Shown piece by piece: positions 1 through 64,000 of a stretch of 64,000 bases of DNA. The DNA is taken from positions 73,033-137,032 of the forward strand of contig CAYNRK010000003.1 of NCBI GenBank assembly GCA_964399675.1. Reading direction: 5' to 3'. Below the pieces are notes generated by a model. The model was not told where the DNA came from. It worked only from the letters and a program-made list of their open reading frames with translations, and did no database searches. The number at the start of each line of letters is the position of its first letter. Position 1 is the stretch's first letter. The position numbers were made by a program, and so were the translations under genes. Source of the DNA: an uncultured Gammaproteobacteria bacterium (lineage in GTDB: Bacteria > Patescibacteriota > Patescibacteriia > UBA9934 > GWF2-40-263).

Positions 1-1
1 T

Positions 2-1765
2 TTTTCAATCCAGGTTGATGAACCTGAGCTTTGTCCAAAGTATTCAGCAATTTCAATTGAGAATGTAAAAGTTGGGCCATCGCCTTGGTGGATGCAAAAA
101 AAGCTCATGTTTGCCGGGTTTAAACCGATCAATAACATTGTGGATATTACAAACTATGTTTTGCATGAATACGGACAGCCATTACACACGTTTGATGCAG
201 ACAAGCTGGAGGGTGAAAAAATTATTGTTAGAAAAGCAAAAAAGAATGAAAAGTTTTTAGCACTTGATGAGAACGAATATAAATTGTCATCTGATCAGTT
301 GGTGATCGCAGATGAAAAGCAAGCTGTTGCTGTTGCCGGTGTAATGGGTGGGGAGCTTACCGGGACAACTGAAAACACAACCCGAGTGCTTATTGAGTCA
401 GCGACTTTTGATCCAGTTTCTGTGAGGCAAACTTCCAGAGCGCTTAATCTTTATTCAGATTCACAACTACTTTTTGAAAAAGGTCTTTCAACAGAATCAA
501 CCAAGCCCGCGCTTGCAAGAGCTGTTGAGTTGATTTTGGAACTTGCAGGAGGAGAAGTCGCTTCAGGTGTGTTGGTTGAGGAAGCAAAAACGTACGAGCC
601 ATTGGTCTTTGATTTCAATCCAACAAAAGTTAATGAACTAATGGGAGTTGAATTAAAAGAAGAAGAAATGGCGAGTATTTTAAAACAATTAGGATTTCAA
701 GTAACCCCCCCTAACCCCCCCTTGAAAAGGGGGGGAACCTACAAAGTAGTGGTTCCGTATTGGCGCGATCGTGATATTGAAGATCCAGTTGATTTTACAG
801 AGGAGATTGCGCGAATATATGGTTATGAAAAAATTCCACCCATTCTTCCTCAGGGAGATTTGTCAGAGCAAATACCAGATTCAAGTTTGTTTTGGCGTCG
901 GCGCATTAAACAGATTTTAGCTGGTGCCGGGCTTACAGAAGCGTATTCATATTCTTTTGTTTCTGAAAAACAGATTGAGTTGTTTGATTGTAGCCAGGTC
1001 ATGAAACTAAAAAACCCACTCAATAGCGAGCAAGAGTATTTGCGTCAGTCACTTTTGCCAAGCATGCTTACTACAGTTGCTGCTAATCAAAAAAGATTTT
1101 CAGAAGCTGAGTTGTTTGAAACAGCCCCTGTGTACAAAGCGCAAAAAAATGACAAGCCAAAACAAATTCAAAAATTGGTTATTGCGGTTTATGGCAAAGA
1201 TGGGGTTGAGTCGTTTTCGCACGTAAAAGGAATGCTTGAGAGATTGTTTCGCCAGACCGGAATTACAGATTGGAGTTACAGTCGCGATGATTTTCGAGAC
1301 CATTTGCATACTGGGCGTCAGGCTCGGGTGTTTGTTGGTAAAGAAGATGTGGGCTGGATTGGGCAGGTAAATAATGAGTTGAGCCAGGCTTTTGATTTAG
1401 ATGTTGATGTTGTGGTGGCAGGACTTAATATTGATCTGTTGATTCCAATGTTTTCAGTAAATAAATCATACACACCTCTTCCGCAGTTTCCGTCTGTGAA
1501 ACGAGACCTTGCGTTTGTTGTTGACGAGAGTGTGGAATATAAGACAGTTGTTGATGTTATTGAAAAAGAAAGTGCATTGGTTGGTAATGTTGGTTTGTTT
1601 GATGTGTATCGTGGTAAAGGAATTGAAAATGGAAAAAAGTCAATTGCAATACATATGGATTTCCTTGCTCAGGATCGTACGTTGGAATCAGAAGAGGTTG
1701 ATGTAGAGCTTGAAAAAATTCGCACTGTGCTGCAAAAGAAATTTAGTGCTATAATGAGATCGTAA
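2..1765 (+). CDS. pheT: phenylalanine--tRNA ligase beta subunit, 5' end outside the window
   Basis: The frame is open from nt 2, and the annotated Met at 92 is internal. The translation has PheT B3/B4-like (PINNIVDITNYV), B5 and C-terminal anticodon-binding-like regions. A 39 bp palindromic element sits in-frame at 702-740. Confidence 0.85.
   Translation, partial: FSIQVDEPELCPKYSAISIENVKVGPSPWWMQKKLMFAGFKPINNIVDITNYVLHEYGQPLHTFDADKLEGEKIIVRKAKKNEKFLALDENEYKLSSDQLVIADEKQAVAVAGVMGGELTGTTENTTRVLIESATFDPVSVRQTSRALNLYSDSQLLFEKGLSTESTKPALARAVELILELAGGEVASGVLVEEAKTYEPLVFDFNPTKVNELMGVELKEEEMASILKQLGFQVTPPNPPLKRGGTYKVVVPYWRDRDIEDPVDFTEEIARIYGYEKIPPILPQGDLSEQIPDSSLFWRRRIKQILAGAGLTEAYSYSFVSEKQIELFDCSQVMKLKNPLNSEQEYLRQSLLPSMLTTVAANQKRFSEAELFETAPVYKAQKNDKPKQIQKLVIAVYGKDGVESFSHVKGMLERLFRQTGITDWSYSRDDFRDHLHTGRQARVFVGKEDVGWIGQVNNELSQAFDLDVDVVVAGLNIDLLIPMFSVNKSYTPLPQFPSVKRDLAFVVDESVEYKTVVDVIEKESALVGNVGLFDVYRGKGIENGKKSIAIHMDFLAQDRTLESEEVDVELEKIRTVLQKKFSAIMRS
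702..740. mobile_element. short palindromic element (family 3, CCCCTAACCCC...CTTGAAAAGG core) inserted in-frame in pheT
   Basis: The sequence is cccccctaaccccccCTTGAAAAGGgggggaacc. Related copies occur at 21178-21243 and 44524-44604. It encodes the odd PPNPPLKRGG stretch in PheT. Confidence 0.6.
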
Positions 1766-1766
1766 T

Positions 1767-2081
1767 ATGTTTTCACCTCTCGACATTCTCTACATTGTTC
1801 TTGCGTTTTGTGCGTTGTGGTTTACAGCTGCAATCTTTTGGCTTATTTGGCAGATCGCGAGTATTTTTCGAAACGTGAATGAAACACTTGCTGAGGCTCG
1901 TGAGAAAATGGTTTTGATTGAAAAAGCACTAACAGGGATTCGGCAAAAGTTTGAAAGCACAACATCGGTTTTAGGTGTTGTTGTGGAGACTGCATCAAAA
2001 ACCGTTGACTATCTACTTGATAAGAAAAAAGAGCCAAAGAAAAAGAAACCAAGAAAAAAAGGAAAAGTGATTGATTTATAG
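1767..2081 (+). CDS. small membrane protein with lysine-rich C-terminal tail, hypothetical
   Basis: ORF of 104 aa with an N-terminal hydrophobic helix and a KKKEPKKKKPRKKGK tail, followed by an intrinsic terminator. Confidence 0.5.
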   Translation: MFSPLDILYIVLAFCALWFTAAIFWLIWQIASIFRNVNETLAEAREKMVLIEKALTGIRQKFESTTSVLGVVVETASKTVDYLLDKKKEPKKKKPRKKGKVIDL

Positions 2082-2087
2082 AGAAAA

Positions 2088-2111
2088 TAAACAGGGCCAA
2101 GGCCCTGTTTT
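2088..2111 (+). terminator. rho-independent terminator
   Basis: Hairpin aaacagggccaaggccctgttttt (GC stem followed by a T-run). Confidence 0.7.
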
Positions 2112-2145
2112 TGAATTTCTGAAAAGGTAATGATAAGCTCTTTGT

Positions 2146-2268
2146 GTCATATCGACCGGGTATTATTTCTTGTCATCTCGACCGGAGGCCCGTCAGACGG
2201 GCCGGAGCGGAGAGATCTCGAATATGCGAGATCTCTCGGCTCGACAGGTGTCTCGCTCGAGATGACAA
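2146..2268. mobile_element. MITE-like palindromic repeat, family 1 (TGTCATCTCGACCG ... CGAGATGACA termini)
   Basis: Terminal inverted repeats tgtcatctcgaccg/cgagatgaca enclose an inner palindrome ggagagatctcgaatatgcgagatctctc. Six more copies are present in the window. Confidence 0.75.
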
Positions 2269-2274
2269 AAATGT

Positions 2275-5200
2275 ATGTCAAAGTTTGTCCATCTTCACAC
2301 ACATTCCCACTTTTCATTACTTGAGGCTTTGCCAAAAACAAAGGATCTTTTGAATCATGTTAAAGAATTGGAAATGGATACGGTTGCTGTGACAGATAAT
2401 GGAACAATGTACGGAGCGATCGAGTTTTATCAAAAGGCTGTGGCAATGAATATCAAACCCATAATGGGAGTTGATTTTTATCTTGCTCGTAATGGCCGTC
2501 ATCAAAAGCGTGCGCGCGTTGACAAAAAATCACATCGTCTTGTGTGTTTGGCTGAGAATAATGCCGGTTACAAAAATTTGATTCAGCTTTCCTCTATTGG
2601 TTTTTTGGAGGGTTTTTATTATAAGCCACGAATTGACAAAGAAATTTTGTCATCACTTACCAATGGTTTGATTGCGCTTTCCGGAGGGCACATGAGTGAG
2701 ATTGATGAGTTTTTGCGTCTTGATCGCGCAGATGAAGCGGAAAAAGTTATTCTTGAGTATGTAAAAATGTTTGGTGAAGGAAACTTTTTTCTAGAGTTGG
2801 TTGATCGACCAGAGATTGGTGAACAAGAGGCAGTAAACACTCAGCTTATTGAGCTTTCAAAAAAACTTAATGTTCCCACTGTTGCCACAAAGAATACATT
2901 TTATTTAAGACCGCAAGATGTTGAGGCGTGGAAAGTTTTGAATTGCATTAAGGGCGGCAAAACACTTGAGCAGTTCGATCGCATGAATCAGTTTGATTAT
3001 GATGCATCCATGGTTAGCGGTAAGTATATGGAAGCGCGTTTTAAAGATGTGCCTGAGGCGATTGAGAATACGCGTCGCATTGCTGATCGATGCAATGTTG
3101 AACTTAAGCTTGGGGAGTGGAACTTTCCGCAGTTTGTTATTCCTGAGACAAAAACGTTTAGGCAAGTTCTAACTGACAAAGCATATATAAGTCTTGAAAA
3201 AAAGCTTGGCAAGTTAACCGATGAAATGAAAGAGCGCATGGAGTATGAGCTTGAGATTATTGATCAGAAAGGTTTTTGTCCTTACTTTTTAATTGTGTCT
3301 GACTTTATTAACTGGGCTCGTGAGAATGGAATTGTTACAACAACACGTGGATCTGCCGCAGGTTCGCTTGTAAGTTATTCAATTGGAATTTCTTCAATCA
3401 ATCCACTGACATATGAATTGCCGTTTGAAAGATTTTTAAATCCTGAAAGACCGTCCGCTCCTGATATCGATGCTGACTTTGCTGATAACAGACGCGATGA
3501 GGTTTTGGATTATGTGCGAGAAAAGTATGGTCATGAAAAGGTGGCTCAGATCTGTACGTTTGGAACAATGCTTGCGCGCGGTTCTGTTCGAGATGTTGGG
3601 CGGGGTCTTGGATTTGAATACAGCATGGTTGATGAGATTGCAAAACTTGTTCCAATGGGGTCGCAAGGTTTTCCAATGACACTTGATCGTGCCCTTCAAG
3701 AATCAGTTGATCTGAAACAAAAATATGATACAGATGCAAATGTTCGTCGTGTTATTGATTTGGCTCGTCAAATTGAAGGTTGTTCGCGACATGTTTCCAT
3801 TCATGCTGCCGGCACAGTAATTTCACCAACTGATCTTACAGACTTTACGCCATTGCAAATTGATACGCGCGAGGGAAAAGTGATTACGCAGTATGAAATG
3901 AAATCTGTTGAGTCAGCCGGGCTTATAAAAATGGACTTTTTGGGAATTCGCAACTTGTCGATTTTGGGAGATGCAATTGCGCTTGTTAAAAAAACAAAAG
4001 GAATTGATATAGAACTTGAATCAATTCCAATTGATGATAAGAAAACCTTTCGATTATTGGCCAATGGACAGACAATGGGTGTGTTTCAGTTGGGTGGAGA
4101 AGGAATGACAAAGTATTTAATGGATCTAAAACCAACGCGTGTTGAGGACATTATGGCAATGGTGGCTTTATATCGTCCCGGTCCTATTGAATCAATTCCA
4201 GAGTACATCCAACGCAAACACAACCCATCTCTTATTTCATATTTGGATGATCGAATGCGAGACATTTTGAAAAAATCAAACGGAGTGATTGTTTATCAGG
4301 ATGATGTGATGCTTATTGCAATTCATTTGGCAGGTTATTCCTGGCTTGAAGCGGATAAATTAAGAAAAGCAATGGGAAAGAAAATTCCAGAGGAAATGGC
4401 AAAACAAAAAGTTAAATTGCTTGAAGGTTTCGTTGAGCACGGGCTTTCAGAAGATCAATCACAGCGATTGTGGAAATTGATTGAGCCATTTGCTGCTTAT
4501 GGATTTAACAAGAGTCATGCTGCAAGTTATGGAATGGTTGCGTATCACACTGCTTTTATGAAAGCAAATTATCCGGCTGAGTACATGACAGCGCTTATGA
4601 CTGCAGAGTCCGGAGATCTTGATAAGGTTGCAGAAGCTGTTCGTGAGTGTGAGCGTATGGGGATTGAAGTGTTGTCACCGGATATTGATGAATCGCGAAA
4701 ACACTTTACCTACATTGATGACAGCACAATTCGTTTTGGTTTGTTAGTGATTAAAAATCTTGGAGATGAGGTTGTTGAAACAATGATTGAAGAGCGAAAA
4801 CAAAATGGCTCATACAAAGACCTTACTGATTTTGCCGGCCGTGTTGCGCACAGAGCGTTTAATAAAAAGTCTCTTGAAGCATTGATCAAAGCTGGGGCGC
4901 TGGATAGATTTGCAGAAAGAAAAAGACTGCTTGAGAATGTGGATCGGATTCTCATGCACAATAAAAATATTCAAAAAGAAAAATCAGCAAATCAGCAAAG
5001 TTTGTTTTCTTTGGCTCCGGACGCAATTGATTCGGGAATTTCATTAAGAGATGTAGAGCCGGCAACAACCAAAGAGTTGCTTGTATGGGAAAAAGAACTT
5101 TTGGGTATGTATGTTTCAGCGCACCCATATGAACAAGTTGAAAAAGAGTTAGGTAAACATTTGTTGGCTTGCAATGCGCTTGACAGCAAAAAAAATCGTT

Positions 5201-5799
5201 CAGAAGTTCGTTGTGGGGGAATTGTTACGTTCTCAAAAGAAATTGTTACAAAAAAAGGTGATCCAATGGCGTTTGTTGGCCTTGAGGATATTAGTGGAAG
5301 AATGGAAGTTGTTGTGTTTCCGCGCGTGTATCAAAAAGCTCGGCACTTGTTGGAAGAAGATGTTTTGGTTCTTGTTTCAGGAAAAATATCAAAACGATCA
5401 GGTGAAGATACAAAATTGCTAGCAGATGAATTCATGGAGATTAAAGAAGAAAGACTGGAAAAGATGAAAACAATGCTTGCGCAAGGTGATTGGTTTCAAG
5501 ATAAAACTCCTGAATTTGTTCCGCAAGAAAATACACAGGAAAATACACAAAATGAACCCGAGGTTGTTCTGCATAGTGGTTCTTTGTCAATTATGTTAAA
5601 GGGTAAACCAACCCCAGACATGATTAAGCATTTGCGTAAGATTTTGCAGGCTTCCCCTGGAGACCAAACAGTCTGCTTGCTTGTTGAGTCAGGTGGTAAG
5701 ATGCGACAAATTCAAACAGATTATTCTGTAAGTGTGACAGATGATATGGTTGAAGAAATTGCGCAGTTGGTCGGGCGACAGAATGTGTCTGTGGTATAA
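2275..5799 (+). CDS. dnaE: DNA polymerase III alpha subunit
   Basis: 1174 aa. The N-terminus has a PHP-domain start (FVHLHTHSHFSLLEA), followed by polymerase core, OB-fold and C-terminal regions. Confidence 0.9.
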   Translation: MSKFVHLHTHSHFSLLEALPKTKDLLNHVKELEMDTVAVTDNGTMYGAIEFYQKAVAMNIKPIMGVDFYLARNGRHQKRARVDKKSHRLVCLAENNAGYKNLIQLSSIGFLEGFYYKPRIDKEILSSLTNGLIALSGGHMSEIDEFLRLDRADEAEKVILEYVKMFGEGNFFLELVDRPEIGEQEAVNTQLIELSKKLNVPTVATKNTFYLRPQDVEAWKVLNCIKGGKTLEQFDRMNQFDYDASMVSGKYMEARFKDVPEAIENTRRIADRCNVELKLGEWNFPQFVIPETKTFRQVLTDKAYISLEKKLGKLTDEMKERMEYELEIIDQKGFCPYFLIVSDFINWARENGIVTTTRGSAAGSLVSYSIGISSINPLTYELPFERFLNPERPSAPDIDADFADNRRDEVLDYVREKYGHEKVAQICTFGTMLARGSVRDVGRGLGFEYSMVDEIAKLVPMGSQGFPMTLDRALQESVDLKQKYDTDANVRRVIDLARQIEGCSRHVSIHAAGTVISPTDLTDFTPLQIDTREGKVITQYEMKSVESAGLIKMDFLGIRNLSILGDAIALVKKTKGIDIELESIPIDDKKTFRLLANGQTMGVFQLGGEGMTKYLMDLKPTRVEDIMAMVALYRPGPIESIPEYIQRKHNPSLISYLDDRMRDILKKSNGVIVYQDDVMLIAIHLAGYSWLEADKLRKAMGKKIPEEMAKQKVKLLEGFVEHGLSEDQSQRLWKLIEPFAAYGFNKSHAASYGMVAYHTAFMKANYPAEYMTALMTAESGDLDKVAEAVRECERMGIEVLSPDIDESRKHFTYIDDSTIRFGLLVIKNLGDEVVETMIEERKQNGSYKDLTDFAGRVAHRAFNKKSLEALIKAGALDRFAERKRLLENVDRILMHNKNIQKEKSANQQSLFSLAPDAIDSGISLRDVEPATTKELLVWEKELLGMYVSAHPYEQVEKELGKHLLACNALDSKKNRSEVRCGGIVTFSKEIVTKKGDPMAFVGLEDISGRMEVVVFPRVYQKARHLLEEDVLVLVSGKISKRSGEDTKLLADEFMEIKEERLEKMKTMLAQGDWFQDKTPEFVPQENTQENTQNEPEVVLHSGSLSIMLKGKPTPDMIKHLRKILQASPGDQTVCLLVESGGKMRQIQTDYSVSVTDDMVEEIAQLVGRQNVSVV

Positions 5800-5810
5800 T
5801 ATTTGTTGAT

Positions 5811-7025
5811 ATGCCAACAAAAAAAAGCGCTCCGAAAAAGCGAGTGCCAGTGAAAAAAACTACAAGGAAAAAAGTTAAGCCAGTTGAAAAGATTTCCATT
5901 CAACGACCAAGCGCTATCCCGCTTGTGCTTTATCGTAGGATTGCGATCAGCTTTGTTGTTATTGTTGCAGCAGCGCTTGCAAGTGTTTTATATCTTTCTA
6001 CAATGCAGGCGGTAATTATTGTTGACTCAACTCAGTCTCCGATCACAGCAGAGTTGGTGCTTCACACAAGGGAAGTTCCTGTGAGTGATGGGCAAATTAA
6101 GGCGCAGATTTTTGAGCGTACAATTGGAAAAACAAAATCATTTGTGCCAAGTGCTGAAGGTGCAGAGGAAGTGGTTGGTACTGCAACAGGAAAAGTTACA
6201 ATTCATAGCACAGCAAGTTTTAATCAGCCACTTGTAAAAACAACCCGTCTTTTAACTGGGGATGGAAAACTGTTTCGGCTAAGCAGTGGAGTTACCGTGC
6301 CAGCTGGTGGAAGTGTTGAAGCTGGTGTTTATGCTGATGTTGATGGTAAAGAAGGTGATATAGGTCCAACACGTTTTTCAATTCCAGGACTTTCCGAGGT
6401 AAGACAAAAGTTGATTTATGCAGAAAGTTCAGATGCGTTTGTTGGTGGGGTGAGTACTATTTCAGTTGTGAGCGAAGATGAGTTGGAAAATGCTGCGAAA
6501 GTAGTTGAGCAAGAACTTGTTGATGAAGCGCAACAGGTTATGAAAGCGGAAATGGATCAAGAGTTTTCCGGTGAGTCATTGAGTATAGAAGTGACTCAAA
6601 AAGAGTTTAGTATTAAACCAAACACACAGGCTGACAAGTTTGATGTAACAATGACACTTAAGATTGGCGCGGTTTATTACGATCGAGCAGCTGCGGAAAA
6701 TATTGCGGTTCGAAAGTTGTATGAAGGTCTTGGTAAAGGTCAGGCTTTCACCAATGTTCTTTCAGATGAAATGAAAGTTGAGGTTCAGCAGTTTTCACAA
6801 TCAACCGGACGCGCAGTTATTCACGTGAGTCTTTCAGGACAAACAATTACTTCAAAAACTTCAGCAGCGCTTGGTGTGAGTCGGTTTGTTGGAATGACAG
6901 AGGAAGAGGTTAGGCAGTTGTTGTTACAGGAAGAAGTTGCTGAGTCAGTTGATGTGGAATTTTTCCCATTTTGGGTGAGGCGAGTGCCAAGGCTCAAGGA
7001 TCATATCTATATTGAGATTCGGTAA
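5811..7025 (+). CDS. hypothetical membrane-anchored protein
   Basis: 404 aa with a basic N-terminus, a single TM helix (IAISFVVIVAAALASVLYL) and a large extracytoplasmic domain. No family recognised. Confidence 0.5.
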   Translation: MPTKKSAPKKRVPVKKTTRKKVKPVEKISIQRPSAIPLVLYRRIAISFVVIVAAALASVLYLSTMQAVIIVDSTQSPITAELVLHTREVPVSDGQIKAQIFERTIGKTKSFVPSAEGAEEVVGTATGKVTIHSTASFNQPLVKTTRLLTGDGKLFRLSSGVTVPAGGSVEAGVYADVDGKEGDIGPTRFSIPGLSEVRQKLIYAESSDAFVGGVSTISVVSEDELENAAKVVEQELVDEAQQVMKAEMDQEFSGESLSIEVTQKEFSIKPNTQADKFDVTMTLKIGAVYYDRAAAENIAVRKLYEGLGKGQAFTNVLSDEMKVEVQQFSQSTGRAVIHVSLSGQTITSKTSAALGVSRFVGMTEEEVRQLLLQEEVAESVDVEFFPFWVRRVPRLKDHIYIEIR

Positions 7026-7069
7026 GAGGTTTTTGACTTATTTTTTCTTGGTGTTAAACTGAAAGCAGA

Positions 7070-7345
7070 GTGATTTCTAGTTATATGAAAACAAAAATTA
7101 AAAAAAAGGATTCAAAAAGAACTCGTGAGGCTATGGTAAAAATACCATTGTCTGCTTTCCGATATCTTTCCAGGTATCCTCGTGAGAAAAAAATCGTGAT
7201 AGAGATTTCAACAAAGGATATTAAAAGAGTGAATGATGCCGAAACGCTTGACGAGATTTTAAATGAAGTGCGACTCGAATACGCATTAGGCAACCACAGT
7301 ACTCACAAAAGTGCTAAAAGTCTGATTGCTGCTCTTGAGTCGTAA
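7070..7345 (+). CDS. putative antitoxin partner of the RelE/ParE-like toxin (start uncertain, possibly ATG at 7134)
   Basis: Small ORF immediately upstream of and abutting the toxin gene, with TTGACT-N16-TAAACT upstream. The protein has no recognisable family by eye. Confidence 0.4.
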   Translation: MISSYMKTKIKKKDSKRTREAMVKIPLSAFRYLSRYPREKKIVIEISTKDIKRVNDAETLDEILNEVRLEYALGNHSTHKSAKSLIAALES

Positions 7346-7346
7346 T

Positions 7347-7610
7347 ATGCAAGTAAATCTCTCGCCGCGCTTCAAGCGAGCATATAAAAAGCTGCCGCGG
7401 CATTTGAAAGAAGATTTCAAAGATAAAATTGTAACATTTATTAAAGACCCACGTCATCCAACGCTTAAAACGCATAAACTCAAAGGTAAATATCAGGAGT
7501 GTCTCGCGTTTCGGCTACAAGATGGATATAGGGTCCTTTTTGAATTCTCAGCTTCTGACACAGTAGATTTATTGGATATAGGACCGCACGATATTTATAA
7601 AAAACGATAA
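7347..7610 (+). CDS. relE: type II toxin, RelE/ParE superfamily (mRNA interferase-like)
   Basis: About 88 aa. The motif KLKGKYQECLAFRLQDGYRVLFEF...DLLDIGPHDIY matches the RelE/ParE core. It sits in a toxin-antitoxin arrangement. Confidence 0.65.
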   Translation: MQVNLSPRFKRAYKKLPRHLKEDFKDKIVTFIKDPRHPTLKTHKLKGKYQECLAFRLQDGYRVLFEFSASDTVDLLDIGPHDIYKKR

Positions 7611-7623
7611 GGAGCCATGGGGT

Positions 7624-7699
7624 CAGGTCGTTAATTGTAGCGTTTGAATATTTTTGTGCCATCAAATCAAGCAAACCCGCTTGATTTTTTGGTTGATTT
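7624..7699 (+). repeat. junction repeat J1 (…CGTTAATYGTAGCGTT…ATCAAATCRAGC…GCTTGATTTTTTGGTTGA) including an intrinsic terminator hairpin
   Basis: The same roughly 60 bp module recurs at 9284-9344, and its right half recurs at 8421-8442. The hairpin atcaaatcaagc/gcttgatttt plus a T-run terminates relE. Confidence 0.6.
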
Positions 7700-7710
7700 A
7701 AAAAGAAATC

Positions 7711-7746
7711 CCGCACGAGAAGCGCAAGGCTTCGTCTGTGCGGGGT
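7711..7746 (-). terminator. intrinsic terminator of GC-rich gene A
   Basis: On the minus strand, the hairpin cccgcacagacgaagccttgcgcttctcgtgcggg is followed by ATTTCTTTTT. Confidence 0.6.
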
Positions 7747-7765
7747 GTTGTCTTCTTGCGAGTAG

Positions 7766-8317
7766 CTACCTCGCGATCGAAGTTCGCTCGAAGAAGATGC
7801 CGTTACAGAGAACGTGGCTGGGGCCGGCCGATCCCTCGTAGGAACCGACGTGTTCGATGGCCCGTCCGAAACGTTGGAAGTGCTCCATCATGGACTTCAG
7901 GAGCTCGGTCGCATCGTCACTGCGATCGATTTCGGATCCGCCTCGCACCTCGCTTTCACTGAGGTAGAGATCGATCTTGCCGTCGACGTCGACGTACCAC
8001 CGTACCGGATCACCGCCGGGTGAGGCCAGGGTCAGCACGAGGAACGGCTGCTTGAAGGGTCCCGGATTCTCTGGGTCGTAAGGCAAGTGCTTCAGGTCTT
8101 GCCTCTTGGACTTGAGACCAAGGGCGATCTGCAACCCCTCCCGAGACACCACGGTGGGGTCCACGGACAGGAGATCACTCAACAGGCCAGACTCGAGAAG
8201 TCTCTGCAACACATCTCCATCGAGCCCCTGCTCGGAGATCAGCTGAAGGACAGCATGTGCCTGTGCGAGCGTTGCGGGCTTCTCACGATCAGATCGGACT
8301 GCGCTTCCTTGTGGCAT
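7766..8317 (-). CDS. GC-rich foreign ORF A, hypothetical protein (183 aa)
   Basis: Roughly 60% GC in an AT-rich context. A strong SD (ctAAGGAGGaactgcgATG) precedes the start and the gene has its own terminator. The protein composition is protein-like on the minus strand. No family recognised. Confidence 0.6.
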   Translation of the reverse strand: MPQGSAVRSDREKPATLAQAHAVLQLISEQGLDGDVLQRLLESGLLSDLLSVDPTVVSREGLQIALGLKSKRQDLKHLPYDPENPGPFKQPFLVLTLASPGGDPVRWYVDVDGKIDLYLSESEVRGGSEIDRSDDATELLKSMMEHFQRFGRAIEHVGSYEGSAGPSHVLCNGIFFERTSIAR

Positions 8318-8420
8318 CGCAGTTCCTCCTTAGTAAACGGCCGACGACATTGCCTGCCGAAAAGACATTTCAGCATATTATGTAAACTTTGTCAATTAGA
8401 AAGGGTCCAGATTGGGCGAA

Positions 8421-8442
8421 CTTGCTTGATTTTTTGGTTGAT
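8421..8442 (+). repeat. junction repeat J2 (right half only: CTTGCTTGATTTTTTGGTTGAT)
   Basis: 22-mer shared with J1 and J3, lying between GC-rich gene A and the RhuM-like cassette. Confidence 0.5.
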
Positions 8443-8639
8443 AAAACATACAGTCTTAGATGTTGTTTGTGCGAAATGAATTCGTATATGCACTAGTTAA
8501 GCGACATGCTAAATATCGAAAATTAGAAGATTCCGTGCTTACGGTCATTGTTCCTGTCCACGAAAAAGATCTTCGTTATGGCACATTCCGATCTATTTTA
8601 CGTCAATCAAAATTTTAACTGATAAATTGGTTTTAAATT

Positions 8640-9278
8640 ATGAACAAAAAAGATAATTCAATCGTTTTATTTCATGAAAAACAGGTTCGTCGTTATTGGG
8701 ATAATGAAAAAGAGCTTTGGTATTTTTCAATTGTAGATGTAATTGAAATTCTTACTGACTCGACTATTCCAAGAAGATACTGGAGCGATCTTAAAGGTAA
8801 ATTAAAAAAAGAAGGAAGTGAAGTGTACGAAAAAATCGTACAGTTGAAAATGATTGCTCCAGATGGAAAAAAAAGAGACACGGATTGTTTTTCTACTGAA
8901 GATTTACTTCGTGTTATTCAATCAATTCCTTCACCAAAAGCTGAACCTTTTAAATTATGGCTTGCTAAAATTGGACACGAAAGAATTGAAGAAACTGAAG
9001 ACCCAGAACTTGCTTTTGAAAGAGCCATGCAAACGTATCTTAAAAAAGGACATTCTAAAGATTGGATTAATCAAAGGCTTAAAAGTATTGAAGTCAGAAA
9101 AGAATTAACTGATGAATGGAAAGAAAAAGGTATGAAAGAAGGTTTGGAATATGCAATTTTAACAGACGAAATTACAAAAGCTTGGGCTGATAAATCAGTA
9201 AAACAATACAAGACTTTCAAGAGTCTTAAAAAACAGAGTTTGAGAGACAACATGACCAATCTTGAATTGGTTTTATAA
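8640..9278 (+). pseudogene. RhuM/Bro-N-like (DinD-type) protein, C-terminally truncated
   Basis: 212 aa. The N-terminus (VRRYWDNEKELWYFSIVDVIEIL) looks Bro-N-like and the ORF ends at ...LRDNMTNLELVL directly before junction repeat J3. Family members I recall are about 100 aa longer. Confidence 0.5.
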
Positions 9279-9283
9279 AGGGG

Positions 9284-9344
9284 GCCAGGTACGTTAATCG
9301 TAGCGTTATCAAATCGAGCGTAGAGGCTTGATTTTTTGGTTGAG
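9284..9344 (+). repeat. junction repeat J3 (full copy) with terminator hairpin
   Basis: cgttaatcgtagcgttatcaaatcgagcgtagaggcttgattttttggttga, nearly identical in architecture to J1. Confidence 0.6.
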
Positions 9345-9406
9345 ATTTGACATATATAACGCGTTGCGTTATTATTAACGGCGCTCATTATTAACAGCTC
9401 TTTTGT

Positions 9407-9688
9407 ATGATTCAGAGTTTCGCTGATAAAGAATCAGAGAAGTTGTTTCAGAGGCAACGTTCCAAAAAACTTCCAACAAATATTCAAAAAACTGCTTATA
9501 GAAAATTGCTCATGCTAAGTGCTGCGGTGAACATAAATGATTTACGTGTTCCGCCAGGCAATTGGTTGGAGAGATTAAAAGGAGATCGAAAAAAAGAACA
9601 TAGTATTCGAATTAATGATCAATGGAGAATTTGTTTCATCTGGAAGAATGGAAATGCACATCATGTCAAAATCGAAGACTATCATTGA
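9407..9688 (+). CDS. higB: HigB toxin (RelE/ParE superfamily, plasmid maintenance killer protein)
   Basis: 93 aa. MIQSFADKESEKLF...LKGDRKKEHSIRINDQWRICFIWKNGNAHHVKIEDYH is a textbook HigB pattern. Confidence 0.8.
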   Translation: MIQSFADKESEKLFQRQRSKKLPTNIQKTAYRKLLMLSAAVNINDLRVPPGNWLERLKGDRKKEHSIRINDQWRICFIWKNGNAHHVKIEDYH

Positions 9689-9729
9689 GAAAAGCAAAAA
9701 AATAAGAAAAAAATATGCGCGTCGCCAAA

Positions 9730-10020
9730 ATGATCACCATCGTCCATCCAGGAGAGATCCTTAATAAGGAATTTTTAAAGCCACTTGAAATTTCACAGTA
9801 TCGGTTAGCAAAAGATATTAGTGTTCCACCGCGGCGTATTAACGAAATCGTACTCGGAAAGCGATCGATAACAGCCGACACCGCTCTGCGTCTGTCGCGA
9901 TATTTCAAAATGTCACCAGAGTTTTGGATGAATCTACAATCACATTACGATCTTGAAATGCAGAGCGACAAGATTGGAAAGCGGTTAGAGCAAGAGGTTT
10001 CTGTTGGTGTGTTTGCTTAG
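9730..10020 (+). CDS. higA: HigA antitoxin, XRE-family HTH
   Basis: MITIVHPGEILNKEFLKPLEISQYRLAKDISVPPRRINEIVLGKRSITADTALRLSRYF matches the HigA/VapI HTH. It lies immediately downstream of higB. Confidence 0.8.
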   Translation: MITIVHPGEILNKEFLKPLEISQYRLAKDISVPPRRINEIVLGKRSITADTALRLSRYFKMSPEFWMNLQSHYDLEMQSDKIGKRLEQEVSVGVFA

Positions 10021-10037
10021 AAAATGAAATATTATCT

Positions 10038-10511
10038 ATGACCAAGCAAGACTTAGAACAAATCGTGAACTACATTGTTGAGCAAGGACAACGGGCAATT
10101 AGTGAGAATACTGACGAAACAAATCTGTCCATTGATTACATGGGAATTTTTTGCAAAGACGATTCTGAGTTTTTAGAAATGGAAAGTCTTTTAAGTACCC
10201 TTGGTAAACCAGGAGACAAAACTGCAACAAAGTCAGGTTCAACTTTTTTGTTAGATACGCCTTTTGATACGCCGGCTGGTCTACTAAAAGTACTCAAGGC
10301 AAGGAAGCCAGACAAGACAAGACCTCAGCGCGGCGCACCTGATTTTAAAGTTAATGATTACCAGGCATTCAAAGAAAAATATTTTTTAAGCGGAACAAAC
10401 TCCAACTTTTCATTAATGATCAGAAAGGAATACGAAATGTTTGAACTCAAGGGTGAGGATGTTTTAGTGTATTTTCCAAGTCTGGCATTTGATGAGAGGC
10501 AACCGGCCTAA
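10038..10511 (+). CDS. hypothetical protein (157 aa), last cassette of the island
   Basis: AT-rich ORF with no recognised family, followed by a 46 bp perfect-arm palindrome. Confidence 0.45.
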   Translation: MTKQDLEQIVNYIVEQGQRAISENTDETNLSIDYMGIFCKDDSEFLEMESLLSTLGKPGDKTATKSGSTFLLDTPFDTPAGLLKVLKARKPDKTRPQRGAPDFKVNDYQAFKEKYFLSGTNSNFSLMIRKEYEMFELKGEDVLVYFPSLAFDERQPA

Positions 10512-10526
10512 AGAATTTTGGTAGTA

Positions 10527-10572
10527 TTTCGTACATTAAATTCGTATATGCGAATTTAATGTACGAAATAGA
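10527..10572. repeat. 46 bp near-perfect palindrome (22 bp arms)
   Basis: atttcgtacattaaattcgtatatgcgaatttaatgtacgaaat. The central 13-mer aattcgtatatgc also occurs at 8477-8489 at another cassette boundary. Confidence 0.7.
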
Positions 10573-10805
10573 GCTGCACAGAACTTGACGTCTCTCCCTC
10601 AATACGATACGATTTTTTTGTTGCGGGGACAAAGGACAAGTGGTTTCAAAAGCTGCCAACAGAGACAAAGGGTCAAGGCTGAGAGCCCTTTGAGGAAAGT
10701 CTGATATCACACCACCTTTTGAGCAACACCTACAAAGTAAGGGGTTAATCGGTGAGAAAAACCAATTAACAATTCGGGTGGAACCGTCTGGCCTTTAAGC
10801 TGGAT

Positions 10806-10838
10806 CCCGAAGCTTCACTTGCGTGAAGTTTTTTGTTT
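10806..10838 (+). terminator. intrinsic terminator
   Basis: cccgaagcttcacttgcgtgaagtt followed by TTTTGTTT. Confidence 0.6.
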
Positions 10839-10850
10839 AATAAATTTAAA

Positions 10851-11016
10851 AGAAATTTATGGAAATAGATTGAAATAGATTCAAAATATGGAAATAAATA
10901 GAAATAGATTGAAATAAGCAGAAATTTGTTGAATACAACTTAATTTCTATAAGTTTCTACCTATTTCCGTACTCTGAACCTATTTCCACATATTTCTACT
11001 ATATTTCAATAACAAT
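10851..11016. repeat. GAAATAG(ATT) iteron-like array arranged as a long imperfect inverted repeat upstream of thrS
   Basis: The left half ggaaatagattgaaatagattcaaaatatggaaataaatagaaatagattgaaat is mirrored by a right half ctatttcc...ctatttcc...atatttct...atttcaat around a near-palindromic centre. Confidence 0.6.
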
Positions 11017-12759
11017 ATGGACACAAAACAATTACAAAAAAACAGACATTCAATTTGCCACATGATGTCAATGGCGATTCTTGAGATTTATCCAAAAGCC
11101 GGGTTGGGTGTTGGGCCGTTTATTGAGAATGGTTTTTATCAGGACTATGATTTGCCTGAGCCAATCTCAGATGAGATTTTTGACGAGCTTGAAAAGCGAA
11201 TTAAGGAAATGATTAAGCAGAATATTGCGTTTGTTCAGCATGACATGTCTTTTGAAGATGCACTTAAGGAATACAAACACGATCCGTATAAAACAGAAAT
11301 GATCGAACAGCTAAAGGAGAAGGGGGAGAAGAGTGTTAGTTTTTTTAAGTCAGATGAGTTTGAGAACTTGTGCAAAGGGCCGCATGTTGGCACAACAAGT
11401 GAAATTGATCCAGACAGTTTTAAATTAACAAAAGTTGCTGGAGCTTATTGGAGAGGGGATGAAAAGAAAAAAATGCTTACGCGTATTTATGGTGTTGCGT
11501 TTGCAAACAAAAAGGAACTTGATGCGCATTTAAAAATGTTAGAGGAAGCTGAAAAGCGTGATCACAGAAAAATTGGTCAAGAACTGGATCTGTTTCACTT
11601 TTCAGATCTTGTGGGATCAGGCCTGCCTTTGTTCACAGAAAAGGGGACAGCAATTCGTGACGTTCTTAAAGATTTTATTTGGGATCTCATGAAGCCGTAC
11701 GGATATACTCGTGTGACAATTCCTCATATTGCAAAGTCGGACTTGTACAAAAAATCAGGCCATTGGGATAAATTTGCTGATGATATTTTTCATGTTTCAA
11801 GTCAGAAAACAGAACAGAAGTTTGTTATCAAACCAATGAACTGTCCTCATCACACTCAACTTTACGCAGCCCGTCCGCGATCATACAGAGATTTGCCGAT
11901 TCGAATGAGTGAAGTAACTGCTGTGTATCGAGATGAGAATACTGGACAACTTCAAGGTTTGTCTCGGGTTCGATCGATTACGCAGGACGATGCGCATGTA
12001 TTTTGTCGCATGGATCAGGTTGAGGAAGAGGTGTTGGCACTCTACGACATTGTGAAAAAGTTTTACGCTGCTTTTGACATGCCTCTTAATGTTGCTCTTT
12101 CTCTGAGAGACCCAAAGAAACCTGAAAAGTATTTGGGTGATGATAAAGTTTGGGAAAAGTCAGAAGGAACACTTAGAGACGTTCTTAAGAAATTGAAGAT
12201 CGAGTTTGTAGAGGAAGAAGGTGAGGCAGCTTTTTACGGACCAAAGATTGACTTTATTGCCACAGATGCAATCGGACGTAAATGGCAGCTTGCCACAATT
12301 CAGTTGGATTTCAATTTGCCTGAAAGATTTGAGCTTGAATATATTGATTCTGACGGAAAAAAGAAACGTCCAGTCATGTTACATAGAGCGATTTTAGGTT
12401 CGGTTGAAAGATTTTTGGGGGTGCTTATCGAGCACTATGCTGGAGCGTTTCCTTTTTGGCTTGCGCCAGTGCAGGTTAGGCTTGCAACAGTGAGTGAGGA
12501 TTATGTTGAGTTTGCGGAAAAGTTGAAAGCGGATTTGTTTGAAGCTGGGATTCGTATTGAGCTTGATGGGTCAGCAGAAAAAGTTGGAAAGAAGATTAGA
12601 AATGCTGCCAAGCAAAAAATTCCGTGGACAATTGTGATTGGGAAAAAAGAAGCAGAAGGAGGTGACTTCACAGTAAACGCGTTTGGCAAAGAAGAAGATC
12701 TGACAATATCTCAAGCTGATTTCGTAAAAGAAGCCCAAAAGCAAGGTTCAATTAAATAG
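11017..12759 (+). CDS. thrS: threonine--tRNA ligase (short form lacking N-terminal TGS domain)
   Basis: 580 aa with class II aaRS motifs and the ThrRS catalytic and anticodon-binding regions (HRKIGQELDLF, MNCPHH, FYGPKIDF). Confidence 0.9.
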   Translation: MDTKQLQKNRHSICHMMSMAILEIYPKAGLGVGPFIENGFYQDYDLPEPISDEIFDELEKRIKEMIKQNIAFVQHDMSFEDALKEYKHDPYKTEMIEQLKEKGEKSVSFFKSDEFENLCKGPHVGTTSEIDPDSFKLTKVAGAYWRGDEKKKMLTRIYGVAFANKKELDAHLKMLEEAEKRDHRKIGQELDLFHFSDLVGSGLPLFTEKGTAIRDVLKDFIWDLMKPYGYTRVTIPHIAKSDLYKKSGHWDKFADDIFHVSSQKTEQKFVIKPMNCPHHTQLYAARPRSYRDLPIRMSEVTAVYRDENTGQLQGLSRVRSITQDDAHVFCRMDQVEEEVLALYDIVKKFYAAFDMPLNVALSLRDPKKPEKYLGDDKVWEKSEGTLRDVLKKLKIEFVEEEGEAAFYGPKIDFIATDAIGRKWQLATIQLDFNLPERFELEYIDSDGKKKRPVMLHRAILGSVERFLGVLIEHYAGAFPFWLAPVQVRLATVSEDYVEFAEKLKADLFEAGIRIELDGSAEKVGKKIRNAAKQKIPWTIVIGKKEAEGGDFTVNAFGKEEDLTISQADFVKEAQKQGSIK

Positions 12760-12763
12760 GCAA

Positions 12764-12797
12764 AAAAACCGGTTTAATAAAGCCGGTTTTTTGATTT
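12764..12797 (+). terminator. intrinsic terminator after thrS
   Basis: caaaaaaaccggtttaataaagccggttttttgatt. Confidence 0.6.
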
Positions 12798-12811
12798 GTA
12801 GAAGTTGGGGG

Positions 12812-12840
12812 TTGACAGAATCGGTATTTATGTTAAGTTG
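12812..12840 (+). promoter_or_regulatory. promoter-like element of GC-rich gene B (-35 TTGACA)
   Basis: gTTGACAgaatcggtatttatgttaagttg has a perfect -35, but the -10 is ambiguous. Confidence 0.35.
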
Positions 12841-12875
12841 ATTTGCCGACTCACAGGGTAAGGAGGTGATTCATC

Positions 12876-13361
12876 ATGGCCTCTGTTGCAAGGCTTGCAG
12901 GAAGAGATCCTCGCATTGCACAGGTCTTTGACGAGGCCTTTGCAAACTCACCAGCGCTAGCAGCGTTTCTGACAACGCGAGTGCGCAATATGGGCGGAAC
13001 CGTGCTTGTTGCGCGGCTCTTGGTCAAGCATCTGACCAGCCTATTTCGTGGCGTGTTTCCCCATGTGAACAAGCATGTTGTGGACCGCTTTGACATATGG
13101 CCTCATCAGAGGTCTTTCCCTGCAATGGTCGAGGAACTGCTCGGCGGGGAGACACTTCTGAGAAGGGCTGCCATACTCCACACAAGCATCAGGGGTCGTG
13201 TGGAGATTCCGCCAGGCGCTACCCGCGTGAGGGATTGCACCATCAGGCCAAGACGCGGCACGCACGAGTCCTTGTGCGAGCCCGTGGTCTACGCCTTCTA
13301 CTGCGCATGCGCAATGCTGCGCAATCTACGACTTCCGCAGCCGGTTGCTGCGGCAGCATAA
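12876..13361 (+). CDS. GC-rich foreign ORF B, hypothetical protein (161 aa)
   Basis: Roughly 60% GC with a perfect SD (AAGGAGGTGAttcatcATG) and its own terminator. No family recognised. Confidence 0.6.
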   Translation: MASVARLAGRDPRIAQVFDEAFANSPALAAFLTTRVRNMGGTVLVARLLVKHLTSLFRGVFPHVNKHVVDRFDIWPHQRSFPAMVEELLGGETLLRRAAILHTSIRGRVEIPPGATRVRDCTIRPRRGTHESLCEPVVYAFYCACAMLRNLRLPQPVAAAA

Positions 13362-13362
13362 C

Positions 13363-13393
13363 TGGGACTCATCCGAGTCCTGTTTCTTTTTCT
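13363..13393 (+). terminator. intrinsic terminator of gene B (TGTTTCTTTTTCT tail)
   Basis: The hairpin gggactcatccgagtcc is followed by tgtttctttttct. The same TTTCTTTTT tail occurs after the other GC-rich modules. Confidence 0.6.
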
Positions 13394-13448
13394 CAACGAC
13401 GTCCAGCCCCTTTTCTTTTACATGTTTTTTTGTTACAGTCCGCGCATT

Positions 13449-14789
13449 ATGGATTCAGAATCAAAGCCAAAATATCATATCATCACCTTTGGTTGCCAGA
13501 TGAACAAAAGCGATTCAGAACGCATGGCCAGCTTGCTTAATGGTGTTGGTTTAGAATCAACAGATGAAAAAGAAAAAGCTGACGTGATTCTTGTGAACAC
13601 ATGCTCAGTTCGCAAAAGCGCTGAGGATCGGGTTTTTGGTAAAATCAAATCATTCAAATTACTTAAAAAAGAAAAACCGAATTTGATTATTGGAATAACC
13701 GGTTGCATGCCAGGGCGTGACAGAGAAGGTGCAATGTTGAGAAAGCTTCCGATTGTTGATCTGTATTTTCCAACCGCGGACATGGGGCAACTGCCAAGAT
13801 GGATTGGTGAGCTTCGACCGGAACTTGTTAATAGCGAGGATATTGTTGAGGATTATTTAAAAATCAAACCAGAGTATCATAGTAAGCATCAGGCATTTGT
13901 AAGTATTCAAACCGGGTGCAACAATTTTTGTACTTATTGTGTTGTGCCTTTTGCAAGAGGCCTTGAAAAAAATCGGCCGCTCAAAGATATTTTGGATGAG
14001 ATTAAAGATTTGAGCGATCACGGAGTTGTTGAGATCACTTTGCTTGGTCAGACAGTTAATAGTTACATTGCGCAAGATCCTGAAAATTTTTCAAAAGACA
14101 ATCCATACAAAGATCACTTTGCTGCGCTGCTTTGGGAAGTCAATCAGATCAAAGGAATTTCTCGTCTTCACTTTACAGCTCCGCACCCGCTTCACATGAC
14201 TGATGAAATTATTGATGCCATGACACTGCCGGCGCATTTGAATTTTATTCATCTGCCGGTTCAATGTGGGGATGATGAAATTTTGCGCAAGATGAATCGT
14301 CGCTATACGTCCAAGCAGTTTTTGGAAGTAATTGATCGTTTGCGCGCAAAGATTCCAAACATTGCCATTGCCACAGATATCATTGTTGGGTTTTGTGGTG
14401 AAACAGAAGAGCAGTTTGAGAAAACAGTTGAGATGTACAAAAAGGTTCGTTTTGATATTTCCTATACTGCGCGTTATTCAGAAAGATCAGGGACTGCAGC
14501 TTGGCGAGCTTTTGAAGATGATGTATCGCATGCTGAAAAGAAAAGACGTTGGTTTGTTTTGCAAAAACTTATGGAGCAGATTACGTTTGAGAAAAACCAA
14601 TTGTTTGTTGGAGAAACTGTTTCTGTTTTGGTTGAACGTTATGAGTCGGAATATTGTTATGGAAATTCCAGAGAATTAAAATTGGTAAGGTTTCCAAGCG
14701 ACAAAAATCTTACAGGCGAGATTGTTAATGTTAAAATTGATATGGCTGACAAATGGATTTTGACTGGTTTATTGTCAGATATTAAATAA
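13449..14789 (+). CDS. miaB: tRNA-2-methylthio-N6-dimethylallyladenosine synthase (radical SAM MTTase)
   Basis: N-terminal KYHIITFGCQMNKSDSE, a CxxxCxxC radical-SAM cluster (CNNFCTYC) and a TRAM C-terminus. Confidence 0.9.
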   Translation: MDSESKPKYHIITFGCQMNKSDSERMASLLNGVGLESTDEKEKADVILVNTCSVRKSAEDRVFGKIKSFKLLKKEKPNLIIGITGCMPGRDREGAMLRKLPIVDLYFPTADMGQLPRWIGELRPELVNSEDIVEDYLKIKPEYHSKHQAFVSIQTGCNNFCTYCVVPFARGLEKNRPLKDILDEIKDLSDHGVVEITLLGQTVNSYIAQDPENFSKDNPYKDHFAALLWEVNQIKGISRLHFTAPHPLHMTDEIIDAMTLPAHLNFIHLPVQCGDDEILRKMNRRYTSKQFLEVIDRLRAKIPNIAIATDIIVGFCGETEEQFEKTVEMYKKVRFDISYTARYSERSGTAAWRAFEDDVSHAEKKRRWFVLQKLMEQITFEKNQLFVGETVSVLVERYESEYCYGNSRELKLVRFPSDKNLTGEIVNVKIDMADKWILTGLLSDIK

Positions 14790-14802
14790 TAGTTATTTAT
14801 TT

Positions 14803-14931
14803 TGTCATCTCGACCGAGCGAAGCGAGTGGAGAGATCTCGAATTTACAGGATCGATCATTCAAGATTTCTCGGCTCGCGGAGCCTGTCCTGAGCGAACGA
14901 AGTGAGTCGAATGGGCTCGCTCGAAATGACA
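14803..14931. mobile_element. MITE-like palindromic repeat, family 1
   Basis: tgtcatctcgaccgagcgaagcgagtggagagatctcgaa...cgaaatgaca, lying between miaB and miaA. Confidence 0.75.
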
Positions 14932-14968
14932 TTAGTAATTGATTGATCGAGACAACAAAAACAAAAAT

Positions 14969-15829
14969 ATGAAACCAAAAATAATTGCAATTGTTGGACC
15001 AACCGCATCAGGTAAAACCTCGGTTGGTATTAAGATTGCCAAACAACTGAATGGGGAAATCATTTCAGTTGATTCTCGACAAGTATATCGAGGAATGGAT
15101 ATTGGAACAGCCAAGGACAAAGACTTTGATGAGTGGGGGATTGATTTGGTTGATCCTGATGAAGATTTTTCAGTTGCTGATTTTAAACAGTATGCTGAGG
15201 AAAAGATTGATGACATTATTTCAAGAGGCAAGGTTCCGGTTCTTGTGGGTGGAACTGGAATGTGGCTTAGGGCTTTGATTGATAATTTTAATCTCACACA
15301 AACTCCTGGTAATCCAGAACTTCGCCGCAAACTTGAGGCTTGCACAAAAGAAAATTTGTTTCATGAATATAAACAGCTGGATCCAGACGGGGCTGAGATT
15401 ATTGATAAAGAAAATAAGCGTCGGCTTGTAAGAGCTCTTGAGGTAACAAAGCAAACAGGTATTCCTTTTTCAAAACAAAGCTTAACAGGTGAACCAAAAT
15501 ATGAAGCTGTTCAAATCGGACTTTTGGTTGACAAAGAAATTCTAATAAAAAGAATCAATGATCGGGTTGGTGAAATGATTGAGGAAGGTTTGGTGGATGA
15601 GGTTAAAGATCTGAAAGAACGATTTGGATGCGAAATTGATTCTATGACTGGAATTGGTTACAGACAGATTTGTAGGTTTTTGGATGGAAAGGATTCCTTA
15701 GAGCAAGCAATTGAGGAAATCAAAAAAGCCACCAGGCAATATGCAAAACGCCAGATGACTTGGTTTAAACGTGACAATCGAATTCAGTGGATAAAAAACG
15801 CGGATGAAGTGTTTAAGATCTTAACTTAA
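14969..15829 (+). CDS. miaA: tRNA dimethylallyltransferase
   Basis: P-loop IIAIVGPTASGKTSVGIKIA plus SVDSRQVYRGMDIGTAK. Confidence 0.9.
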   Translation: MKPKIIAIVGPTASGKTSVGIKIAKQLNGEIISVDSRQVYRGMDIGTAKDKDFDEWGIDLVDPDEDFSVADFKQYAEEKIDDIISRGKVPVLVGGTGMWLRALIDNFNLTQTPGNPELRRKLEACTKENLFHEYKQLDPDGAEIIDKENKRRLVRALEVTKQTGIPFSKQSLTGEPKYEAVQIGLLVDKEILIKRINDRVGEMIEEGLVDEVKDLKERFGCEIDSMTGIGYRQICRFLDGKDSLEQAIEEIKKATRQYAKRQMTWFKRDNRIQWIKNADEVFKILT

Positions 15830-17339
15830 CTTTGATAATGTTGCTTGTCACAGCTGGATCTGCAGTTCCTTCTGTTGCTTTCATAACCATTCCAATGAAG
15901 AACTTAATCAGCTTTTCATCTCCGGCTTTATAACGCGCAGCTTCATCAGGATGTGACTCAATCACCTGATCAACAATTTCCGCTAATGCTCCTTCATCAT
16001 CCATTTGTCCCAGTTGTTTATCTTCCAAAACATGACTTGGGTCACTGCCATCATCAAGCATTGCGTTCAAAACTTTAAGACCGCTTGCGTTATTTAGTTT
16101 TCGTTGTGCAATAAGTGTGATGAACTCAGCAAAGTTTTCAGGGTTGATTTTCATTGTTCTAACATCAATACCACGCTCGCTCATAAGACCGCCCAACTTT
16201 GAAAGCATCCAACCGGAATAAAGTTTGGCGATTTTTTGTTTTTCAGTGTTCCAGATTTCTTCTTCAGCTCCATCAAGTTCAGGAAGCGCTTTGATCCATG
16301 CAAAGAGTTCTGAAAAGACATGCTCTGTAAAATCGGCCAGTACAAGATCATCACAGATCTGTTTTGCATCCGATGGTTTCAATCTATATTCTTCTTCAAA
16401 TCTAGCGCGTTTTTGTGCTGGGAGTTCTGGCAAGCTGTTCTTTAATTCATCTGCAATTTTAGCAAGTGCAAGCGCTGGAATATCCGGTTCTGGAAAGTAT
16501 CGATAATCAGCAGCCCCTTCTTTTGAACGCTGTTCTTCTGAGATGCCTTTTTGGTCGTTCCACCCGCGAGTTGTTGATTCTGAGGGAGGAGTTCCTTTAT
16601 CCCAAAGTTTTGTTTGGCGCATGATTTCATATTCAAGAGCTTTCTCAACATGCTTAAACGAGTTGAGATTTTTCATTTCTGTTTTTGGATTGAGCGATTG
16701 TGATTTTGGAAAACCTTTTTTATCAAGCTCACGAAGAGAAATGTTTGCATCACATCGTAAGTGCCCCTTTTCCATGTCAGCATTTGAAACATCAAGATAA
16801 CGTGCAATCAAGCGAAGGTTTTGCAAAAAGATTTTTGCCTCGCGAGGTGTTCGAAAATCCGGCTCAGTAACGATTTCAATAAGCGGTGTGCCACCTCGGT
16901 TAAAATCAACATGTGTTTTTCCATCTTCACCATGAAACGATTTTGCAGCGTCTTCTTCAAGGTGCGCGCGCGTGATCCCGATTTTTGCCACTTCTCTTGG
17001 GCCAGCTGGAATTTCTAAATCTAAATATCCATTCTCAGCGATCGGTAAATCAAACTGTGAGATCTGATAAGCCTTTGTAAGATCTGGATAAAAATAATTT
17101 TTACGGTCAAACTTTGAGTGGTCAGCGATTTTGCAATTAAGCGCAAGGCCTACCAGGATTCCATAATGGATTGCTTGTTCATTGGGCACAGGCAAAACTC
17201 CAGGATGACCAAGACAGATTGGACAAACGTGGGTGTTTGGCGCAACAGCTGAGTCATGTGTTGAGCAGCCACAAAACATCTTAGTTTTTGTTTTGAGCTG
17301 GATATGGATTTCAAGTCCGATTACAGGTTCAAGGTTCAT
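15813..17339 (-). CDS. gatB: aspartyl/glutamyl-tRNA(Asn/Gln) amidotransferase subunit B
   Basis: 508 aa, beginning MNLEPVIGLEIHIQL...FCGCS. Confidence 0.9.
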   Translation of the reverse strand: MNLEPVIGLEIHIQLKTKTKMFCGCSTHDSAVAPNTHVCPICLGHPGVLPVPNEQAIHYGILVGLALNCKIADHSKFDRKNYFYPDLTKAYQISQFDLPIAENGYLDLEIPAGPREVAKIGITRAHLEEDAAKSFHGEDGKTHVDFNRGGTPLIEIVTEPDFRTPREAKIFLQNLRLIARYLDVSNADMEKGHLRCDANISLRELDKKGFPKSQSLNPKTEMKNLNSFKHVEKALEYEIMRQTKLWDKGTPPSESTTRGWNDQKGISEEQRSKEGAADYRYFPEPDIPALALAKIADELKNSLPELPAQKRARFEEEYRLKPSDAKQICDDLVLADFTEHVFSELFAWIKALPELDGAEEEIWNTEKQKIAKLYSGWMLSKLGGLMSERGIDVRTMKINPENFAEFITLIAQRKLNNASGLKVLNAMLDDGSDPSHVLEDKQLGQMDDEGALAEIVDQVIESHPDEAARYKAGDEKLIKFFIGMVMKATEGTADPAVTSNIIKVKLRS

Positions 17340-18066
17340 ATTTTGTCACTTTACTACTCTTTAAATCTTCATACAACATTGTCATGTATGCAAGTTGAAA
17401 TGGGATTAGGACAGCTATTCCGATCATTTCTATAATATCAAGCCAAAGAGGAACCTGGTCTTCAGGAAGCATAAGAAGCTCTTTTGGATCAAGACCGATC
17501 ACAAAAGCAATTAGTGTCACAATCATTCCTAAGACAACAGAATATATTAAAAAGATAATAGTGATTCCTCCAAGAAATTTCCACGCTGTTTGAAAGAAAC
17601 GGCCTTGTACAAGTTCTCTGCTAAAATTTAGCGCTTCTAATCCGCGTTTATTATCAAGCACTGCTGCGATTTGGCTAAAGCCGTACCAAATAAAAAATAT
17701 TAAACCGGGAATAATTAGCAGGATAAATCCACCCAAAATAATTATCAACTGTAAGATTGCCACAACAAGCATTGGTTGGATTTTTTCTAAGGACGTTCTG
17801 TGAAGCGCGTGTGGATTTTGTTCACGTTTGTTTATAACAGAGTCAATGTACATTAGAAGCAGAATTTCCACCCAAACAAGAAAAAAGATTTCTATAACAG
17901 CAAAAAGTAAAATCAAGACAGTTCCAATTCCTGTTTCTGCAAGTGGTTGTAACAAAACAACTCCCAAAAACGGGAGGAGAATCCAGGCTGAATATCCAAT
18001 AAGTGTTCCAGCGTGTGTTTTATAAAGCCCCCAACTTTTTTTCAAAAGCGTTGTGATTGAGGACAT
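17329..18066 (-). CDS. hypothetical polytopic membrane protein (paralog 1)
   Basis: 245 aa with multiple TM helices. The N-terminal motif SW.LYK...G..IGYSAWILL is shared with the next ORF. Confidence 0.55.
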   Translation of the reverse strand: MSSITTLLKKSWGLYKTHAGTLIGYSAWILLPFLGVVLLQPLAETGIGTVLILLFAVIEIFFLVWVEILLLMYIDSVINKREQNPHALHRTSLEKIQPMLVVAILQLIIILGGFILLIIPGLIFFIWYGFSQIAAVLDNKRGLEALNFSRELVQGRFFQTAWKFLGGITIIFLIYSVVLGMIVTLIAFVIGLDPKELLMLPEDQVPLWLDIIEMIGIAVLIPFQLAYMTMLYEDLKSSKVTKYEP

Positions 18067-18067
18067 A

Positions 18068-18964
18068 TTATTTTGATTTCAAACTTTGGTACAAAAGCAC
18101 ATCAGCGGTAACAACAAGCGGATTGATCAAAATAGCAATTAAGATTGGGATAATGCTTTGTGTAAGTGTTGTGACGCGAAGATGCAAATCAATGTTAAGT
18201 CCGATTGAGCCAACAATAACGATCTGCACTATGTATGCGATAACAGATACAGCAAAAACACCAATTAAGATAAAGACAATTTTTGGAACAGCCAGGCGAA
18301 TTAGCACTGACCAGAATTTTCCTTTTACAAGTTCTCGGCTGGTATGAAGCGCTTGCTTTCCCTTTATTTTATCAAACGCTGTTGAGAATGGAGCGAATAT
18401 ATAGTAGACAAGCCACAGTGCCGTGAGGACAAGCGCAACAAATGGTGCCAAGATAAGCAGGATGTTTGCAAGTGTAATAATGGCACTGATATGAACGACT
18501 GTATATAAAAGACTAAGCAGGATTGATGGTGCAAAGCCGATCACTTGAGCCAAAATAATCATCAAGAAAACCAGAATGCTTATAAAGAGAGTTGCTGTAA
18601 ATAGTTGCTTGCTTTCTGTTAGTGCTTTTTTGACATTTGCACCTCTTATCAATCTAACCAGTCCTACAAATATAAAAACCATTAAAAGCGGTGTAACAAC
18701 ATACTGTGTGAGCGCAAATAATATTACACCAAATTTTTCAGCAAAGCTTAGGCTAGCTGAATAAGCCAAAGTTGTTGCTGACGGGTAAAAAGCCAATGAA
18801 ATAACTTCCAGGATGGCTGCGATCAAAAGCCACCCAGAGATACTCATGAATTCAGTGAATCGTTCTTTGTAAAGTTCCCAGGATTCGTCAATTAGTTGTC
18901 CAACAGAAATAAGTTTTGCCATATGATTACAAAAGAGGACAAACAACCCTCCAAATTTTTTCAT
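18068..18964 (-). CDS. hypothetical polytopic membrane protein (paralog 2, start uncertain)
   Basis: About 300 aa. The same N-terminal motif (SWELYKERF...ISGWLLIA) marks it as a tandem paralog of 17329-18066. Confidence 0.5.
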   Translation of the reverse strand: MKKFGGLFVLFCNHMAKLISVGQLIDESWELYKERFTEFMSISGWLLIAAILEVISLAFYPSATTLAYSASLSFAEKFGVILFALTQYVVTPLLMVFIFVGLVRLIRGANVKKALTESKQLFTATLFISILVFLMIILAQVIGFAPSILLSLLYTVVHISAIITLANILLILAPFVALVLTALWLVYYIFAPFSTAFDKIKGKQALHTSRELVKGKFWSVLIRLAVPKIVFILIGVFAVSVIAYIVQIVIVGSIGLNIDLHLRVTTLTQSIIPILIAILINPLVVTADVLLYQSLKSK

Positions 18965-19598
18965 GGATCGCGTCTCTACTAAGAAGCTTTCCATCTTCTA
19001 CACATTTAATAAGTTGAAATTGATCAAAACGTTTTGTGATATCAAGGTAAGCTTTTTCTGCTGCGTGTAAGTGGCCAGGATCAGATTCATGAATATCTTT
19101 TTTAAGCCCGTGTTTGCTTTCTCTCTCTTTTGTTAGTTCAAGTGCAATTTCAGTTGGAACATGTAATATGATATTTAAATCCGGAACAGGGATTTGAAAA
19201 ATCTCAAACTCCAGGTGCATTGCCCAATCAAAGAATTTTTGTCGCTCTTCATTATCGTGAATTTTTGAACCATGATGACCCATGTTTGCGCCAACATATC
19301 TATCAGCGATTACATAGTTTCCGCTTTCAAGCCATGTGCGAATTTGAGGTGCTGCGTCATGGCGATCAATGGCATAGAAAATCGATGATCTCTGTGGGCC
19401 AACATCTTGAGCTGAGCCATATTTTCCCGAAAGGTATTCTTCAACTGCTCCACAACTTTTTTCTCCGTATCGCGGGAAAGAGATTGTTTTAATTGGAAAG
19501 CCTTCCTGCTCCATTCTGCTAAGAAGAAGTTTTGTTTGTGTGGCTTTTCCTGAACCGTCTGTTCCGTCAATAACAATAAATGTTCCAGTTTTTTTCAT
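18927..19598 (-). CDS. tmk: thymidylate kinase
   Basis: FIVIDGTDGSGKATQ P-loop, with an internal Met start at MKKTGTF. Confidence 0.85.
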   Translation of the reverse strand: MKKTGTFIVIDGTDGSGKATQTKLLLSRMEQEGFPIKTISFPRYGEKSCGAVEEYLSGKYGSAQDVGPQRSSIFYAIDRHDAAPQIRTWLESGNYVIADRYVGANMGHHGSKIHDNEERQKFFDWAMHLEFEIFQIPVPDLNIILHVPTEIALELTKERESKHGLKKDIHESDPGHLHAAEKAYLDITKRFDQFQLIKCVEDGKLLSRDAIHEKIWRVVCPLL

Positions 19599-19614
19599 AA
19601 GTAAGTATAGCAAA

Positions 19615-20049
19615 TTATCCTGTTGATCCGAAACCTCCTCGGTTTTTTGATTCAATGTTTTTTACTTCGCGGAATTCCGCGCGCTTCATTGGAACAAGCA
19701 TGGCTTGTGCAATACGCTGACCTTTTTTAATCTCTACAGGCTTGTCAGAATAGTTTCTTAGTTGCAAATGTAGCTCGTCTTCAGGCCCACAATAATCTTG
19801 ATCTACAATACCAACTCCTTGAGGAATATTTATTCCATAACGCCAGGGGGTAGAGGATCGTGAAGCAATGAGAAGCACGTGATCTTTTGGAACACAAATA
19901 ACCAGTCCGGTTTTAAGGCGCACTGTTTCTTTAGGCTGAATCACTTTGTTTTCAATGGGAGCTAAATCAAACGCACAAGAGCCTGATGTTGCGTATTCAG
20001 GAATTATTGCGTCTGGGTGAGTTTTATAGATGTCCACAGGTAATGGCAT
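19615..20049 (-). CDS. dut: dUTP diphosphatase
   Basis: 144 aa with dUTPase motifs (SGSCAFDL, RSS, GVGIVDQDY, C-terminal RGGFGSTG). Confidence 0.9.
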   Translation of the reverse strand: MPLPVDIYKTHPDAIIPEYATSGSCAFDLAPIENKVIQPKETVRLKTGLVICVPKDHVLLIASRSSTPWRYGINIPQGVGIVDQDYCGPEDELHLQLRNYSDKPVEIKKGQRIAQAMLVPMKRAEFREVKNIESKNRGGFGSTG

Positions 20050-20120
20050 AACGGGCGTATTTTAGCGGAAAAATGCTCTGCTGGAAACCATCTCTCTGGT
20101 TTGGTAAAGTGGGGGACGTT

Positions 20121-20960
20121 ATGACACCATTTGACATCCAATATAAAGAAGCTATTCGTCTTATTATGGATGAGGGGATTGATATTCCAAATCCATGGTC
20201 AGGCCGAGTGACAAGAATGATTCCTGGTCTTACGCTTCGTGTTGATATAGGTGAATGTTTTCCATTACTTACACTTCGAAGAATTCCATTAAAATTGTTT
20301 GTGGCTGAACAAGTTTGGTTCTTAATGGGCGAGAATAATCCTAAATGGCTGCGACAGTTTACAAAGATCTGGGATGATTTTACAGAAACTGATGGCACGA
20401 TTCCAGCAGCTTATGGTTACAGGTGGCGACATCATTTTGGTAGGGATCAGATTGAATCGCTTGTTGAACATTTAAGTGATAATCCTGCATCGCGTCATGC
20501 AATTGTTGTAACTTGGGATCCAAGCCGTGATGGTTTAGGAGTTGATTCAAAAAAGAATTTGCCGTGTCCATATACTTTCAATGTGAACATCGCAGGAGGA
20601 AAGTTGCACTTGCACAATATTGTAAGAAGCAATGATATGATGCTTGGGTGTCCGCATGACGCCGCTGGGTTTGCACTTTTGCAATGTATTTTGGCTGAGC
20701 GTTTGGGAGTCGAGCCTGGAATATATACACACTCCATTTCAAACGCACATATTTATGATAATCATTTTGATGCTGCGCGCGAGCTTTTAAGTCGCGAACA
20801 TGTCCATGAAAAAGTAAAACTTGAGGTGCCAAACAAAAGTTATCATAGAGCAAAAGGCGGGGACACAGAACTTGTAAAAGAAATTTTTAAATTATTGAAA
20901 GATCAATACAAACCCATGGAGTCAATAAAAGGTATGGAAATAACAGTGAATGTTTATTAG
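20121..20960 (+). CDS. thyA: thymidylate synthase (ThyA type)
   Basis: Active-site region LPCPYTFNVNI plus WNELDKMAL-like blocks. Confidence 0.9.
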   Translation: MTPFDIQYKEAIRLIMDEGIDIPNPWSGRVTRMIPGLTLRVDIGECFPLLTLRRIPLKLFVAEQVWFLMGENNPKWLRQFTKIWDDFTETDGTIPAAYGYRWRHHFGRDQIESLVEHLSDNPASRHAIVVTWDPSRDGLGVDSKKNLPCPYTFNVNIAGGKLHLHNIVRSNDMMLGCPHDAAGFALLQCILAERLGVEPGIYTHSISNAHIYDNHFDAARELLSREHVHEKVKLEVPNKSYHRAKGGDTELVKEIFKLLKDQYKPMESIKGMEITVNVY

Positions 20961-20962
20961 AT

Positions 20963-21517
20963 ATGAAAGTTGTTTTAATAGCAGCATTATCTGCAGATGG
21001 AAAGATTGCTGAGTCTGATGACCAGCTTTCTTTAGATTGGACATCCAAAGAGGATTTGAAGTTTTTTGTAAAAAAGACAAAAGAGTGTGGGGTTGTGATT
21101 ATGGGGCGCAAGACATTTGAGACAATTGGTAAGCCTCTCAAAGACAGAAAACTTATTGTAATGACACGACAAGAAGTTCCCCCCTTTTCAAGGGAGCCCG
21201 CCCGGACGAACGTCCGTTCGGACGGGGACAAAGGGGGGTTAGAATTCGGAACAGTCGAATACACAAACGAACAACCCCGCGAACTCATTGACCGTCTCAA
21301 ACAAGAAGGTCACGACATGGTGGCCGTGGCTGGTGGTTCTACTATTTATAGTTTATTTTTAAAAGAAGGTCTTGTTACAGATTTTTATCTCACAGTTGAA
21401 CCGGTTTTGTTTGGTGATGGTATTCCTTTGGCAAAGGGTTTCAATCGAATTAATTTGAAATTAATTGATGTAACGCGTTTAGGCGAGCAATCAGTTCTTT
21501 TGCATTTTTCAGTTTAA
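20963..21517 (+). CDS. folA: dihydrofolate reductase, with in-frame palindromic element insertion
   Basis: MKVVLIAALSADGKIAESDDQL...VIMGRKTFETIGKPLKDRKLIVMTRQ is a DHFR pattern. It lies directly after thyA. A 66 bp element at 21178-21243 adds PPFSREPARTNVRSDGDKGGL. Confidence 0.75.
   Translation: MKVVLIAALSADGKIAESDDQLSLDWTSKEDLKFFVKKTKECGVVIMGRKTFETIGKPLKDRKLIVMTRQEVPPFSREPARTNVRSDGDKGGLEFGTVEYTNEQPRELIDRLKQEGHDMVAVAGGSTIYSLFLKEGLVTDFYLTVEPVLFGDGIPLAKGFNRINLKLIDVTRLGEQSVLLHFSV
21178..21243. mobile_element. palindromic element (family 3, CCCCCTTTTCAAGGG … GGGGGGTTAG) in-frame inside folA
   Basis: ccccccttttcaagggagcccgcccggacgaacgtccgttcggacggggacaaaggggggttag, with an inner palindrome cccggacgaacgtccgttcggacgggg. 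Confidence 0.6.
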
Positions 21518-21530
21518 TATTTTTTATTAT

Positions 21531-24500
21531 TTATTGTTTCAACACGCCATTGATTTGTTTTTCAAGAAATTTGTATTCTGCGGTTTGTTGTAATCCTGCG
21601 TTTTCCATTTCTGCAAGAACACGAGTTTTTGACAGTGTGTCTACAAAGTAGGCTGTTCTTCTTGTGATCCAGTCAATACCCGATTTTTCAGATTTTGCAA
21701 TTCTGTTTACAATAGCAAACAACTCACCTCTTGATTTTCCGAGTTTTTTCAAGGCTGCGTCTTCGTTGTACCAAGTTCCTTTTTCTGTAAATGCAAAATC
21801 AGTGACTTTTCCCCCGTCATATTTGAATTTTACCTTCATTCCTTTTTTACTAAGGGTTGTTTCAACGGGTGATTCTAGTTTTGTTTCAGGAGTTTCTTCG
21901 GACGGGATTTCTTGTTCTTGTTGAGTTTCTGCTGAAGCTTCGGTTGTGGGTTCTTCTGTTCCAGCTTCCGCTGCTTCTGCTTGAGCAGCCGCAGCTTCGG
22001 CTTCTGGTTTAGCAGGTTCCGGCGCAGGTTCTGGAGCGGGTTCAGGAGATTCTTCCGGTATTGGCGGTTTTCCTTCACGAACTCGTTTTGCCATTTCTTC
22101 AACGTTTCGAGCCACATCACCTTGGTGTGCAGCTTCTTCTGTTGAATTGTCCCGAATGATTCTTGCAATATCATCAGTTTGTCCATCGATTCGTCTCTGG
22201 ATGAGTTTTGCAATTTCACCACTTTCTTCTTCTGTTGAATCTAAATTGGCGATTGCTAATTTATCAGCCTCAACTTGTTTTATAATCCAATCAAGATCCT
22301 GCATGCGTGTGTCAGGTGCTCTAAGCAGAAATCCAATTTGTTCTTTTGAAAGATTTTGTTTTTCAAGTAGTTTTGCAAACTCAGCTTTGTCTAGTTTATC
22401 CGGAGTCTCAACAATTGGAGCAATTTTGTCAGCGGCTCTTCCGATTTCAGCCCTACGTGCTTCTGTCATTGGTTCAGCTTCTGCGTCAGCTGCTTTTGCA
22501 TCCGGTCCTGGTTCAGGCTTAGCTGCTGCGTCTGGTTGTGTGGCTGTGGTCTGAGCTTCTGGTTCTGGGGCAGGTGGAGCTTCTACGGCTGCTGGAGGAG
22601 CCGTGGCAGGGGTTTCTGGCGCTGCTGCTGGTGTTTCCGCATCACTATCAGCTGCGTCTGGTACGGCTTGGGCTTCTACTTTTGGAGCGGGTGTTGGATC
22701 TTCAAATTTTTCGTATTCCGGCTTTTTGTAGTTATAAACAATTCCTTTTTCTTGAAGTTCTTCCATGTCAGCCGGTTTGCCTGACTCAGTATCCACAAAA
22801 GTAAAATTGATCTCACCATTTTCACCTGGACTAATTGCAATAGCGACCTTATCCACCCCTTTAGCACTTAAACCAGTCCATCCACCCTCTTCAGTATGAA
22901 GGGCTTTTTTTGCAGCAATAAACGCAGTTTTGCGAACCCATTTTTTAACTACTTTTGCATCATTTATATCACCTTGATAGCCAAATTTTTCTGGATCAGC
23001 TTTTAGTTGACGCTGAGCAATTCTAATAATTCCATCACCTTTTTGAATAGTTGCTTGTTCAATTTGTTCTTCTGAAAATTCAGGAGCTTCTTCAGCTGCA
23101 GCTTCGGTTGCTTGTTCAGCATCAGCGGTTGGTTCTGCGTCAGCAGCAGCTTCTGTTTTTGGTTCTGGTTCAACCTCTTTTGCATCAGCGGTTGGCTCAG
23201 GCTCAGTGTTAGGGGTAGGTTCTGATTCGGGAGCTTCTTCGGCCTCTGGCACTGCTTCTGCTTGCTCTACCTCCGGTTCCGGTGCTTCAACTTCCGTACC
23301 TTCAACTGCAGTTATTTCTGTATCAGTTTTAGCTGACAGAACATCTGAAGCCGCCTGTTTTGCAGTTTTTTCAGAAAGCAAACCAAAAGTGACTTTGTCT
23401 AATTGTTCAGAAAAACTATCACCAGCATATCCAGCAGCACCTTTTTCTTCCAAACCCTGAAGTGCTTTTTCAATTGCACCAGAGACACCGCCTTCGCCTG
23501 ATAATTCTCCGCCAGCCAGAGTTGCAAAACCTGCAAAACGTGCAACAGTTCCGGCTGCTTGTACTGCATTTAGAATTTTTTGTTTTTTGGTTTCACCTTC
23601 TTTTAGAGTTAGTTTACGCCATGTTTCTGAAAAACCATTGACTACAAGTTCTTTTGCCAATCCTTCTGTACGCTCACCCGATTCCCGCTCTTGTTGGACT
23701 TTTTTATAACGTTCAAGCAGTGCAATGGCTCCATATCCAACACCTCGTAATGTGGCAAGTCCGGTTGAGATCAGAGCAGTGTTAAGAGATTCCTTTAAGG
23801 CCGCTGTTCCTTTGACTCGAGTTTGAATAAATTGATCCAGCAGTTCGGCTGTCTCTTGGTGTTGTTCTTCCTCAATATCACCAGAATCTTCGCGCTGTTT
23901 TTCAAGAATTTCCTGAACACGTGCAAGCATTTCTGTTTTCTTTTCTGCTGATAAAAATACAGATTCATTTATTTTGGTTTCTAAAGCTCGCTTTCTTGCT
24001 ATTATCGGAGCTGCATCAAGTGCTATTTGTTCTGCATGATAATCACGAAAGCCTGTTTCAGGATCAATAAACGCCGATTCATCAAGTTCTATATCTCCAT
24101 ACTCAGCATTTTCAAAAGATTCCAAGATCCGTTGTTTTTCTTTTCCGGTTGTATATTTTTGAAAAAACCAAGCTGGCACGTCATGTAAAGATTTAAAACC
24201 ACCAAGGCTGGCTGCAATACCAAGAGCTCCAACTCCAACCGCTTTTGCAATTTGAGTTTTGTTCATTTCAGCTTCATCTTCCTCTGGTAAACGTTCGCCG
24301 CGAAATTTTTTGTAAAGATTTGATGCGCGATCTCTAAAACCTCCAGCAATAGACCGAAGCACACTCCGACTTTCTGTTGCTGGGTCTTGAGGTTCTCCTT
24401 CTGCTTCTTCTGGTGAACCAACAGCTTCTGGTGAGGCATCAGGTTCTGTAATTGGATCTAGAAATTCAGATATGTCAGGTAGGTCACTGTCCGGAGCTGA

Positions 24501-24551
24501 CTCAGTGCCACCAGTATCAAATGGGCCGGGTGTTGGTGCTTCTGGACTCAT
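21531..24551 (-). CDS. large acidic low-complexity protein (Ala/Glu/Pro-rich repeats), hypothetical, possibly surface-associated
   Basis: 1006 aa with PEPAPEPAPEPAKPEAEAAA-type tracts between globular segments. No family recognised. Confidence 0.55.
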   Translation of the reverse strand: MSPEAPTPGPFDTGGTESAPDSDLPDISEFLDPITEPDASPEAVGSPEEAEGEPQDPATESRSVLRSIAGGFRDRASNLYKKFRGERLPEEDEAEMNKTQIAKAVGVGALGIAASLGGFKSLHDVPAWFFQKYTTGKEKQRILESFENAEYGDIELDESAFIDPETGFRDYHAEQIALDAAPIIARKRALETKINESVFLSAEKKTEMLARVQEILEKQREDSGDIEEEQHQETAELLDQFIQTRVKGTAALKESLNTALISTGLATLRGVGYGAIALLERYKKVQQERESGERTEGLAKELVVNGFSETWRKLTLKEGETKKQKILNAVQAAGTVARFAGFATLAGGELSGEGGVSGAIEKALQGLEEKGAAGYAGDSFSEQLDKVTFGLLSEKTAKQAASDVLSAKTDTEITAVEGTEVEAPEPEVEQAEAVPEAEEAPESEPTPNTEPEPTADAKEVEPEPKTEAAADAEPTADAEQATEAAAEEAPEFSEEQIEQATIQKGDGIIRIAQRQLKADPEKFGYQGDINDAKVVKKWVRKTAFIAAKKALHTEEGGWTGLSAKGVDKVAIAISPGENGEINFTFVDTESGKPADMEELQEKGIVYNYKKPEYEKFEDPTPAPKVEAQAVPDAADSDAETPAAAPETPATAPPAAVEAPPAPEPEAQTTATQPDAAAKPEPGPDAKAADAEAEPMTEARRAEIGRAADKIAPIVETPDKLDKAEFAKLLEKQNLSKEQIGFLLRAPDTRMQDLDWIIKQVEADKLAIANLDSTEEESGEIAKLIQRRIDGQTDDIARIIRDNSTEEAAHQGDVARNVEEMAKRVREGKPPIPEESPEPAPEPAPEPAKPEAEAAAAQAEAAEAGTEEPTTEASAETQQEQEIPSEETPETKLESPVETTLSKKGMKVKFKYDGGKVTDFAFTEKGTWYNEDAALKKLGKSRGELFAIVNRIAKSEKSGIDWITRRTAYFVDTLSKTRVLAEMENAGLQQTAEYKFLEKQINGVLKQ

Positions 24552-24874
24552 ATATTCAAATTACTTATTTTTTCTTTGATAGCTTTGATCTTTGCCTGAG
24601 ACTCAATGTCATCAACAATTTCTAATGTATCATTTCCCCCTTTTTCTTCTGCTCGTTTTTCTTTTTCTTGATACTTGGCGACTATTTTTTCTAATCCTGT
24701 TTTAAAAACATCTTGAGCTTGGTCGTCAGATTCTTTCCAATCATTTAATAGTTGGATAACTTCTTCAACCAAGCTTTCATCAGGCGACATTGCAATCAAA
24801 TCAATGGCCGCAAGTTTTGTTTCGCGATCAAGAGCTGATGAAGTTAAAATTTCTTCTAATCGTTTCCATGGCAT
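24548..24874 (-). CDS. hypothetical acidic protein (108 aa), co-oriented with the large acidic protein
   Basis: ORF overlapping the downstream gene start by 4 nt, which suggests an operon. Confidence 0.45.
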   Translation of the reverse strand: MPWKRLEEILTSSALDRETKLAAIDLIAMSPDESLVEEVIQLLNDWKESDDQAQDVFKTGLEKIVAKYQEKEKRAEEKGGNDTLEIVDDIESQAKIKAIKEKISNLNI

Positions 24875-24876
24875 AT

Positions 24877-25212
24877 TTATTCCTGTCCTCCTTGATCTAA
24901 AGCTTGCTCAATTTCATCAAACGATGCCATTGCTTTATCTTGAGAAGCTTTTTGAGCTTCCGCACTTTTTTGTTTAATTGTTTCAATTGAACCTGCAAAC
25001 TGTTTCATTTCTTCTGAACCTTGTACGGCAATATTTGATTCAAGCGCTTTTGCAAAACGATCAATTTGTTCAAGACTCATTTCAGGTATTAGTGCTGCCC
25101 AGGCATCTTTGACATCATCCGGCATGTCAGCAGAAGCTAAAAGCAAGGCCAAACGCTCCCCAACATTTTTCAAATCTTCTTCAATTTGTTTATCATTATC
25201 TGTCATATGCAA
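24877..25212 (-). CDS. hypothetical acidic protein (111 aa), first gene of a putative 3-gene operon
   Basis: ORF ending 3 nt before the next start. No family recognised. Confidence 0.45.
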   Translation of the reverse strand: MHMTDNDKQIEEDLKNVGERLALLLASADMPDDVKDAWAALIPEMSLEQIDRFAKALESNIAVQGSEEMKQFAGSIETIKQKSAEAQKASQDKAMASFDEIEQALDQGGQE

Positions 25213-25248
25213 TAGTTTTAATTTTTGTTAGTATACTACAAATATTCT

Positions 25249-26163
25249 ATGTACGATATTGATTATCCATACATGCCTGAGGGGCGGGAATTGCGCTATG
25301 TTGCGGCAGATCATCCGTTTATGCAGGCTGCTGCGCTTGCGCGCAAAGAATGTGCCGGAGATCCTTCGTATCCTGTTGGAATTGTTTTGGTGAAAAACGG
25401 GGAAGTGGTTGCGCGTGCTGGGAATTTGTATAACCGCGGACCAGGTCAGATTCATGTTTGTAAAAGAATTGTTCACGAACCTCCAAGTGGTACAGGATAT
25501 GATCTTTGTGATCAACATGATTCGCCTGGACATTCAGAACGAATGGTGATTCAGGTGGCAAAAGAGCAGGGAATTGATGTTTCAGGATGCGACGCATATA
25601 TGTATGGGCATTGGTGGTGCTGCGAGCCTTGTTGGGATGTAATGATTGAAAATGGGATTAGAGATGTTTATGTTGTTGATGATGCACACGAGCGGTTTCA
25701 TCGCGATGTCATTTATCCAGAGATGCTTCAGCCTTCTGTAAGTTCTATTTATCTTGCCGGGGCTTATACGCACAATACTGATATTGAAGGAGAGATCTCT
25801 TTTCACGAGAGGTTAAGAAAAGTTGCAAATGAGTTTGATATTGATTCTTGCCTTCCATATGTTGATAATCCTGAGAATAAAAAACCATGGGAGGAGCGCG
25901 ATAGAAGTTTAATTTATTCGTGGACTAAAGAGCAGGTAATAAAAGCTGATGTTCTTGTAGCAGAAGTTTCACAACCTTCATTAGGTTGCGGTGGGGAATT
26001 GGTGATGGCAGCAGAGGCAAATAAATTAATTGTAATTTTGTCAAAAAAGGGTTTGCGTATTTCAAATTTTTGCATTGGAAACCCAGCGATTGTTTATCAT
26101 ATAGAATATGAAGATGAAGAGGATGCGTGTAAGCAATTTAGAAATGTTTTAAAACAACTTTAA
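25249..26163 (+). CDS. dCMP/cytidine deaminase domain fused to a nucleoside 2-deoxyribosyltransferase-like C-terminal domain
   Basis: Zinc-binding deaminase motifs (HSERMVI, CEPCWDVM). The C-terminal half resembles a deoxyribosyltransferase or Rossmann-like domain. Confidence 0.6.
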   Translation: MYDIDYPYMPEGRELRYVAADHPFMQAAALARKECAGDPSYPVGIVLVKNGEVVARAGNLYNRGPGQIHVCKRIVHEPPSGTGYDLCDQHDSPGHSERMVIQVAKEQGIDVSGCDAYMYGHWWCCEPCWDVMIENGIRDVYVVDDAHERFHRDVIYPEMLQPSVSSIYLAGAYTHNTDIEGEISFHERLRKVANEFDIDSCLPYVDNPENKKPWEERDRSLIYSWTKEQVIKADVLVAEVSQPSLGCGGELVMAAEANKLIVILSKKGLRISNFCIGNPAIVYHIEYEDEEDACKQFRNVLKQL

Positions 26164-26219
26164 CGCATTATTCATAGGTCTTATAGGACCAATAGGACCT
26201 ATGAATAATGCGTTTTTTA
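26163..26219. terminator. bidirectional terminator: 21 bp-arm perfect palindrome
   Basis: aacgcattattcataggtc...gacctatgaataatgcgtt followed by TTTTT, between convergent genes. Confidence 0.65.
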
Positions 26220-26278
26220 ATTGAAATACCGCCCTCGTCTCCGAAGAGACAAGGGCGGCAGTGAGGACGGTTGCGATC

Positions 26279-27694
26279 TCAGTCGCGGATGTCCTTGAAG
26301 ATGGGGGTGAAGTACACCACCACAACGTACGGGGTCAGGCGGCGACCGTCGGCTTTGAAGATCACCTCATCACCTTCGCACGGGTAGTAGCGATGTCCAC
26401 CGCGTTCGTGGATGAACGTGGTGCTTCCGACCTTGACCGCCATCTGGATCTCGTCGCGGCCGATCCGGCGATTGTGGAAGGTGTCGCGCACGACCGTTCC
26501 GACCAGGAAACCGTTGTCTTCGAGTCGGCTGCGGAGCGTGTGCTCCAGGTCTGCGTGATTGAGCTTCAGACGACGCCAGGCTCGGTACACAACCATGGTG
26601 TTGGCACCGCCCAGCTTTTCGAGCACGACCTCGCGGAAGAACTTGCGAGCTTCCGGCTTGTCCATGCTGGCGCACAGGCTCAGCAGGAACGTGGCCAGGT
26701 TGTAGTGAGTCCAGTGCGAGGCCTCTCCGATCGGATCGAGCCTGAGAGCGACTGCACGCTTGGCTTCGTGCGGCAGCTCTTCGAGCACTGTCATGGGAAC
26801 CTGGCGCAGGTTGGTGAGACCCAGCGCCGCCCCTGCGATGAGCAGACCGCTTTTGACCGGCAGACGCAGTCGAAGATTACTCGCTGCCCTGAGCACCTCG
26901 TTGGGGCTCTTCTCTGCACAGATCTCGATGGCCTCAACGAGCTGATCGTTGTCCAGCATCCACCAGGGCTTGAGATCCATGTACTCGAGCCGGTCGTCGT
27001 TGTGGGCAACACCCTGACCCTCGACCTGCTCGATGAAGGCGTTGATGACCAGGTGCGGATGGGTCGCCTTGTCTGGCGAGAGCTCCGCCATGATCCTCGA
27101 CTGTGGCACACCCAGCAAACGCAGGTTGTTCCAGATTCCGCTGTTGGCCATGGAGTCGCTGCCGAGCCGCAGGAACTCGTGCACGTCGTTGGCCATGCCG
27201 CGTTTGACCTCCACCACGCGCAGGCGGTCGATGATCATCTGTGCGATCTCGTTTCGGCCGATGCCGTTCAGGATGGCCGCGACCAACCAGGCGTGGTTGC
27301 GCGCACCACAGTTGGTGTAGATCCAGCTGACCAGCTCCAAGCGACGATCGTCCCTGATCATCGACACCAGCTCGTTGCTGATGATGAAGCAGTTCAGCAG
27401 CCTGTAGCTCAGAGACCGCGCCGGATCATCTGCCGGCGCCTGCGAGTACACCTCGATGGTCTGATCGAGGAAGTCGGTCACGTCCACCATCAGAAACTCG
27501 AACATTTCCGGGTTGCGCAGGATCCAGGTCATTCCCATGGACGTGGGAATCGACCCAGCTCCAGCGTCGTCGATCGTCAGGACCCAGTTCCAGATGTCCT
27601 CGTAGGACACTCCACCTTCCTTGATCCTGGCCTCCCATGCTTCTCGGGCCAGGGGGAGCGCCTCGTAGCTTCCAATCTCTCTTCTCTCCAACAT
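26279..27694 (-). CDS. GC-rich foreign ORF C, hypothetical protein (about 471 aa from Met45 of the long ORF)
   Basis: Roughly 60% GC. On the minus strand there is a textbook promoter TTGACA-17-TATTAT and an SD ccGGAGGAcagATG. The composition is protein-like, and the plus-strand 525-aa ORF is its antisense shadow. No family recognised. Confidence 0.55.
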   Translation of the reverse strand: MLERREIGSYEALPLAREAWEARIKEGGVSYEDIWNWVLTIDDAGAGSIPTSMGMTWILRNPEMFEFLMVDVTDFLDQTIEVYSQAPADDPARSLSYRLLNCFIISNELVSMIRDDRRLELVSWIYTNCGARNHAWLVAAILNGIGRNEIAQMIIDRLRVVEVKRGMANDVHEFLRLGSDSMANSGIWNNLRLLGVPQSRIMAELSPDKATHPHLVINAFIEQVEGQGVAHNDDRLEYMDLKPWWMLDNDQLVEAIEICAEKSPNEVLRAASNLRLRLPVKSGLLIAGAALGLTNLRQVPMTVLEELPHEAKRAVALRLDPIGEASHWTHYNLATFLLSLCASMDKPEARKFFREVVLEKLGGANTMVVYRAWRRLKLNHADLEHTLRSRLEDNGFLVGTVVRDTFHNRRIGRDEIQMAVKVGSTTFIHERGGHRYYPCEGDEVIFKADGRRLTPYVVVVYFTPIFKDIRD

Positions 27695-27797
27695 CTGTCC
27701 TCCGGTCGCATAAAGCGAGTGAGGGAGCCTGGAAAATCCGTCCAGTACGGTTTTGGTGCAACTTGCACCAATCTCGGAATCGCACCGAGAACGACTA

Positions 27798-27826
27798 ATA
27801 ATAGCACAAAAATGCGGTTTTGTCAA
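27798..27826 (-). promoter_or_regulatory. sigma70-type promoter of gene C (TTGACA-N17-TATTAT)
   Basis: Minus-strand reading ttgacaaaaccgcatttttgtgctattat, with a perfect -35 and a 17 nt spacer. Confidence 0.5.
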
Positions 27827-27827
27827 C

Positions 27828-27856
27828 CAAAATACTAACCCCTAGGGTTAGTATTT
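27828..27856 (-). terminator. intrinsic terminator of rplA (perfect palindrome)
   Basis: aaaatactaacccctagggttagtatttt followed by T-runs on both strands. Confidence 0.65.
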
Positions 27857-27875
27857 TTTGCTGTTTTCTTTGATT

Positions 27876-28553
27876 TTATGAAAGTTCAATTTTGATTCCA
27901 GGACCAATTGTTGATGAAATGGATGCACTTTTTGTGTATATCCCTTTTGCTGATGCCGGTTTTAGCCGTTTAATGGAATCAAGCAGTGTTTGCAGGTTTT
28001 CTTTTAATTGATCTTCTGAGAATGAAGCACGCCCAAAGACCTGATGGATATTTCCCGCATCATCGTTTTTAAAGCTTTGCTTTCCAGCCTTTTGTTCTGA
28101 GACCATTTTTTTTATGTTTGTGCCAACTGTGTCTGTTTTTGGATTTGGCATTAGTCCACGAGGTCCAAGTAGTCTGGCGAGCTTTGCAACTTTAGGCATC
28201 ATTGAAGGTGTTGCAACTGCTACCTCAAAGTCAATTTTTCCTTTTTGAGCGATTTGCGTAATAAGCTCTTCACTGCCAACAATGTCTGCTCCAGCCTCCT
28301 TAGCTTCCGCTTCCTTTTCTGCTTCTACAAATGCTGCGACTTTTTTTGTTTTTCCAATTCCGTGTGGAAGTGTAATGGTTCCACGTACTTGTTGATCTGA
28401 CTTTTTTGTGTCAATCCCAAGTCTGATATGCAGCTCAACAGCCTCGTCATATTTAGCGGTTGCTGTCTTTTTCACAAGCTTTAGAGCTTCTTCAATTGAA
28501 TAAGTTGTTTCTTTGTCTACAAGCTTGTTTACTTCCTTAAATCGTTTTGACAT
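27876..28553 (-). CDS. rplA: 50S ribosomal protein L1
   Basis: 225 aa: MSKRFKEVNKLVDKETTYSIEEALKLVK... Confidence 0.92.
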   Translation of the reverse strand: MSKRFKEVNKLVDKETTYSIEEALKLVKKTATAKYDEAVELHIRLGIDTKKSDQQVRGTITLPHGIGKTKKVAAFVEAEKEAEAKEAGADIVGSEELITQIAQKGKIDFEVAVATPSMMPKVAKLARLLGPRGLMPNPKTDTVGTNIKKMVSEQKAGKQSFKNDDAGNIHQVFGRASFSEDQLKENLQTLLDSIKRLKPASAKGIYTKSASISSTIGPGIKIELS

Positions 28554-28635
28554 ATTTTTTTGTGGTCCAAATGGCCCCTGCCTCCCACGTGTTATTTATT
28601 TTTTAACCTCTCCTCCACCCCCGTCTTTTTTGATT

Positions 28636-28756
28636 GTTATACACACACAAGAAATAAATTTTTGCAGCTTCAACTGTCTGAGTGCTTGCCTTTAAATTAG
28701 ATTACAGAAAGCACAAGTTTTGAAGCAAAAAAATTTCTTTCTTGTGTGTGTATAAC
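28636..28756 (-). promoter_or_regulatory. large hairpin in rplK-rplA intergenic region (candidate L1 autoregulatory mRNA structure)
   Basis: 30 bp arms gttatacacacacaagaaataaatttttgc / gcaaaaaaatttctttcttgtgtgtgtataac enclose a roughly 60 nt loop with its own inner inverted repeat (gcttcaa...ttgaagc). Confidence 0.4.
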
Positions 28757-28769
28757 TTTTTTAAATCAA

Positions 28770-29192
28770 TTATCTAATCTCAACACCCATTTGCTGAGCT
28801 GTGCCAGCAACAATTTTCATTGCTTGTTCAACATCGTCTGTATTAAGATCTGGCATTTTTTTCTCAGCAATTTCACGGAGCTGATCGCGTGTTATTCTTC
28901 CAACCTTTTCAGTAAGAGGTTGGCCAGAACCCTTTTTGATCTTGGCAGCCTTCTTAATCATGTCAGAAGCAGGTGCGGTTTTGGTTACAAAGTCAAAAGA
29001 TCGATCTTCATAAACATTAATGATTACTGGCACGATTTCACCCCGACGATCTTGTGTTGCATTATTAAATTGCGTAACAAAATCTCCAATTGGAAGACCG
29101 TGTTGACCAAGAGCTGGGCCTATTGGTGGGGCAGGGGTTGCTGCGCCACCTTGAATCTGCAGCTTTATTTGTGTTTTTAGTGTTTTTGGCAT
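28770..29192 (-). CDS. rplK: 50S ribosomal protein L11
   Basis: 140 aa: [32 protein letters not shown]... Confidence 0.92.
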
Positions 29193-29204
29193 AGGTGATC
29201 AGAA

Positions 29205-29278
29205 TTTAGGAACTAGGGCCTGGGAACTAGGGCCTGGGGTTTCGTAATCCTAGTTCCCAGCACCTAGCCCCCAGTTCC
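29205..29278 (-). promoter_or_regulatory. direct plus inverted repeat cluster in nusG-rplK intergenic region (alternative hairpins)
   Basis: ggaactagggcctgggaactagggcctgggg ... cctagttcccagcacctagcccccagttcc can fold in mutually exclusive ways. Confidence 0.35.
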
Positions 29279-29298
29279 ATTGATTGGCGAATCTTAGA

Positions 29299-29844
29299 TT
29301 AAATCTTCTTGATTTGCAAGAAGTCAAGTTCAACAGGTGTTTCACGTCCGAACATTGATACAAGCACTTTGATTTTTCCACGATCTTCGTCGATTTCTGA
29401 AACTTTTCCTTCTTGGCCTTTGAATGGACCATCTGAGATAAGAATAGGGGATCCAACCTCAACATCAAGTTTGTATTCCGGCTCATCAACACCCATTCGG
29501 CTTTGAAGTGCTTCGATTTCTTCCAGCGCAATTGGAGTTGGTGTTGTTCCTGTTCCAATAAATCCTGTTACGTTTGGTGTGTTTCTGACAACATACCAAG
29601 AGTCATCTGTAACAATCATTTCAACCAGCACATATCCAGGGAAGATTTTTTCTTCAACAACTTTTCGTTTTCCATTTTTGATTTTGATTTTCTTTTCTTT
29701 TGGAACCAGGACACTAAAGATTTTTTCTTCCATGTCCATTGTTTCAATTCTTTGCGTCAGGTTTTGTGACACGTTTTCTTCATAGCCGGAGTAGGTGTGA
29801 ATTGCATACCACCTGCGACCATGTTTGGCTGTTTGTTTGGCCAT
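29299..29844 (-). CDS. nusG: transcription termination/antitermination factor NusG
   Basis: NGN domain (RRWYAIHTYSGYE) and KOW domain. Confidence 0.9.
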   Translation of the reverse strand: MAKQTAKHGRRWYAIHTYSGYEENVSQNLTQRIETMDMEEKIFSVLVPKEKKIKIKNGKRKVVEEKIFPGYVLVEMIVTDDSWYVVRNTPNVTGFIGTGTTPTPIALEEIEALQSRMGVDEPEYKLDVEVGSPILISDGPFKGQEGKVSEIDEDRGKIKVLVSMFGRETPVELDFLQIKKI

Positions 29845-29853
29845 AAAGAGCGA

Positions 29854-30078
29854 TTAAGATTTTATTGAAATAAGTTGTTCAAGTCCAAGGTTGAGGAGCC
29901 AATCAAGCCCGCCAAAGAATCCTGCAATTACAAGCGCGAGTATTATCACAATAACTGAATATTTTGTGGTTTCTTGCTTGGATGGCCAAGTGACTTTTTT
30001 CATTTCTTCTTTTGACTCTTTAACATATCGAAAAAGCCATTGGATTGGGTTTTCTTTCTTTTTGGAAAGTGGTTGCAT
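29854..30078 (-). CDS. secE: preprotein translocase subunit SecE
   Basis: 74 aa with a single C-terminal TM helix, in the conserved position upstream of nusG. Confidence 0.85.
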   Translation of the reverse strand: MQPLSKKKENPIQWLFRYVKESKEEMKKVTWPSKQETTKYSVIVIILALVIAGFFGGLDWLLNLGLEQLISIKS

Positions 30079-30120
30079 AATTTTGGTATTTAAAAACAGC
30101 CTTTGCGGCCATCTGAGAAG

Positions 30121-30149
30121 ACTATACTATATGTAGTTATTTTTGGCAA
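30121..30149 (-). promoter_or_regulatory. sigma70-type promoter for secE-nusG-rplKA (TTGCCA-N17-TATAGT)
   Basis: Minus-strand reading ttgccaaaaataactacatatagtatagt. Confidence 0.45.
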
Positions 30150-30179
30150 GAGAAGTTTGAGAAAGATAAAACCGCCAGA

Positions 30180-30540
30180 GCTGGCATACAATCGCGCCCA
30201 TGAATAAACAGCGGGCACGACCACCAGATGGCAGTCAATAGAGGTAGAACGCCCGCCAGACAGCCGACGACCCCTGAAGCGCTGAAGAACTGCGCTCGCA
30301 CCGTGTGCTTAGGGGTCGCCGACTGCCGGCGGGCAGAAGGATGCCTCGAGAGACTTCGGGGCCTGATCCCCGGTGGTCATGTTGCACCTCCTTTCGGGGG
30401 GTGTTCTTCTCTCGAGGCGGACAGACGCAGGCCAGTCGTCCCTAGGAATAAGACCTTGCCGCTTGAACGCTCTACCTTACCTAGGACGGCGAGCGATGGT
30501 GGGAAGATATCTTAAATTGACGATTTTGTCAATAGTTAAA
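30180..30540 (-). other. GC-rich non-coding island E with promoter, structured leader and 23-codon sORF (30309-30380)
   Basis: About 60% GC and 360 bp, with no ORF of at least 60 aa on the minus strand. Minus-strand promoter TTGACA(30527-30532)-17-TATCTT. An 11 bp inverted repeat gcctcgagaga/tctctcgaggc brackets gaAAGGAGGtgcaacATG and the sORF MTTGDQAPKSLEASFCPPAVGDP. Confidence 0.4.
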
Positions 30541-30542
30541 CT

Positions 30543-30571
30543 AAAAAATTCGCCACTAAGTGGCGAATTTT
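30543..30571 (-). terminator. intrinsic terminator of gyrB
   Basis: aaaattcgccacttagtggcgaatttttt on the minus strand. A near-identical hairpin terminates tsf at 44607-44637. Confidence 0.65.
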
Positions 30572-30590
30572 GGGGCTTTTTATCAATTTT

Positions 30591-32675
<2,085 letters not shown>

Positions 32676-32751
32676 TCAGTATTTTTCAAACCCAGAATAT
32701 CATATTTATCCCATTTTTGAAAGCCTTAGTAGCATGTTATAATCTTTCTAT

Positions 32752-33675
32752 ATGGAGGATGATCAAACACTACTTAAACAAGCAGGAAAAGAGTTTCGCC
32801 GATTTTATAAATGGTCCTTATGGTGGGTTGAGCACAGGGCCTTGCTGAAAAAGATCGGATATGGAATTTTGATTGCGTTTGATTGCGCGCTTCTTCTTTT
32901 TGTAATTTGGACCATGTTGGATTCATTTGCCATCAGTTACGGATCTGAGCAAGTTGCTGTTGCCAATATGGTTGTGGTTGGTCAACAAGACCTTCATTCC
33001 TATACTGTTTCAAGCGCTGCCTTTCCAATTGAACCAACGCGAGTTGTAGCACTGCCTATTGGAAATAGTCGATATGATTTTTACACAAAAATTATTAATG
33101 AGAATAAACAGTGGCGTGCAGACTTTACTTACAAGTTTGTTTATGGCGGAGGAGAAACAGAAGAGCTACAGGGTTATATTCATCCCAATGAAGCAAAGCC
33201 TGTTTCAGTGCTTGCTCAAGAGATAAGCACTGCTCCTGGCCAGGCTGAGTTTGTTATCACAGATGTCAACTGGTATCGTGTTAACGCTCATACAATTCGT
33301 GATTATGATATATGGTATGGCGATCGAACAAACTTCGAGATTGAGACAGAAGGTTTTGAAAAAGATACACGATTTGAAGGGGAAACATTTGGTCGCACAA
33401 CGTTTACCATCAAAAACAAGAGTCCGTTTAGCTATTACAATCCTCGATTTCATGTGCTTCTCAAGCGCGGCTCAGCCGTTGTTGGGGTAAACAGAACAAC
33501 GCTCACATCTCTTGATTCCGGAAAAGAAGAAGTGGTGACTATAAATTGGTTTGGAACTCTTCCTGCTGTGAGCTCTGTTGAAGTAATTCCTGAGATTAAT
33601 TTTTTTGATCTTGATTCTTACAAACCACTCGTGGGGGAGAGCCCGATTGATACACGGCTGCGAGTCTTTCGCTAA
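32752..33675 (+). CDS. hypothetical membrane-anchored protein (307 aa)
   Basis: One N-terminal TM helix and an extracytoplasmic domain. No family recognised. Confidence 0.5.
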   Translation: MEDDQTLLKQAGKEFRRFYKWSLWWVEHRALLKKIGYGILIAFDCALLLFVIWTMLDSFAISYGSEQVAVANMVVVGQQDLHSYTVSSAAFPIEPTRVVALPIGNSRYDFYTKIINENKQWRADFTYKFVYGGGETEELQGYIHPNEAKPVSVLAQEISTAPGQAEFVITDVNWYRVNAHTIRDYDIWYGDRTNFEIETEGFEKDTRFEGETFGRTTFTIKNKSPFSYYNPRFHVLLKRGSAVVGVNRTTLTSLDSGKEEVVTINWFGTLPAVSSVEVIPEINFFDLDSYKPLVGESPIDTRLRVFR

Positions 33676-33681
33676 TCTCTG

Positions 33682-34821
33682 ATGATCCGATCGCTTTATC
33701 ATTTTCGTAAAAACCTCTCGCTTTTTCGGTCCTCGGACTGGATCTTTTTGTTTGCAATTTTCACGCTTATCCTTTTTGGGCTTGCGGCAATTTATTCTGT
33801 TGACTTGTCCCAGCAGGGAAGTCAATTTTTTAGCATGAAAAAACAGATAATCGCAGCAGTTATAGCTCTGGGATTTTTTTTATTTATAGCAACATCAAAT
33901 CACAAACTTTTGCGAAACTACAGCCTTCTTTTTTACATTACGGGCACAGTGCTTCTTGTTGGAGTTTTGTTTTTTGGAACAAATGTACGTGCAACAACTG
34001 GTTGGTATGCGTTTGGACTCTTTAGTTTTCAGCCGGTTGAGTTTATGAAGGTGGCTCTTGCAATCACGCTTGCAGCATACTTTAGCAATCGAGCTAGACC
34101 AGAGTTTGGGTTAAGAGAGCTTTTTGAAAGTTTAGGAATTACCCTACTGCCAGTTTTTTTAACCTTAATGCAACCTGACCTTGGATCAGCATCTATTTTA
34201 TTGGGGATGTGGTGTATTATTGTTTTGTTCGCCGGAGTGCCGCTTCGTTATGTTATGAGCCTGCTTTTGATTGGGATTGTTGCTTCTGTTCTTGCGTGGA
34301 ATTTTGCGTTTGCTGAATATCAAAAGGCAAGGATTTTGACTTTTGTGAATCCAGAGTATGACACCCTGGGCCAGGGTTATAATGTAAATCAAGCCATTAT
34401 TGCTATTGGATCTGGAGGAATTTTTGGAAGTGGATTGGGGTTTGGTTCGCAAAGTCAGTTGAAATTTTTACCAGAATCCAAAACAGACTTTATTTTTGCT
34501 GTGATTGCTGAGGAGCTTGGATTTGTTGGAGTTGTTTTGTTGCTTAGTGCTTTTTTTCTTCTTGTTTATAGAATTTTTAAATACACTCAAAACGCAAGAG
34601 ATGATTTTACAACTTATTTATTACTGATCATTGCCGGCCTGCTTACGCTTCAGGTTTTTGTTAATGTTGGAATGAATTTAGGCATGTTTCCGGTGACTGG
34701 GATTGGGTTGCCGCTTGTAAGTTATGGTGGAAGCTCGCTTGTGTTTATAATGGCGCTTCTTGGGATTGTTATGAGCGTGGCACTTAGATCACAGAGTATG
34801 GGCAACAAACAAGCATTGTGA
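33682..34821 (+). CDS. ftsW: SEDS-family peptidoglycan glycosyltransferase (FtsW/RodA)
   Basis: 379 aa with about 10 TM segments and the conserved FtsW/RodA loop (PESKTDFIFAVIAEELGF). Confidence 0.8.
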   Translation: MIRSLYHFRKNLSLFRSSDWIFLFAIFTLILFGLAAIYSVDLSQQGSQFFSMKKQIIAAVIALGFFLFIATSNHKLLRNYSLLFYITGTVLLVGVLFFGTNVRATTGWYAFGLFSFQPVEFMKVALAITLAAYFSNRARPEFGLRELFESLGITLLPVFLTLMQPDLGSASILLGMWCIIVLFAGVPLRYVMSLLLIGIVASVLAWNFAFAEYQKARILTFVNPEYDTLGQGYNVNQAIIAIGSGGIFGSGLGFGSQSQLKFLPESKTDFIFAVIAEELGFVGVVLLLSAFFLLVYRIFKYTQNARDDFTTYLLLIIAGLLTLQVFVNVGMNLGMFPVTGIGLPLVSYGGSSLVFIMALLGIVMSVALRSQSMGNKQAL

Positions 34822-34837
34822 TATTCTAAATATACGA

Positions 34838-35308
34838 GTGGGGAAACCCATCGTGGGGACTCGTTCTTTGAAAGTGGGACTGTTTAGGAACAGTCCCGGG
34901 TGTATACTTTTTAATCATATGTCATCGAAACAAGGTTCAGAGATATGGAATGAAGGGCTTCGGCTCGTCTCTTATTGCCCAGTGTGTGAGACTCGGTACA
35001 ATCCGATGCAAGCACGCATTTTGGGTCAAGATGGCGAGACTCATTTACTTCACGTCCGGTGTCGCAAGTGCCACAATTCGATTTTGGCGCTCGTTCTTGT
35101 TAATCAGGTTGGAGCAAGTTCTGTTGGACTGCTCACCGATTTAACTTATGATGATGTGATCCGATTTAGGTCACATGAGTCTGTTTCAATTGATGATGTG
35201 ATTGATGCACACGCGTTCTTAGAGGAGAGAGGATGGGAAACGTTTCTTAGGAGGAGAATTATTAGAAAGAAACGTACAACCAAAGCAAAATCAAAGAATG
35301 AGAACTAG
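34838..35308 (+). CDS. hypothetical zinc-ribbon protein (start uncertain, possibly 34919)
   Basis: Two CxxC pairs (CPVCE...CRKCH). Confidence 0.45.
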   Translation: MGKPIVGTRSLKVGLFRNSPGCILFNHMSSKQGSEIWNEGLRLVSYCPVCETRYNPMQARILGQDGETHLLHVRCRKCHNSILALVLVNQVGASSVGLLTDLTYDDVIRFRSHESVSIDDVIDAHAFLEERGWETFLRRRIIRKKRTTKAKSKNEN

Positions 35309-35334
35309 GCCTGACGGATAGTTCCTAAAGGCAG

Positions 35335-35365
35335 CAAAAAATCCGGGAAACCGGTTTTTTTGCTT
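35335..35365 (+). terminator. intrinsic terminator
   Basis: aaaaaatccgggaaaccggtttttttgc. Confidence 0.6.
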
Positions 35366-35415
35366 GCGCTCTAATCCCGGGGTTAGAGCTCGCAGTTAGA
35401 GCGCGGGAAAGGATC

Positions 35416-35444
35416 TTGACTAATTTTCAAAAAATGAGCATAAT
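35416..35444 (+). promoter_or_regulatory. sigma70-type promoter for rplY (TTGACT-N17-CATAAT)
   Basis: cTTGACTaattttcaaaaaatgagCATAAT. Confidence 0.45.
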
Positions 35445-35489
35445 ACGCCCGCGAAAGGAGGAAAAGTTAGTAAATGCGAAACTATATTT

Positions 35490-36200
35490 ATGAGCACAAT
35501 TACTCTCAATGCAGAACCTAGAACAATCAAAGGCCGTAAAACAAATCAACTTCGCGCAGAAGGGAAAGTGCCTGCAGTTGTTTATGGTGCTGGAACTGAA
35601 TCAAAGCCAATCACAATAGAACAGAATCAGTTTTTGAAAACCTATAAGCAGGCCGGAGAAAGCATGATCATTGAACTTAAGGTCAATGATGACAAGCCGC
35701 TTCATGTATTGGTTCACGACTATCAACTAGACCCGGTTCGAGATGAGGTTACACATGTGGATTTTCGTTCTATTGATATGGACAAAGAAATTGATGCTGT
35801 TGTGGCATTGGAATTTATTGGCGAGTCCGCTGCTGTTAAGGCGCTTGGTGGAACACTTCTTCGACCTAGAGATTCAGTAACTGTTCACTGTCTTCCCTCA
35901 AAGCTCATGCGAACTCTTTCGGTTGATTTGTCCAAACTTGAAACCTTTGAAGATGTTGTTAATGTCTCAGACATTGATCTTCCAGAAGGTGTAAGTATTG
36001 TTGATGATGGTAATTTAACAGTTGCTGTTGTGTCTAAACCAAGAACAGCACAAGAACTAGCAGAGCTTGATGAAGAGATTGAAGGTGAGGCTGGCGAAGC
36101 AGCTGCAGAAGATGAGGATAAGGAGGGTGAAACTAAAGAGGGGGCAGAAGCAGAAGGTGACAAGCCAAAAGAAGGGGAAGAGGAAAAAGCTTCTGAATAA
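35490..36200 (+). CDS. rplY: 50S ribosomal protein L25 / general stress protein Ctc, with acidic C-terminal tail
   Basis: N-terminal LNAEPRTIKGRKTNQLRAEGKVPAVVYG and a Glu-rich tail. Confidence 0.85.
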   Translation: MSTITLNAEPRTIKGRKTNQLRAEGKVPAVVYGAGTESKPITIEQNQFLKTYKQAGESMIIELKVNDDKPLHVLVHDYQLDPVRDEVTHVDFRSIDMDKEIDAVVALEFIGESAAVKALGGTLLRPRDSVTVHCLPSKLMRTLSVDLSKLETFEDVVNVSDIDLPEGVSIVDDGNLTVAVVSKPRTAQELAELDEEIEGEAGEAAAEDEDKEGETKEGAEAEGDKPKEGEEEKASE

Positions 36201-36202
36201 CA

Positions 36203-37260
36203 TGTCAAAAGAAAAAAAAGATCAAATGATTTGGTGGTATGGAGCAACAGCAGCAGCTGTTGCTCTTGCATTTGTTTTTTCAGGCGCGCTACAGTCTTTT
36301 TCTATAGACCTATCAATTAATCAATCTGAGGAAATTCAATCAACACAAAATACACCTCTTTTTGAACACCCACTTAGTGGGCTTCCGATTTTTGACAAAG
36401 CTGAGCCTCCACATGTCTTTGGTGTTGTTATCGATAACCATGAGGATTCTTGGCCACAAAACGGTTTAAACAATGCGTTTTTGGTTATTGAGTCGCCTGT
36501 GGAGGCTGGGATTTCTCGTATGTTAGCGTTCTTTTCTGAAGATGCTGAAGTCGAAAAGATTGGTCCTGTGCGTTCAGCTCGTCCATACTTTCTTGATTGG
36601 AACAATGAGCTAGATGCTTTGTTTACTCATGTTGGCGGTTCAGATGCTGCTTTAGATTTGATTGCAAGTGGATCAACTTTTGATCTGAATCAATATTGGT
36701 ATGATTCCTATTTTTGGCGTTCAAATTCACGACTTGCTCCACACAATGTTTTCACTTCAACGGATTTATTAAACGAATACCTTGAGAAAAGAATAGAAAA
36801 CAAAACAGCACCAAAGCTTTTATATGGCTTGTGGTCATTTAAAAAACCTGAAGCAACTGAGGAATCCATTGGCCTTCATATTGATTTTTATCCACCTATT
36901 TATACTGTTGATTGGGAATTCGATCATGAGACAGGGAAGTATTTGCGAGATCAGTCTGGTCAACCGCATCTTCTTGAGAATGAAGAGCAGATCCAGGCTG
37001 ACAACATTGCGGTTGTAATTACAAGTGTTCAAATTATTGATTCAGTTGGACGTCGGAAGATAAAAACGATTGGAAAAGGGGATGGATATTTATTTCAAGA
37101 TGGTGGTGTAGTGGAAGTGATTTGGAAAAAGGAATCACAAGGTCAGCGCTTGCGATTCTATTCAAAAGAAAATGATAAGGAGCTTAAAATGAATCCTGGC
37201 CTCACTTGGGTTGAGGTTGTTCCAAGTAAAAATAGTATTGAAATTGTAAACAAGGATTAA
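36203..37260 (+). CDS. DUF3048-like (YerB-like) secreted protein
   Basis: The ATG at 36203 follows the rplY stop. The protein has a TM/signal segment and a PHVFGVVIDNHEDSWPQNGL block. The longer ORF starting at 36067 overlaps rplY and is rejected. Confidence 0.55.
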
Positions 37261-38165
37261 AGTTCTGCAACAACGATTCGGTCAAGACCTTGAAGGTCTT
37301 GTTTTATTTTTGGCTCTGTTTGAGGAAAGTTGTGTGCGATAAGGTTTGTGATTTTTTCTTTTTGAGTTGGATCAATTTCAAGAAGCACAGTCAGTCGCCT
37401 GGGTAATAATTTGCGATCTAAGCGCAATTGTTTGATTAGTCGAAAATAGGCGTCCAGGCCGTCTGAACCGGCCAGGAGAGCAGATTTTGGCTCATACGCA
37501 ACTTCTTTTTGTGCATACGCTACTTGTGTTTCTGTGAGATATGGAAGGTTGGCACAGAGAATCAGATGCTTAAAAGGATAGACAGATGAGACTTTTGGGT
37601 TTCCTGAAGTGTGTAGAGATCGAAAAAGATCGCTTACTGGTTGTAGTAGATCGCCTTGCCTAAAATCAATAAGTTCATGAGTGTCTAGTTGTTTGGCATT
37701 TTGTTTTGCAACAGCCAAGGCCTTTCCCTCTATGTCTGAAGCAACAACAGGAAATCCTGTTTCAATTGCTAGGGTTATTGCAATTGCACCAGAGCCTGTT
37801 CCAATATCTGCAAAAATAGTTGTGTCTTTGTTTGATTCTTTTGCAATCGCAAGTGCGTTATCAATAAGCGTTTCTGTTGCTGGTCTAGGAATTAAAACAA
37901 AAGGGTTAACCAGAAAAGATCGTTTATAAAATTCTTTTTTATTTGTTATATATGCAATTGGTTCTCGTTTAATACGTCGTTCAATTGATGTGATAAATTG
38001 TTCTTCTCGATGAGACTTAAGCTGTTCAGTAAACCGTGAAAAAAGTTTAGCCTTAGTAATATTCAAAATTGATGCAAGAAGTATTTCTGCATCAAGCATT
38101 GGTGAATCAATATCAGCCTTTCTTAGTTTGTTGTTTGCCCACTGTAAGGCTTCAAAGATAGTCAT
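37257..38165 (-). CDS. prmC: release factor glutamine N5-methyltransferase
   Basis: HemK/PrmC-like SAM methyltransferase (DIGTGSGAIAITLAIE) in a conserved partnership with prfA. Confidence 0.8.
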   Translation of the reverse strand: MTIFEALQWANNKLRKADIDSPMLDAEILLASILNITKAKLFSRFTEQLKSHREEQFITSIERRIKREPIAYITNKKEFYKRSFLVNPFVLIPRPATETLIDNALAIAKESNKDTTIFADIGTGSGAIAITLAIETGFPVVASDIEGKALAVAKQNAKQLDTHELIDFRQGDLLQPVSDLFRSLHTSGNPKVSSVYPFKHLILCANLPYLTETQVAYAQKEVAYEPKSALLAGSDGLDAYFRLIKQLRLDRKLLPRRLTVLLEIDPTQKEKITNLIAHNFPQTEPKIKQDLQGLDRIVVAEL

Positions 38166-38175
38166 TCATTTTTTT

Positions 38176-38308
38176 GTGTCATTGCGAGGAGGCCGTCAGG
38201 CCGACGAAGCCCTCGGCCGTGCCCGTCCTACGGGCGAGGCAATCCTCGTATTAATGAATACTATACTACGGAGATTGCTTCGGCCAGCTTCGCTGGCCTC
38301 GCAATGAC
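38176..38308. mobile_element. MITE-like palindromic repeat, family 2 (GTCATTGCGAGG … CCTCGCAATGAC termini)
   Basis: tgtcattgcgaggaggccgtcaggccgacgaagc...gaggcaatcctcgtat...cctcgcaatgac. Related copies are at 52347, 56178 and 57241. Confidence 0.7.
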
Positions 38309-40328
38309 GCGGGGATTTTTTTGCCAAAAAGAAAAGTAGGGCCCTCTTCGATTCGCACCGAAGGGGGCCCAGAAGGACGCCAGAGTAACAGTGGGTGACC
38401 GCCCGAAGGTGGCCACAGCTTCGCCAGTGTTAGCGTCCGAGTTGTTCCGACGCTGGAGCAAGGTGTCGCGTTCGAGCAAGGCTCGCACGGACACACAGGC
38501 TCCATGTCTCTTCTTGGCTGAGTGGTCGGTTCTTACACCTACCTCTCTTGATGATCGGTTGCTTCTTGTGGTCCGTGGGAGGACCTTGCAGGAACTTTCG
38601 CCGTGAAGCTAGGTTCCACATCCAATCTCCAACTGTCTCGAAGACCTTCTGTATCATCCCCGAAGGAATGACCTTACTTTTTCTCATGTCTGGCCCGAAG
38701 ACCAAGTTAGCTTTCCCCCGAAGAGTACTTGCATCATGATACTTTTTCAGTACAGCCGAAGCTGCATCAGAAGAGGAACGACAACGATTTTCGACCGTTA
38801 TTTATTATCCCTTTGTTTCCTTGGGGATCTTTCGTTGGTTACTCGCTGTGCAACCTTTACGAAAGTGGTCTATCCATTGCTGGATTTCGTTACCTTTTGG
38901 AAGCTCTTTTGGTCGAAACCTCTGGAACTCCCTCACCTTACTTTGGCCGAAGCCGTTTCTGGTTTTTTAGCTCCCCATGCCTGGGTTGCTCAGATCTTTC
39001 GACCTGTTGAGTAATCTGTGACTGATTGATGGATCAGCCATTACTCTTAACGATTTTCAACCGCTATTTATTATCCCGTTGTTTCCATTGGGATCTTTCG
39101 TGGTTATGTCGAGCAAGCTCTAGTAACCTTACGAAAGTTGGTTTATCCTTCGTTTGATTGCTCAAACGTTAGGATTCTCGTTACTTTTTTGGTTGCCCTT
39201 TGGTCTCCCTCTAGGCTTCCTCACCATTTCAGCCGAAGCTTACTTTGGATTTTTGGTCCACATTTGACTACCCGGAGGTCTTCAATTGCTTTCCAAGGTG
39301 TTTCCACCTTTGATCAACACTGGTGTTGGTTTTTAATCAACACCCATCCTGCTTTCCCACAGCTTGTTTCCTGCAAGTCTTTGCTTCCTGTGCCCAGGTA
39401 AGCTTGACTTACTTGTTTCTTGGCTGCTTTCTACAGAATGACTCTGCTTTGGGTGTGGCTTTTGTTTTCCCGCTCGTTTTCTCCGCGTTTCCTTGGAGAC
39501 TCGGTTGCTTGTTTTCCATTTCCGCACTTTGGCAGAGTTTTTGGATCGGTTTACCCGTTCCTTTTTGTTTGCATTAAGGCCTTCCCCGCTATTCCCACCG
39601 AAGTGGTTTTCATCACGGAATCGTTTCATCAGGATTGCTCCCGAATCACTGCCTTTCATGCAATGTATTCCTTGTAGTCCTTTGTTTCCCGTCCGGTTAC
39701 CCCTCTGTCTCCAGTGAGGTTCGTTACTTGTTTCCACTTAGAACTACTTGGTTTTTTGGACCGGTTTACCCGCTCCTCTTCGTTTCCTTCGGATTGTATT
39801 CCCGAGCTTATTTCCGCAACACACGTGCTGTGGCTTTGGGCTCTTGTATTCTCTCCGTGTACTTACGAAGACGTGCTGATCTGGTCTGACCAGGCTCCCA
39901 GGGCAGTTGATTACTCTGTCGGCCTTGTCGCACGTGATGTCCAGATTAAACTAAGAAGTATTTCCTGTCAAGCCCCCCGGAATGACTAGTTTTTGATAAA
40001 AGACGTTGGTTATCCACAGAGGTGAGGATGGGATTGGTGGATAAGCATGGATGTTACCGGGAAGGACTGTCCCGGTAACACCTAAATTTTTGGAAAAGAA
40101 AGCGGATCCAGTCTTGGATCCGAGAAGAAGGGTGTTGGTGAAGGCGACAAGGAAGAGGTGCCGCGGTGTTGCGGGCTCTTGTTTCACTGCCCCAGGCCAG
40201 CAGGGCAGTTGTCGTTCGGAGGTAGAAGTCGTGGGGCGGCACCTCTTCCCGTCGCACCTCACCGCGACCAGCACCATGGGTGGTGGTGGTCAGATACGCC
40301 TTGAAGATACCGTTTTTCCCCGTTTTTG
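38309..40328 (-). other. 2.0 kb ORF-less, strand-biased insertion between prfA and prmC (candidate large structured ncRNA or tandem sRNA array)
   Basis: No protein-like ORF is present on either strand. The operon (minus) strand is purine-rich, with many gaaa, cgaaag and cttcgg motifs. There are roughly 266 bp tandem units at 38785 and 39051 and repeated cggtttacccg motifs. Confidence 0.4.
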
Positions 40329-41459
40329 TCAACCCTGCTCAACCTCAAGAAGTTGTTTCACCTCTTCTTCTTTCAATGCATTGATTATGTTGTCGATTGC
40401 GCCATCCATAATTTCAGGGATGTCGTGGAAGTTTGTTTTTATTCTGTGGTCTGTTACGCGATCTTGCGAAAAGTTATATGTACGGATTTTTTCTGAACGA
40501 TCACCGGTTCCGATTTGAACGCGACGTTTATCTTCACGTTCTTTGCGTGCTTTCTCTTGCTCATGCGCAAAAACACGTGCTCGTATGATCGAAAGCGCAC
40601 GTTCTTTATTTTGTTTTTGCGATCGTTCTTCTTGGCAGTAAACCATCATGCCAGTTGGAATGTGTGTGATTCTAACTGCAGAGTAGGTTGTATTTACGCT
40701 TTGACCACCAGCTCCGGTTGAAGTCGTTGCTTCAATCTTCAGGTCCTTTGGGTCGATTTTAATGTCTACTTCCTCAGCCTCTGGCATGATTGCAATTGTT
40801 ACGGTTGATGTGTGAACACGTCCTTGTTTTTCTGTTTCAGGCACGCGCTGAACACGATGCACCCCGCTTTCGTATTTTAGTTTTGCGTAAACCCCGGTTC
40901 CTTTTATTGAAAAAATGACTTCTTTAAAACCACCAAGATCGTTCCGATTGGCTGAAATTAGCTCTGTTTTGAAGTTATTGCGTTCGGCAAAGCGTGTGTA
41001 AAGCCGCATCATTTCAGCTGCAAACAAAGACGACTCATCACCGCCCGCTCCAGCGCGAATTTCAACAATGATTCCTTTTTTGTCCATTGGGTCTTGTGGA
41101 AGCAGGGCAACAAGTAGATTTTTTTCTAGTTCTGGAAGTTTGGTCTCAAGTTCTACAATTTCTTCTTTGGCAAGTGCTTTCAGGTCTGCGTCATCATCTT
41201 GGGCTAAGGCAAGCTTTGCGTTTTCAAGATTTTTTTTAGCTTGTTCATAAGCTGCGCCCACATCAACAATTTCTTTTATGTGCGCGTATGCTTCATTTAC
41301 TTTTCGGATTTTTTGCGGATCAGAAAGCACCTCGCTGTCTGTGAGTTTTGTTTCAAGACTTTTCAGTTCTTGTTTTTTATTTTGAACTTGTTCGAGTAGA
41401 TTCATATTTTTTTGGAAATTAAAAACGTCCTTCAACAGAAAGACGTTTTTGTTCAACAT
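40329..41459 (-). CDS. prfA: peptide chain release factor 1
   Basis: GGQ motif (GAGGQSVNTTYSAVRITHIPTG) and a PxT-type RF1 region. Confidence 0.92.
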   Translation of the reverse strand: MLNKNVFLLKDVFNFQKNMNLLEQVQNKKQELKSLETKLTDSEVLSDPQKIRKVNEAYAHIKEIVDVGAAYEQAKKNLENAKLALAQDDDADLKALAKEEIVELETKLPELEKNLLVALLPQDPMDKKGIIVEIRAGAGGDESSLFAAEMMRLYTRFAERNNFKTELISANRNDLGGFKEVIFSIKGTGVYAKLKYESGVHRVQRVPETEKQGRVHTSTVTIAIMPEAEEVDIKIDPKDLKIEATTSTGAGGQSVNTTYSAVRITHIPTGMMVYCQEERSQKQNKERALSIIRARVFAHEQEKARKEREDKRRVQIGTGDRSEKIRTYNFSQDRVTDHRIKTNFHDIPEIMDGAIDNIINALKEEEVKQLLEVEQG

Positions 41460-41756
41460 TTATTCGTCAACTTTTTTCATTTCAGCTTCAGCCTTTTCTT
41501 TCTTTTGCGCAGCACGCTTTACGCGCTTTGCTTTCTTTCCGGTTGTACCTTCGGTCTTCTTGGCAGCACGAGCTTCAAATTTTTCAACACGTCTTGCTGT
41601 ATCAATTATCTTTTGCTTTCCAGTATAGAACGGATGACAGTTTGCACAAAGCTCTACTGAGATTTCTTTTAAAGTTGAACCAACCTCATACACGCTTCCG
41701 CATGCACAGGTGATCTTGGCGTTTTCAAAATATTCTGGGTGAATGTCTTTTTTCAT
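41460..41756 (-). CDS. rpmE: 50S ribosomal protein L31 with lysine-rich C-terminal extension
   Basis: MKKDIHPEYFENAKITCACGSVYEVGST...CANCHPFYTGKQK. Confidence 0.85.
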   Translation of the reverse strand: MKKDIHPEYFENAKITCACGSVYEVGSTLKEISVELCANCHPFYTGKQKIIDTARRVEKFEARAAKKTEGTTGKKAKRVKRAAQKKEKAEAEMKKVDE

Positions 41757-41837
41757 ACGTTTTTCGCTGAGAGTGTAGCAAGACCGATAAGACTTGTCAA
41801 TATTTGAAAGATCGGTCATGATAGTAATGTTTGCGCT

Positions 41838-43001
41838 ATGTTAACACAAGATTTTGACTATTATTTACCACAAAATTTGATTGCCCAGCAATCAGTGGAG
41901 CCACGAGACAACTCGCGGCTTATGATTTTAGATCGACAAACAGGGAAAAGGGAACACAAAGTTTTTCATCAAATTATTGATGAATTGGTTTCTGGAGACG
42001 TTCTTGTGATGAATAACACAAAAGTTTTTCGCGCTCGTCTTAGAACAATTGATGGAATTGAGGTGTTTTTGGTTCGAGCAAGATCTGGAAAGGTTTGGGA
42101 AGTCCTTATTCGTCCCGGACGAAAAGTAAAAATTAATCAAACTATTGAAATCAGTTCCTCGAAAAATAAGAAGACTAATTTACGCCGATCGTCGGAAAAT
42201 AGTCTTCAGTCTTTGTTTGGTCAAGTTCTTGGGAAGCACTCGAATGGAATTGTGTTAGTGAGATTTGATCGCGCTGCTGAAGATGTTGTTGTGTTTGCAA
42301 ATGAACACGGTGAGATTCCGGTCCCTCCTTATGTTGAACATCAACCTGATCGACTTGAGGATTATCAAACAGTTTATGCCGAGCACACTGGTTCAGTTGC
42401 TGCGCCAACCGCTGGTTTTCATTTTACAAAAGAGTTGATTGAAAAGTTAAAACAAAAAGGTGTTCAGTTTGAGTTTGTAACTTTGCATGTTGGACTTGGA
42501 ACATTTAGACCAATGAAAACAGAAACTTTGGAAGAACATGAAATGCACGCAGAGTTTGTGTCAGTTGATAAAGAAACAGCACAGCGAATCAATCAAGCAA
42601 AACAAGAGGGCTGTCGTGTTATTGCTGTTGGTACAACAACAGTGCGGACGCTTGAGGGCGTTGCCCGTATATGTCATCTCGAGCTTGCCGAGAGATCTCG
42701 AATATGCGAGATCTCTCCGCTCGCGGAGCCTGCCCTGAGCGAACGAAGTGAGTCGAATGGGCTCGGTCGAGATGACAATATTTTGAGATCTTTTACAGGA
42801 GATGTAAATTTATTTATCAAACCCGGATTCGATTTCAAGGTGATAGATGGATTGATAACAAACTTTCATTTGCCAAAGTCGACTTTGTTGGTTTTAGTTT
42901 CAGCACTTGCTGGGAGGGAGAATATTTTAAAAGCTTACAAAGAAGCTGTTGAAAAGAAATATCGCTTTTATTCGTTTGGTGATGCGATGTTTATTAGATA
43001 G
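41838..43001 (+). CDS. queA: S-adenosylmethionine:tRNA ribosyltransferase-isomerase, carrying an in-frame MITE insertion
   Basis: N-terminal FDYYLPQNLIAQQSVEPRDNSRLMILDR, plus PPYVEH and GTFRP blocks. A 105 bp family-1 MITE at 42672-42777 adds ICHLELAERSRICEISPLAEPALSERSESNGLGRDDNIL. Confidence 0.85.
   Translation: MLTQDFDYYLPQNLIAQQSVEPRDNSRLMILDRQTGKREHKVFHQIIDELVSGDVLVMNNTKVFRARLRTIDGIEVFLVRARSGKVWEVLIRPGRKVKINQTIEISSSKNKKTNLRRSSENSLQSLFGQVLGKHSNGIVLVRFDRAAEDVVVFANEHGEIPVPPYVEHQPDRLEDYQTVYAEHTGSVAAPTAGFHFTKELIEKLKQKGVQFEFVTLHVGLGTFRPMKTETLEEHEMHAEFVSVDKETAQRINQAKQEGCRVIAVGTTTVRTLEGVARICHLELAERSRICEISPLAEPALSERSESNGLGRDDNILRSFTGDVNLFIKPGFDFKVIDGLITNFHLPKSTLLVLVSALAGRENILKAYKEAVEKKYRFYSFGDAMFIR
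42672..42777. mobile_element. family-1 MITE inserted in-frame within queA
   Basis: tgtcatctcgagcttgccgagagatctcgaatatgcgagatctctccgctcg...ggtcgagatgaca. Confidence 0.75.
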
Positions 43002-43158
43002 TTGACGTTTTTTAAAGATTTGTTTATACTTTCGCGCATAAATAACCAACAGGTGGATTAAAGAGTTTTGGCTCCTCCCATGTAAATGGGTCCAGAAATC
43101 TCCACCGAAGCTACCCCCCTTCGCCAATGGCTTCGGGGGATAAAAAAGGAAAAAAATT

Positions 43159-43902
43159 ATGCCTAAACTACCTTCTGTGGTTGACATGCTCAAAGCGGGC
43201 GTGCACTTTGGCCACCGGACTTCTCGCTGGCATCCAAAAATGGAGCGATTCATTTTTGGTGCTCGTGGTGGAATCCATATTATTGATTTGGAGGAAACAA
43301 ACAAACAGCTCGAGGACGCTCTTAGCACGCTAAAACGTGTTGCTGAAAAAGGTGGAATCATTATGTTTGTTGGAACTAAGAGTCAAGCGCGACCGATTGT
43401 AAAGAAATATGCTGAGGCTTGCGGCATGCCATATGTGAACGAACGATGGCTTGGTGGAACGCTGACGAATTTTAAACAAATCAAAGAATCACTTAAGCGA
43501 CTTAAAAAGCTTAAAGATCAACGTGACAAAGGCGAGCTTCGTAAGTACACAAAGAAAGAGCGATTGCTTATCAGTCGGGAAATTGAAGACATGGAACGAA
43601 AGCTTGGTGGAATTGAGAATCTAACACGTATTCCAGATGCACTTTTTGTTTTAGATGTTCGAAATGAAAAGACTGCGATTCAAGAAGCTAAGGTCGTGAA
43701 CAAAAAAGTTGTTGCCATTTGTGACACAAACGTTAATCCAAATCTTGTTGATAAAATCATTCCAGCAAACGACGATGCTGTGAAGTCAATCGAGCTTATT
43801 TGTAGTTTGGTGCACGATGCAATCAAAGAAGGAAAAGCTCATGCAGCAAAAGCTGCCAGTGTGACAAAACCATCTCAAGAAAAAACAAAAGAAACAAAAT
43901 AA
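43159..43902 (+). CDS. rpsB: 30S ribosomal protein S2
   Basis: MLKAGVHFGHRTSRWHPKM... Confidence 0.92.
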   Translation: MPKLPSVVDMLKAGVHFGHRTSRWHPKMERFIFGARGGIHIIDLEETNKQLEDALSTLKRVAEKGGIIMFVGTKSQARPIVKKYAEACGMPYVNERWLGGTLTNFKQIKESLKRLKKLKDQRDKGELRKYTKKERLLISREIEDMERKLGGIENLTRIPDALFVLDVRNEKTAIQEAKVVNKKVVAICDTNVNPNLVDKIIPANDDAVKSIELICSLVHDAIKEGKAHAAKAASVTKPSQEKTKETK

Positions 43903-43915
43903 TCAAATTTATATT

Positions 43916-44503
43916 ATGTCCATAGATGCAAAGCTTGTTACACAACTTCGCGCACAAACCGGTGCGGGAATGATGGATGCAAAAAACGCGCTTGCAGAAA
44001 CTGACGGTGATCTTGAAAAAGCTGCAGACGCGCTTCGAAAAAAAGGTTTGGCAAAGGCTGCTAAAAAAGCAGATCGCGAAACCAATGAAGGTCGAGTGCA
44101 CGCGTATATTCATTCAAATGGGAAACTCGGCACTTTGGTTGAAATTTCTTGTGAAACGGATTTTGTTGCGCGTAATGAATCGTTTATTGAGCTCTGTCAT
44201 GATATTGCCATGCACGTGTGCGCGTCTGAGCCTTTGTACTTGAGTAGAGATGATGTGCCAGAAGATGTGGTTGAAAAAGAGAAAAGTATTTATCTTGAAG
44301 GAATGCAAGAGCAATCTAAGCCAGAAGATGTGGTGCAGAAGATTGTGGAAGGAAAGATGAATAAGTGGTTTTCAGAAGTTGTGTTGCTTGAGCAACCGTT
44401 TGTCAAAGACGATTCAATGACAATTGAAGGATTGCTAAAAGCAAAAATCGCGTCAATTGGTGAGAACATGCAGATCAAGAGGTTCTGTAGGTTTAGTTTG
44501 TAA
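43916..44503 (+). CDS. tsf: elongation factor Ts
   Basis: LRAQTGAGMMDAKNALAETDGDLEKAADALRKKG. Confidence 0.9.
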   Translation: MSIDAKLVTQLRAQTGAGMMDAKNALAETDGDLEKAADALRKKGLAKAAKKADRETNEGRVHAYIHSNGKLGTLVEISCETDFVARNESFIELCHDIAMHVCASEPLYLSRDDVPEDVVEKEKSIYLEGMQEQSKPEDVVQKIVEGKMNKWFSEVVLLEQPFVKDDSMTIEGLLKAKIASIGENMQIKRFCRFSL

Positions 44504-44523
44504 GTTTTTTTCAAAATCATAAC

Positions 44524-44604
44524 CACCCCTAACCCCTCCTTGAAAAGGAGGGGAATTATGCAAATCGAAAGTCCCCCTTTTCAAGGGGGACTACAGGGGG
44601 TTAG
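44524..44604. mobile_element. palindromic element family 3 (one to two tandem copies) downstream of tsf
   Basis: cccctaacccctccttgaaaaggagggg ... gtcccccttttcaagggggactacagggggttag. Confidence 0.55.
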
Positions 44605-44606
44605 CA

Positions 44607-44637
44607 GAAAAATCCGCCATTAAGTGGCGGATTTTTT
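44607..44637 (+). terminator. intrinsic terminator of tsf
   Basis: aaaaatccgccattaagtggcggattttttt. Confidence 0.7.
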
Positions 44638-44671
44638 TAGTCTGCCCGCAGCTGAGCTGCGGGCAGACTAA

Positions 44672-44700
44672 TTGACATTTTTGGGATTTTGTAGTAATTT
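44672..44700 (+). promoter_or_regulatory. sigma70-type promoter of GC-rich gene D (TTGACA-N17-TAATTT)
   Basis: aTTGACAtttttgggattttgtagTAATTT, preceded by the hairpin tctgcccgcagctgagctgcgggcaga. Confidence 0.45.
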
Positions 44701-44801
44701 TTACGTCCTGTCAACACAAGGTTGACGCTGTACGCACGACAGTAAATTCGTGCACAAGTATCCAGACACTTCGGTGCCGCTAAGGATACGAAAGGATAGT
44801 C

Positions 44802-45584
44802 ATGGGACAGTTCGCTGTCAGCGATGGACAGAGACTCAAGGTCTTTGATCAATGTGTGGATCTGCAACGCCGCCTGAGAGAAGGTGGTCTGGATCCCGAA
44901 CTGATGAGCGTGGGTCTTCAGGCGCTTCTTACCGGGGTTGATCCAGAAGAGCTTGCAGCTGCTCGTGGCAAGCGCGAACAGCCTGCCAAGCGCAATCTCG
45001 CCGCGGAACGCCGTAACGAGATCACGGCGTTCTACCGCGGTCTCGGGTTTGACACGCTCGAGATCCCTGTGCCCACCATGGGCGGTAAGCGCGTTTCCAA
45101 CAATGAGTTCGGCCGTCGAGCCAAGGCTGGTCAGGCGCTCTTCTTTCGTCCGGCTACCTCACTCATTTCCTACAACAGGTTCATGACTGCTGTGGGTCAG
45201 ATGGATCATTGGACAGTACTCGATGAGGCCGAGTGCGAGAACATCGCCTGGGAGCCAACAGAGACTGGCTACTGGTTCTGGGCTGAGATCCAGGATTCCT
45301 GCCTCCGCGTGGGTACATCCTGGAACGATTTGACGGCCGAGCACAACCTCCTCTGCCTGGAGGAGTACATGATCGTCTGGCACGTCATGCGCGTGCTCGA
45401 GAGCATCATGATCGATTGTGAGACTTGGTCATGGCTACGCACTCGCTACCAGGCCGTTCCTGGCCCCAGTGCTCTCTACGCCCTCATGCATTACGATGAG
45501 GTGCATGTTGGCTGGAACAGGTCTAGGGGTCTCTCGCTTGGCCACCGCGAAACGGGTGGTCGTATCGCGGAAAAGCTCGTCTGA
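44802..45584 (+). CDS. GC-rich foreign ORF D, hypothetical protein (260 aa)
   Basis: Roughly 58% GC with an SD aAAGGAtagtcATG. The composition is protein-like (W/Y/H/E-rich C-terminal half). No family recognised. Confidence 0.55.
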   Translation: MGQFAVSDGQRLKVFDQCVDLQRRLREGGLDPELMSVGLQALLTGVDPEELAAARGKREQPAKRNLAAERRNEITAFYRGLGFDTLEIPVPTMGGKRVSNNEFGRRAKAGQALFFRPATSLISYNRFMTAVGQMDHWTVLDEAECENIAWEPTETGYWFWAEIQDSCLRVGTSWNDLTAEHNLLCLEEYMIVWHVMRVLESIMIDCETWSWLRTRYQAVPGPSALYALMHYDEVHVGWNRSRGLSLGHRETGGRIAEKLV

Positions 45585-45634
45585 GTTCGGTCAACTCTTC
45601 GCTCAGGCTAAAGCCTGGGGCTACCACAGCATCT

Positions 45635-45669
45635 GCCCGCTGAGTTTTGCTCGGCGGGTGTTTCTTTTT
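45635..45669 (+). terminator. intrinsic terminator of gene D (TGTTTCTTTTT tail)
   Basis: gcccgctgagttttgctcggcgggtgtttcttttt. Confidence 0.55.
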
Positions 45670-45708
45670 ATGATAAACTGTCTTTATCAATACTTATCTT
45701 TTTTCTTT

Positions 45709-46716
45709 ATGTTACGAGTTGCTATTAACGGATTTGGTCGAATTGGGCGCACGACTTTTCGCGCTGCAATTGACCGAAAAAAAATGAAGATTGTTGCAAT
45801 CAATGATCTTTCTGAACCAAAAATTTTGGCTCATTTATTAAAATACGATTCAGTGTTTCGAAAATGGGATCATGATGTAAAGGCTGACAAAAATAATTTG
45901 ATAATTGATGGAAAAAAGATTCCGGTTTACGCAGAAAAAGATCCTGCAAAACTTCCTTGGGCTGAGCATAAGATTGATGTGGTGATTGAGTCAACAGGAT
46001 TTTTTACAAAAAAAGCAGACGCAGCAAAGCATCAAAAAGCCGGGGCAAAAAAAGTTGTTATCTCAGCACCTTCAAAGGATGCACCAACATTTTTAATGGG
46101 TGTGAATCATAAGGTTTGCAAAAAGTTGAACAGTATTGTTAGTAATGCATCGTGCACAACAAACTCTGTAGCTCCGGTGGCACAAATCATGAAGGAAGCT
46201 TTTGGTGTGAAAAAAGGAATGCTTTCAACTATTCATTCAGTTACAGCACAGCAAAATATTGTTGATGGATTGCCTCACGGGAAAAAAGGAGATCTTCGTC
46301 GCGCTCGCGCAGGTTTTATAAACATTGTTCCAACAACAACCGGAGCTGCAAAAGCAACAACACAAGTTGTTAAGTCTTTGAAAGATAAATTTGATGGAAT
46401 CGCGATTCGCGTTCCAACCATTGATGTATCACTAACGGATTTTACTTTTGTAACACGCAAGAAAGCCACAGTTGAGAAAGTACAAAAAGCATTTAAAAAA
46501 GCTGCACGTTCAGCACGTTGGAAAAAAGTTTTAGCTGTTTCAAACGAACCTTTGGTCTCTTCAGACTTGATACATACTCCTTATGCCTCAATTGTTGATC
46601 TTGAAATGATTCGTGTGGTTGATGGAGATTTGGTGAAAGTTCTGGCTTGGTATGACAATGAATGGGGGTATTCGGTTATGTTACTTGATATGGTGGAACA
46701 TGTCGGTCGTCTTTGA
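45709..46716 (+). CDS. gap: glyceraldehyde-3-phosphate dehydrogenase
   Basis: MLRVAINGFGRIGR and the active-site SNASCTTN. The upstream extension to 45418 is read-through of non-coding and GC-island sequence. Confidence 0.9.
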   Translation: MLRVAINGFGRIGRTTFRAAIDRKKMKIVAINDLSEPKILAHLLKYDSVFRKWDHDVKADKNNLIIDGKKIPVYAEKDPAKLPWAEHKIDVVIESTGFFTKKADAAKHQKAGAKKVVISAPSKDAPTFLMGVNHKVCKKLNSIVSNASCTTNSVAPVAQIMKEAFGVKKGMLSTIHSVTAQQNIVDGLPHGKKGDLRRARAGFINIVPTTTGAAKATTQVVKSLKDKFDGIAIRVPTIDVSLTDFTFVTRKKATVEKVQKAFKKAARSARWKKVLAVSNEPLVSSDLIHTPYASIVDLEMIRVVDGDLVKVLAWYDNEWGYSVMLLDMVEHVGRL

Positions 46717-47602
46717 TTTAGTAATCCTCCTTTTTTTATCAGTGACTGGGGTTTTTATTCTCCATGTCAGCACTCATGCTGAGCATAGAAAAAAACATCC
46801 GGTCTTTTTGGTTGCAACAATTTTGTTAATCGCATGGATTGTTGTCTTTTACGGAAGTTTTATTGAACCAAAACGACTTGTGGTTTCAGAGCAAGTAGTT
46901 TCGGTTTCTGAGCAAGATGAGATATCACTTCGAGCGGTTGTTGTGGCAGACTTGCACGTTGGTCCGTATAAAAGGACTCGTTGGGCTCAGCATGTTGTTG
47001 ATCGTGTGATGAGTTTGGATCCAGAAATAATTTTCATTCCAGGTGATTTTATTTTTTCAGGCTCTGATGAAATTCAGTATCTAGATCCTCTTAAGGATTT
47101 GTCTGCTCCACACGGTGTGTTTGCGGTTACTGGAAATCATGACTATACAAAAAATGCAGACAGAAAAGTGATTGCTAAACTCGAGGAGCTTGGCATAACA
47201 GTTTTACAAAATGAGTCAAAGAAAATTAATGTTGCCGGGACTGAGATTTATATTGCTGGAATCAACGATCTTTGGAATGGAGCGAATGTATACAATGCAC
47301 TTCGAGATTTTTCAGATACTGATAATATAATTTTGCTTTCACATAATCCTGATGTTGTTATGTTCACAGCTTCAAAACGCGCGGATCTTGTGATTTCCGG
47401 TCACACGCACGGAGGGCAAATTCGTTTGCCTTTTATTGGACCGGTTCCCAACCTTCCAACCGAGCTTGGACGTGCATATGATCAAGGTTTATTTAATTAT
47501 GAGGAAATCCAGTTATTTATTACTTCTGGGGTGGCAGAAACAGGTGCTCGCGCTCGATTATTTAATCCACCGGAAATCAACATGTTGACGATTTCATTTT
47601 GA
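46700..47602 (+). CDS. membrane-anchored metallophosphoesterase (calcineurin-like)
   Basis: Motifs DLHVGP, GDFI, GNHD and GHTHGGQ. Confidence 0.75.
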   Translation: MSVVFDLVILLFLSVTGVFILHVSTHAEHRKKHPVFLVATILLIAWIVVFYGSFIEPKRLVVSEQVVSVSEQDEISLRAVVVADLHVGPYKRTRWAQHVVDRVMSLDPEIIFIPGDFIFSGSDEIQYLDPLKDLSAPHGVFAVTGNHDYTKNADRKVIAKLEELGITVLQNESKKINVAGTEIYIAGINDLWNGANVYNALRDFSDTDNIILLSHNPDVVMFTASKRADLVISGHTHGGQIRLPFIGPVPNLPTELGRAYDQGLFNYEEIQLFITSGVAETGARARLFNPPEINMLTISF

Positions 47603-47620
47603 TGATAGGATAGAGACAGT

Positions 47621-48805
47621 ATGAAATTGCGAAAACTTGGAAATGGAATGAATTTAAGCGGTAAGCGAGTGTTGGTTCGAATTGACGCTAATGTGCCGAT
47701 TGAAAAAGGTCGTGCTGTTGATGGGGTGCATGGTCGGATTGCACGAGCTGCTGTGGATCTGGATTGGTTAAGCCAGCGTGGAGCAAAGGTGATTGTAATA
47801 GCACACCTTGGTCGGCCAAAAGGCAGACGCGTTCCAGCCTTGTCGCTTGCACCAGTAGCAAAGCGTCTTATTGGTCTTTTGGGTTCTCGTGTTAAAAAGA
47901 CACGCAGTGTTATTGGAAAAGATGTAAAGCGCGCAGTGGAAAAAATGAAAAATGGAGATATCTTGTTACTTGAGAATGTTCGTTTTGATAGACGTGAAAT
48001 AATAAATGATCCAGCCTTTGCTCAGACTCTTGGAGGGTTGGGAGATTTGTATGTGAACGATGCATTTTCAAACTCTCATCGAAATCACGCATCAATGCAC
48101 GCAATCACAAAAGTTTTGCCATCTTATGCAGGGCCGCTTTTATCAAATGAAGTTTCTGTAATGGCAAAGCTTGATAAGCACATTAAGCATCCGTTTGTGC
48201 TTGTAATGGGCGGGTTAAAGATGCGCACAAAACTTCCTGTTATTGAAAGGTTTTTGCACGAGGCCGATGCCATTCTGTTGGGCGGTGCTATTTCAACAAC
48301 CTTTTTTGTTGCTGATGGTTATAGTGTTGGAAAGTCTGTGTATGACAAGGAAGGTGTTGAATTTGCAGGAAAATTACTAAAGCGAGTAAAAAACAAAATA
48401 ATTTTGCCAACAGATTTTTTGGTTTCCACATCGCTTAGAAAAGATGCAAAAGTAGAAAATGTTCCTTTTGATGAAATCGGTTCAAAGCATCGTATTGTTG
48501 ATATTGGGAAAGAAACCATAAAAGAATATGAGCGAGTGTTATCTCAAGCTAAAACAATAGTTTGGAATGGGCCGCTTGGATATTGCGAGATACCAAAGTT
48601 TTGTAATGGAACAGAAAAGATTGCAAAAGTAATTGCTGCACGTACTGGAAAAGCAACCACTATTGTCGGCGGCGGTGACACTGTTCCGGTTCTTGATAAG
48701 CTTCGACTTGCAGATAAGTTCACGCTTCTTTCAACCGGAGGTGGTGCAATGTTAAAATTTTTAGCAAATGAAAAGCTTCCAGGTTTGGAGGTCCTCAAAC
48801 AATAA
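47621..48805 (+). CDS. pgk: phosphoglycerate kinase
   Basis: LLENVRFDRRE and the C-terminal GGGDT. Confidence 0.9.
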   Translation: MKLRKLGNGMNLSGKRVLVRIDANVPIEKGRAVDGVHGRIARAAVDLDWLSQRGAKVIVIAHLGRPKGRRVPALSLAPVAKRLIGLLGSRVKKTRSVIGKDVKRAVEKMKNGDILLLENVRFDRREIINDPAFAQTLGGLGDLYVNDAFSNSHRNHASMHAITKVLPSYAGPLLSNEVSVMAKLDKHIKHPFVLVMGGLKMRTKLPVIERFLHEADAILLGGAISTTFFVADGYSVGKSVYDKEGVEFAGKLLKRVKNKIILPTDFLVSTSLRKDAKVENVPFDEIGSKHRIVDIGKETIKEYERVLSQAKTIVWNGPLGYCEIPKFCNGTEKIAKVIAARTGKATTIVGGGDTVPVLDKLRLADKFTLLSTGGGAMLKFLANEKLPGLEVLKQ

Positions 48806-48809
48806 TTTT

Positions 48810-50066
48810 ATGAGCAACAAAATTCATTCGATCCATGCCCACGAGATCTTAGACTCTCGGGGAAGCCCAACTGTGAACGTAACAGTTATTTTGGAGAGTG
48901 GTGTGTTAGGAACCGCATCCGTTCCAAGCGGAGCTTCAACAGGTGTTCATGAAGCACTTGAGCTTCGCGATGGGGACAAGAAACGTTATCAAGGAAAAGG
49001 AGTTCTCAAAGCTGTTCATAATGTGAACACTAAAATTGTTCGAGCACTTAAGGGTATGGACGTAACTCATCAACGTGAGATTGATAATAAGATGATCATG
49101 TTGGATGGCACAGTTAACAAAAGCAAGCTGGGAGCGAATGCGATTTTAGGTGTTTCACTTGCTTGTGCTCACACCGCAGCCAAAGCAAAAAAGATGCCGC
49201 TTTATGAATACTTGCGTTGGGCCTACGACATTTGTCACAAAAAATATAGATTACCAACTCCGACCATGAACGTTCTTAATGGCGGGGCACATGCAGGTTG
49301 GATTTTAGATTTTCAAGAGTTCATGATTGTTCCAATGCAAAGAAAGTTTCGTGAGCGTTACCGCTGTGGTTCAGAAATTTTTCATGCGCTTGGTTCCATT
49401 CTGACAAAGTTAGGACACTCAACACTTAAAGGAGACGAAGGTGGGTATGCTGCAAAACTTAAGAGCAACGAAGATGCATTCAAGTTAATCATGCAAGCCA
49501 TTAGAAAAGCAAAGTACAAACCAGGCAAGGATGTTTTTCTTGCAATGGATCCGGCTGTATCAGAAATTTATAATGCCAAGTCTGGTAAGTATGAAATGAA
49601 AGTTGATAAGAAAAAGATGACAACAGATCAGATGATTGAAATGTGGAAGAAGTGGTTAAAGAAGTATCCGATTATTTCGCTTGAAGACGGTTTGGATCAG
49701 GATGATTGGGATGGATGGGTTAAGATGACAAAAGAGCTTGGCAAGCAAGTAACGCTTGTTGGGGACGATTTTTTGGTAACAAATGTTGAGCGTTTGCAAA
49801 AATGTATTGAGCTTAAAGCTGCAAACGCTGTCCTTATTAAAGTGAATCAGATCGGCACATTGTCTGAGGCAATTGATGCAATCCAGCTTGCTCAGCAGCA
49901 CAAGTATAAGATTTCTGTTTCTCATCGCTCCGGAGAAACTATTGATACAACCATTGCTGATTTGGCTGTTGCCGTGAACGCTGATTTTATAAAAACAGGC
50001 TCTCTTTCACGATCTGAAAGATTGGCAAAGTATAATCGTTTACTTGAAATTGAAGAGGAGGTATAG
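48810..50066 (+). CDS. eno: enolase
   Basis: IHAHEILDSRGSPTVNV...SHRSGETIDTTIADLAV. Confidence 0.92.
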   Translation: MSNKIHSIHAHEILDSRGSPTVNVTVILESGVLGTASVPSGASTGVHEALELRDGDKKRYQGKGVLKAVHNVNTKIVRALKGMDVTHQREIDNKMIMLDGTVNKSKLGANAILGVSLACAHTAAKAKKMPLYEYLRWAYDICHKKYRLPTPTMNVLNGGAHAGWILDFQEFMIVPMQRKFRERYRCGSEIFHALGSILTKLGHSTLKGDEGGYAAKLKSNEDAFKLIMQAIRKAKYKPGKDVFLAMDPAVSEIYNAKSGKYEMKVDKKKMTTDQMIEMWKKWLKKYPIISLEDGLDQDDWDGWVKMTKELGKQVTLVGDDFLVTNVERLQKCIELKAANAVLIKVNQIGTLSEAIDAIQLAQQHKYKISVSHRSGETIDTTIADLAVAVNADFIKTGSLSRSERLAKYNRLLEIEEEV

Positions 50067-50074
50067 CGCGTTAA

Positions 50075-50172
50075 TGTCATCTCGACCGAGGCCAAAGGCC
50101 GAGCGGAGAGATCTCGAATCTGCGAGATCCCTCGGCTTCGGCCCGTCGGACGGGCCTTCGCTCGGGATGACA
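50075..50172. mobile_element. MITE-like palindromic repeat, family 1
   Basis: tgtcatctcgaccgaggccaaaggccgagcggagagatctcgaatctgcgagatccctcgg...cgggatgaca. Confidence 0.75.
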
Positions 50173-50180
50173 GAAAAAAT

Positions 50181-51761
50181 ATGTCAGACGAAATTAAAAA
50201 ACCAACCGTATTGATTATTGTCGATGGATTTGGAATTGCCCCGGATGGAGAAGGTAATGCTGTGAGTCGTGCAAAGACACCTGCTTTTGATAAGCTCACA
50301 CACAACTATCCAGTTATGCCACTTCGCGCTTCGGGTGAGGAAGTTGGTTTGTCTTGGGGGGAGATGGGAAATTCAGAAGTGGGACATTTGGCAATTGGAG
50401 CCGGGCGTGTTTATTATCAAATGTTTCCCAGAATCAATCGTGATATTGCAAGTGGTGAGTTTTTAAAAAACGAGGCTCTGTTGCATGCCGCAGAACATGC
50501 TAAGAAAAATGATTCCGCATTACATCTTGTTGGAATGATAAGTGGCGGTGGAGTGCATTCAGCGGATGAGCATTGTCATGAACTTTTAAAATTTGCTAAA
50601 GAGCAAGGCTTGAGCAAAGTTTTTGTTCATGCAATTACTGATGGACGTGACACAACCTACAATGCTGGTGTTGATTTTATTTCCACCTTGCAGTCAAAGA
50701 TACAAGAGTTAGGTGTTGGAAAGATCGCAAGTCTGTCTGGTCGTTACTATGCTATGGATAGAGATAACCGATGGGGTCGAACTGAGAAGGCCTATAAAGC
50801 CATAGTAAATGGTGAGGGTCAAACAGCAGAGGGTGCAGTTGAAGCTTTAAAAGCTTCTTACAAAAAAGAAATTTATGATGAGGAGTTTGTTCCAACTGTT
50901 TTAACTGAGAATGGAAAAACAATTGCAACTATTCAAGAAAATGATGCTGTGATTTGTTTTAATTTTCGATCAGATCGCATGCGTCAACTTACTAAAACAT
51001 TAACGCTAAAAGAGTTTGAACATTTTGATCGTCCAGAAATTAAGAATTTGTTTGTTGCAACAATGGCTGAGTATGAGGCAGGATTGCCGGTTGAAGTCGT
51101 TTTCCCCCCACAAGTTATCAAACAGTGTTTGGCTCATCTGTTGTCTGAAAAAGGATTAAAACAACTTCATATTGCAGAAACTGAAAAGTATGCGCATGTT
51201 ACTTTCTTTTTAAATGGAACACATGAAGATCTGTTTGAAGGCGAGGAACGTGTTATTATTCCTTCGCCAAAAGTTCCATCATACAATCAGGCTCCTGAAA
51301 TGAGTGCGCGTGAAATTACTGATCGAGTTATTAAAGAGATGCAGGAAAATAATTTTGATTTTATTGTGATGAATTTTGCAAATTCTGATATGGTTGGGCA
51401 CACAGGTGATTTTGATGCAACTGTAAAAGCTGTTGAAACGGTTGATGAGTGTGTTGGAAAAATTGTTGAAGAAACGCTTTCAAGAGAAGGAAAGGTGTTT
51501 ATTACTGCGGATCATGGAAATGCTGAGGAGCTTAAAAATCTGCGAACAGGTGATATTAATAAAGAACACTCAACAAATCCTGTGCCGTTTTATATGATTT
51601 CAAAAGAACTTGAAGGACAGCCGTCTATTGCCGGGGAAGTGCCAAATGGAGATTTGTCTTTAATGTCACCGGTTGGAATGCTTGCTGATATTGCACCAAC
51701 GATTTTAACAGTTATGGGAATTGAGGTTCCCCCTGAAATGGCAGGCCAGCCATTATTATGA
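50181..51761 (+). CDS. gpmI: 2,3-bisphosphoglycerate-independent phosphoglycerate mutase
   Basis: 526 aa, beginning VLIIVDGFGIAPDGEGNAV, with an iPGM metalloenzyme domain. Confidence 0.9.
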   Translation: MSDEIKKPTVLIIVDGFGIAPDGEGNAVSRAKTPAFDKLTHNYPVMPLRASGEEVGLSWGEMGNSEVGHLAIGAGRVYYQMFPRINRDIASGEFLKNEALLHAAEHAKKNDSALHLVGMISGGGVHSADEHCHELLKFAKEQGLSKVFVHAITDGRDTTYNAGVDFISTLQSKIQELGVGKIASLSGRYYAMDRDNRWGRTEKAYKAIVNGEGQTAEGAVEALKASYKKEIYDEEFVPTVLTENGKTIATIQENDAVICFNFRSDRMRQLTKTLTLKEFEHFDRPEIKNLFVATMAEYEAGLPVEVVFPPQVIKQCLAHLLSEKGLKQLHIAETEKYAHVTFFLNGTHEDLFEGEERVIIPSPKVPSYNQAPEMSAREITDRVIKEMQENNFDFIVMNFANSDMVGHTGDFDATVKAVETVDECVGKIVEETLSREGKVFITADHGNAEELKNLRTGDINKEHSTNPVPFYMISKELEGQPSIAGEVPNGDLSLMSPVGMLADIAPTILTVMGIEVPPEMAGQPLL

Positions 51762-52324
51762 GTATAGACAGAAAAATTTTAAACAAACTTCATTATTCAA
51801 TTGAAAATAATTGGTGGCTTAGGCATTTAGCTATTTTTTGTGCATCGCATCTTGTTTGGTTAATGTTAGGAGTTGCAATTGGAATTAGGTATTATGTGCC
51901 AGATTTTGCTGAGATCGTGATTGGATTCGATGGTATTCCGGACACAATAAGAGATGTTTGTGGTTTATGCTTAGAGTATCTAGCCATAATCGTTCTTGTA
52001 CCCCTTTTAATCAGTCTTGGAATATCAAAAATTGTAAAAAGACACAGACCAACCTTACCAAGACGCCACCATCCCTTCATTGATTTATTTGTTAACACTT
52101 ACAGCTTTCCATCCTCACATACAACAATTGCGTTTGCACTTTCTGTTGCAGTTATTCATGATTCAACATTTGTTTATTTTCTAATTGGAGCAATTTTGGT
52201 TGGTCTGGGAAGACTTGCTGTTGGTGTTCATTATTTAAGTGATGTAATTGTGGGAGCTGTGGTTGGTTTGCTGTTTGGTTATGCAGCATACATCGGCATG
52301 GATTTAATTCCTCTTTTGTTGTAG
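51758..52324 (+). CDS. PAP2-family membrane phosphatase
   Basis: KxxxxxxRP (KRHRPT), PSSH (FPSSHTT) and SRxxxxxHxxxD-like (GVHYLSDV) motifs. Confidence 0.75.
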   Translation: MSIDRKILNKLHYSIENNWWLRHLAIFCASHLVWLMLGVAIGIRYYVPDFAEIVIGFDGIPDTIRDVCGLCLEYLAIIVLVPLLISLGISKIVKRHRPTLPRRHHPFIDLFVNTYSFPSSHTTIAFALSVAVIHDSTFVYFLIGAILVGLGRLAVGVHYLSDVIVGAVVGLLFGYAAYIGMDLIPLLL

Positions 52325-52346
52325 ATTTCGAGGTGTAATACCTTTC

Positions 52347-52437
52347 GTGTCATTGCGAGAAGGCTCGTCAGACGAGCCGACGAAGCAATCCTCGTATACG
52401 AAGATTGCTTCGCCCACTTCGTTCGCTCGCAATGACA
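52347..52437. mobile_element. MITE-like palindromic repeat, family 2
   Basis: tgtcattgcgagaaggctcgtcagacgagccgacgaagcaatcctcgtatacgaagattgcttcgcc...cgcaatgaca. Confidence 0.7.
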
Positions 52438-52450
52438 CAGGACAGAATAT

Positions 52451-52963
52451 ATGAACAAGAAAAAAATTATTGCAGTTTCTGGGGGTTTTGATCCTCTTCA
52501 CGTAGGCCATGTGCGTTTGTTTTCGGAAGCCAAGGCACTAGGAGATGAGCTTGTGGTTATCATGAATAATGATAATTGGCTTAAGAAAAAGAAGGGGCAT
52601 TCATTTATGACGCAGAAAGAACGTAAGGAGATAATCGAAGCACTAGAATCTGTTAACAGAGTTATTTTCACAAAACATGAGGAAGACCCACAAGACATGA
52701 GCGTCTGTCATGTTTTGCAGGAATTGAAACCGCATGTCTTTGCGCAAGGAGGTGATAGAGACAAAAAAGATGGTCTTGATCTAAATTCATCACAGAGCCC
52801 TGAAGTAAAGTTATGCAACGAACTTAACATAGAGGTTGTATATGGAGTTGGTAGTGGAGGAAAAGTCCAGTCCAGTTCTTGGTTGACTGCAGAAGATCGA
52901 GATACTCGGGGTTGTTTTTGTGAATCAGGAAATAAATATATTGATTGTCATGGGAGGCCGTAA
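52451..52963 (+). CDS. cytidylyltransferase-like nucleotidyltransferase (HxGH; RfaE domain II / TagD-like)
   Basis: IIAVSGGFDPLHVGHVRLF motif. Confidence 0.65.
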   Translation: MNKKKIIAVSGGFDPLHVGHVRLFSEAKALGDELVVIMNNDNWLKKKKGHSFMTQKERKEIIEALESVNRVIFTKHEEDPQDMSVCHVLQELKPHVFAQGGDRDKKDGLDLNSSQSPEVKLCNELNIEVVYGVGSGGKVQSSSWLTAEDRDTRGCFCESGNKYIDCHGRP

Positions 52964-52968
52964 TATAT

Positions 52969-53997
52969 ATGTTTAGAATCGTAGGATTATTTTTTGTCTT
53001 CATGTTCATTGTCGTAGCGTTTCTTGGTGCGGGGTTTGTTAAGGATGCGTATTTAACGTCTCCTGAAAAGGATGCTCAGGAGGTTGAGTTTATTGTTGAA
53101 AAAGGAACTTCTGTTAAAACAATTGCCCGCAGACTGGAAGAAGAGGGAATTATTGACAGCGCGTTTTTCTTTGAAGGTTTTGTTTGGCTTAAGAAAAATC
53201 AAGCTGACTTGCAGGCTGGTTCGTTTACACTCAAGCCTGGTATGAGTTTTCCAACCCTAATGAGTGAGCTGATGCACGCAAAGTCAATAGACATTGAAGT
53301 AACAATTCCAGAAGGATTTACACTTGCGCAGATTGAGGAAGTTGTTGTTGAGAAATTTAAAAATGTTAACAAAGAATCCTGGGAAAGTGTTGTGAGTGCA
53401 AACGGGATGAATCAATTGCCATTTGAAGATTTGTTTGATGGGGTTCCAAATGGACAGAATCTTGAAGGATATCTTTTCCCAGACACTTATCGATTTAGTG
53501 AAAACGCAACTGCTGAAGTGATTGTTGAGACAATGATTCGAACACTTAGACGTCGTTTGGCAGAGAAAAATGTTGTTATTCCTGATAGTTTGATTTTTGA
53601 AAATGAAATGTTTTTTCATGAAGTTCTCACGCTTGCGTCTATTATTGAACGTGAAGTTAGGCATCCCGAGGATATGGCAATTGTCTCTGGAATTTTTCAA
53701 AATCGTTTAGAAATTGGAATGGCGCTTCAGGCTGATTCAACTGTGAATTATATTACCGGTAAAGACGAGCCAGCTATTTCACTTGAGGATACAAAGCTTG
53801 ATTCTCCTTATAACACTTATCAACGAGTTGGTTTGCCGCCCGGACCAATTAGTAATCCGGGCATGAATTCTATTCTTGCTGTTTTGCATCCAGACCTTAC
53901 TGAATCACTTTACTTTTTAACAACACCAGAAGGTGAAGTGATCTATGCCCAGACTTTTGATCAGCATGTGAAGAATAAGTATAAATATTTGAAATAG
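52969..53997 (+). CDS. mltG: endolytic murein transglycosylase MltG (YceG-like)
   Basis: N-terminal TM helix and YceG-domain blocks (LEGYLFPDTYRF). Confidence 0.75.
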   Translation: MFRIVGLFFVFMFIVVAFLGAGFVKDAYLTSPEKDAQEVEFIVEKGTSVKTIARRLEEEGIIDSAFFFEGFVWLKKNQADLQAGSFTLKPGMSFPTLMSELMHAKSIDIEVTIPEGFTLAQIEEVVVEKFKNVNKESWESVVSANGMNQLPFEDLFDGVPNGQNLEGYLFPDTYRFSENATAEVIVETMIRTLRRRLAEKNVVIPDSLIFENEMFFHEVLTLASIIEREVRHPEDMAIVSGIFQNRLEIGMALQADSTVNYITGKDEPAISLEDTKLDSPYNTYQRVGLPPGPISNPGMNSILAVLHPDLTESLYFLTTPEGEVIYAQTFDQHVKNKYKYLK

Positions 53998-54040
53998 AAT
54001 ACTCCCCGAGCTTGTCGAGGGGGGGGGGATAACGCCTTTA

Positions 54041-56155
54041 ATGCCTTCGACAGGCTCAGGCAATATTCTTAAAAAAATGAAAGAATTTGTTCTTAAAAAT
54101 GAATTTGATCCAAGCCGCTGTAAGATTGATTATCAAAAAGAATTGAATGATGAGCAGTGTGAGGCAGTAATGAATGGAAACGGAGCTGCGCTTGTGCTTG
54201 CCGGGGCTGGGTCTGGAAAAACCCGCGCGATCACGTATCGTGTGGCGTTTTTGATTGAGCAAGGTATTAGCCCTCAGAACATCTTGTTGGTCACGTTTAC
54301 AAACAAAGCGTCAAAGGAAATGTTGTCTCGAGTTGAAAATCTTTTGGGTTCTTATCCAACAGGACTTTGGGGTGGCACCTTTCATTCAATTGCAAATAGA
54401 ATTCTTCGTATTTATGCAAACGAGATTGGGCATACAAGTCGTTTTACAATTTTGGATCAGGAAGATGCAAAGTCACTCATCAAGGTTTGTGTAAAGTCGC
54501 TCAATATTGATACAGCGGCCAGAAAGTTTCCATCTCCGGCAAAAATTTTGTCAGTAATAAGCTTTGCTCGAAATTCCGGGCAACCACTTGAAGATGTTTT
54601 AGAACTTCGGTTATCTCATCAAATTGATCTTTTGCCCGTGATTGAACAGATTGCAAAAATGTATGACCACAGGAAAAAAGAAGCAGATGCAATGGACTTT
54701 GATGATTTGCTTTTGAATCTAAGAGAACTGCTTGCTAAAAATGAAAAAGTCCGTGCACGACTAGCTCAACAGTTTGAATACGTTTTGGTTGATGAGTATC
54801 AGGACACAAATGTTATTCAAGCCGAGATTGTGCGTTGTCTTGCAAGTCATCACGGAAATGTATTTGTGGTCGGGGATGATGCGCAGTCAATTTATTCGTT
54901 TCGCGCAGCAGAGATTAAAAACATTTTGTCATTTCCAAAAAGTTATAGTTCACCAAAAACTTTTCGTTTAACAACAAACTATCGTTCATCACCGGAAATT
55001 CTTCGTGTTGCAAATAGAAGTATTGGAAATAACAAAGATCAATTTAAAAAAGAACTTTACGCAATTCGTGATTCTAAAGAAAAACCAAACTTAGTCCCAG
55101 CGGCAAATTCAGCGCAAGAAGCTCAGTACATTGCAGAACAAATATTGCAACTTAATAAAAAAGGTTTGTCTCTTGATAATATAGCTGTGTTGTTTCGCGC
55201 AGCGTTTCACTCGCAATCACTTGAGTTTGAACTTTTAAAACGAGATATTCCATATGAGTATCGAGGTGGGCTCAAATTTTTTGAACGCGCACATGTTAAA
55301 GATATTGTTTCGTTTTTGCGTGTTAAAGAAAATCTAAAAGATGAAGTTGCCTGGATGAGAATTTTGGGACTCCAACCAGGTGTTGGTCTTGTAACTGCTC
55401 AAAAAATCATTGCACAAATTCGAGACAGCGCCGACCTTTCGGAAATGGTTGATCTTGAGATCAATGTTGGTGCGCGTGCTCAAGCAGGACTTAATACTAT
55501 TAAAAAAACATTGCGAAAACTTGCCCGAGAAACACTTCCTGCAGATTTGATCCGCAGTTCCATTTCTGAAGATTATAAGGAGTATCTTGAAGCAGAGTTT
55601 CCGGATTATCTGGATCGTTTAGATGATTTGGAGCAGTTTGCTTTGTTTGCTGAAGGTTATGACAAGCTTACTGACTTTTTAAATGAGGTTTCGCTTACTT
55701 CTGAATACGGGGCGATTCGGGCGCAAAAGGAAAGTTATGATGAAGAAAAGATTATTCTTTCAACAGTTCATCAAGCCAAAGGTTTGGAATGGGATGCTGT
55801 GTTTGTAATACATCTAACTGACAGCAAGTTTCCAAATCCGCGAGCAATGGAAGAGGATGGTGGGCTTGAAGAAGAGAGGCGATTATTTTATGTTGCAACA
55901 ACAAGAGCTCGGAAGCATTTGTTTTTTAGTTATCCGATTATGTCAGGATACGATTCGCTTACGATCGGTCAGCCGTCCATGTTTCTTTCAGAGTTACCGG
56001 ATGAATTGTTTGAACATGTTAGATTAAAAAAGAGTGTTCAAAACAAAAGTTTTGGTTCTTCTTTTGAGGAGCCTACGATTGTTTTTGATGAGTTGGGGGA
56101 AGTAAAGGAGGCACCAAAGGGATTGTCGTTTTTGCGAGGAGTTGATGAGTTGTAA
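54041..56155 (+). CDS. uvrD: ATP-dependent DNA helicase, UvrD/PcrA/Rep family (start uncertain)
   Basis: LNDEQCEAVMNGNGAALVLAGAGSGKTRAITYRVAFLI Walker A, followed by UvrD helicase motifs. Confidence 0.85.
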   Translation: MPSTGSGNILKKMKEFVLKNEFDPSRCKIDYQKELNDEQCEAVMNGNGAALVLAGAGSGKTRAITYRVAFLIEQGISPQNILLVTFTNKASKEMLSRVENLLGSYPTGLWGGTFHSIANRILRIYANEIGHTSRFTILDQEDAKSLIKVCVKSLNIDTAARKFPSPAKILSVISFARNSGQPLEDVLELRLSHQIDLLPVIEQIAKMYDHRKKEADAMDFDDLLLNLRELLAKNEKVRARLAQQFEYVLVDEYQDTNVIQAEIVRCLASHHGNVFVVGDDAQSIYSFRAAEIKNILSFPKSYSSPKTFRLTTNYRSSPEILRVANRSIGNNKDQFKKELYAIRDSKEKPNLVPAANSAQEAQYIAEQILQLNKKGLSLDNIAVLFRAAFHSQSLEFELLKRDIPYEYRGGLKFFERAHVKDIVSFLRVKENLKDEVAWMRILGLQPGVGLVTAQKIIAQIRDSADLSEMVDLEINVGARAQAGLNTIKKTLRKLARETLPADLIRSSISEDYKEYLEAEFPDYLDRLDDLEQFALFAEGYDKLTDFLNEVSLTSEYGAIRAQKESYDEEKIILSTVHQAKGLEWDAVFVIHLTDSKFPNPRAMEEDGGLEEERRLFYVATTRARKHLFFSYPIMSGYDSLTIGQPSMFLSELPDELFEHVRLKKSVQNKSFGSSFEEPTIVFDELGEVKEAPKGLSFLRGVDEL

Positions 56156-56177
56156 TGTTATTTACTTGCGCCTTTGC

Positions 56178-56340
56178 GGTCATTGCTTTTCTTCCCGCGT
56201 CACTGCTCTCCCCCTGCGTCGTTGCGAGCGAAGCGAAGCAATCTCCGTAAAGAACTATGGGGGACAGTCACGTTGTATATAATTTCGGCAGTACTCGCGT
56301 GGCTCCGTGCTGGCGAAATTATATACAACGTACCTGTTGT
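56178..56340. mobile_element. composite palindromic repeat, family 2' (homologous to 57241-57440)
   Basis: cgttgcgagcgaagcgaagcaatctccgtaaagaa...acgttgtatataatttcggcag...cgaaattatatacaacgt. About 160 bp are shared with the 57.3 kb copy. Confidence 0.65.
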
Positions 56341-56383
56341 GGAGATACTGACAGTTTGTTGGAGGGTTGTGAAAGGCTTTTGG

Positions 56384-56447
56384 GGTCAAGTCTAAAATCT
56401 AAACTTTGTAGTCATTTTAAAAGTTTAGATTTTAGACTTGACCCCCA
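56384..56447. repeat. 64 bp perfect hairpin (26 bp arms)
   Basis: ggggtcaagtctaaaatctaaacttt...aaagtttagattttagacttgacccc. Confidence 0.65.
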
Positions 56448-56472
56448 TGTTCCTTGAGGGCTCGCTTGTTTA

Positions 56473-56650
56473 TGTCATCTCGACCGAGCGAAGCCGAGGG
56501 GTCTCGCATATTGGAACAACACGATTCGAGATCTCTCCGCTCCGGCCCGTCTGACGGGCCTCCGGTCGAGATGACATTAAAGAAACGCTCCGGTCGAAAT
56601 GACATGTATCAGTTGTCATCCCGAGCGAAGCCGAGGGATCTCGAATTATG
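56473..56650. mobile_element. family-1 MITE, one full plus one partial tandem copy
   Basis: tgtcatctcgaccgagcgaagccgagg...cggtcgagatgaca followed by cggtcgaaatgaca...tgtcatcccgagcgaagccgagggatctcgaat. Confidence 0.7.
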
Positions 56651-56670
56651 TAAAGAAACAGCTATTTATG

Positions 56671-57228
56671 ACACGACAATATGGGAGAGGAAAAGGAAAG
56701 GTGAGATGGGGGTCGGCTATTGGAACCGGCTTGATTGTGATTGTATTGTTTGTAATTTTTGTTTTTGCTGTGCAGTGGTTTCGTTCTTCAAAACCAAAAC
56801 CAGCAACCGAGATTGACTCGATTGCAAATGTTTTAACACCGGAACCAATTGCAAATGAAGTTATTGCAAAGGCGATTGATACTGAAAGTCGAATTGCCAG
56901 ACTTGTTTGGCAGAAGACTGGTGAGATGATTGGGGAAGCAAAACGTGGAACCAAAGATGGGAATTATTGGTTTGAAATGATTACAACATTACCTGAGATT
57001 GACAGAGAGGTTTATTATTATAAAGGCTGGCTTGTGCGGCAGGTTCCGTATGATTATTTTTCCATGGGGGAGATGTATACTAATGATGATGGAAAGTTTA
57101 TTATCACTTGGCCGGGTGAGGAGGATGAGGATTACTCAAGTTATACAAAAATTATAATTACTCAGCACGAATACGATGGCGATGTTGATCCGGGAGAGCA
57201 TTTGGTCGAAGGGGAGTTTGGGAAATAA
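56671..57228 (+). CDS. hypothetical membrane-anchored protein (start after the MITE)
   Basis: MTRQYGRGKG..., one TM helix, then a globular domain. The ORF track's upstream extension runs through the MITE. Confidence 0.45.
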   Translation, partial: TRQYGRGKGKVRWGSAIGTGLIVIVLFVIFVFAVQWFRSSKPKPATEIDSIANVLTPEPIANEVIAKAIDTESRIARLVWQKTGEMIGEAKRGTKDGNYWFEMITTLPEIDREVYYYKGWLVRQVPYDYFSMGEMYTNDDGKFIITWPGEEDEDYSSYTKIIITQHEYDGDVDPGEHLVEGEFGK

Positions 57229-57240
57229 ATATTTTTTTCG

Positions 57241-57440
57241 CGCCTTTCACCCTGTGTCATTGCGAGGCCTGAAAGGCCGAAGCAATCCTCGTATCATCAC
57301 CCTGCGTCGTTGCGAGGAGGCCCGTCAGACGGGCCGACGAAGCAATCTCCGTAAAGAATTTTGGATGACAGTCACGTTGTATAATTTCGGCAGACTCGCT
57401 TCGCTCGTGCTGGCGAAATTATCCAACGTACCTGTTAATG
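57241..57440. mobile_element. composite palindromic repeat, family 2 plus 2'
   Basis: tgtcattgcgaggcctgaaaggccgaagcaatcctcgtat then cgttgcgaggaggcccgtcagacgggccgacgaagcaatctccgtaaagaa...cgttgtataatttcggcag...cgaaattatccaacgt. Confidence 0.65.
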
Positions 57441-57445
57441 GTGAC

Positions 57446-58243
57446 ATGAGTGTTCGTCGGAAGTTTGTAAAAAATATGAAAACAACAATCAAAAATAGAA
57501 AGGGGGAGAAGGTATCAGTTCTAGTTGAGCAAGTTGAGAATCAAAAAGGTTTGGCTTTTGTTGTGCATGGACTTGGTGGGTTTAAAGAGCAGCCGCATAT
57601 TACAAAAATGGCCGACGTGTTTAAATCAAATGGTATTTCAGTTGTTCGGTTTGATACAACAAACACTTTGGGAGAAAGTGATGGAAATTATGAAGATGCA
57701 ACAGTTACGAATTATTATGAGGATCTAGAGGATGTTATGGCTTGGTCGGGGTCGCAAGAGTGGTATGAAGAACCGTTTTGGTTGGCAGCGCATAGTTTAG
57801 GTGGAATTTGTATTAGTTTGTTTGCCGAGAAGCATCCAGAAAAAGTAAAAGCTTTGGCGCCGATTTCTACAACAGTTTCAGGGAAGTTGAGTCTGGAAAC
57901 ACCGTCCTATGAAAAAGATAAAAAAGGTTGGGAAGAGACAGGGTGGCTCGTTCAGGAGAGTATTTCAAAGCCTGGCGAAGTTAAACGACTTAAGTGGTCT
58001 CACATGGAGGACAGATTGAAATATGATTTACTTCCAGAGGCTCATAAGTTAACCATGCCGGTTTTGTTGGTTGTTGGCTCAAAGGATGAATCAACTCCAG
58101 TTGGTGATCAAAAGATTTTATTTGATGCATTGCCTGAACCAAAAGAGATCCATGTGATAGATGGATCTTGTCATAATTTTAGAAAAGAAGAGTATCGGGA
58201 GGAGTTAGGTGAGATTTTTGATAATTGGATTAAGTCTATTTAG
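57446..58243 (+). CDS. alpha/beta-fold hydrolase
   Basis: HGLGG oxyanion region, the nucleophile elbow AHSLGG and a C-terminal His (DGSCHNF). Confidence 0.65.
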   Translation: MSVRRKFVKNMKTTIKNRKGEKVSVLVEQVENQKGLAFVVHGLGGFKEQPHITKMADVFKSNGISVVRFDTTNTLGESDGNYEDATVTNYYEDLEDVMAWSGSQEWYEEPFWLAAHSLGGICISLFAEKHPEKVKALAPISTTVSGKLSLETPSYEKDKKGWEETGWLVQESISKPGEVKRLKWSHMEDRLKYDLLPEAHKLTMPVLLVVGSKDESTPVGDQKILFDALPEPKEIHVIDGSCHNFRKEEYREELGEIFDNWIKSI

Positions 58244-58600
58244 AGATTGCGCTTCGTAATGCTTGCTTAAAGCGGCGGCGGGAGATGCGGACGCGAAGTT
58301 GGCGGACTGCCTTTGAGACTTCGCGATCGCGACGATGAGGAATAAAAGAAAGAGCTGTTGCGTGGTAACGAAGGGTTAGCGTGGACATATTGAGTTTTTC
58401 TAATAATTTTTATACAATTTTAAAGCCGCCATACGCTTGGGAAACGTCCCATTGCGTACCAGGTGGTTTTGCGAGAACTGTCGGCTATGTCTTCCCGGAC
58501 AACGACAGTTTTCTTTTTGTACAATGATTCAGTTGTGGATCCCTTCACAAATAAATCATTGCAACAAGCTGAACCCTTCGACAGGCTCAGGGTAAACCTT

Positions 58601-59215
58601 TTACACTGGATTGAATTGACGTATGACGGCTCTGACAACCCCCTGGATAATACAATCCTGAACAAATATCGGATCCATGGTGCTGTTAGCAGGTTGAAGC
58701 CTAATGCGATTTCTCTCTCTATAAAACCGTTTCAGTGTTGCATAGGCATTGTCCAGCAAGGCTACAACAACCTCACCGTTTTTTGGAGATGGATTTCTTT
58801 CGATCACAACATAATCTCCATCATAAATTCCATCGTCAATCATTGATTTTCCTTTAACTTGCAATACATAAGAGTTTTCACCATCAACAACAAAGTTTAC
58901 TGGTACAGCCATTGTTTCATTTTGTTCAACAGCTTCAATTGGTTCACCTGCAGTAATCAGTCCAGACAAGGGGAGTAGTACTGCCATTTCAAATGGTTTT
59001 GCATGTACAAGTTCCATTGACCTAGCTTCGCCATCATGACCAAGTGTGATCTTGCCCTTTTCTGCAAGAGCTTGCACGTGTGCATGAACAGTGGCAGGGG
59101 AGGATAGGCTAAAGTGCTCGCCAATCTCTCTGTAAGATGGTGCATATCCAAAGTCTTCTACATAAGAACGAATAAAAGCCAGAACCTCTGTTTGTTTTTT
59201 GGTTAAATTAGACAT
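58601..59215 (-). CDS. lexA: LexA repressor
   Basis: N-terminal wHTH (LTKKQTEVLAFI) and an S24 peptidase domain with the Ala-Gly cleavage site and Ser/Lys dyad (GKSMIDDGI...). Confidence 0.85.
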   Translation of the reverse strand: MSNLTKKQTEVLAFIRSYVEDFGYAPSYREIGEHFSLSSPATVHAHVQALAEKGKITLGHDGEARSMELVHAKPFEMAVLLPLSGLITAGEPIEAVEQNETMAVPVNFVVDGENSYVLQVKGKSMIDDGIYDGDYVVIERNPSPKNGEVVVALLDNAYATLKRFYRERNRIRLQPANSTMDPIFVQDCIIQGVVRAVIRQFNPV

Positions 59216-59222
59216 ATTTTTT

Positions 59223-59330
59223 TGTCATTTCGACCGAGCGCTAGCGAGTGGAGAAATCTCGAATTACGTTTTCAACATTCGAGATCCCTCGGCTTCGCCC
59301 GGCAGCTGCCGGGCTTCGCTCGGGATGACA
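59223..59330. mobile_element. MITE-like palindromic repeat, family 1, between the lexA start and its promoter region
   Basis: tgtcatttcgaccgagcgctagcgagtggagaaatctcgaat...cgggatgaca. Confidence 0.7.
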
Positions 59331-59335
59331 GGGTT

Positions 59336-59400
59336 AGTTCGTTTTATGTTCGTATTATATCCGAACAAAAATCGAACACAAGAGTTGGGTTGTGGATAAA
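59336..59400 (-). promoter_or_regulatory. putative lexA promoter with GTTCG…CGAAC inverted repeat overlapping TATAAT (candidate SOS box)
   Basis: Minus-strand reading tgttcgatttttgttcggaTATAATacgaacataaaacgaac. A DnaA-box-like TGTGGATAA sits at 59391-59399. Confidence 0.3.
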
Positions 59401-59412
59401 AAGAAATGACCC

Positions 59413-59976
59413 TCAAGGGGTCATGTGGTGGGTTTGAGTGAGTGGCTTTCGTTTTGCCAAGACTGAAAGAGGCCAACAGACGCGTGTGTCTCCGTTGTCT
59501 CCTTGGACATCCTGGCGTGTAAAAGCGTACTCAATATCCCAGTCGCTGCTGAGCAGCCTGAGAAGAGTCTCGCGTCCGTAGATTTCAGGAACCCCACAAG
59601 CAGGTTTTGGAACAGGTGTTGCCGTTGCGGTTTCGATTGCAAGCAATCCACCAGGCTTTACGAACCTGTGAATTTTTGGCAGCAAATGGCCAAGCACGAA
59701 TCTTCTTGAAAGCCGTTCGAGTGCACCTCGCACGATAATGTAATCATGCGGCAGGCTTGGATCAAGAGATCTGAACCATTCCCAAATAGATCTGAGCTCC
59801 AAAAACACGCGTAGGCTTTGTGCTTCTGGAAACTCATGGTCAACGAAGATTACCTGTGACCCGTTTGCAGCAAGTGCATTTGCAAGAGGAACATTGGATG
59901 TTCCCAGGACGACCCCGATCTCACCAGGGCCGACTCTTTTGAGCAGGTCCGTGGTAAGAGGATCGTTTGCTAGCAC
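59413..59976 (-). CDS. class I SAM-dependent methyltransferase, moderately GC-rich (GTG start)
   Basis: Motif I (VLGTSNVPLANALAANGSQVIFVDHE). About 50% GC. It has its own TTGACA-N17-TACTTT promoter and a terminator with a TTTCTTTTT tail. Confidence 0.55.
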   Translation of the reverse strand: MLANDPLTTDLLKRVGPGEIGVVLGTSNVPLANALAANGSQVIFVDHEFPEAQSLRVFLELRSIWEWFRSLDPSLPHDYIIVRGALERLSRRFVLGHLLPKIHRFVKPGGLLAIETATATPVPKPACGVPEIYGRETLLRLLSSDWDIEYAFTRQDVQGDNGDTRVCWPLSVLAKRKPLTQTHHMTP

Positions 59977-60009
59977 TGGTTAAGCTCCTGTTGGATTGTG
60001 CGATGCTCC

Positions 60010-60038
60010 AAAGTAACAACTTTCCCCCATTCTGTCAA
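60010..60038 (-). promoter_or_regulatory. sigma70-type promoter (TTGACA-N17-TACTTT) for the methyltransferase
   Basis: Minus-strand reading tgTTGACAgaatgggggaaagttgtTACTTT. Confidence 0.4.
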
Positions 60039-60087
60039 CATAAATCCATTGATCAGGGGCTTGTATTTTGATAAGGTTGGGGTCGTT

Positions 60088-61131
60088 ATGAAAGTTGTTG
60101 AATCGGTCACTCAAGGCCAGCCAGACAAAATTTGCGATCAAATTGCTGACGCAATCGTGGATGAGTATTTGCGTCGGGACAAGTTCGCAAGAACGGATAT
60201 AAACGTAATGGGGTCGCGTGGAATGATTATGATTGGCGGTGAGGTTAACTCCACTGCTGACTTTGATGTTGGTGCTCTTGCCAAGCAAATCTATCTTGAC
60301 ATTGGTTATCAGGATGATGTGGATGTGTTTGTGAATCTTGAAGATCAGTCAGAAGAAATGAAGCGTGTTAAAAATGGTTGTAACGATACTGTGGTGGTAA
60401 ACGGCTATGCAACGCATGAAACTCGCGAGATGTTGCCGCGACCTTTGGTGTTCGCTCATAAACTTGCACAGCGTCTTGATGATTTGCGAAAAACTGACCC
60501 TGCTTTTTCCTGGCTCAAACCAGACGGCAAGGTTCAGCTTCTTATGGATCAAGATAAAGTTTGTTCAGTTACACTTCTTGCATCACACCAAGTATCAATT
60601 GATGAAAAGCAAGTTCAAGCTGCGCTTCTTGAACGAGTGATATTACCGATTGTTGGCGAGGAAGGTGTAAAGATTTTTATTAATCCAATTGGATCTTTTA
60701 CAATTTCCGGGTTCCGTGCCGATTCCGGAGTAAGCGGTCACAAAACAACGGTTGATACTTATGGAGGTCTTATTCCATCCGGTGACAAAGCACTCTCAGG
60801 TAAGGATCCACACAAAGCTGAACGAGCTGGCGCATATATAGCGCGTTATGTTGCTAAGTATTTGGTGGATCAAGAGTTGGCAAGCGCGGCTCTTGTAACG
60901 CTTGCATATTCAATGGGTCAGTCTGAGCCAATTCATGTGCAAGCGCTTGGAATGGGGGAAAAATCAAAAGGTTCAAAAATGAATCTTACTAACTTGATTA
61001 AACAAGAGTTTGATTTCAGACCAGAGGCTGTTGTTGAGAAACTTGGTCTTGCTGATCCGATTTATAGAAAAACTGCTGTTTATGGTCACTTTGGCCGAGT
61101 TGGATTTCCTTGGGAAGAAAAAGTTTGTTAA
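60088..61131 (+). CDS. metK: S-adenosylmethionine synthetase
   Basis: GQPDKICDQIADAIVDEY near the N-terminus, plus central and C-terminal MetK domains. Confidence 0.88.
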   Translation: MKVVESVTQGQPDKICDQIADAIVDEYLRRDKFARTDINVMGSRGMIMIGGEVNSTADFDVGALAKQIYLDIGYQDDVDVFVNLEDQSEEMKRVKNGCNDTVVVNGYATHETREMLPRPLVFAHKLAQRLDDLRKTDPAFSWLKPDGKVQLLMDQDKVCSVTLLASHQVSIDEKQVQAALLERVILPIVGEEGVKIFINPIGSFTISGFRADSGVSGHKTTVDTYGGLIPSGDKALSGKDPHKAERAGAYIARYVAKYLVDQELASAALVTLAYSMGQSEPIHVQALGMGEKSKGSKMNLTNLIKQEFDFRPEAVVEKLGLADPIYRKTAVYGHFGRVGFPWEEKVC

Positions 61132-61160
61132 AATGTTGGCGTAATGTACTCAAATAATTT

Positions 61161-61754
61161 ATGAAAAGATTTATTCCAGTAGTGCTTTGTGCACTTGTGT
61201 TGACAGGAGCTGGGTGTTCATCAGAGCCTGTCACAGAGGAGGAATTAACTATTACTTTTAATGAGCCTGTGCAAGAAACAATAACCTGGGAGTTTCCAGG
61301 AGCTCTCCCAGACGAGGAGATTCAAAACAAACAAATAAGACTTGCAACTGAAAAAGGTGACATCGTGTTTGAGCTTTTTGCAGACACTGCACCAAAAACA
61401 GTTTCTAACTTTGTTTACTTAACTAACGGTGGATATTACAACGGACTTACCTTTCATCGTCGTGAAGAAGGGTTTGTGATTCAAGGTGGAGATCCATCTG
61501 GGAATGGAACCGGTGGTCCTGGATATAAGTTTGAAGATGAGTTAAGTGATCCGCACAGTTATGATCGAGGAATTGTTGCAATGGCAAACTCCGGTCCAAA
61601 CACAAACGGTTCACAATTTTTTATAATGCTTGGTGATGTACCGCTTCCAAAAAGTTATTCAATTTTTGGGAGAGTTACAGAAGGAATGGAAGTTGTTGAC
61701 CAAATTCAGATCGGTGACAAAATGGAAGAAGTAAGAGTGGAGGATAAACAGTAA
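61161..61754 (+). CDS. ppiB: cyclophilin-type peptidyl-prolyl cis-trans isomerase, lipoprotein signal
   Basis: Lipobox LTGAGCSS and cyclophilin blocks (FHRREEGFVIQGGDP, GIVAMANSGPNTNGSQFFI). Confidence 0.85.
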   Translation: MKRFIPVVLCALVLTGAGCSSEPVTEEELTITFNEPVQETITWEFPGALPDEEIQNKQIRLATEKGDIVFELFADTAPKTVSNFVYLTNGGYYNGLTFHRREEGFVIQGGDPSGNGTGGPGYKFEDELSDPHSYDRGIVAMANSGPNTNGSQFFIMLGDVPLPKSYSIFGRVTEGMEVVDQIQIGDKMEEVRVEDKQ

Positions 61755-61761
61755 ATTAACT

Positions 61762-62895
61762 ATGAACAAGAAACACAGGTTCGGATTTTACGTGCCTGTG
61801 TTTTTGATTTTATTGATTGCGTTGCCGTTTGTTGTTTCAGGTTTTCTTGTTAATCGTATGTCATCCCGACCGAGCGAAGCGAGCGGAGGGATCTCGAATA
61901 CGCGAGATCTCTCCGTTCCGTCCGGCCAAAGGCCAGACTCCAGTCGAGATGACACAAAGGTTCCTCTCCCAACAGAAGTCCGCGGGATTTATTGGACAAG
62001 TTCAACAGCACATTCAAAACGAGCTGATCAGTTGCTTTCGTACATGAAATCAACCGGACTAAACACAGTTGTTATTGATCTTAAAACAGACGCAGGTAAA
62101 GTTGTGATGACTGATCCCACAGTTCTGGAGAAGTTGGCTGAGGAAAATATTTATCGAATCGCCAGACTTTCAGTAATGCGAGATGGTGCTTATGCGCGCG
62201 AGCATCCAGAGTTTGCACTCAAGTCAGCAACAGGGGATTTTTGGTATGACAACATTGGTTCGGTCTGGGTTGATCCTGCAGCTGAGCAAGTTTGGGAGAA
62301 TGCGATTGTGCTGGCAAAAGAGGCTTATGCAAATGGATTTGATGAGATCCAATTTGATTACGTTCGTTTTCCTTCGGACGGAGCAGTGAGTTCAATTAAA
62401 TATCCTGTTTATAATTTTTCAAAATCAAAAGCTGAGGTAATGGAAAAGTTTTTTGAGTTTGTTGGAGGTGAAATGATGCAAGAGGGTATTCCTGTTTCTT
62501 TTGATTTGTTTGGTATGACATTTTGGACTTTTGAAGATTTTAGAATCGGACAGAGACTCATAGATGTTTTGCCAAATGCAGATTTTATTTCACCAATGGT
62601 TTATCCGTCACATTACCCCGATTGGTTTGAGGGGTATGGAAATCCAGCGGAGTATCCATACGAGATTGTAAAACGTTCGCTTGATGAGGGAACAAAGTTA
62701 ATGCGAGGATTCTTTTCTGGTAGTGAAAAAGAACTTAGAAACAAATTTAGACCATGGATTCAAGATTTTGACATTGGCGCAGTTTATACTTCTGAAAAAA
62801 TAGAAGCACAAATAAAAGCTTGTCGCGATGCGGGCGCGTCCGGTTGGATTTTGTGGAATGCGCGTAATGTTTATGAGCCAGCAAATTATCAATAA
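61762..62895 (+). CDS. glycoside-hydrolase-like TIM-barrel protein (DUF4015/GHL-type) with in-frame MITE insertion after the N-terminal TM segment
   Basis: FDEIQFDYVRFP block. A family-1 MITE at 61858-61954 encodes MSSRPSEASGGISNTRDLSVPSGQRPDSSRDDTKV. Confidence 0.55.
   Translation: MNKKHRFGFYVPVFLILLIALPFVVSGFLVNRMSSRPSEASGGISNTRDLSVPSGQRPDSSRDDTKVPLPTEVRGIYWTSSTAHSKRADQLLSYMKSTGLNTVVIDLKTDAGKVVMTDPTVLEKLAEENIYRIARLSVMRDGAYAREHPEFALKSATGDFWYDNIGSVWVDPAAEQVWENAIVLAKEAYANGFDEIQFDYVRFPSDGAVSSIKYPVYNFSKSKAEVMEKFFEFVGGEMMQEGIPVSFDLFGMTFWTFEDFRIGQRLIDVLPNADFISPMVYPSHYPDWFEGYGNPAEYPYEIVKRSLDEGTKLMRGFFSGSEKELRNKFRPWIQDFDIGAVYTSEKIEAQIKACRDAGASGWILWNARNVYEPANYQ
61858..61954. mobile_element. family-1 MITE inserted in-frame within a CDS
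   Basis: tgtcatcccgaccgagcgaagcgagcggagggatctcgaatacgcgagatctctccg...cgagatgaca. Confidence 0.75.
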
Positions 62896-62896
62896 T

Positions 62897-63163
62897 ATGA
62901 TTTTTATAAAAGAGGTAAACCCGTTTCCTAATGCAAGTTTTTTGGTTAAAGTCGAATCTGATAAGACAACCGAACATAAGGTTGGGCTTGAAGAAAGTTA
63001 TTATCAAAAACTCACTGAAGGCAAAGTCGCGCCAGAAAAGTTGATTAAAAAGTCGTTTGAATTTCTTTTGGCTCGCGAGCCAAACACATCGATTTTAAGA
63101 TCGTTTGACTTGCCAATGATTGGGCAGTATTTTCCTGAATACGAAAAGGAGATAAAAAAGTAA
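62897..63163 (+). CDS. hypothetical protein (88 aa)
   Basis: The ATG lies directly after the upstream stop. No family recognised. Confidence 0.4.
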   Translation: MIFIKEVNPFPNASFLVKVESDKTTEHKVGLEESYYQKLTEGKVAPEKLIKKSFEFLLAREPNTSILRSFDLPMIGQYFPEYEKEIKK

Positions 63164-63216
63164 GGACATTAATTTCTCATATGGGAAAATAATGTTCAAT
63201 TAATTTGTTTTTGTTT

Positions 63217-63789
63217 ATGTTGAACCAATTGTCATTTTTAAAAAATATATCTTGGGACGAAGTGTTTTCTGTTTGGAAAGCGCACGAGGGTGCGGATCCT
63301 GTTTGGCAAGAGTTTGCTAAAAAAGAAAAAGGTTGGGGTTCATGGGAAGAGTGGCGCAGCAATCAGTCTGAATTTATAAATGCACAGGATCGAGAATGGA
63401 AGCTTTATGAGATCAGATGTCCAAACGAGCTTATCCCAAAATTTCGCATTGGGCCATTTAATGGTTGGCAAAAACATTTTGAAAAAAAGAACGTTTATAC
63501 ATTTGAAGATTTGGTTCAGAGAAAAACTGAATGGGTTTTGAATAATATTGGTGTTCAAGCCAGAAGAAATAATTTTCCAAAGAGTACACAGTTTATTGGA
63601 TTTTATCTTGAAGATGATGACGTTGTTGTTCTCTTTGAAGGTCATCATCGTGCAGCAGCTGTTGCGCTTGCTGCTTATGAAAAAAATCCTATTCAATTTG
63701 AAATAAATCCAACAATAGCTTTGACAATTTTAAAAGGTGATCAAACAGAATTTTTTGATCAGATTCTCCAGCATCGCTTTGAACGATGA
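63217..63789 (+). CDS. hypothetical protein (190 aa)
   Basis: AT-rich ORF with no family recognised. Confidence 0.45.
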   Translation: MLNQLSFLKNISWDEVFSVWKAHEGADPVWQEFAKKEKGWGSWEEWRSNQSEFINAQDREWKLYEIRCPNELIPKFRIGPFNGWQKHFEKKNVYTFEDLVQRKTEWVLNNIGVQARRNNFPKSTQFIGFYLEDDDVVVLFEGHHRAAAVALAAYEKNPIQFEINPTIALTILKGDQTEFFDQILQHRFER

Positions 63790-63796
63790 GGTGATG

Positions 63797-63825
63797 TTGA
63801 CACAAAGCGAAAATAATGATTAAAT
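63797..63825 (+). promoter_or_regulatory. sigma70-type promoter (TTGACA-N17-TTAAAT) at the start of another GC-rich module
   Basis: gTTGACAcaaagcgaaaataatgaTTAAAT. Confidence 0.4.
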
Positions 63826-63942
63826 ATCAATCCGAATTTCCGGGTTGATTCTTTTGTGCGTTAACCACAAAAGGACTGGAATTCTGGAAGCGCTGTGCGA
63901 TAACCACAGTGTTGGTGTCACTCTTTCACAATGGAGTCTGCG

Positions 63943-64000
63943 ATGACCAGACGAAAAGACAGGCGGTCGATCACCGAACTGATCGGCGAACTGGCTCTAC
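63943..64000 (+). CDS. GC-rich foreign ORF F, 3' end outside the window
   Basis: GC content rises abruptly after 63.85 kb. SD GGAGtctgcgATG, and the ORF begins MTRRKDRRSITELIGELAL. Confidence 0.35.
   Translation, partial: MTRRKDRRSITELIGELAL

What the first reader, a model, noticed from the sequence alone, without database searches (positions are those of the whole stretch)
7700..8420. GC-rich foreign gene A embedded inside the TA island
This 183-aa ORF is about 60% GC against a roughly 38% background. It has a perfect AAGGAGG SD and its own hairpin-plus-TTTCTTTTT terminator. It is inserted exactly between junction repeats J1 and J2. No recognisable domain was found. Its position in a TA or defence context suggests an accessory or defence function.
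Basis: partly seen in the sequence, partly recalled or inferred. Interest (0 to 1): 0.6.

Follow-up and report, generated by a model that had tools for sequence, protein, structure and literature searches.

The report
Foreign single-gene cassette, new protein family
A real, recently imported 183-aa gene with its own promoter, ribosome-binding site and terminator sits between two exact 19-base repeats inside a toxin-antitoxin island of a Candidatus Uhrbacteria-like genome. It belongs to a small, unnamed protein family whose nine located genome copies are all in Patescibacteria, and its function is still unknown.

Summary
ORF 7766-8317 (-) is 60% GC with GC3 0.71, against GC3 about 0.33 in the host genes. 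It has an AAGGAGG Shine-Dalgarno site, a promoter-like TTGACA-17-TGcTGAAAT, and a hairpin plus U-tract terminator. It lies between exact 19-nt direct repeats at 7679 and 8424, with a third copy at 9326.

It is a real gene. A profile search found 89 clusters among 1.84 billion representative proteins. dN/dS is 0.10-0.35 in three ortholog pairs. AlphaFold gives pLDDT 85 overall and above 94 for the conserved C-terminal domain.

The family matches nothing in Pfam, NCBIfam, PHROGs, PADLOC or PDB sequences, and Foldseek finds nothing in PDB or BFVD. All nine genome loci found are Patescibacteria MAGs. None is in the phage or plasmid collections.

Uhrbacteria relatives have the 404-aa gene directly followed by thrS, so window 7026-10616 is an inserted island and gene A is a later insertion inside it. 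In 11 of 11 loci the family gene has higher GC3 than its host. In four loci it is flanked by genome-specific direct repeats.

There is no integrase and no attC-like site, so it is not an integron. A conflict-related binding role is inference only. This is an ordinary kind of feature (a horizontally acquired orphan gene) from a new family.

The parts
7766..8317 (-). Gene A coding sequence, 183 aa. It has an N-terminal four-helix domain (about residues 15-65) and a conserved C-terminal beta-beta-alpha-beta-beta-beta domain (about residues 85-180).
   Evidence: ORF. Codon-position GC 0.66/0.41/0.71. Homologs. dN/dS 0.10-0.35 in orthologs. AF2 pLDDT 84.8.
8325..8331 (-). Shine-Dalgarno AAGGAGG, 7 nt upstream of the ATG.
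   Evidence: Read directly from the sequence.
8367..8395 (-). Promoter-like site: -35 TTGACA (8395-8390), 17-nt spacer, extended -10 TGcTGAAAT (-10 hexamer at 8372-8367).
   Evidence: Read by eye. The consensus scan did not report it because the -10 hexamer lacks A at position 2. Inferred, not shown.
7700..7746 (-). Intrinsic-terminator-like hairpin (CCCGCAC...GUGCGGG) followed by AUUUCUUUUU, about 20 nt after the stop codon.
   Evidence: site 7728-7710. (-23.9 kcal/mol, z = -3.16).
7698..8423 (.). Inserted GC-rich segment, about 726 nt and GC about 0.57. It holds the promoter, SD, ORF and terminator and nothing else.
   Evidence: No second ORF with support.
7611..7697 (+). J1 module. It starts at the parE stop codon and runs GGGGTCAGGTCGTTAATTGTAGCGTT ... 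hairpin AAATCAAGC-N6-GCTTGATTT ... TTTGGTTGAT. The exact 19-nt core is 7679-7697. It is terminator-like for the parDE-like operon.
8398..8442 (+). J2 module. It has the same exact core (8424-8442), but its left arm is diverged and G-rich (GATTGGGCG) and still pairs through G-U. It lies 9 nt upstream of gene A's -35 box.
9279..9343 (+). J3 module. It is 83% identical to J1 over 36 nt, with further upstream similarity. It starts at the stop codon of the truncated Bro-N gene. The core is 9326-9343.
7026..10616 (.). Lineage-specific island inserted between the 404-aa gene and the thrS leader. Its contents are listed here:
- parDE-like pair (7070-7345, 7347-7610)
- gene A
- hicA-like gene (8460-8618)
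- Bro-N/PDC-S13 gene truncated at profile position 211 of 286 (8640-9278)
- higB (9407-9688)
- higA (9715-10020)
- unknown 157-aa gene (10038-10511)
   Evidence: Pfam and PADLOC hits. Uhrbacteria relatives L154, L155 and L156 have the 404-aa gene directly followed by thrS.

Best explanation
Gene A is a genuine protein-coding gene that arrived recently by horizontal transfer as a self-contained one-gene unit: promoter, SD, ORF and terminator, about 726 nt.

**Where it landed.** It sits in the terminator-like hairpin downstream of a parDE-like operon. That operon lies in a toxin-antitoxin island, which is itself an insertion between a conserved 404-aa gene and thrS in a Candidatus Uhrbacteria-like (Patescibacteria) genome.

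**How it inserted (inferred).** The geometry is two hybrid hairpin modules sharing an exact 19-nt core. J1 keeps the chromosomal left arm. J2 carries a different, G-rich left arm. This is what a single reciprocal crossover between a small circular DNA carrying one core copy and the chromosomal core would leave (Campbell-type integration). The recombinase or short-homology pathway that did it is unknown. A second cassette (hicA-like plus truncated Bro-N) is bounded the same way by J2 and J3.

**What it encodes.** The protein belongs to a small, previously unnamed family. All nine copies located in genomes are in Patescibacteria. The gene occurs as a lone gene in variable regions: next to tRNAs, toxin-antitoxin genes and a restriction-modification system, and once in an array next to a serine recombinase and a rolling-circle Rep gene. 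It is consistently richer in GC3 than its host.

**What it does (inferred, about 0.3).** It is acidic (pI 5.1) and has no N-terminal hydrophobic stretch, so it is probably cytoplasmic. Its conserved C-terminal domain has these features:
- motifs NPxPFxQPFLVL, WxIDVxGxIxxY, AT and YxGSAGPSHxLRNGxxFxR
- a glycine-rich loop flanked by conserved Asp, His and Arg

I infer that this domain binds a partner, either an anionic small molecule or a protein. The protein would then serve the mobile DNA in host-element conflict (immunity or anti-defence type), rather than acting as a toxin-antitoxin component.

**How the confidence splits.** The overall figure of 0.6 covers the identity claims: about 0.9 that it is a real gene, a recent import and a member of a new family, and about 0.4 for the crossover-in-the-core insertion route. 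The functional reading stands at about 0.3.
For: **Real gene**
- Homologs carry invariant motifs.
- 89 clusters have E below 1e-3 among 1.84 billion representatives.
- dN/dS is 0.35, 0.15 and 0.10 in three ortholog pairs.
- The codon-position GC pattern fits the minus-strand frame.
- The AF2 model is confident.

**Recent transfer**
- GC3 is 0.71 against a host median of 0.33. The GC step is sharp, exactly at the repeats.
- The gene is present and identical in at least 18 independently assembled contigs.

**Island status**
- The 404-aa gene is directly followed by thrS in L154, L155 and L156.

**Repeat geometry**
- The core is exact at 7679, 8424 and 9326.
- J1 and J3 share left arms, while J2's left arm differs.
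- The Bro-N gene is truncated at J3: profile positions 3-211 of 286 are matched.

**Family distribution and mobility**
- 9 of 9 genome loci are Patescibacteria MAGs.
- None was found in IMG/VR, PLSDB or INPHARED.
- Gene GC3 exceeds the host median in 11 of 11 loci.
- Genome-specific direct repeats flank the gene in L023 (27-nt repeat, 4 copies bounding 3 small genes), L025 and L022.
- L023 carries a large serine recombinase overlapping tRNA-Gln, an HUH Rep (PF23343, E = 2.8e-20) and type I R-M genes.
- A tRNA lies within 0.3-3 kb in L021, L027 and L024.
- Published work reports that most HGT into Patescibacteria comes from other Patescibacteria (PMC12455944).

**Function hints**
- pI is 5.1.
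- No partner gene is conserved across 11 contexts.
- One member (P0022) has an N-terminal RHH-like domain at sub-threshold E = 0.024, covering the whole RHH_1 profile.
Against: - No empty site was found. No close homolog over 51% identity and no donor was found, so neither the direction nor the date of transfer is shown directly.
- The window holds no recombinase. A 19-nt core is short for RecA recombination, so the insertion mechanism is inferred from geometry alone.
- The J repeat was not found outside this genome.
- The functional assignment rests on context and composition only. There is no PADLOC hit, no structural match, and no conserved neighbour.
- The most conserved columns are mostly structural residues (P, L, W, V, G, Y, F). 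His168, Asp110 and Ser163 are conserved in only 80-85% of members.
- In this protein the family's Arg171 is Cys.
Confidence: 0.6

Rival explanations
1. Integron-type gene cassette. Gene A is a cassette captured by an integron integrase, and the J repeats are attC sites.
For: - The two units are small (745 and 902 nt) and bounded by same-orientation repeats.
- Toxin-antitoxin genes are in the array.
- One cassette is inverted and has its own promoter.
- L023 shows a similar array.
Against: - No tyrosine recombinase was found in the 64-kb window. A motif scan of all ORFs and a Pfam scan of the unassigned 190-520 aa ORFs were both negative.
- The J modules are simple 9-14 bp hairpins with a T-run. 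They lack the paired R''/R' (RYYYAAC / GTTRRRY) core sites and the bulged attC architecture (read).
- There are only three copies.
Confidence: 0.04
2. Gene A is a working part of the surrounding toxin-antitoxin systems. For example, it could be a new antitoxin or toxin partner for the orphan hicA-like gene or the parE-like gene.
For: - It lies between a parDE-like pair and a hicA-like gene that lacks hicB.
- One family member carries an RHH-like N-terminus, as many antitoxins do.
- L021 has an RHH/ParE-like pair 3 kb away.
Against: - It is transcribed divergently from hicA, with its own promoter and terminator.
- Its composition is completely different from both neighbours.
- In 10 other loci it has no toxin-antitoxin partner next to it.
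- At 183 aa with a folded 100-aa conserved domain, it is unlike known HicB or ParD.
Confidence: 0.08
3. The conserved domain is a ligand-sensing or regulatory module. It would be a stand-alone sensor, fused in some members to DNA-binding domains, and gene A would be a transcription-linked regulator of mobile-element genes.
For: - P0022 has an RHH-like fusion.
- Several members carry N-terminal helical extensions.
- The repeats lie just upstream of the -35 boxes of the family gene and its neighbour in the window, L023 and L025.
- The weak, non-significant Foldseek neighbours include Lrp/RAM-type domains.
Against: - The RHH match is below threshold and occurs in only one of 65 members.
- Most members are the bare domain.
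- No significant fold match exists.
- The N-terminal domain of gene A has no DNA-binding family hit.
Confidence: 0.15
4. The ORF is a chance reading frame in GC-rich non-coding or antisense-coding DNA, or the segment is an assembly chimera or contaminant.
For: - GC-rich DNA gives long ORFs on both strands. A 130-aa plus-strand ORF overlaps at 8087-8479.
- Several short contigs break at 7658, 7775 and 7802.
Against: - Conserved homologs exist in this frame under purifying selection.
- A canonical SD, ATG and terminator are present.
- There is no Rfam hit.
- Both junctions are crossed at 100% identity by contigs from three assembly sources and several samples.
- The contig breaks coincide with a scaffold-gap variant at 7095, not with the junctions.
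Confidence: 0.02

Closest known systems
Campbell-type integration of a small circular element (attL/attR direct repeats sharing a core)
   Same: - The insert is flanked by an exact 19-nt direct repeat.
- The left junction keeps the chromosomal left arm, and the right junction has a different left arm.
- The target is a hairpin at a gene's 3' end.
- A second unit is bounded by the same core.
   Different: - No integrase is present in the insert or within 64 kb.
- The insert is only about 726 nt and carries one cargo gene.
- No circular form or empty site has been observed.
Integron gene cassettes in sedentary chromosomal integrons (homogeneous attC arrays rich in toxin-antitoxin cassettes)
   Same: - The units are under 1 kb and separated by same-orientation, array-specific repeats.
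- Toxin-antitoxin genes are interspersed.
- An inverted cassette brings its own promoter.
   Different: - There is no IntI and no attI.
- The J modules lack R''/L''/L'/R' architecture and the GTTRRRY core.
- There are three repeats only.
Recombinase-associated arrays of orphan immunity genes (rAID islands of Bacteroidales; recalled from the literature, not tested here)
   Same: - Small orphan genes of unknown fold are separated by repeated intergenic sequence next to a recombinase, as seen in homolog locus L023.
- The genes are horizontally mobile.
   Different: - The recombinase in L023 is a serine recombinase with an HUH Rep.
- The window itself has no recombinase.
- No cognate toxin family is known for this protein, and no similarity to known immunity families was found.
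CPR/Patescibacteria-enriched hypothetical protein families and Patescibacteria-to-Patescibacteria HGT (PMC12455944)
   Same: - All located genome copies of the family are in Patescibacteria MAGs.
- The gene sits in genomic islands.
- Transfer within the phylum is the commonest reported route.
   Different: - This family is not named in Pfam, NCBIfam or PHROGs.
- The 30-point GC3 excess here implies a donor pool much richer in GC than any sampled carrier.

Membership tests
Integron gene cassette | Integron integrase (IntI, tyrosine recombinase) with attI adjacent to the array | tested here: not met
   No tyrosine- or serine-recombinase motif was found in any window ORF. Pfam scans of the unassigned mid-size ORFs gave no recombinase. 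Only the 64-kb window was searched, not the whole 264-kb contig.
Integron gene cassette | attC site: imperfect palindrome of 57-141 nt with R''(RYYYAAC)/R'(GTTRRRY) and L''/L' boxes | tested here: not met
   The J modules are 45-87 nt with a plain 9-14 bp hairpin and a T-run. The 3' end is GGTTGAT and no complementary RYYYAAC lies at the 5' end (read by eye).
Type II toxin-antitoxin module | Adjacent, co-oriented toxin and antitoxin genes in one operon, with the pairing conserved in homologs | tested here: not met
   Gene A is monocistronic and divergent from its neighbours. No toxin or antitoxin partner is conserved next to homologs in 10 loci.
Known anti-phage defence systems (PADLOC) | Match to a defence-protein profile | tested here: not met
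   No PADLOC family at E up to 1. The neighbouring truncated Bro-N gene does match PDC-S13 (E = 1e-104).
Phage or plasmid cargo gene | Homologs on recognised viral or plasmid sequences | tested here: not met
   No relatives in IMG/VR, INPHARED or PLSDB. No PHROG hit for 65 members. One homolog (L023) does lie about 3 kb from an HUH Rep gene and about 3.8 kb from a serine recombinase gene, in the same variable region.
New family defined here (NPxPFxQPFLVL ... YxGSAGPSHxLRNGxxFxR domain) | The four conserved motifs and a beta-beta-alpha-beta-beta-beta domain of about 100 aa | tested here: met
   All motifs are present in gene A at residues 84-178. The profile hit has E = 3e-47. The domain has pLDDT above 94. 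Exception: family Arg171 is Cys here.
Horizontally acquired genomic-island gene | Compositional deviation, absence from the syntenic site in relatives, and mobility signatures at the borders | tested here: met
   GC3 is 0.71 against 0.33. The 404aa-thrS junction is uninterrupted in three Uhrbacteria genomes. Exact 19-nt direct repeats lie at the borders.

The most novel reading that the evidence does not exclude
Patescibacteria may exchange single-gene cassettes through an integrase-independent, or not yet recognised, repeat-bounded system.

- Short genome-specific repeat modules would mark the cassette boundaries. Examples are the hairpin J modules here, the 27-nt repeats in L023, and the repeats in L025 and L022.
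- This family would be a recurrent cargo: a novel-fold conflict protein (immunity or anti-defence) drawn from a GC-rich gene pool. That pool would also have seeded the other roughly 58% GC islands in this genome.
Probability: 0.12. Interest if true: 0.7.

Novelty: new member of a known kind. Interest (0 to 1): 0.33.

Why it matters
It adds a clean, well-bounded example of very recent gene import into a streamlined Patescibacteria genome. It also defines a previously unnamed protein family of about 89 clusters at 50% identity, with a confidently predicted domain that has no detectable relative in PDB or BFVD by Foldseek.

If the recurrent flanking repeats reflect a common capture mechanism, they would point to how these reduced genomes acquire accessory genes without carrying recombinases. 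As it stands, the function is unknown and the feature is an ordinary kind of thing: an orphan island gene.

Tried and rejected
**Domain and sequence searches**
- Pfam, NCBIfam, PADLOC and PHROGs gave nothing for gene A.
- The same was true for all 65 aligned family members; each library gave only isolated single-member hits with E of 0.0004 or weaker.
- PDB sequence searches with the single protein and with the profile gave only noise.
- The N-terminal domain alone hit only designed helical-repeat proteins and no Pfam family.

**Structure**
- AF2 with 4 sequences was poor (pLDDT 56). With 65 sequences it was good.
- Foldseek against PDB and BFVD gave no match with E below 0.1.

**Empty site and J repeat**
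- The empty-site pattern (J1 left arm + core + J2 or J3 right flank) had 0 hits in metagenome contigs.
- The 18-nt core alone in metagenomes gave 120 stretches.
- In IMG/VR the core gave 3 unrelated hits.
- The L023 repeat gave 0 hits in IMG/VR.
- Rfam gave nothing on the J modules.

**Other checks**
- The word-indexed search with the 65-sequence profile returned only 10 proteins because of its candidate cap.
- The other GC-rich islands in the window lack flanking direct repeats, so the repeats are not a general property of GC islands here.
- The 161-aa GC-rich ORF between thrS and miaB is not homologous to the equally long gene at that place in L154.
- The N-terminal domain of gene A aligns only weakly with the GSPIDP-type N-terminal domain of P0017, P0018, P0035 and P0049, so I do not claim homology.

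Full report
**1. The observation**

The minus-strand ORF 7766..8317 (183 aa, ATG start) exists as described. GC in 200-nt windows rises from 0.39 at 7500-7699 to 0.57-0.62 across 7700-8299. It falls back to 0.29-0.38 from 8400 onwards. The ORF has GC 0.60 with codon-position values of 0.66/0.41/0.71. The eight neighbouring genes have GC3 of 0.21-0.44, and the median GC3 of the 31 long ORFs in the window is 0.33.

The expression signals are these:
- AAGGAGG lies at 8331-8325, 7 nt before the ATG.
- A hairpin plus AUUUCUUUUU follows the stop codon. The scan places it at 7728-7710. The full stem folds at -23.9 kcal/mol, z = -3.2.
- By eye there is also a promoter-like TTGACA (8395-8390), a 17-nt spacer, and TGcTGAAAT. 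The consensus scan did not list this site.

The 19-mer GCTTGATTTTTTGGTTGAT occurs exactly at 7679 and 8424. Its first 18 nt occur again at 9326. No dinucleotide shuffle reached this count. The GC-rich segment 7698-8423 fills the space between the first two copies and contains nothing but this one expression unit.

**2. It is a real gene, not an artefact**

- The exact protein is encoded on at least 18 contigs from ENA, JGI and Logan assemblies of several samples. All are 100% identical to the window, and several short ones cross one junction each.
- The contig breaks at 7658, 7775 and 7802 go with a scaffold-gap variant at 7095, not with the junctions.
- A word-indexed search found only three distant homologs (37-51% identity over the C-terminal 105 residues).
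- A profile search of 1.84 billion representative proteins found 89 clusters with E below 1e-3, and 66 with E below 1e-10. Nearly all are 110-230 aa.
- A 65-sequence alignment shows the motifs NPxPFxQPFLVL, WxIDVxGxIxxY, AT and YxGSAGPSHxLRNGxxFxR.
- Three ortholog pairs give dN/dS of 0.35, 0.15 and 0.10 in this frame.
- There is no Rfam match in the region.

**3. The protein**

With the 65-sequence alignment, AlphaFold2 gives mean pLDDT 84.8. The N-terminal four-helix part scores 65-83. The conserved C-terminal domain (about residues 85-180), with order beta-beta-alpha-beta-beta-beta, scores above 94.

The searches below found no relative or named domain:
- No member of the family has a supported match in Pfam, NCBIfam or PHROGs; each library gave only isolated single-member hits with E of 0.0004 or weaker.
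- Gene A does not hit PADLOC.

The protein is acidic (pI 5.1) and has no hydrophobic N-terminus. Most family members are the bare domain. Some have N-terminal extensions:
- a shared GSPIDP-type helical domain in P0017, P0018, P0035 and P0049
- an RHH-like domain in P0022, sub-threshold (E = 0.024) but covering the full RHH_1 profile

The N-terminal domain of gene A is not convincingly related to these. The best-conserved columns are mainly structural. Thr137, Tyr118, Tyr160 and Arg178 exceed 90% conservation. Asp110, Ser163, His168 and Arg171 are at about 80-85%. Gene A has Cys in place of Arg171.

**4. Who carries the family**

A scan of one genome per species (185,579 species) found nine loci. 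All are Patescibacteria MAGs: Paceibacterota, Zambryskibacteria and 'Patescibacteria group'. No relative was found in IMG/VR, INPHARED or PLSDB.

No neighbour is conserved across the 11 contexts examined. The gene is a lone insert among housekeeping genes or within dark-matter islands.

Mobility signatures recur across the loci:
- In L023 the gene is one of three small genes bounded by four same-orientation copies of a 27-nt repeat. Nearby are a large serine recombinase that overlaps tRNA-Gln, an HUH rolling-circle Rep (PF23343, E = 2.8e-20) and type I R-M genes.
- L025 and L022 also have genome-specific direct repeats flanking the gene.
- tRNA genes lie 0.3-3 kb away in L021, L024 and L027.
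- An RHH/ParE-like pair lies 3 kb away in L021.
- In all 11 long loci the family gene has higher GC3 than the median long ORF of its host. The difference ranges from +0.01 to +0.38, and the window is the extreme case.

**5. The host and the island**

The neighbouring 404-aa protein has best hits of about 55% identity to Candidatus Uhrbacteria proteins.

In three Uhrbacteria contigs the order is pheS-pheT-dnaE-404aa-thrS-(variable)-miaB-miaA. The 404-aa gene is directly followed by thrS or its leader. In the window, 3.6 kb (7026-10616) is intercalated there. Its contents are listed here:
- a parDE-like pair
- gene A
- a hicA-like gene without hicB
- a Bro-N/PDC-S13 gene truncated at profile position 211 of 286
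- higB and higA
- an unknown 157-aa gene

Gene A is therefore a secondary insertion, compositionally distinct, inside an older low-GC island.

**6. How it got there (inferred)**

J1 and J3 are homologous modules that begin at the stop codons of parE and of the truncated Bro-N gene. Their layout is GGGGYCAGGT...GTAGCGTT...hairpin...TTTTTTGGTTGA. Each folds as a terminator-like hairpin on the plus strand.

J2 shares the exact core. Its left arm is different and G-rich, and still pairs through G-U.

This arrangement is chromosomal left arm + core + element sequence at J1, and element left arm + core + downstream sequence at J2. It is the product expected from one reciprocal crossover within the core between a circular DNA and the chromosome. 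The same logic, applied twice, accounts for the J2-J3 unit.

What catalysed the crossover is unknown:
- No recombinase gene was found in the window.
- No empty site was found in metagenome contigs.
- The core is not part of a dispersed repeat that I could detect.
- The J modules lack attC features, so I do not file this under integrons.

**7. What it does (inferred, low confidence)**

The points that bear on function are these:
- Self-contained expression signals.
- Lone-gene status.
- Recurrent residence in mobile or variable regions.
- An acidic, apparently cytoplasmic protein.
- A compact conserved domain with a glycine-rich loop flanked by conserved Asp, His and Arg.
- An occasional fusion to a DNA-binding-type domain.

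These fit best a partner- or ligand-binding accessory protein of mobile DNA involved in host-element conflict (about 0.3). A regulatory sensor-domain reading (about 0.15) and a toxin-antitoxin component reading (about 0.08) are the main rivals. The remaining probability is for something not considered. None of this is shown.

**8. Verdict**

'Foreign gene in a TA island' is supported. The 'high-GC host or phage' origin and the 'defence function' are not supported by any test I could run.

The kind of feature, a horizontally acquired orphan gene, is ordinary. The family is new to the databases searched, and the recurring repeat-bounded arrangement is a lead worth a systematic survey.

Noticed in passing
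window 12841-13430, 26191-27800, 30141-30530, 38151-40380, 44751-45690: There are at least five further GC-rich islands (GC 0.52-0.59) in a 0.42 GC window. They hold ORFs without any Pfam hit. Island 26191-27800 carries two almost fully overlapping long ORFs on opposite strands (525 aa on the plus strand, 515 aa on the minus strand). None has flanking direct repeats.
   Followed up: partly
window 10617-10812 (+): A sub-threshold T-box leader match (43 bits, against a gathering score of 93; E = 2e-7) lies directly upstream of thrS. It is plausibly a real but divergent T-box.
   Followed up: no
window 10525-10570: A near-perfect AT-rich palindrome (23-nt arms, 96% complementary, no loop) lies after the 157-aa gene, at the right end of the island.
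   Followed up: no
window 8640-9278 (+): The Bro-N gene matches PADLOC PDC-S13 (E = 1e-104) and phrog_15286, but only up to profile position 211 of 286 and 274 respectively. It is truncated exactly where the J3 module begins.
   Followed up: partly
L023 7482-9356 (Paceibacterota MAG JBAYIX010000002): Four same-orientation copies of GGTTCCAACATCGTACCACGCAGCCAG bound three small GC-elevated genes, one of them inverted. They lie downstream of a serine recombinase overlapping tRNA-Gln and an HUH Rep gene, and upstream of type I R-M genes. The repeats sit just upstream of -35-like boxes.
   Followed up: partly
window 7095 (start of the antitoxin-like ORF 7070-7345): Two scaffolds (L014, L015) carry extra sequence with an N-gap at this point, flanked by ATTAAAAAA(A). 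This is either a strain variant or a scaffolding artefact. It explains why short contigs break nearby.
   Followed up: partly
L154/L155 11385-13851 and L156 11104-13889 versus window 12760-13421: The thrS-miaB interval is a second variable slot in Uhrbacteria. It holds different unannotated genes in each genome, and in the window it holds a GC-rich 161-aa ORF.
   Followed up: partly
window 25225-26163 (+): This ORF is a fusion of a dCMP/cytidine deaminase domain with a nucleoside 2-deoxyribosyltransferase domain. It lies immediately upstream of the largest GC-rich island.
   Followed up: no

Follow-up and report, generated by a model that had tools for sequence, protein, structure and literature searches.

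The genome of a Candidatus Uhrbacteria member (CPR) carries about ten GC-rich units, each consisting of a single gene or a single RNA and each located between housekeeping genes, in the gaps of a highly syntenic chromosome. The host DNA of the window, i.e., the whole stretch of 64,000 nucleotides that was analysed, is that of an AT-rich, tiny genome of ~40% GC. The units, here referred to as modules, form a separate accessory gene class and look like the genes of GC-rich relatives; four independent signals, namely, GC3, the SD, a perfect -35 and the terminator tail, were confirmed to divide them from the 56 host genes that served as the comparison set for composition and signals. The best explanation, in which we place about even confidence, is that the modules are moron-like accessory cassettes from a GC-rich gene pool that extends clade-wide through Uhrbacteria and related CPR.

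In 400-nt windows, GC peaks at 0.53-0.62 in the modules vs a background of ~0.40, and these peaks lie where the preliminary description had placed GC islands. To the islands flagged there, two non-coding modules, H (~1.6 kb) and I (~0.3 kb), were added, and module F was completed to 389 aa. GC and codon usage are far from uniform: GC3 of the host genes is 0.314±0.047 (maximum 0.44), ribosomal-protein genes, presumed to be highly expressed, being AT-rich like the others, whereas the module ORFs span 0.46-0.81 (A 0.71, B 0.59, C 0.81, D 0.66, G 0.46; z = 3.0-10.5). The encoded proteins likewise have a GC-type amino-acid composition (GARP 0.27-0.38 vs 0.225 in host proteins). By GyrB, the nearest relatives are Uhrbacteria MAGs with a GC content of 0.47-0.615 (most relatives have 50-61% GC). 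The RSCU of the modules is correlated with that of the core genes in GC-rich Uhrbacteria (r = 0.80), and anti-correlated with that of the host (r = -0.43); at third positions, the base frequencies of the modules are those of an ordinary GC-rich genome, and neither strand nor base skew is unusual. It is very improbable, given this codon usage, that the genes were taken from the GC-rich host organism of an episymbiont, e.g., from Actinobacteria, as had been proposed earlier. GC-richness as such would fit that source, as would the attached life of CPR bacteria on other cells, but the homologues of modules C and D that carry a name all belong to Candidatus Uhrbacteria, the others lie on CPR-like contigs in CPR-like contexts, and searches of Pfam, NCBIfam and PDB sequences gave no match to families of free-living bacteria.

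GC switches abruptly at the module borders, as it would in an assembly chimera or a contaminated assembly. The probability that such an error makes the pattern is negligible: chimerism is excluded because the modules join their flanks identically in at least five assemblies of independent origin (JGI, two samples; ENA, two samples; Logan, two runs), whose contigs reach 264 kb, and the promoters precisely abut host terminators. The module set is not an artefact. Since every copy found in another sample shows 100% identity, timing of module gain or loss is impossible.

A perfect TTGACA -35 is present in every module, as was initially described. Of the 11 TTGACA hexamers that lie between genes of the window, all are found at modules or at one toxin-antitoxin promoter and none upstream of a core gene, and TTGACA-N16-18-TANNNT occurs nine times vs 2.5 expected, with 7/9 at modules. 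The -10 elements had to be corrected for modules A (TGAAAT) and F (TTAAAT), and module B, for which no clear -10 had been seen, has a candidate (TAAGTT) at a 16-nt spacer. The strong SD attributed to each module was borne out, with matches of 5-8 nt in A, B, C and G and 4 nt in D, vs a host mean of 1.6 nt; no match among the 56 host genes reaches 5 nt, and most lack an SD. Because core genes of GC-rich relatives likewise lack an SD, it is a trait of the module class and not of donor genomes. The common terminator tail described for A, B, D and G, a hairpin followed by TTTCTTTT(T), also closes H and I (19 motifs found vs 6.5 expected); C and F carry another tail, TTTCAATT, and host terminators are plain T-runs.

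Four modules encode small proteins. Module A (7698..8442, minus strand) has its -35 at 8395-8390, its -10 at 8372-8367, SD AGGAGG, a CDS of 183 aa (8317-7766; GC 0.60) and a terminator hairpin with ATTTCTTTTT (7728-7698). It is bracketed by 27-nt direct repeats (7671-7697 and 8416-8442, 24/27 identical), which duplicate a host terminator and which, in the reading preferred here, count as a putative insertion signature. Module A is identical in six other assemblies and has only three homologues, all weak and on short contigs. Module B (12812..13394, plus strand), between thrS and miaB, comprises a -35 (12812-12817), the candidate -10 (12834-12839), the SD AGGAGGTG (12861-12868), a CDS of 161 aa (12876-13361, pI 10.9) and a hairpin with TTTCTTTTT (13363-13394), followed by a second hairpin-tail repeat (13405-13419); family-profile searches found no match, and its coding status appears the least certain among the modules (GC1 0.64, GC2 0.50). 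Module G (59394..60038, minus strand), between lexA and metK, is the least deviant (z = 3) and has a -35 (60038-60033), -10 TACTTT (60015-60010), SD AGGAG, a CDS of 187 aa (59976-59413) and a hairpin with TTTCTTTTT (59424-59394). Its description as a methyltransferase is reduced to a weak Rossmann-methyltransferase likeness (Pfam Methyltransf_23, E = 0.009, below cut-off; PADLOC mad2, E = 7e-4), and a PDB sequence search gave no match. Module F (63797..64000, plus strand, only its start in the window) has a -35 (63797-63802), a -10 (63820-63825), a leader hairpin with TTCTTTTG (63827-63860) and a CDS running from 63943 past the window end to ~65112, with terminator tail TTTTCAATTTCAA (GC 0.58, GC3 0.68; no Pfam match).

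Three further modules appear to be non-coding. Module E (30150..30532, minus strand; -35 at 30532-30527, -10 TATCTT at 30509-30504), flanked by the gyrB terminator and by the promoter of secE, is a structured RNA of ~340 nt (MFE -162.6 kcal/mol, z = -5.4) that may contain a 23-codon ORF (30380-30309) behind AGGAGGTG (30392-30385). The gyrB-secE spacer measures 512 bp here. In relatives it lacks E and is shorter: L121, the closest relative, has 226 bp, and L010-L016 have 274-418 bp. Module H (38327..39971, minus strand; -35 at 39971-39966, -10 TAATCT at 39948-39943, terminator hairpin with TTTTCTTTTT at 38370-38327), between prfA and prmC, is a predicted non-coding transcript of ~1.6 kb with no ORF >134 aa; it is A-rich (34-40% A), contains nine CUUCGG tetraloop motifs and internal repeats (38783/39049, 39538/39753), and folds with z = -3.5 to -6.8 on the minus strand vs ~-2 on the plus strand. 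Module I (40040..40332, minus strand; -35 at 40332-40327, -10 TATCTT at 40309-40304) forms a long near-perfect hairpin within a structured RNA of ~250-290 nt (MFE -115.5 kcal/mol, z = -8.0) and ends in a hairpin with CTTTCTTTT (40122-40091), with a further hairpin at 40045-40080. The prfA-prmC distance is 2.16 kb here vs 42-70 bp in L012 and L021; the sites of E and of H/I are empty or otherwise filled in relatives. None of the three has an Rfam match, and H has no phage match.

The cassettes might also be cargo, such as morons or satellites, of an unseen GC-rich phage, plasmid or mobile element of CPR, whose phages are poorly represented in databases. Uniform signals unlike those of the host, the two common tail types TTTCTTTT and TTTCAATT and the repeat flanking module A would suit such an element. 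Even so, it is unlikely, and the earlier suggestion of a common gene-delivery agent was not upheld: searches of IMG/VR (A, B, C, D, F, G) and of GenBank phages (C, D, H+I) yielded no relatives, there was no match in a BFVD fold search (C) or in PHROGs (A, B, C, D, G), and no integrase, transposase, att-type signature or insertion signature shared across modules was detected beyond the repeat around A. The modules have housekeeping genes as neighbours, with no phage structural gene in the vicinity, and the family members that carry a name are encoded on Uhrbacteria chromosomes. The architecture does match that of phage morons (Juhala/Hendrix 2000; reviewed in Cumby et al. 2012, PMC3594210), which are likewise independent units of promoter, gene and terminator between genes adjacent in relatives, with accessory cargo and a nucleotide composition unlike the flanks. 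Unlike morons, the modules reside in a bacterial chromosome among housekeeping genes and not in a (pro)phage, are GC-richer than their host, include structured RNAs and, in the case of C, have positional homologues.

Module C (26213..27826, minus strand) lies between rplA and a dCMP-deaminase/deoxyribosyltransferase gene, with its -35 (27826-27821) abutting the rplA terminator, -10 TATTAT (27803-27798), a ~100-nt leader, SD GGAGG, a CDS of 471 aa (27694-26279) and a UUCG-loop hairpin (26229-26259) followed by TATTTCAATTAAAAAA. It encodes a predicted alpha-solenoid/beta-barrel protein (pLDDT 94) of an uncharacterised family of >100 clusters. As C and D belong to sizeable families, the view that the module proteins are unrelated and unrecognised does not hold for them; judging from predicted structures (pLDDT 94 and 86) and conserved alignments, both are real folded proteins under purifying selection. 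Module C is not a one-off insertion: homologues of it occupy the same place in Uhrbacteria L011 and L121 at 31% identity (neighbours 75-88%). These homologues are GC-richer than their own hosts (GC3 0.84 vs 0.54 in L011, 0.61 vs 0.34 in L121), which implies either recurrent replacement or active maintenance of GC-richness.

Module D (44672..45672, plus strand), between tsf and gap, has a -35 (44672-44677), -10 TAATTT (44695-44700), a two-tier leader hairpin directly 5' of the SD (~44755-44786), a CDS of 260 aa (44802-45584) with a predicted C-type-lectin fold, and a terminator hairpin with TTTCTTTTT (45634-45672). DGRs were reportedly described in CPR by Paul et al. in 2017. Module D is paralogous to a genuine DGR variable protein encoded in the same genome and shares its fold with the DGR variable proteins Mtd and TvpA (Wu et al. 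2018, PMC5758913); unlike these, it has no matching TR, either within the window or at the DGR known from this genome, and neither RT nor Avd in its vicinity. It is an orphan or retired DGR paralogue. In three genomes (L088, L119 and L120), the DGR targets P0003, P0004 and P0006 have GC3 ~0.7 beside AT-rich, host-like Avd/RT, which is not a described DGR property. Between L088 and L119, the target (55%) is similar in divergence to RT (57%) and UvrA (63%), which looks vertical; a simple transfer that is recent and not yet ameliorated therefore needs recurrent replacement. The DGR cassette in L120 is mosaic, with RT 100% and Avd 93% identical to those of this genome and with the N-terminal third of the target, its leader and its neighbours unrelated. 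D-family GC equals host GC in many genomes (0.56/0.56 and 0.54/0.54 in GC-rich ones, 0.39/0.41 in an AT-rich one) and exceeds it in some others, a pattern that transfers at different stages should produce.

These observations bear on whether the modules are instead resident, long-standing, vertically inherited and fast-evolving Uhrbacteria genes, with GC-richness actively maintained by selection (acting, e.g., on the structure or stability of the mRNA or on the mode of expression) or by GC-biased gene conversion at recombination hot spots. This is possible, though rather improbable. It is favoured by C being GC-richer than its host in three genomes, the promoter junction TTTTGGTTGACAAAACC after rplA that the window shares with L011, the GC-rich DGR targets with their RT- and UvrA-like divergence, in-genome paralogues that are GC-rich where measured (D/P0003, 53-58% identity; P0005/P0006, 72%), the SD as a class trait, and a leader hairpin conserved along with the gene. 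However, several D-family genes have host-like low GC (L094, 0.456 vs 0.417; L105, 0.39 vs 0.41; L114, 0.38 vs 0.39), module codon usage is that of GC-rich relatives without unusual skew, E and H/I are absent from relatives, and no known force keeps GC3 at 0.7-0.8 where the other 56 genes are at 0.31. The original idea of repeated acquisition of self-contained units thus stands as far as distinct composition and signals and the empty sites in some relatives are concerned, and is complicated by the positional homologues of C and the GC-rich D paralogues.

Genes gained by transfer usually have a higher AT content than the recipient genome. The modules share atypical GC, GC3, codon usage and amino-acid composition with genomic islets and acquired genes, as well as a location in variable intergenic hot spots of a syntenic backbone, but they are GC-richer, single-gene sized, uniform in expression signals and not associated with tRNA, integrase or IS. 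Integron gene cassettes are also single-gene mobile units; the modules lack attC, integrase and array, and each has its own promoter and terminator.

Under the explanation preferred here, each module would be an autonomous, moron-like transcription unit. It begins with a sigma-70-type promoter close to consensus, in most cases followed by a structured ~100-nt leader, and has a strong SD, a single gene or structured RNA and an intrinsic terminator. Its DNA would come from a flexible pool of GC-rich genes that Uhrbacteria share with related CPR bacteria, although no donor sequence of high identity was found. Lateral transfer and recombination, at intergenic hot spots that are used repeatedly, would probably have brought it in. 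Because every module has a promoter, a ribosome-binding site and a terminator of its own, we infer that it would be expressed independently of, and insulated from, the flanking core operons, with the strong SD probably offsetting GC-rich, structured mRNA in a genome that initiates translation without SD. The cargo is mixed, including a putative C-type-lectin-fold binding protein from the family of DGR variable proteins (D), the alpha-solenoid/beta-barrel protein of module C, the small proteins A, B, F and G, and the structured RNAs E, H and I.

The GC-rich modules lie within a Candidatus Uhrbacteria chromosome whose large housekeeping ORFs comprise pheT, dnaE, thrS, miaB, gatB, gyrB, uvrD, prfA, prmC, tsf, lexA and metK, as well as the secE-nusG-rplK-rplA operon. 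GyrB shares 75-82% identity with that of MAGs that bear the label Candidatus Uhrbacteria, and the order of genes is strongly conserved between the window and these MAGs. An artefact, in which the GC-rich segments would owe their position to a faulty join, is unlikely: JGI contig Ga0118721_1000130 corresponds to the window, and further assemblies from JGI, ENA, and Logan, with contigs as long as 264 kb, contain 100% identical copies of module A with its flanks, so that the assembly chimera considered in the preliminary description is excluded.

The modules form GC islands of 0.53-0.62 against a background of ~0.40 and occupy ~11% of the window in total. The GC content at third codon positions (GC3) of the 56 AT-rich host genes averages 0.314±0.047 with a maximum of 0.44, compared to 0.71 for A, 0.59 for B, 0.81 for C, 0.66 for D, 0.46 for G, and 0.68 for F; with z-scores of 3.0-10.5, the composition of the modules is distinct from that of neighbouring genes. 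Expression signals follow the same division. Each of the 11 intergenic TTGACA hexamers is located either at a module or at the promoter of one HigB toxin, and none upstream of a core gene, while the -35/-10 pattern TTGACA-N16-18-TANNNT occurs nine times (2.5 expected), seven of them at modules. Shine-Dalgarno (SD) matches of 5-8 nt precede A, B, C, and G, but SD is essentially absent in the 56 host genes (mean match 1.6 nt, none with 5 nt or more). The terminators of A, B, D, and G, and of the non-coding modules H and I that were added on follow-up, consist of a hairpin plus TTTCTTTT(T); modules C and F and the paralogue of D end in TTT(T)CAATT, and host terminators in plain T runs. At the sequence level, a hairpin with a T-rich tail is predicted at eight modules and the promoter pattern at seven. 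The existence of GC-rich modules with distinct signals is thereby confirmed, and the case from GC3, TTGACA, SD, and terminator tails is stronger than first stated.

A recognisable SD is absent from core genes of this genome (whole window) and of most sampled Uhrbacteria relatives (compared loci L008-L030), which implies that translation of the core proteome starts without SD. Since it is missing from the core genes of GC-rich relatives as well, SD is a trait of the module class and not of a donor genome, and the idea of SD use in the core genomes of donors was rejected. The relatives are mostly GC-rich, with loci ranging from 0.47 to 0.615 GC, and module codon usage correlates with that of core genes of GC-rich Uhrbacteria at r = 0.80, versus r = -0.43 for the host. 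Both the third-position base frequencies, which are ordinary for a GC-rich genome, and the amino-acid composition of the modules are of the GC type. Transfer from a non-CPR host is judged unlikely; the closeness in codon usage is to other Uhrbacteria. The modules show no unusual base skew of the kind expected from a dedicated mutational process.

The proteins had been described as unrelated and unrecognised, which stands for B and F and fails for C and D. For module C, the word-indexed homology search was misleading, with C itself as the sole match; a full HMMER search yields a family of 107 representative clusters of 400-520 aa, one of which is named hypothetical protein of Candidatus Uhrbacteria. 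The AlphaFold model of C, based on 48 family members (pLDDT 94), predicts an alpha-solenoid with a small C-terminal beta-barrel, for which no convincing structural or sequence relative was found; neither a search of PDB sequences with the family profile nor Pfam for the 48 members returned a match. Positional homologues of C occur after rplA/DCD in L011 and in L121, the closest relative, with 31% identity versus 75-88% for the neighbouring genes, and both exceed their hosts in GC (GC3 0.84 vs 0.54, and 0.61 vs 0.34). The site is thus not empty in these relatives but occupied by a homologue, and C does not represent a moron-type insertion between adjacent genes. The promoter junction downstream of rplA is conserved between the window and L011. 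A simple recent transfer fits poorly with such diverged, GC-rich positional homologues and with the conserved junction.

Module D has 22 homologues with a well-conserved core. Its model (pLDDT 86) adopts a C-type-lectin/FGE-like fold, as in the variable proteins of diversity-generating systems (DGRs), with structural matches that include TvpA and Mtd. Unlike DGR targets, however, its 3' end aligns to the template repeat (TR) of the genome at only ~60%, with many non-A mismatches, and no reverse transcriptase (RT) or Avd lies near it. A TR partner was sought in the window and at the DGR of the genome and none was found; the window holds no TR-like repeat. The sole RT/Avd seen for the genome is at locus L088 (scaffold_13, 16-29 kb), where a complete DGR (L088 6001-10607) adjoins uvrA and a T4SS-pilin-like gene and comprises the target P0003, the paralogue of D, with its variable repeat (VR; 6652-6775), the TR (7145-7268), the adjoining bAvd and RT, and a 570-aa ORF. 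In this VR/TR pair, 14 of the 15 mismatches fall at TR adenines, and mismatches at template adenines are a DGR hallmark. The D-family members P0004, P0006, and that of L092 are likewise located beside Avd/RT, with VR/TR-like repeats.

In many genomes the D-family genes have the GC content of their host, and in others a higher one. The L088 target gene has a GC content of 0.59 versus 0.36-0.40 for Avd/RT, and in three AT-rich genomes targets with a GC3 of ~0.7 stand beside Avd/RT genes of 0.31-0.40. Between L088 and L119, the target has diverged to a similar extent as RT and UvrA. In the L120 DGR cassette, RT is 100% and Avd 93% identical to those of this genome, and the N-terminal third of the target, its leader, and its neighbours are unrelated, which indicates mosaic exchange. 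Just 5' of the SD, the D-family leader forms a predicted two-tier hairpin in which 4 of the 12 pairs show compensatory changes, indicating that leader and gene travel together. This joint travel, the SD as a module-class trait, and the GC-rich targets that diverge like RT/UvrA next to AT-rich partners further reduce the fit of a simple recent transfer. They lead to the main rival explanation, a resident gene class in which GC-richness is maintained, which seems possible but rather doubtful.

The remaining coding modules are less connected. BLAST searches of the A, B, F, and G proteins against 120 loci gave no relatives, and A, B, C, D, and G had no match above threshold in Pfam, NCBIfam, PHROGs, or PADLOC. 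Module A has three weak homologues, and B, F (389 aa once completed from a longer scaffold), and G belong to no recognised family. Module G, previously taken as a methyltransferase, shows weak matches to Pfam Methyltransf_23 (E = 0.009, 16 bits; cut-off 27) and PADLOC mad2 (E = 7e-4) and no PDB sequence match. The F leader carries a terminator-like hairpin with TTCTTTTG between promoter and start codon (63827-63860, plus strand), a possible attenuator. Past the window end, the gene after F (14091-14645 of locus L118, ~window 65251-65805) encodes a phosphoribosyltransferase (Pfam E = 2e-20) and is GC-rich as well (0.54, GC3 0.64), so that the GC-rich class includes a recognisable enzyme family. 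A Bro-N protein and toxin-antitoxin pairs (ParE-like; HigB with an HTH antitoxin) lie on the flanks of module A (7070-7610 and 9347-10020); outside the modules, a TTGACA-N17-TATTAT promoter occurs solely at HigB.

The prfA-prmC gap, which spans 42-70 bp in L012 and L021, measures 2.16 kb here without an ORF >134 aa and holds two minus-strand units, H and I, with promoters and terminators in the style of the other modules; H and I therefore sit between genes that are adjacent in relatives, and the gap contains other sequences in L008, L011, and L013. Module H (38327-39971) is a transcript-like, A-rich unit of ~1.6 kb in which the CUUCGG motif (UUCG tetraloop) occurs nine times and two pairs of internal repeats are found; it has folding z-scores of -3.5 to -6.8 on the minus strand versus about -2 on the plus strand. 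Neither Rfam nor phage sequences matched it, and relatives do not conserve it at the corresponding position. Module H is a candidate for a large structured RNA of a new kind. Module I (~0.3 kb) and module E have folding z-scores of -8.0 and -5.4, respectively, and E may contain a 23-codon ORF downstream of AGGAGGTG. Between gyrB and secE, L121 has a spacer of 226 bp against 512 bp in the window, and E is therefore lineage-specific. BLAST of E, H, and I against the 120 loci gave no relatives, the Rfam 15 covariance models had no matches at gathering thresholds in the whole window, a relaxed search (E<=1) of 29900-30700 and 38100-40400 gave nothing credible, and no tRNA or tmRNA was found in the window. 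A 27-nt direct repeat, with 24/27 positions identical, stands on either side of module A and is a duplication of the terminator of the upstream gene; flanking direct repeats were sought at every module and found only there, and beyond them no shared insertion signature is seen.

Other features were noted in the window. A REP/MITE-like family of GC-rich palindromic repeats (~50-140 bp, at least 10 copies, e.g., TGTCATCTCGACCG...CGGTCGAGATGACA and GTCATTGCGAGG...CCTCGCAATGAC) is found at 2145-2267, 14782-14934, 38185-38315, 42682-42780, 50075-50177, 52349-52396, 56234-56374, 56484-56604, 57306-57472, 59203-59331, and 61859-61954; it accounts for several minor GC bumps, and some copies overlap 5' ends of called ORFs. 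The thrS leader (10600-10835) has a T-box-like GGGTGGAACCG motif, with a hairpin and T-run after it, and is probably a T-box attenuator, with no Rfam match at the gathering threshold. A 1006-aa ORF (21531-24551, minus strand) of no Pfam family has a very low GC3 (0.22), local GC bumps, and several CTTCGG motifs; L012, L014, and L121 lack it in the syntenic region.

Morons, i.e., autonomous single-gene transcription units in phages, and compositionally atypical acquired genes are a known concept (PMC3594210). The modules resemble morons in that a single gene is flanked by its own predicted promoter and factor-independent terminator, in a nucleotide composition that differs from neighbouring genes, and, for H/I and E, in their insertion between genes that are adjacent in relatives. 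Delivery by a phage vector would suit this architecture, yet is unlikely: the modules are not in a phage or prophage but flanked by thrS, miaB, rplA, gyrB, secE, prfA, prmC, tsf, gap, lexA, and metK, and searches of GenBank phages (window 1-7600, C, D, and H+I), IMG/VR (A, B, C, D, F, and G), PHROGs (A, B, C, D, and G), and, for C, BFVD were all negative. They also differ from integron cassettes, which combine an attC recombination site with an adjacent integron integrase: no integrase is present among the window ORFs scanned and, beyond promoter and terminator motifs, the repeat at A is the sole shared flank repeat. Relative to known morons, what is new in the modules is their place on a CPR chromosome, together with a high GC content, an SD, and, in part, a non-coding nature. 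In our judgement there is about an even chance that the modules are accessory cassettes of a moron-like, self-contained kind, which stem from a GC-rich gene pool shared across the clade and were inserted or swapped at hot spots between genes.

CPR genomes are tiny, mostly vertically inherited, and highly syntenic, and to our knowledge the acquisition and expression of accessory functions in these bacteria are poorly understood. If the modules reflect only horizontal transfer within the clade, they are an instructive but ordinary case. A testable puzzle is that positional homologues stay GC-rich beside AT-rich partners, e.g., a DGR target versus its Avd/RT. More tentatively, and on balance improbably, Uhrbacteria, and perhaps other CPR, would have a two-tier genome: an SD-less core of drifting, lineage-dependent composition, and self-contained units that are GC-rich whatever the genomic GC and kept so by a dedicated process. 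This second tier may consist of SD-dependent, consensus-promoter units that evolve very fast at fixed loci, and may include DGR variable-protein genes and new structured RNAs such as the 1.6-kb UUCG-rich RNA; its upkeep may involve repeated replacement of cassettes, biased conversion, or selection that acts on mRNA properties, and may be tied to the episymbiotic lifestyle. The combination of GC3, SD, and TTGACA offers a simple recipe for locating the flexible gene pool in AT-rich CPR genomes. The findings suggest that ~11% of the window DNA consists of plug-in units with composition and transcription and translation signals unlike the core genome, whose cargo comprises lineage-specific binding proteins (with a predicted lectin fold of the DGR type), proteins with confidently predicted folds, and three or more unclassified structured RNAs.

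Follow-up and report, generated by a model that had tools for sequence, protein, structure and literature searches.

Translational riboswitch platforms and other leaders that sequester the Shine-Dalgarno (SD) sequence have a covarying 5′ untranslated region, whose 3′ helix is formed between an anti-SD and the SD, near the start codon. Small aptamers contain conserved unpaired nucleotides and pseudoknots. RNA thermometers typically consist of a short SD-sequestering helix with an internal loop, situated directly upstream of the ATG; the anti-SD motif is U(U/C)GCU with a bulged G in ROSE elements, and UUUU in fourU elements. The autoregulatory leaders of ribosomal and other RNA-binding proteins, such as that of the L1-controlled L11 operon, place a structured RNA over the ribosome-binding site. 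Horizontally acquired islets, on the other hand, are characterized by a sharp jump in GC at the third codon position (GC3), their own promoter and terminator, variable presence and a cargo of unknown function. The locus described here has features of all these systems. It lies in a stretch of 64 kb (hereafter, the window), and is probably a self-contained single-gene expression cassette of a conserved, uncharacterised family, made up of a promoter, an SD-sequestering leader, a 471-aa protein and a terminator, in which the leader would repress expression until signalled. Since its relatives in other Patescibacteria carry the same special promoter and the same SD-hiding leader, the whole has the appearance of a new gene cassette under tight switching.

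The cassette occupies the longest GC-rich segment in the window (26183-27829, 1647 nt), as a first-pass annotation of the letters had proposed, with a GC content of 0.58-0.62 over approximately 26200-27800 against a background of about 0.40. Long open reading frames (ORFs) are present on both strands, namely a minus-strand ORF of 515 aa with a TTG start (26279..27826) and a plus-strand ORF of 525 aa (26261..27838). GC by codon position is 0.62/0.39/0.81 in the minus frame and 0.77/0.41/0.61, its mirror image, in the plus frame. The minus-strand ORF is a real gene and the plus-strand ORF is its non-coding shadow, in agreement with the first-pass annotation, whose checkable claims were all borne out, apart from two qualifications given below on its family and on its insertion. 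The block could also be read as a structured non-coding RNA, as GC-rich islands in AT-rich genomes often are, or the plus-strand ORF as the real gene, given the long ORFs on both strands and a local folding more stable than that of codon shuffles. This reading is effectively refuted by the three-base GC periodicity, which fits the minus frame only, by homologs of the minus frame with E-values down to 6e-71 and by the confident model of the minus-frame protein (pLDDT 94); in addition, a Pfam search of the plus-strand ORF gave no match, and neither did Rfam for the block.

The coding sequence lies on the minus strand at 26279..27694, as indicated by codon-position GC, homologs, AlphaFold and public gene calls. 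It ends in a TGA stop codon (26281-26279), and its coding part (27694..26282) gives 471 aa, starting at Met45 of the longer ORF. The TTG of the latter is the one with which the −35 hexamer opens, so that the longer prediction begins inside the promoter. This had been remarked already in the first-pass annotation, and its choice of Met45 is now supported by gene calls of exactly 471 aa in public assemblies (ENA and two from JGI), by the N-termini of homologs, which align to Met45, and by the alignment of leader, SD and start codon on ATG 27694-27692 in 13 loci. A misassembly can be discarded, since the same gene and context are found in these independent assemblies; the protein is identical over at least 12 contigs of the source population.

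A promoter with 11/12 hexamer matches is located at 27798..27826 of the minus strand and is kept upstream of homologs. It comprises a −35 TTGACA (27826-27821), a 17-nt spacer, a TG (27806-27805) and a −10 TATTAT (27803-27798), an arrangement predicted from sequence to be of the sigma-70 type; the first-pass annotation had recognized both hexamers and their spacing. A promoter-like match is by itself at chance level in the 2.3-kb region (1 found vs. 1.5 expected). The pattern TTGACAAA-N5-10-TTTTNTDNTAT has a single occurrence in the 64-kb window, where 0 are expected, and is found upstream of homologs in 8 genomes. The element is thus a putative sigma-70-type promoter with a family-specific spacer, and the conserved palindrome carried by this spacer (ACAAAA, 27823-27818; TTTTGT, 27811-27806) suggests transcriptional control as a second layer of regulation. 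The −35 is abutted by the intrinsic terminator hairpin of rplA (27829..27857, minus), which consists of a perfect inverted repeat of 13 bp and a T run behind it. For the gene itself, an intrinsic terminator is predicted at 26227..26260 (minus), with a 15-bp stem including 9 GC pairs, a UUCG loop and then TTTCAATT, whose tail TTTCAATTAA is a weak T run. On its far side, the GC-rich block is bounded by the terminator hairpin of a convergent dCMP-deaminase-like gene (26165..26211, plus).

Taking transcription to start about 7 nt past the −10, the 5′ leader would measure approximately 97 nt (27695..27792, minus), very close to the 95 nt first estimated. Its SD, GGAGGA (27698..27703), lies 3 nt upstream of the ATG, and the GGAG within it is invariant in 13 homolog leaders. 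The minimum free energy (MFE) fold of the leader has z = −2.6, and two predicted 5′ hairpins (~27790-27772 and ~27771-27753) have counterparts at the same place in the leaders of homologs. Downstream, RNAalifold and the covariance models R1 and R2 delimit a conserved motif of about 63 nt (27692..27754). It comprises a helix P1 (CUGGA, 27745-27741, with UCCAG, 27733-27729), an anti-SD helix (CCUC, 27724-27721, with GAGG of the SD, 27702-27699) and an inner helix (UCGC, 27718-27715, with GCGA, 27709-27706), and a 5′ CCG (27750-27748) may also pair with the loop CGG (27740-27738) as a pseudoknot. The first-pass annotation had measured the leader and missed this conserved structured RNA in it.

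The comparative evidence for this structure comes from 13 homolog loci, at 24-47% protein identity, which have the leader motif and the specific promoter in common. Run on an unfitted MAFFT alignment, RNAalifold returns the helix that sequesters the SD, pairing nCUC with GAGn, and the flanking pair covaries (CG 5, UA 3, GU 2, AU 1, UG 1); three of the four anti-SD pairs are uninformative, since they never vary. Compensatory double changes occur in 9/12 pairs and 89.7% of cells are paired, with pair counts taken from the model-fitted alignment of the 13 sequences and the same pairs present in the unfitted one; this proportion is reached by 0/500 shuffles, and slid alignments give at most 58%. 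Single-sequence MFE folds recover the SD helix in most leaders. Model R1 scores the motif at 45 bits and, over 1.25 Mb, matches only sites upstream of family members, and the leave-one-out model R2, built without the window, finds one site in the 64 kb (29.5 bits, E = 1e-4). A structured cis-regulatory leader RNA, in the generic sense, can thus be assigned to 13/13 loci, and the 63 nt at the 3′ end of the leader are, judging from these alignments, a conserved structure in which CUC is predicted to pair with GAG of the ribosome-binding site.

The architecture of the leader, with its conserved loops and SD helix, is in itself compatible with a riboswitch, and its unpaired nucleotides and possible pseudoknot are reminiscent of small aptamers. 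It differs from translational riboswitches in being tied to a single protein family and in matching none of the 4227 families of Rfam 15: nothing reached the gathering score in the window, matches of the leader were at chance level (E > 1) and a search of four homolog loci was equally negative. An alternative (ON) fold was not identified. A thermometer, or a switch of some other purely physical kind, has the typical layout described above in its favour, a short SD-sequestering helix with an internal loop directly upstream of the ATG, and is nonetheless decidedly unlikely. Unpaired nucleotides and an extra hairpin are kept across genomes of widely differing GC, which is unusual for thermometers, and the anti-SD, an invariant CUC in the context CUCACU, corresponds to neither the ROSE nor the fourU motif. 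The unpaired positions under conservation, AC, AUC and the CGG loop together with the CCG upstream that may pair with it, resemble a surface for recognition more than an element that simply melts.

Autoregulatory leaders of ribosomal proteins offer a further parallel, as the structured RNA covers the ribosome-binding site, the protein is predicted to close with an OB-like barrel, a type of domain that binds RNA, and the gene adjoins rplK-rplA in five genomes. Unlike in those systems, the leader is also present where family members lie at a distance from ribosomal genes. Control by L1 was considered because the gene follows rplA, and a GGGAGGC element upstream of rplA could presumably be an L1 site; it was rejected, as the leader does not resemble the region containing this element and is found away from ribosomal genes.

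The first-pass annotation could not place the protein in any family, which stands as far as described families are concerned: the query had no match in Pfam, NCBIfam or PADLOC and a single non-significant one in PHROG (E = 0.25), sequence profiles gave no significant relative in the PDB, and 50-90 family members yielded only scattered single matches against profile databases (E > 1e-3). Searches of the literature brought up nothing on the 471-aa family, the leader motif or GC-rich cassettes in Uhrbacteria. The protein does have relatives, since exhaustive HMMER searches retrieved at least 107 cluster representatives; a word-indexed search, with the single sequence or a profile, found only the protein itself. 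An AlphaFold model built from 90 homologs reached pLDDT 94 and pTM 0.90, compared with pLDDT 46 from the single sequence. In this model the cytoplasmic protein has a large helical body and a C-terminal OB-like barrel, divided into an N-terminal helical domain (residues ~1-185), a variable linker (~186-240), a second helical domain (~241-393) and the beta-barrel (~394-465), in which six strands are predicted at residues 396-460 with pLDDT > 90. Foldseek found no PDB or BFVD (viral) fold match at E ≤ 1e-3, and none whatever for the helical body of ~390 residues. For the last ~70-80 residues, predicted to be a small beta-barrel, the best matches were OB folds of uS12, IF1 and S1/Rpb7-type proteins (probability 0.85-0.97, with non-significant E-values of 0.3-0.5), superposing with an rmsd of 4.4-5.7 Å over 74-91 columns; one family member weakly matches IF-1A. 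The barrel departs from these OB-fold domains in the family motif Q-x2-V ... HRYxPxxGDxV, which has no Pfam counterpart, and in its attachment to a helical body without match. Conserved residues are mainly G/W/F/P/L/V and, as almost none are polar or catalytic, a binding or scaffold protein appears more likely than an enzyme.

The neighbourhood running from rplA to the dCMP-deaminase (pyrimidine) gene is occupied by a family member in this and four other genomes. Among the five, RplA is 71-84% identical and the family protein only 30-47%, a faster divergence than that of the genes around it. The hosts, where identifiable, are bacteria of the candidate phyla radiation (Patescibacteria, Uhrbacteria-like). 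Presence is variable: scans of GTDB species representatives retrieved no relative of the protein and 0/80 rplA loci from these genomes carry one, the closest named genome, Ca. Uhrbacteria GWE2_46_68, does not have the gene at its rplA locus, and a pattern scan of metagenomes added one further locus. The gene could have been acquired recently from a GC-rich donor and placed after the rplA terminator, in which case its promoter would be ordinary, its regulation nothing special and the likeness of the leaders inherited baggage. Besides the gap in GWE2_46_68, the sharp borders at terminators, the GC3 of 0.81 against 0.27 in the neighbours (range 0.22-0.33) and a star-like family tree, imperfectly congruent with synteny, speak for such an acquisition, and so do other GC-rich single-gene modules in the window and the homologs of loci L004, L005 and L095, found within small GC-rich islands among other genes of unknown function. 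These modules and neighbours had no Pfam domain, and they were rejected as kin of each other or of the 471-aa protein.

We nevertheless consider recent acquisition unlikely. The position is the same in five genomes despite the divergence of the protein, and neutral non-coding DNA so far diverged would be saturated with substitutions; promoter and leader are nonetheless kept, with compensatory changes. Neither flanking direct or inverted repeats nor an adjacent mobility gene were found around the cassette, the window has no tRNA that could have served as a target, and no phage, plasmid or IMG/VR match was obtained with the protein, its profile or the core of the leader. Acquired genes are, moreover, usually AT-richer than their host, and the cassette is GC-richer. 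The statement of the first-pass annotation that the module was inserted after the rplA terminator is hence right as to its position and too strong as to insertion.

The high GC3 is a family trait that extends beyond this copy: it exceeds that of the neighbours in 12/12 genomes (Wilcoxon p = 2.4e-4), in hosts whose GC3 spans from 0.27 to 0.79. In a sliding-window folding test against codon shuffles, family genes showed z-values of −0.9 to −5.0 vs. a mean of about −0.2 in 10 control genes (Mann-Whitney p = 0.003), the excess being missing in 3/7 family members and the control ThrRS reaching z = −2.8. The cassette may be moving between genomes by horizontal transfer, drawn from a GC-rich gene pool and settling in a preferred neighbourhood; or selection may be keeping its synonymous sites GC-rich, for instance for a stable, structured mRNA.

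The fast divergence, island-like composition and variable presence might also reflect an arms race, with the protein acting as a defence or toxin-like effector silenced by its leader because it is harmful. Tight control by two elements would fit such a role, as would some neighbours, since a homolog lies among TIR-domain, ThsB-like and RadC genes in L095/L096 (one genome of 13 examined) and another follows a TraG/VirD4-like ATPase in L092. This is rather unlikely: none of the 90 members scanned matched PADLOC or PHROG, the homolog loci have no conserved partner gene, catalytic residues are not conserved, the neighbourhood is a housekeeping one in five genomes and the protein is identical over at least 12 contigs of the source population.

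Under the preferred reading of a switched single-gene cassette, the default fold of the leader would block 30S binding, and the mRNA would be made but poorly translated until a signal opened the SD helix. Candidates for this signal are a small ligand, a protein and a physical cue; the protein might even be the OB-domain product of the gene itself, autoregulation and ligand sensing being guesses. In a bolder version, which we regard as rather improbable, the leader would be a new Patescibacteria-specific riboswitch or autoregulatory RNA gating an unseen helical fold, and the GC-rich, structured mRNA would be selected for stable and silent storage until a signal arrives, e.g., host-cell contact or a nucleotide-related metabolite.

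Much of bacterial diversity belongs to the Patescibacteria, whose genes are mostly unannotated and whose regulation is very little understood. What was a “hypothetical protein” is now a family that counts at least 107 clusters and has a high-confidence model lacking a PDB or BFVD fold match, a family-specific promoter element is defined, and a candidate cis-regulatory RNA absent from Rfam is described, whose covariance model is ready for use on metagenomes. That one family should show a GC3 excess so consistently across hosts is an unusual pattern, which can separate repeated transfer from selection on synonymous sites, and the leader RNA offers experimenters a tractable handle on how these hard-to-culture organisms control their genes. 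If the bolder version were true, ultra-small episymbiotic bacteria would possess a post-transcriptionally “armed” gene cassette.

Several segments of the window are GC-rich; the longest, at 26183-27829, has 59% GC against about 40% for the genome and holds two long ORFs: 26279..27826 on the minus strand (515 aa counted from TTG) and 26261..27838 on the plus strand (525 aa). Codon-position GC in the minus frame is 0.62/0.39/0.81, a textbook pattern for GC-rich genes that encode protein; in the plus frame its mirror image appears (0.77/0.41/0.61), and GC at the third codon position (GC3) is 0.22-0.33 in the flanking genes (rplA, rplK, nusG, a dCMP-deaminase-like gene and the gene of a 1006-aa protein). 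A promoter scan located, on the minus strand, a -35 TTGACA (27826-27821), a 17-nt spacer and a -10 TATTAT (27803-27798) with TG two bases 5' of it; the opening TTG of the 515-aa ORF coincides with the first bases of the -35 hexamer. The Shine-Dalgarno sequence (SD) GGAGGA lies on the same strand at 27703-27698, 3 nt before the ATG at 27694. The first-pass annotation had described this promoter, this SD and an ORF prediction starting inside the promoter, and had preferred Met45 as the start; all its descriptive statements were correct, the signals lying where it had placed them, and public gene calls give exactly the 471-aa protein. The cassette also carries its own terminator, a 15-bp hairpin after the stop codon (26260-26227, minus strand); the rplA terminator hairpin (27829-27857) directly adjoins its -35, and a second hairpin (26165-26211) serves as terminator of the convergent deaminase gene.

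Public gene calls contain the identical protein, starting at Met45, on at least 12 contigs; these share the neighbouring genes and come from an ENA assembly (264-kb scaffold) and two JGI metagenomes. Since gene and neighbours recur in independent public assemblies, misassembly is excluded. Upstream lie secE-nusG-rplK-rplA, and downstream a dCMP deaminase/deoxyribosyltransferase gene, two small ORFs, the 1006-aa protein, DHFR, thyA, dut and tmk. The best match of RplA is that of Candidatus Uhrbacteria GW2011_GWE2_46_68 (71% identity), followed by other Patescibacteria; judged by these sequence matches, the host is a CPR bacterium. Within the 216 nt that separate rplK from rplA, shortly before the rplA start (28560-28600, minus strand), lies GUGGGAGGCAGGGGCC, which we take to resemble the L1-stalk sequence of 23S rRNA that serves in L1 autoregulation.

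The 471-aa protein had been said to match no known family, which holds for described families and fails in that the protein is not alone. Pfam, NCBIfam, PADLOC and PDB sequences gave no match at reporting thresholds, and PHROG a single non-significant one (E = 0.25), with the same negative outcome across up to 90 family members. A word-indexed search recovered nothing but the protein itself; exhaustive HMMER, run against 1.84 billion cluster representatives, brought up 107 proteins at E <= 1e-3 (21 of them at E <= 1e-30), with lengths of 400-520 aa and no more than 40% identity to the query. AlphaFold2 with an alignment of 90 homologs produced a confident model (mean pLDDT 94.0, pTM 0.90), as against a pLDDT of only 46 with the single sequence. 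The predicted fold comprises about 25 helices in two helical regions (residues ~1-185 and ~241-393), joined by a variable lower-confidence linker, and a predicted beta-barrel at residues 396-460. Most conserved residues are G, W, F, P, L or V; the few polar ones are S52, R118, C259, K262, R277, Q417, R435, Y436 and D442. Because no catalytic constellation stands out among the conserved positions, we infer that the protein serves in binding or as a scaffold rather than in catalysis. Defence-island context was found in one of the 13 genomes examined, PADLOC being negative. There (L095/L096, one genome; 525-9617 of a 778-kb scaffold), the homolog P0037 sits in a defence-island-like setting among TIR-domain, ThsB-like TIR and RadC genes, beside three uncharacterised GC-richer genes.

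DNA was fetched around 12 homologs (loci L004-L009 and L090-L095), and their upstream regions align although the proteins share just 24-47% identity. They have in common the promoter pattern TTGACAAA-N5-10-TTTTNTDNTAT, with an A-tract/T-tract palindrome between -35 and -10 (ACAAAA...TTTTGT in the window). The pattern occurs once in the 64-kb window, against 0 expected by chance, and throughout ~1.1 Mb of fetched loci it is confined to the upstream regions of family members (eight genomes), with one exception: a near-identical copy, TTGACAAAAAGCCCATTTTGTGGTATTTTG (L004, 5021-5046), before a GC-rich, uncharacterised 210-aa gene adjoining the homolog. Such a copy could mean that the two genes share an operator or belong to one regulon. 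The spacer palindrome, being both conserved and duplicated before the neighbouring gene in L004, suggests an operator for a transcription factor.

The leader is conserved as well, its last ~63 nt before the ATG showing elements in fixed order. The motif starts with CCG(U), followed by a covarying hairpin whose loop opens with CGG (stem variants CUGGA/UCCAG, CCGGA/UCCGG, UUCGGG/CCCGAA, CCAGG/CCUGG, UCUGGG/CCCAGA and GCCGAA/UUCGGC), a short spacer, a near-invariant CUCACU, a variable hairpin with closing UCGG/CCGA and, at its end, AUCGGAG, 5-8 nt and AUG. From a plain MAFFT alignment, RNAalifold predicts the first hairpin together with a bipartite helix pairing nCUC with GAGn of the SD, whose outermost pair covaries (CG 5, UA 3, GU 2, AU 1, UG 1); single-sequence MFE folds recover this helix independently in the window, where the anti-SD CCUC (27724-27721) pairs with GAGG (27702-27699), and in most homologs. 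With the alignment fitted to the model, pairing reaches 89.7% of cells, and changes on both sides occur in 9 of the 12 pairs; none of 500 shuffles reached the observed covariation, and sliding the partners by 1-3 columns lowered pairing to 32-58%. Within the conserved leader structure, the SD forms part of a helix. The upstream CCG and the CGG of the loop could form a pseudoknot of three pairs, which is suggestive only: it is 82% paired, and neither element is missing on its own, since three sequences lack both.

The covariance model of the motif, R1, matched 14 sites in 400 kb, all upstream of family members (E 1e-6 to 1e-18), and, in 847 kb of rplA loci from other bacteria, nothing except the positive control. 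When the window sequence was left out of model building, the resulting model found exactly one site in the window (27754-27692, 29.5 bits, E = 1e-4). Rfam 15 gave no match to the leader. The default fold would limit 30S access until some signal opens the helix. Rather than a simple thermometer, we favour a ligand- or protein-recognised RNA, because genomes that differ widely in GC all conserve several unpaired nucleotides and an additional hairpin. Autoregulation by the protein's own OB-like domain would be one attractive, if speculative, possibility. Downstream of the predicted start site, the leader in the window and those homolog leaders that were read or folded carry 5' stem-loops, which would make the transcript more stable.

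The interpretation of the first-pass annotation is supported, save for the protein standing alone and for the word "inserted". The latter is too strong: no flanking repeats were found around the block, and homologs sit in the same gene neighbourhood, nusG-rplK-rplA-[tmk/dcd]-X-dCMP deaminase-DHFR, in four other genomes (L004, L008, L090 from GCA_016208545.1 and L093 from GCA_964355525.1). Among four of the five syntenic genomes (window, L004, L008, L090), RplA identity is 71-84% versus 30-47% for the family protein, L008 and L090 being the closest pair by both. The family NJ tree is star-like, with non-syntenic members nested among syntenic ones, and the nearest named genome (GW2011_GWE2_46_68) lacks the family gene at its rplA locus. 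In that locus (L010, 8743-9330) a different 195-aa ORF directly follows rplA, with GC3 0.67 versus ~0.42 for its host. GC-rich cargo may preferentially settle downstream of rplA.

GC3 of the family gene exceeds the neighbours' median in 12 of 12 genomes (Wilcoxon p = 2.4e-4), by +0.04 to +0.54 (gene/neighbours 0.81/0.27 in the window; elsewhere 0.90/0.52, 0.61/0.33 or 0.43/0.39, for example); in L004, L005 and L095 the GC-rich stretch takes in a few further uncharacterised genes. This excess could stem from horizontal transfer, with copies from a GC-rich gene pool of Patescibacteria repeatedly replacing the gene at a favoured site, or from a family-specific force keeping synonymous sites GC-rich, be it selection for structured, stable mRNA or biased gene conversion. 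Folding in sliding windows was compared with synonymous-codon shuffles for the coding sequences of seven family members, that at 26282-27694 in the window among them (z = -2.7, -3.2, -5.0, -4.1, -0.9, -1.5, -0.9) and ten control genes (mean z ~-0.2; Mann-Whitney p = 0.003); four of the seven fold more stably than their shuffles (z -2.7 to -5.0), weak evidence for excess mRNA structure because one control reaches -2.8. Both transfer and a family-specific force fit the present data.

Three other GC-rich single-gene modules sit between housekeeping genes, at 7766-8317 (minus, 183 aa, GC3 0.71), 12876-13361 (plus, 161 aa, GC3 0.59) and 44802-45584 (plus, 260 aa, GC3 0.66), each with a TTGACA-type promoter, strong SD and hairpin terminator. 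None has a Pfam domain, the family-specific promoter pattern or the leader motif, nor any relation to one another or to the 471-aa protein. Between tsf and the promoter of the 260-aa module (44520-44670) lie consecutive GC-rich hairpins, including CCCCTCCTTGAAAAGGAGGGG, CCCCCTTTTCAAGGGGG, CCGCCATTAAGTGGCGG and the palindrome CTGCCCGCAGC/GCTGCGGGCAG. Between secE and gyrB, 30126-30544 (54% GC) has no ORF with coding-type GC periodicity and no Rfam match at E <= 0.5, and could represent a leader or a structured RNA. Finally, the ~2.1-kb stretch at 38166-40328 that separates prmC (37257-38165, minus) from prfA (40329-41459, minus) contains no ORF above 134 aa. It has 46-49% GC against a 40% background, strongly negative AT skew (-0.34 to -0.39) and no Rfam match even at E <= 0.5; in a genome that is otherwise compact, it is a candidate for a large non-coding RNA or else for a decayed gene.

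The cassette would work like SD-sequestering cis-regulatory leaders, and tests of membership placed it in none of the described RNA and protein families compared. We regard both the protein family and the leader RNA motif as new and the regulatory principle they use as familiar; the value of the cassette lies in the unusual GC3 excess across the whole family and in a candidate regulatory RNA in CPR bacteria that is open to testing.

Follow-up and report, generated by a model that had tools for sequence, protein, structure and literature searches.

Dual-function small RNAs such as SgrS/SgrT, RNAIII/hld and SR1/SR1P act both as regulatory RNAs and as mRNAs for small peptides, and RNA thermometers such as ROSE and fourU are translational hairpins that sequester the Shine-Dalgarno (SD) sequence. 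To our knowledge, almost nothing is known about the noncoding RNAs of Patescibacteria. The GC-IGR/DIMPL approach finds candidates for stand-alone structured noncoding RNAs in long GC-rich intergenic regions of AT-rich bacterial genomes (PMC6429828, PMC8723152, PMC11109978). Such candidates share with the element analysed here (island A) an intergenic GC content far above that of the genome, the lack of a coding signal, a strong predicted structure, and a promoter and a terminator on one strand. However, the classes obtained in this way rest on conservation and covariation seen in many genomes, whereas island A has no detectable homologue and, for that reason, cannot be called a class. The reading that we prefer, and to which we give about an even chance, is that island A would be an orphan, independently transcribed structured RNA gene, a self-contained unit of about 385 bp that possibly encodes a 23-aa peptide as well.

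The window, by which we mean the whole stretch of 64,000 nucleotides that was analysed, has a GC content of 41.7% and comes from an uncultured member of the Patescibacteria (candidate phyla radiation, CPR) close to Candidatus Uhrbacteria. Among species representatives, the best match to the NusG of this host is 91% identical (L001), and its SecE and NusG each fall in a 90% cluster with a single member in a collection of 15 billion proteins, which leaves the host without a close relative there. On the minus strand, gyrB (32657..30591) is followed by island A and then by secE (30078..29854), nusG, rplK and rplA. The preliminary description of this DNA, made from the letters alone, had pointed to a GC-rich segment flanked by the gyrB terminator and the secE promoter, and such a segment is present: island A (30160-30532, minus strand) is a unit of 59–62% GC in a genome of 41.7% GC, with 59.2% GC at 30164-30516. 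Its sequence is 100% identical across eight contigs from independent ENA, JGI and Logan assemblies, all of one sampling campaign, indicating that it is genuine and not an assembly artefact. The features of the locus, and of the other GC-rich units of the window, are collected in Table 1.

Table 1. Coordinates of the predicted and observed features of island A, its flanks and the other GC-rich units of the window.
Feature	Position	Strand	Basis or remarks
gyrB intrinsic terminator	30545..30571	minus (bidirectional palindrome)	perfect 13-bp arms, 1-nt loop, T-runs on either side
Promoter-like TTGACA-17-TATCTT (extended TTGACAAAA)	30532..30504	minus	10/12 consensus positions
Predicted GC-rich structured RNA of about 335 nt (island A)	30160..30498	minus	MFE, shuffle z, flat codon phase
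Central domain closed by P1 (11 bp, 2 G-U: 30477..30467 with 30252..30242)	30242..30477	minus	mean pair probability 0.82
P4, perfect 11-bp bracket helix	30343..30418	minus	pair probability 0.98
P4a, hairpin inside P4 that holds the SD (CACCCCCC-GAAA-GGAGGUG)	30403..30385	minus	predicted fold
Shine-Dalgarno-like AAGGAGGTG	30393..30385	minus	4 nt before ATG; 6 nt from GGAGG core
Start ATG	30380..30378	minus	opens the 23-codon sORF
sORF MTTGDQAPKSLEASFCPPAVGDP, 23 codons + TAA (30311..30309)	30309..30380	minus	translation
P4b, 5-bp hairpin inside P4	30372..30357	minus	predicted fold
P5, 22-bp helix (7+15 bp, one bulge, 3 G-U), capped by small hairpins P5a and P5b	30253..30332	minus	pair probability 0.91–0.99
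P6 terminator hairpin, 26 bp, 7 G-U (stem 30236..30170), then UUUUAUCUUUCU	30160..30236	minus	pair probability 0.96–0.99
secE promoter TTGCCA-17-TATAGT	30149..30121	minus	promoter scan; orthologous TTGCCAAAA-type promoters in the short spacers of relatives
secE 5'UTR hairpin	30112..30085	minus	conserved in relatives
Protein-coding accessory unit	7766-8317	minus	57–60% GC, codon periodicity
Protein-coding accessory unit	12876-13361	plus	57–60% GC, codon periodicity
Protein-coding accessory unit	26279-27694	minus	57–60% GC, codon periodicity
Protein-coding accessory unit, paralogue of DGR target protein	44802-45584	plus	57–60% GC, codon periodicity
Island B, noncoding structured	40332..40090	minus	z –7.4 on promoter strand, helix of about 27 bp, hairpin terminator
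1.6-kb ORF-poor, noncoding, highly structured unit	39965..38330		between islands A/B and prmC

By gathering 80 syntenic loci via NusG and locating gyrB and secE in each, we could compare the spacer that holds island A with its counterparts. In relatives with gyrB directly before secE, this spacer is usually 65–230 nt long and AT-rich, and it contains the gyrB terminator, a promoter of the TTGCCAAAA type, a short conserved hairpin and UUUUAAAAUA right before the secE start. The host spacer measures 515 nt and keeps all of these elements, with about 385 extra bases separating its gyrB terminator from its secE promoter. The gyrB terminator marks the upstream limit of the extra sequence, and the secE promoter, which lies 3' of the island A terminator, marks its downstream limit. 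Because the spacers of relatives are short and hold no more than the terminator, the secE promoter and its 5'UTR hairpin, island A is, judging from these comparisons, a lineage-specific insertion and not a conserved secE leader. GC-rich inserts also occur in the same spacer of two relatives (L058 and L017), where they are unrelated small coding genes.

These comparisons bear directly on the idea that island A works in cis as a leader of secE-nusG-rplK-rplA, be it a riboswitch, a thermometer or a leader-peptide attenuator, that controls read-through into these genes. The position of island A upstream of secE, on the same strand, and the terminator at its end fit such a role, and a 10-nt complementarity links the AUG region (30381..30372) with the 5' arm of the terminator hairpin (30225..30216), which could in principle couple translation of the sORF to termination. 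However, a complementarity of 10 bp is expected by chance more than once per sequence in 340 GC-rich nt (our own estimate), and relatives with the same operon do without the element: among the 80 syntenic loci, blastn and nhmmer matched identical copies only, and a covariance model of the P4–P5 domain, run over 706 kb of related loci, found no match but itself. Moreover, secE retains its orthologous promoter and a conserved 5'UTR 3' of the island A terminator, no riboswitch or leader family of Rfam matches even at E ≤ 10, and the accessibility of the SD and AUG is independent of temperature in silico (see below). Given that relatives do not conserve the element and that secE is served by a conserved promoter of its own, the riboswitch or leader role that had been put forward for island A fails, and we consider it highly improbable.

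Island A carries promoter-like and terminator-like signals of its own, both on the minus strand. The TTGACA-17-TATCTT promoter of the preliminary description was recovered, and the predicted transcription start lies near 30497. This exact pair of hexamers has two copies in the window, each of which heads a GC-rich structured noncoding island (island A, and island B at 40332). The promoter scan found no plus-strand promoter-like site at island A, and the 1-kb region around it holds three promoter-like sites against 1.4 expected, an enrichment that is not significant. At the opposite end, the apical part of the P6 hairpin was also listed as terminator-like by the terminator scan.

The predicted fold of the minus strand has a minimum free energy of –162.6 kcal/mol and is far more stable than expected from composition. 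Relative to shuffles, the z score of the segment 30165-30500 was –7.5 for the minus and –3.6 for the plus strand, while the longer stretch 30160-30530 gave –6.2 and –5.1, respectively; for comparison, 11 windows of GC-rich coding islands ranged from +0.4 to –2.9 and native genes lay around 0. About 15 G-U pairs contribute to the minus-strand fold and become A-C mismatches on the plus strand, which accounts for the strand asymmetry of the fold and is in line with the strand on which the promoter and the terminator lie. The asymmetry of the excess also points to an RNA rather than a DNA element.

Within the central domain closed by P1, the segment 30466-30419 is poorly determined (pair probability 0.14–0.31). 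The 11-bp inverted repeat that had been noticed around the SD and the start codon corresponds to P4, the arms of which, GCCTCGAGAGA and TCTCTCGAGGC (30343-30353 and 30408-30418), are 100% complementary; a perfect stem of 11 bp is reached in 0.7% of dinucleotide shuffles. P4 encloses P4a, followed by the unpaired start codon and then by P4b. In P5, the three G-U pairs turn into A-C mismatches on the plus strand. Loops of the GNRA and UNCG types are typical of ancient structured RNAs, and the hairpin loops of island A differ from this classic set. Because island A has no homologue, and so offers no covariation, the fold described here is a thermodynamic prediction from one sequence.

Several observations indicate that island A is noncoding, as had been proposed. 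GC content by codon phase is flat (0.585/0.585/0.607), compared with 0.775/0.414/0.611 for the neighbouring GC-rich stretch 26210-27796, the tested frames have no homologues, and the source assemblies contain no gene call at island A. The 23-codon sORF is present as announced but it is not the sole ORF of the island, which also has a plus-strand ORF of 95 aa and three minus-strand ORFs (54, 50 and 44 aa), all without an SD or a homologue. The 95-aa plus-strand ORF (30228-30515), which the preliminary description had named as a possible real protein, has no match in Pfam and no homologue when 1.84 billion representative proteins are searched exhaustively with HMMER. Likewise, no homologue was found for the minus-strand sORF frame read through its stop.

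The lack of a coding signal also weighs on the view that island A is a decayed GC-rich accessory protein gene which kept its promoter, SD, ATG and terminator and in which the structure is incidental. The same grammar is found in three accessory units (7766-8317, 12876-13361 and 44802-45584), the sORF frame stays open for 75 more codons past its single stop, and the neighbouring GC-rich genes are themselves orphans or members of narrow families, all of which would suit a gene in decay. However, there is no residual codon periodicity and no protein homology in either tested frame, and the continuing frame would cross the island A terminator and the secE promoter. In addition, random decay does not make helices of 11, 22 and 26 bp with strand-specific G-U pairs and a z score of –7.5, given that intact GC-rich genes have scores of 0 to –2.9. 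We therefore regard decay as quite unlikely to explain island A, while such an origin is possible for its SD/ATG grammar.

The GC-rich leader, SD and ATG recorded previously are all present: the SD site lies about 117 nt beyond the promoter, and the predicted RNA of about 335 nt would consist of a structured leader of 117 nt, a sORF of 69 nt and a structured tail of 140 nt. The motif AGGAGG-N4-9-ATG appears in 0.6% of dinucleotide shuffles of the segment. It has four occurrences on the two strands of the window, all within GC-rich accessory units: two open GC-rich genes, another opens a 21-codon sORF that precedes a third such gene, and the fourth is that of island A. By contrast with these units, an AGGAGG-type SD was found in none of about 48 native genes from the window and two further loci.

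These properties would suit a micro-protein gene, that is, a small SD-led mRNA for MTTGDQAPKSLEASFCPPAVGDP whose structure would do no more than stabilise the message and tune its translation; if real, it would be smaller than any other gene of the GC-rich SD-led accessory class. The site AAGGAGGTG-4 nt-ATG is the strongest ribosome binding site of the window and its AUG is 94% unpaired, the SD-ATG motif is rare by chance, the other three such sites open ORFs of GC-rich accessory units (two long genes and the 21-codon sORF), and the architecture of promoter and terminator is that of the accessory units. On the other hand, the leader and the tail are out of proportion to the sORF, the fold z score is far beyond that of coding units, and the peptide has neither a homologue nor a hydrophobic segment or recognisable motif. 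A micro-protein gene is, on balance, an unlikely account of island A. The SD and the ATG nonetheless argue for an mRNA in at least part of its role or ancestry, and the RNA may be bifunctional, since it combines the strongest ribosome binding site of the window with an accessible AUG.

In this respect, the described dual-function RNAs offer a close comparison. Like SgrS/SgrT, RNAIII/hld and SR1/SR1P, island A would be a structured RNA a few hundred nt in length that has a promoter and a terminator to itself and contains an SD-led sORF measuring a few dozen codons; unlike them, it conserves neither peptide nor RNA and has no target, and it is unrelated to them in sequence. Island A would belong with lineage-specific bacterial sRNAs or dual-function RNAs. 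Of the readings first offered for the segment, a structured sRNA is the one that our data favour, on the strength of the strand-specific fold and of the promoter-like and terminator-like signals that the island carries itself.

RNA thermometers offer another comparison. As in ROSE and fourU, the SD of island A faces a C-rich anti-SD (CACCCCCC) within a hairpin, but the pairing is partial, the AUG is open, no melting is predicted from 15 to 50°C and the frame has just 23 codons. The mean unpaired probability of the SD is 0.40, corresponding to about 60% pairing in a short local hairpin, and changes little with temperature in silico (0.37, 0.40 and 0.41 at 15, 37 and 50°C), while that of the AUG is 0.81, 0.94 and 0.96 at the same temperatures. 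The description of the SD and ATG as sequestered thus applies in part to the SD and not to the AUG, and the thermosensor reading fails because the predicted accessibility of both is flat between 15 and 50°C.

Comparison with known RNA families, which the preliminary description had suggested as a check, came out negative. Searches with Rfam 15, whose families include RNase P, tmRNA, SRP, 6S, riboswitches, leaders, OLE, GOLLD, ROOL, HEARO and raiA, gave no match at the gathering level in the whole window or in 12 related loci. At E ≤ 10, the segment 30050-30650 returned only chance matches, to microRNA-like families at the long hairpin of the island or to short sRNAs, far below gathering. ARAGORN detected no tRNA or tmRNA, and inspection of island A by eye revealed no signature motifs of RNase P, tmRNA or SRP. 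A type I toxin mRNA was also considered and rejected: the peptide MTTGDQAPKSLEASFCPPAVGDP has no hydrophobic segment, and there is no plus-strand promoter-like site for an antisense RNA.

Searches at the nucleotide level likewise left island A alone. In the 'distant' blastn comparison, phages gave no match and plasmids one chance match of 57 nt. Scans of metagenome contigs with 21–24-mers of island A came back empty, in a collection from which the known JGI contigs were likewise unrecovered and evidently absent. Viral scans gave one match, of 28/29 nt over the SD, ATG and codons MTTGD of a phage terminase gene (L093), which is probably due to chance, with a rescaled pairwise E of about 1 for the whole collection (our own rescaling) and a covariance model E of 0.6.

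This match to the start of a phage gene is one of the observations that could be taken to mean that island A is a DNA-level element without RNA function, such as a MITE/REP-like repeat, a recombination site or a foreign or phage scrap. The genome does carry a family of GC-rich palindromic repeats (95–131 bp, GTCAT(C/T)(T/G)CGA...CTCG..ATGAC) in at least nine copies, and another of the GC-rich modules sits between direct repeats of 27 nt. However, island A is single copy within 84 kb of host genome, it neither ends in inverted repeats nor has significant direct repeats on its flanks, and an nhmmer profile built from five copies of the palindromic family recovers the other copies and nothing in 30160-30540 at E ≤ 10. 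Being single copy, without the termini of the repeat family and asymmetric in its fold, island A is very unlikely to be a DNA-level repeat of this kind. Nor is it borne out as a degenerate member of a GC-rich module family, as had been thought possible: the repeat profile misses it, and no sequence similarity links it to any other GC-rich island of the window. Island A has no match to the template repeat (TR) or the variable repeat (VR) of the DGR discussed below, nor to any other part of the locus that carries them (L090).

We thus return to an orphan structured RNA gene as the preferred reading, whose transcription, RNA ends and possible function we infer from the signals and the fold. The ancestral secE promoter would have been separated from the gyrB terminator by the insertion of a unit of about 385 bp. 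Transcription from the promoter at 30532..30504 would start near 30497, and the 26-bp hairpin with its U-tract would end the RNA near 30163. The product would be an RNA of about 335 nt and 60% GC in three parts, namely the central domain closed by P1, the bracket helix followed by the 22-bp helix inside this domain, and the terminator hairpin. The selected product would be the folded RNA itself, stable, stand-alone and acting in trans; a possible second role would follow from ribosome entry at the SD and the accessible AUG, yielding the 23-aa peptide. As an orphan of one population, island A could also be young and neutral. If transcribed, it would be a clean example of a stand-alone large structured RNA in Patescibacteria, and on present evidence it stays a single-population orphan.

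Island B, just downstream of the housekeeping gene prfA, provides a parallel within the window. The two islands share the TTGACA-17-TATCTT hexamers, a GC-rich and noncoding nature and an extreme strand-specific fold, and island B differs from island A in showing no sequence similarity, another helix layout and no SD with AUG. A speculative extension, to which we attach a very small probability, is that islands A and B, and perhaps the 1.6-kb structured unit, would belong to a so far unseen set of Patescibacteria RNAs that are GC-rich, structured and lineage-specific, with the SD hairpin serving as a ribosome/anti-SD decoy or as a switch over the SD-led accessory genes, including the paralogues of the DGR target.

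The four protein-coding accessory units of the window are wedged among housekeeping genes, and each has a TTGACA(AAA)-type promoter and a hairpin terminator. An SD-like sequence precedes the ATG in three of the four, with AAGGAGG in two. Island A has in common with these units a TTGACAAAA-type promoter, a strong SD with ATG, a hairpin terminator and a GC content of at least 57%, but it differs in having a 23-codon ORF where they have long ORFs, no codon periodicity, a z score of –7.5 against ordinary values, and no sequence similarity to them. The pattern that emerges is that of a genome without SD sites that nevertheless holds a few GC-rich SD-led orphan units between its housekeeping operons, one family of which is diversified by a DGR. 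This raises the questions of where the SD-led units come from and how they are handled by an SD-less translation system. In our opinion, this occurrence of GC-rich orphan units with an SD in a CPR genome that otherwise lacks such sites is a more intriguing lead than island A alone.

The proteins of the accessory units have no match in Pfam, PHROGs or PADLOC. The protein of 471 aa is a complete ORFan, and that of 260 aa belongs to a family of 23 proteins whose named sources are all Uhrbacteria or unclassified. The same contig encodes a paralogue of the 260-aa family that is targeted by an active-looking DGR, with Avd and a reverse transcriptase adjacent. In the VR/TR pair of this DGR (L090, 10652-10775 and 11145-11268), the two repeats are 89% identical and 13 of the 14 mismatches fall at adenines of the TR.

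A Shine-Dalgarno (SD) sequence was absent from the native genes, that is, the ordinary genes of this genome as opposed to its GC-rich accessory units, across the whole window, in L090 (a locus on the same contig) and in L092 (a further locus with GC-rich homologues). Within the window, AGGAGG-type SDs occur only ahead of GC-rich accessory genes and sORFs. In L090 and L092, GC-rich homologues carry weaker SD-like sequences (AAGGAG, AGGGAG), which again sets them apart from the native genes of those loci. Besides the sORF of island A, the GC-rich noncoding unit between gyrB and secE, a second SD-led mini-ORF was found, with a hairpin inside it and a terminator after it, the promoter of the GC-rich gene at 44802-45584 lying just downstream. 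All features are collected in the table below.

The four GC-rich protein-coding units (57-60%) have housekeeping genes on both sides, and every unit carries a promoter and a terminator of its own; one of them (7766-8317) has a 27-nt direct repeat on either side (7671-7697 and 8416-8442). Pfam, PHROGs and PADLOC returned zero matches for all four, and the 471-aa protein among their products proved a complete ORFan when searched against 5.8 billion sequences. The unit at 44802-45584 is 58% identical to P0004, the target gene of a diversity-generating retroelement (DGR) in L090, whose TR and VR share 89% identity; of their 14 mismatches, 13 fall at adenines of the TR. Within this DGR, high GC content is confined to the target gene and the TR, and the L090 TR does not match the window paralogue (59% identity).

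The sole external match to island A that we found is in L093, a viral contig, where the start of a terminase large-subunit gene is alike at 28 of 29 nt to the island A sORF, covering the SD, the spacer, the ATG and the MTTGD codons; it is also preceded by a CACCCC anti-SD similar to that of island A. This match is probably a coincidence.

Two further units without evident coding capacity lie near prfA and prmC. The first, island B, is GC-rich and noncoding and has the TTGACA-17-TATCTT promoter in common with island A; no sequence similarity was found between the two. It comprises a ~27-bp helix and a hairpin terminator, and its folding-energy z score against shuffled sequence is -7.4 on the minus strand versus -4.0 on the plus strand. 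The second, of ~1.6 kb, lies between island B and prmC, and its minus strand is A-rich and packed with hairpins of the C-UUCG-G type. The unit opens with a TTGACA-17-TAATCT site, and a strong terminator lies near 38330. Direct repeats occur inside it, one of 53 nt (91% identity, 266-nt spacing) and one of 33 nt (88%). Its fold z is -2 to -4, and it has no Rfam match.

Directly 3' of the secE promoter and ~12 nt ahead of the ATG is a GC hairpin of 4-6 bp followed by U4-5 A3-4 (CAGAUGGCCGCAAAGGCUGUUUUUAAAUACC). The element is conserved: a simple pattern search recovered it from 55 or more of the 80 Patescibacteria relatives (L001-L080), with compensatory variation in the stem (GGCC/GGCC, CCCCC/GGGGG, GCCCG/CGGGC, UCCCC/GGGGA). 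It has no Rfam match, and could be an attenuator of secE-nusG or a 5'-terminal stabiliser hairpin.

Features of the window and of related loci
Feature	Location	Strand	Remarks
GC-rich protein-coding units	window 7766-8317, 12876-13361, 26279-27694, 44802-45584	-, +, -, +	
AGGAGG-type SD sites	window 8330, 12861, 30392, 44546	-, +, -, +	
Second SD-led mini-ORF	window 44546-44640	+	AAGGAGGGGAATT-ATG, 21 codons, MQIESPPFQGGLQGVSRKIRH
secE 5'UTR element	window 30085-30112	-	equivalent position in L001-L080
Island B	window 40090-40332	-	begins at prfA stop codon
~1.6-kb unit	window 38330-39965	-	no convincing ORF
Palindromic repeats, GC-rich	window 2172, 14804, 38178, 42673, 50076, ~52330, 56474, 59224, 61860		
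DGR	L090 10001-12741		same 264-kb contig as window, contig ~22-25 kb
VR of DGR target gene P0004	L090 10652-10775		
DGR TR	L090 11145-11268		
bAvd	L090 11302-11715	-	
DGR reverse transcriptase	L090 11785-12741		
Phage contig segment	L093 2343-2411		IMG/VR UViG_3300020050_007349

Many small GC peaks of the window are copies of a palindromic repeat of 95-131 bp with the termini GTCAT(C/T)(T/G)CGA ... CTCG..ATGAC. The family looks MITE- or REP-like, and its copies often stop a few nucleotides short of a start codon.
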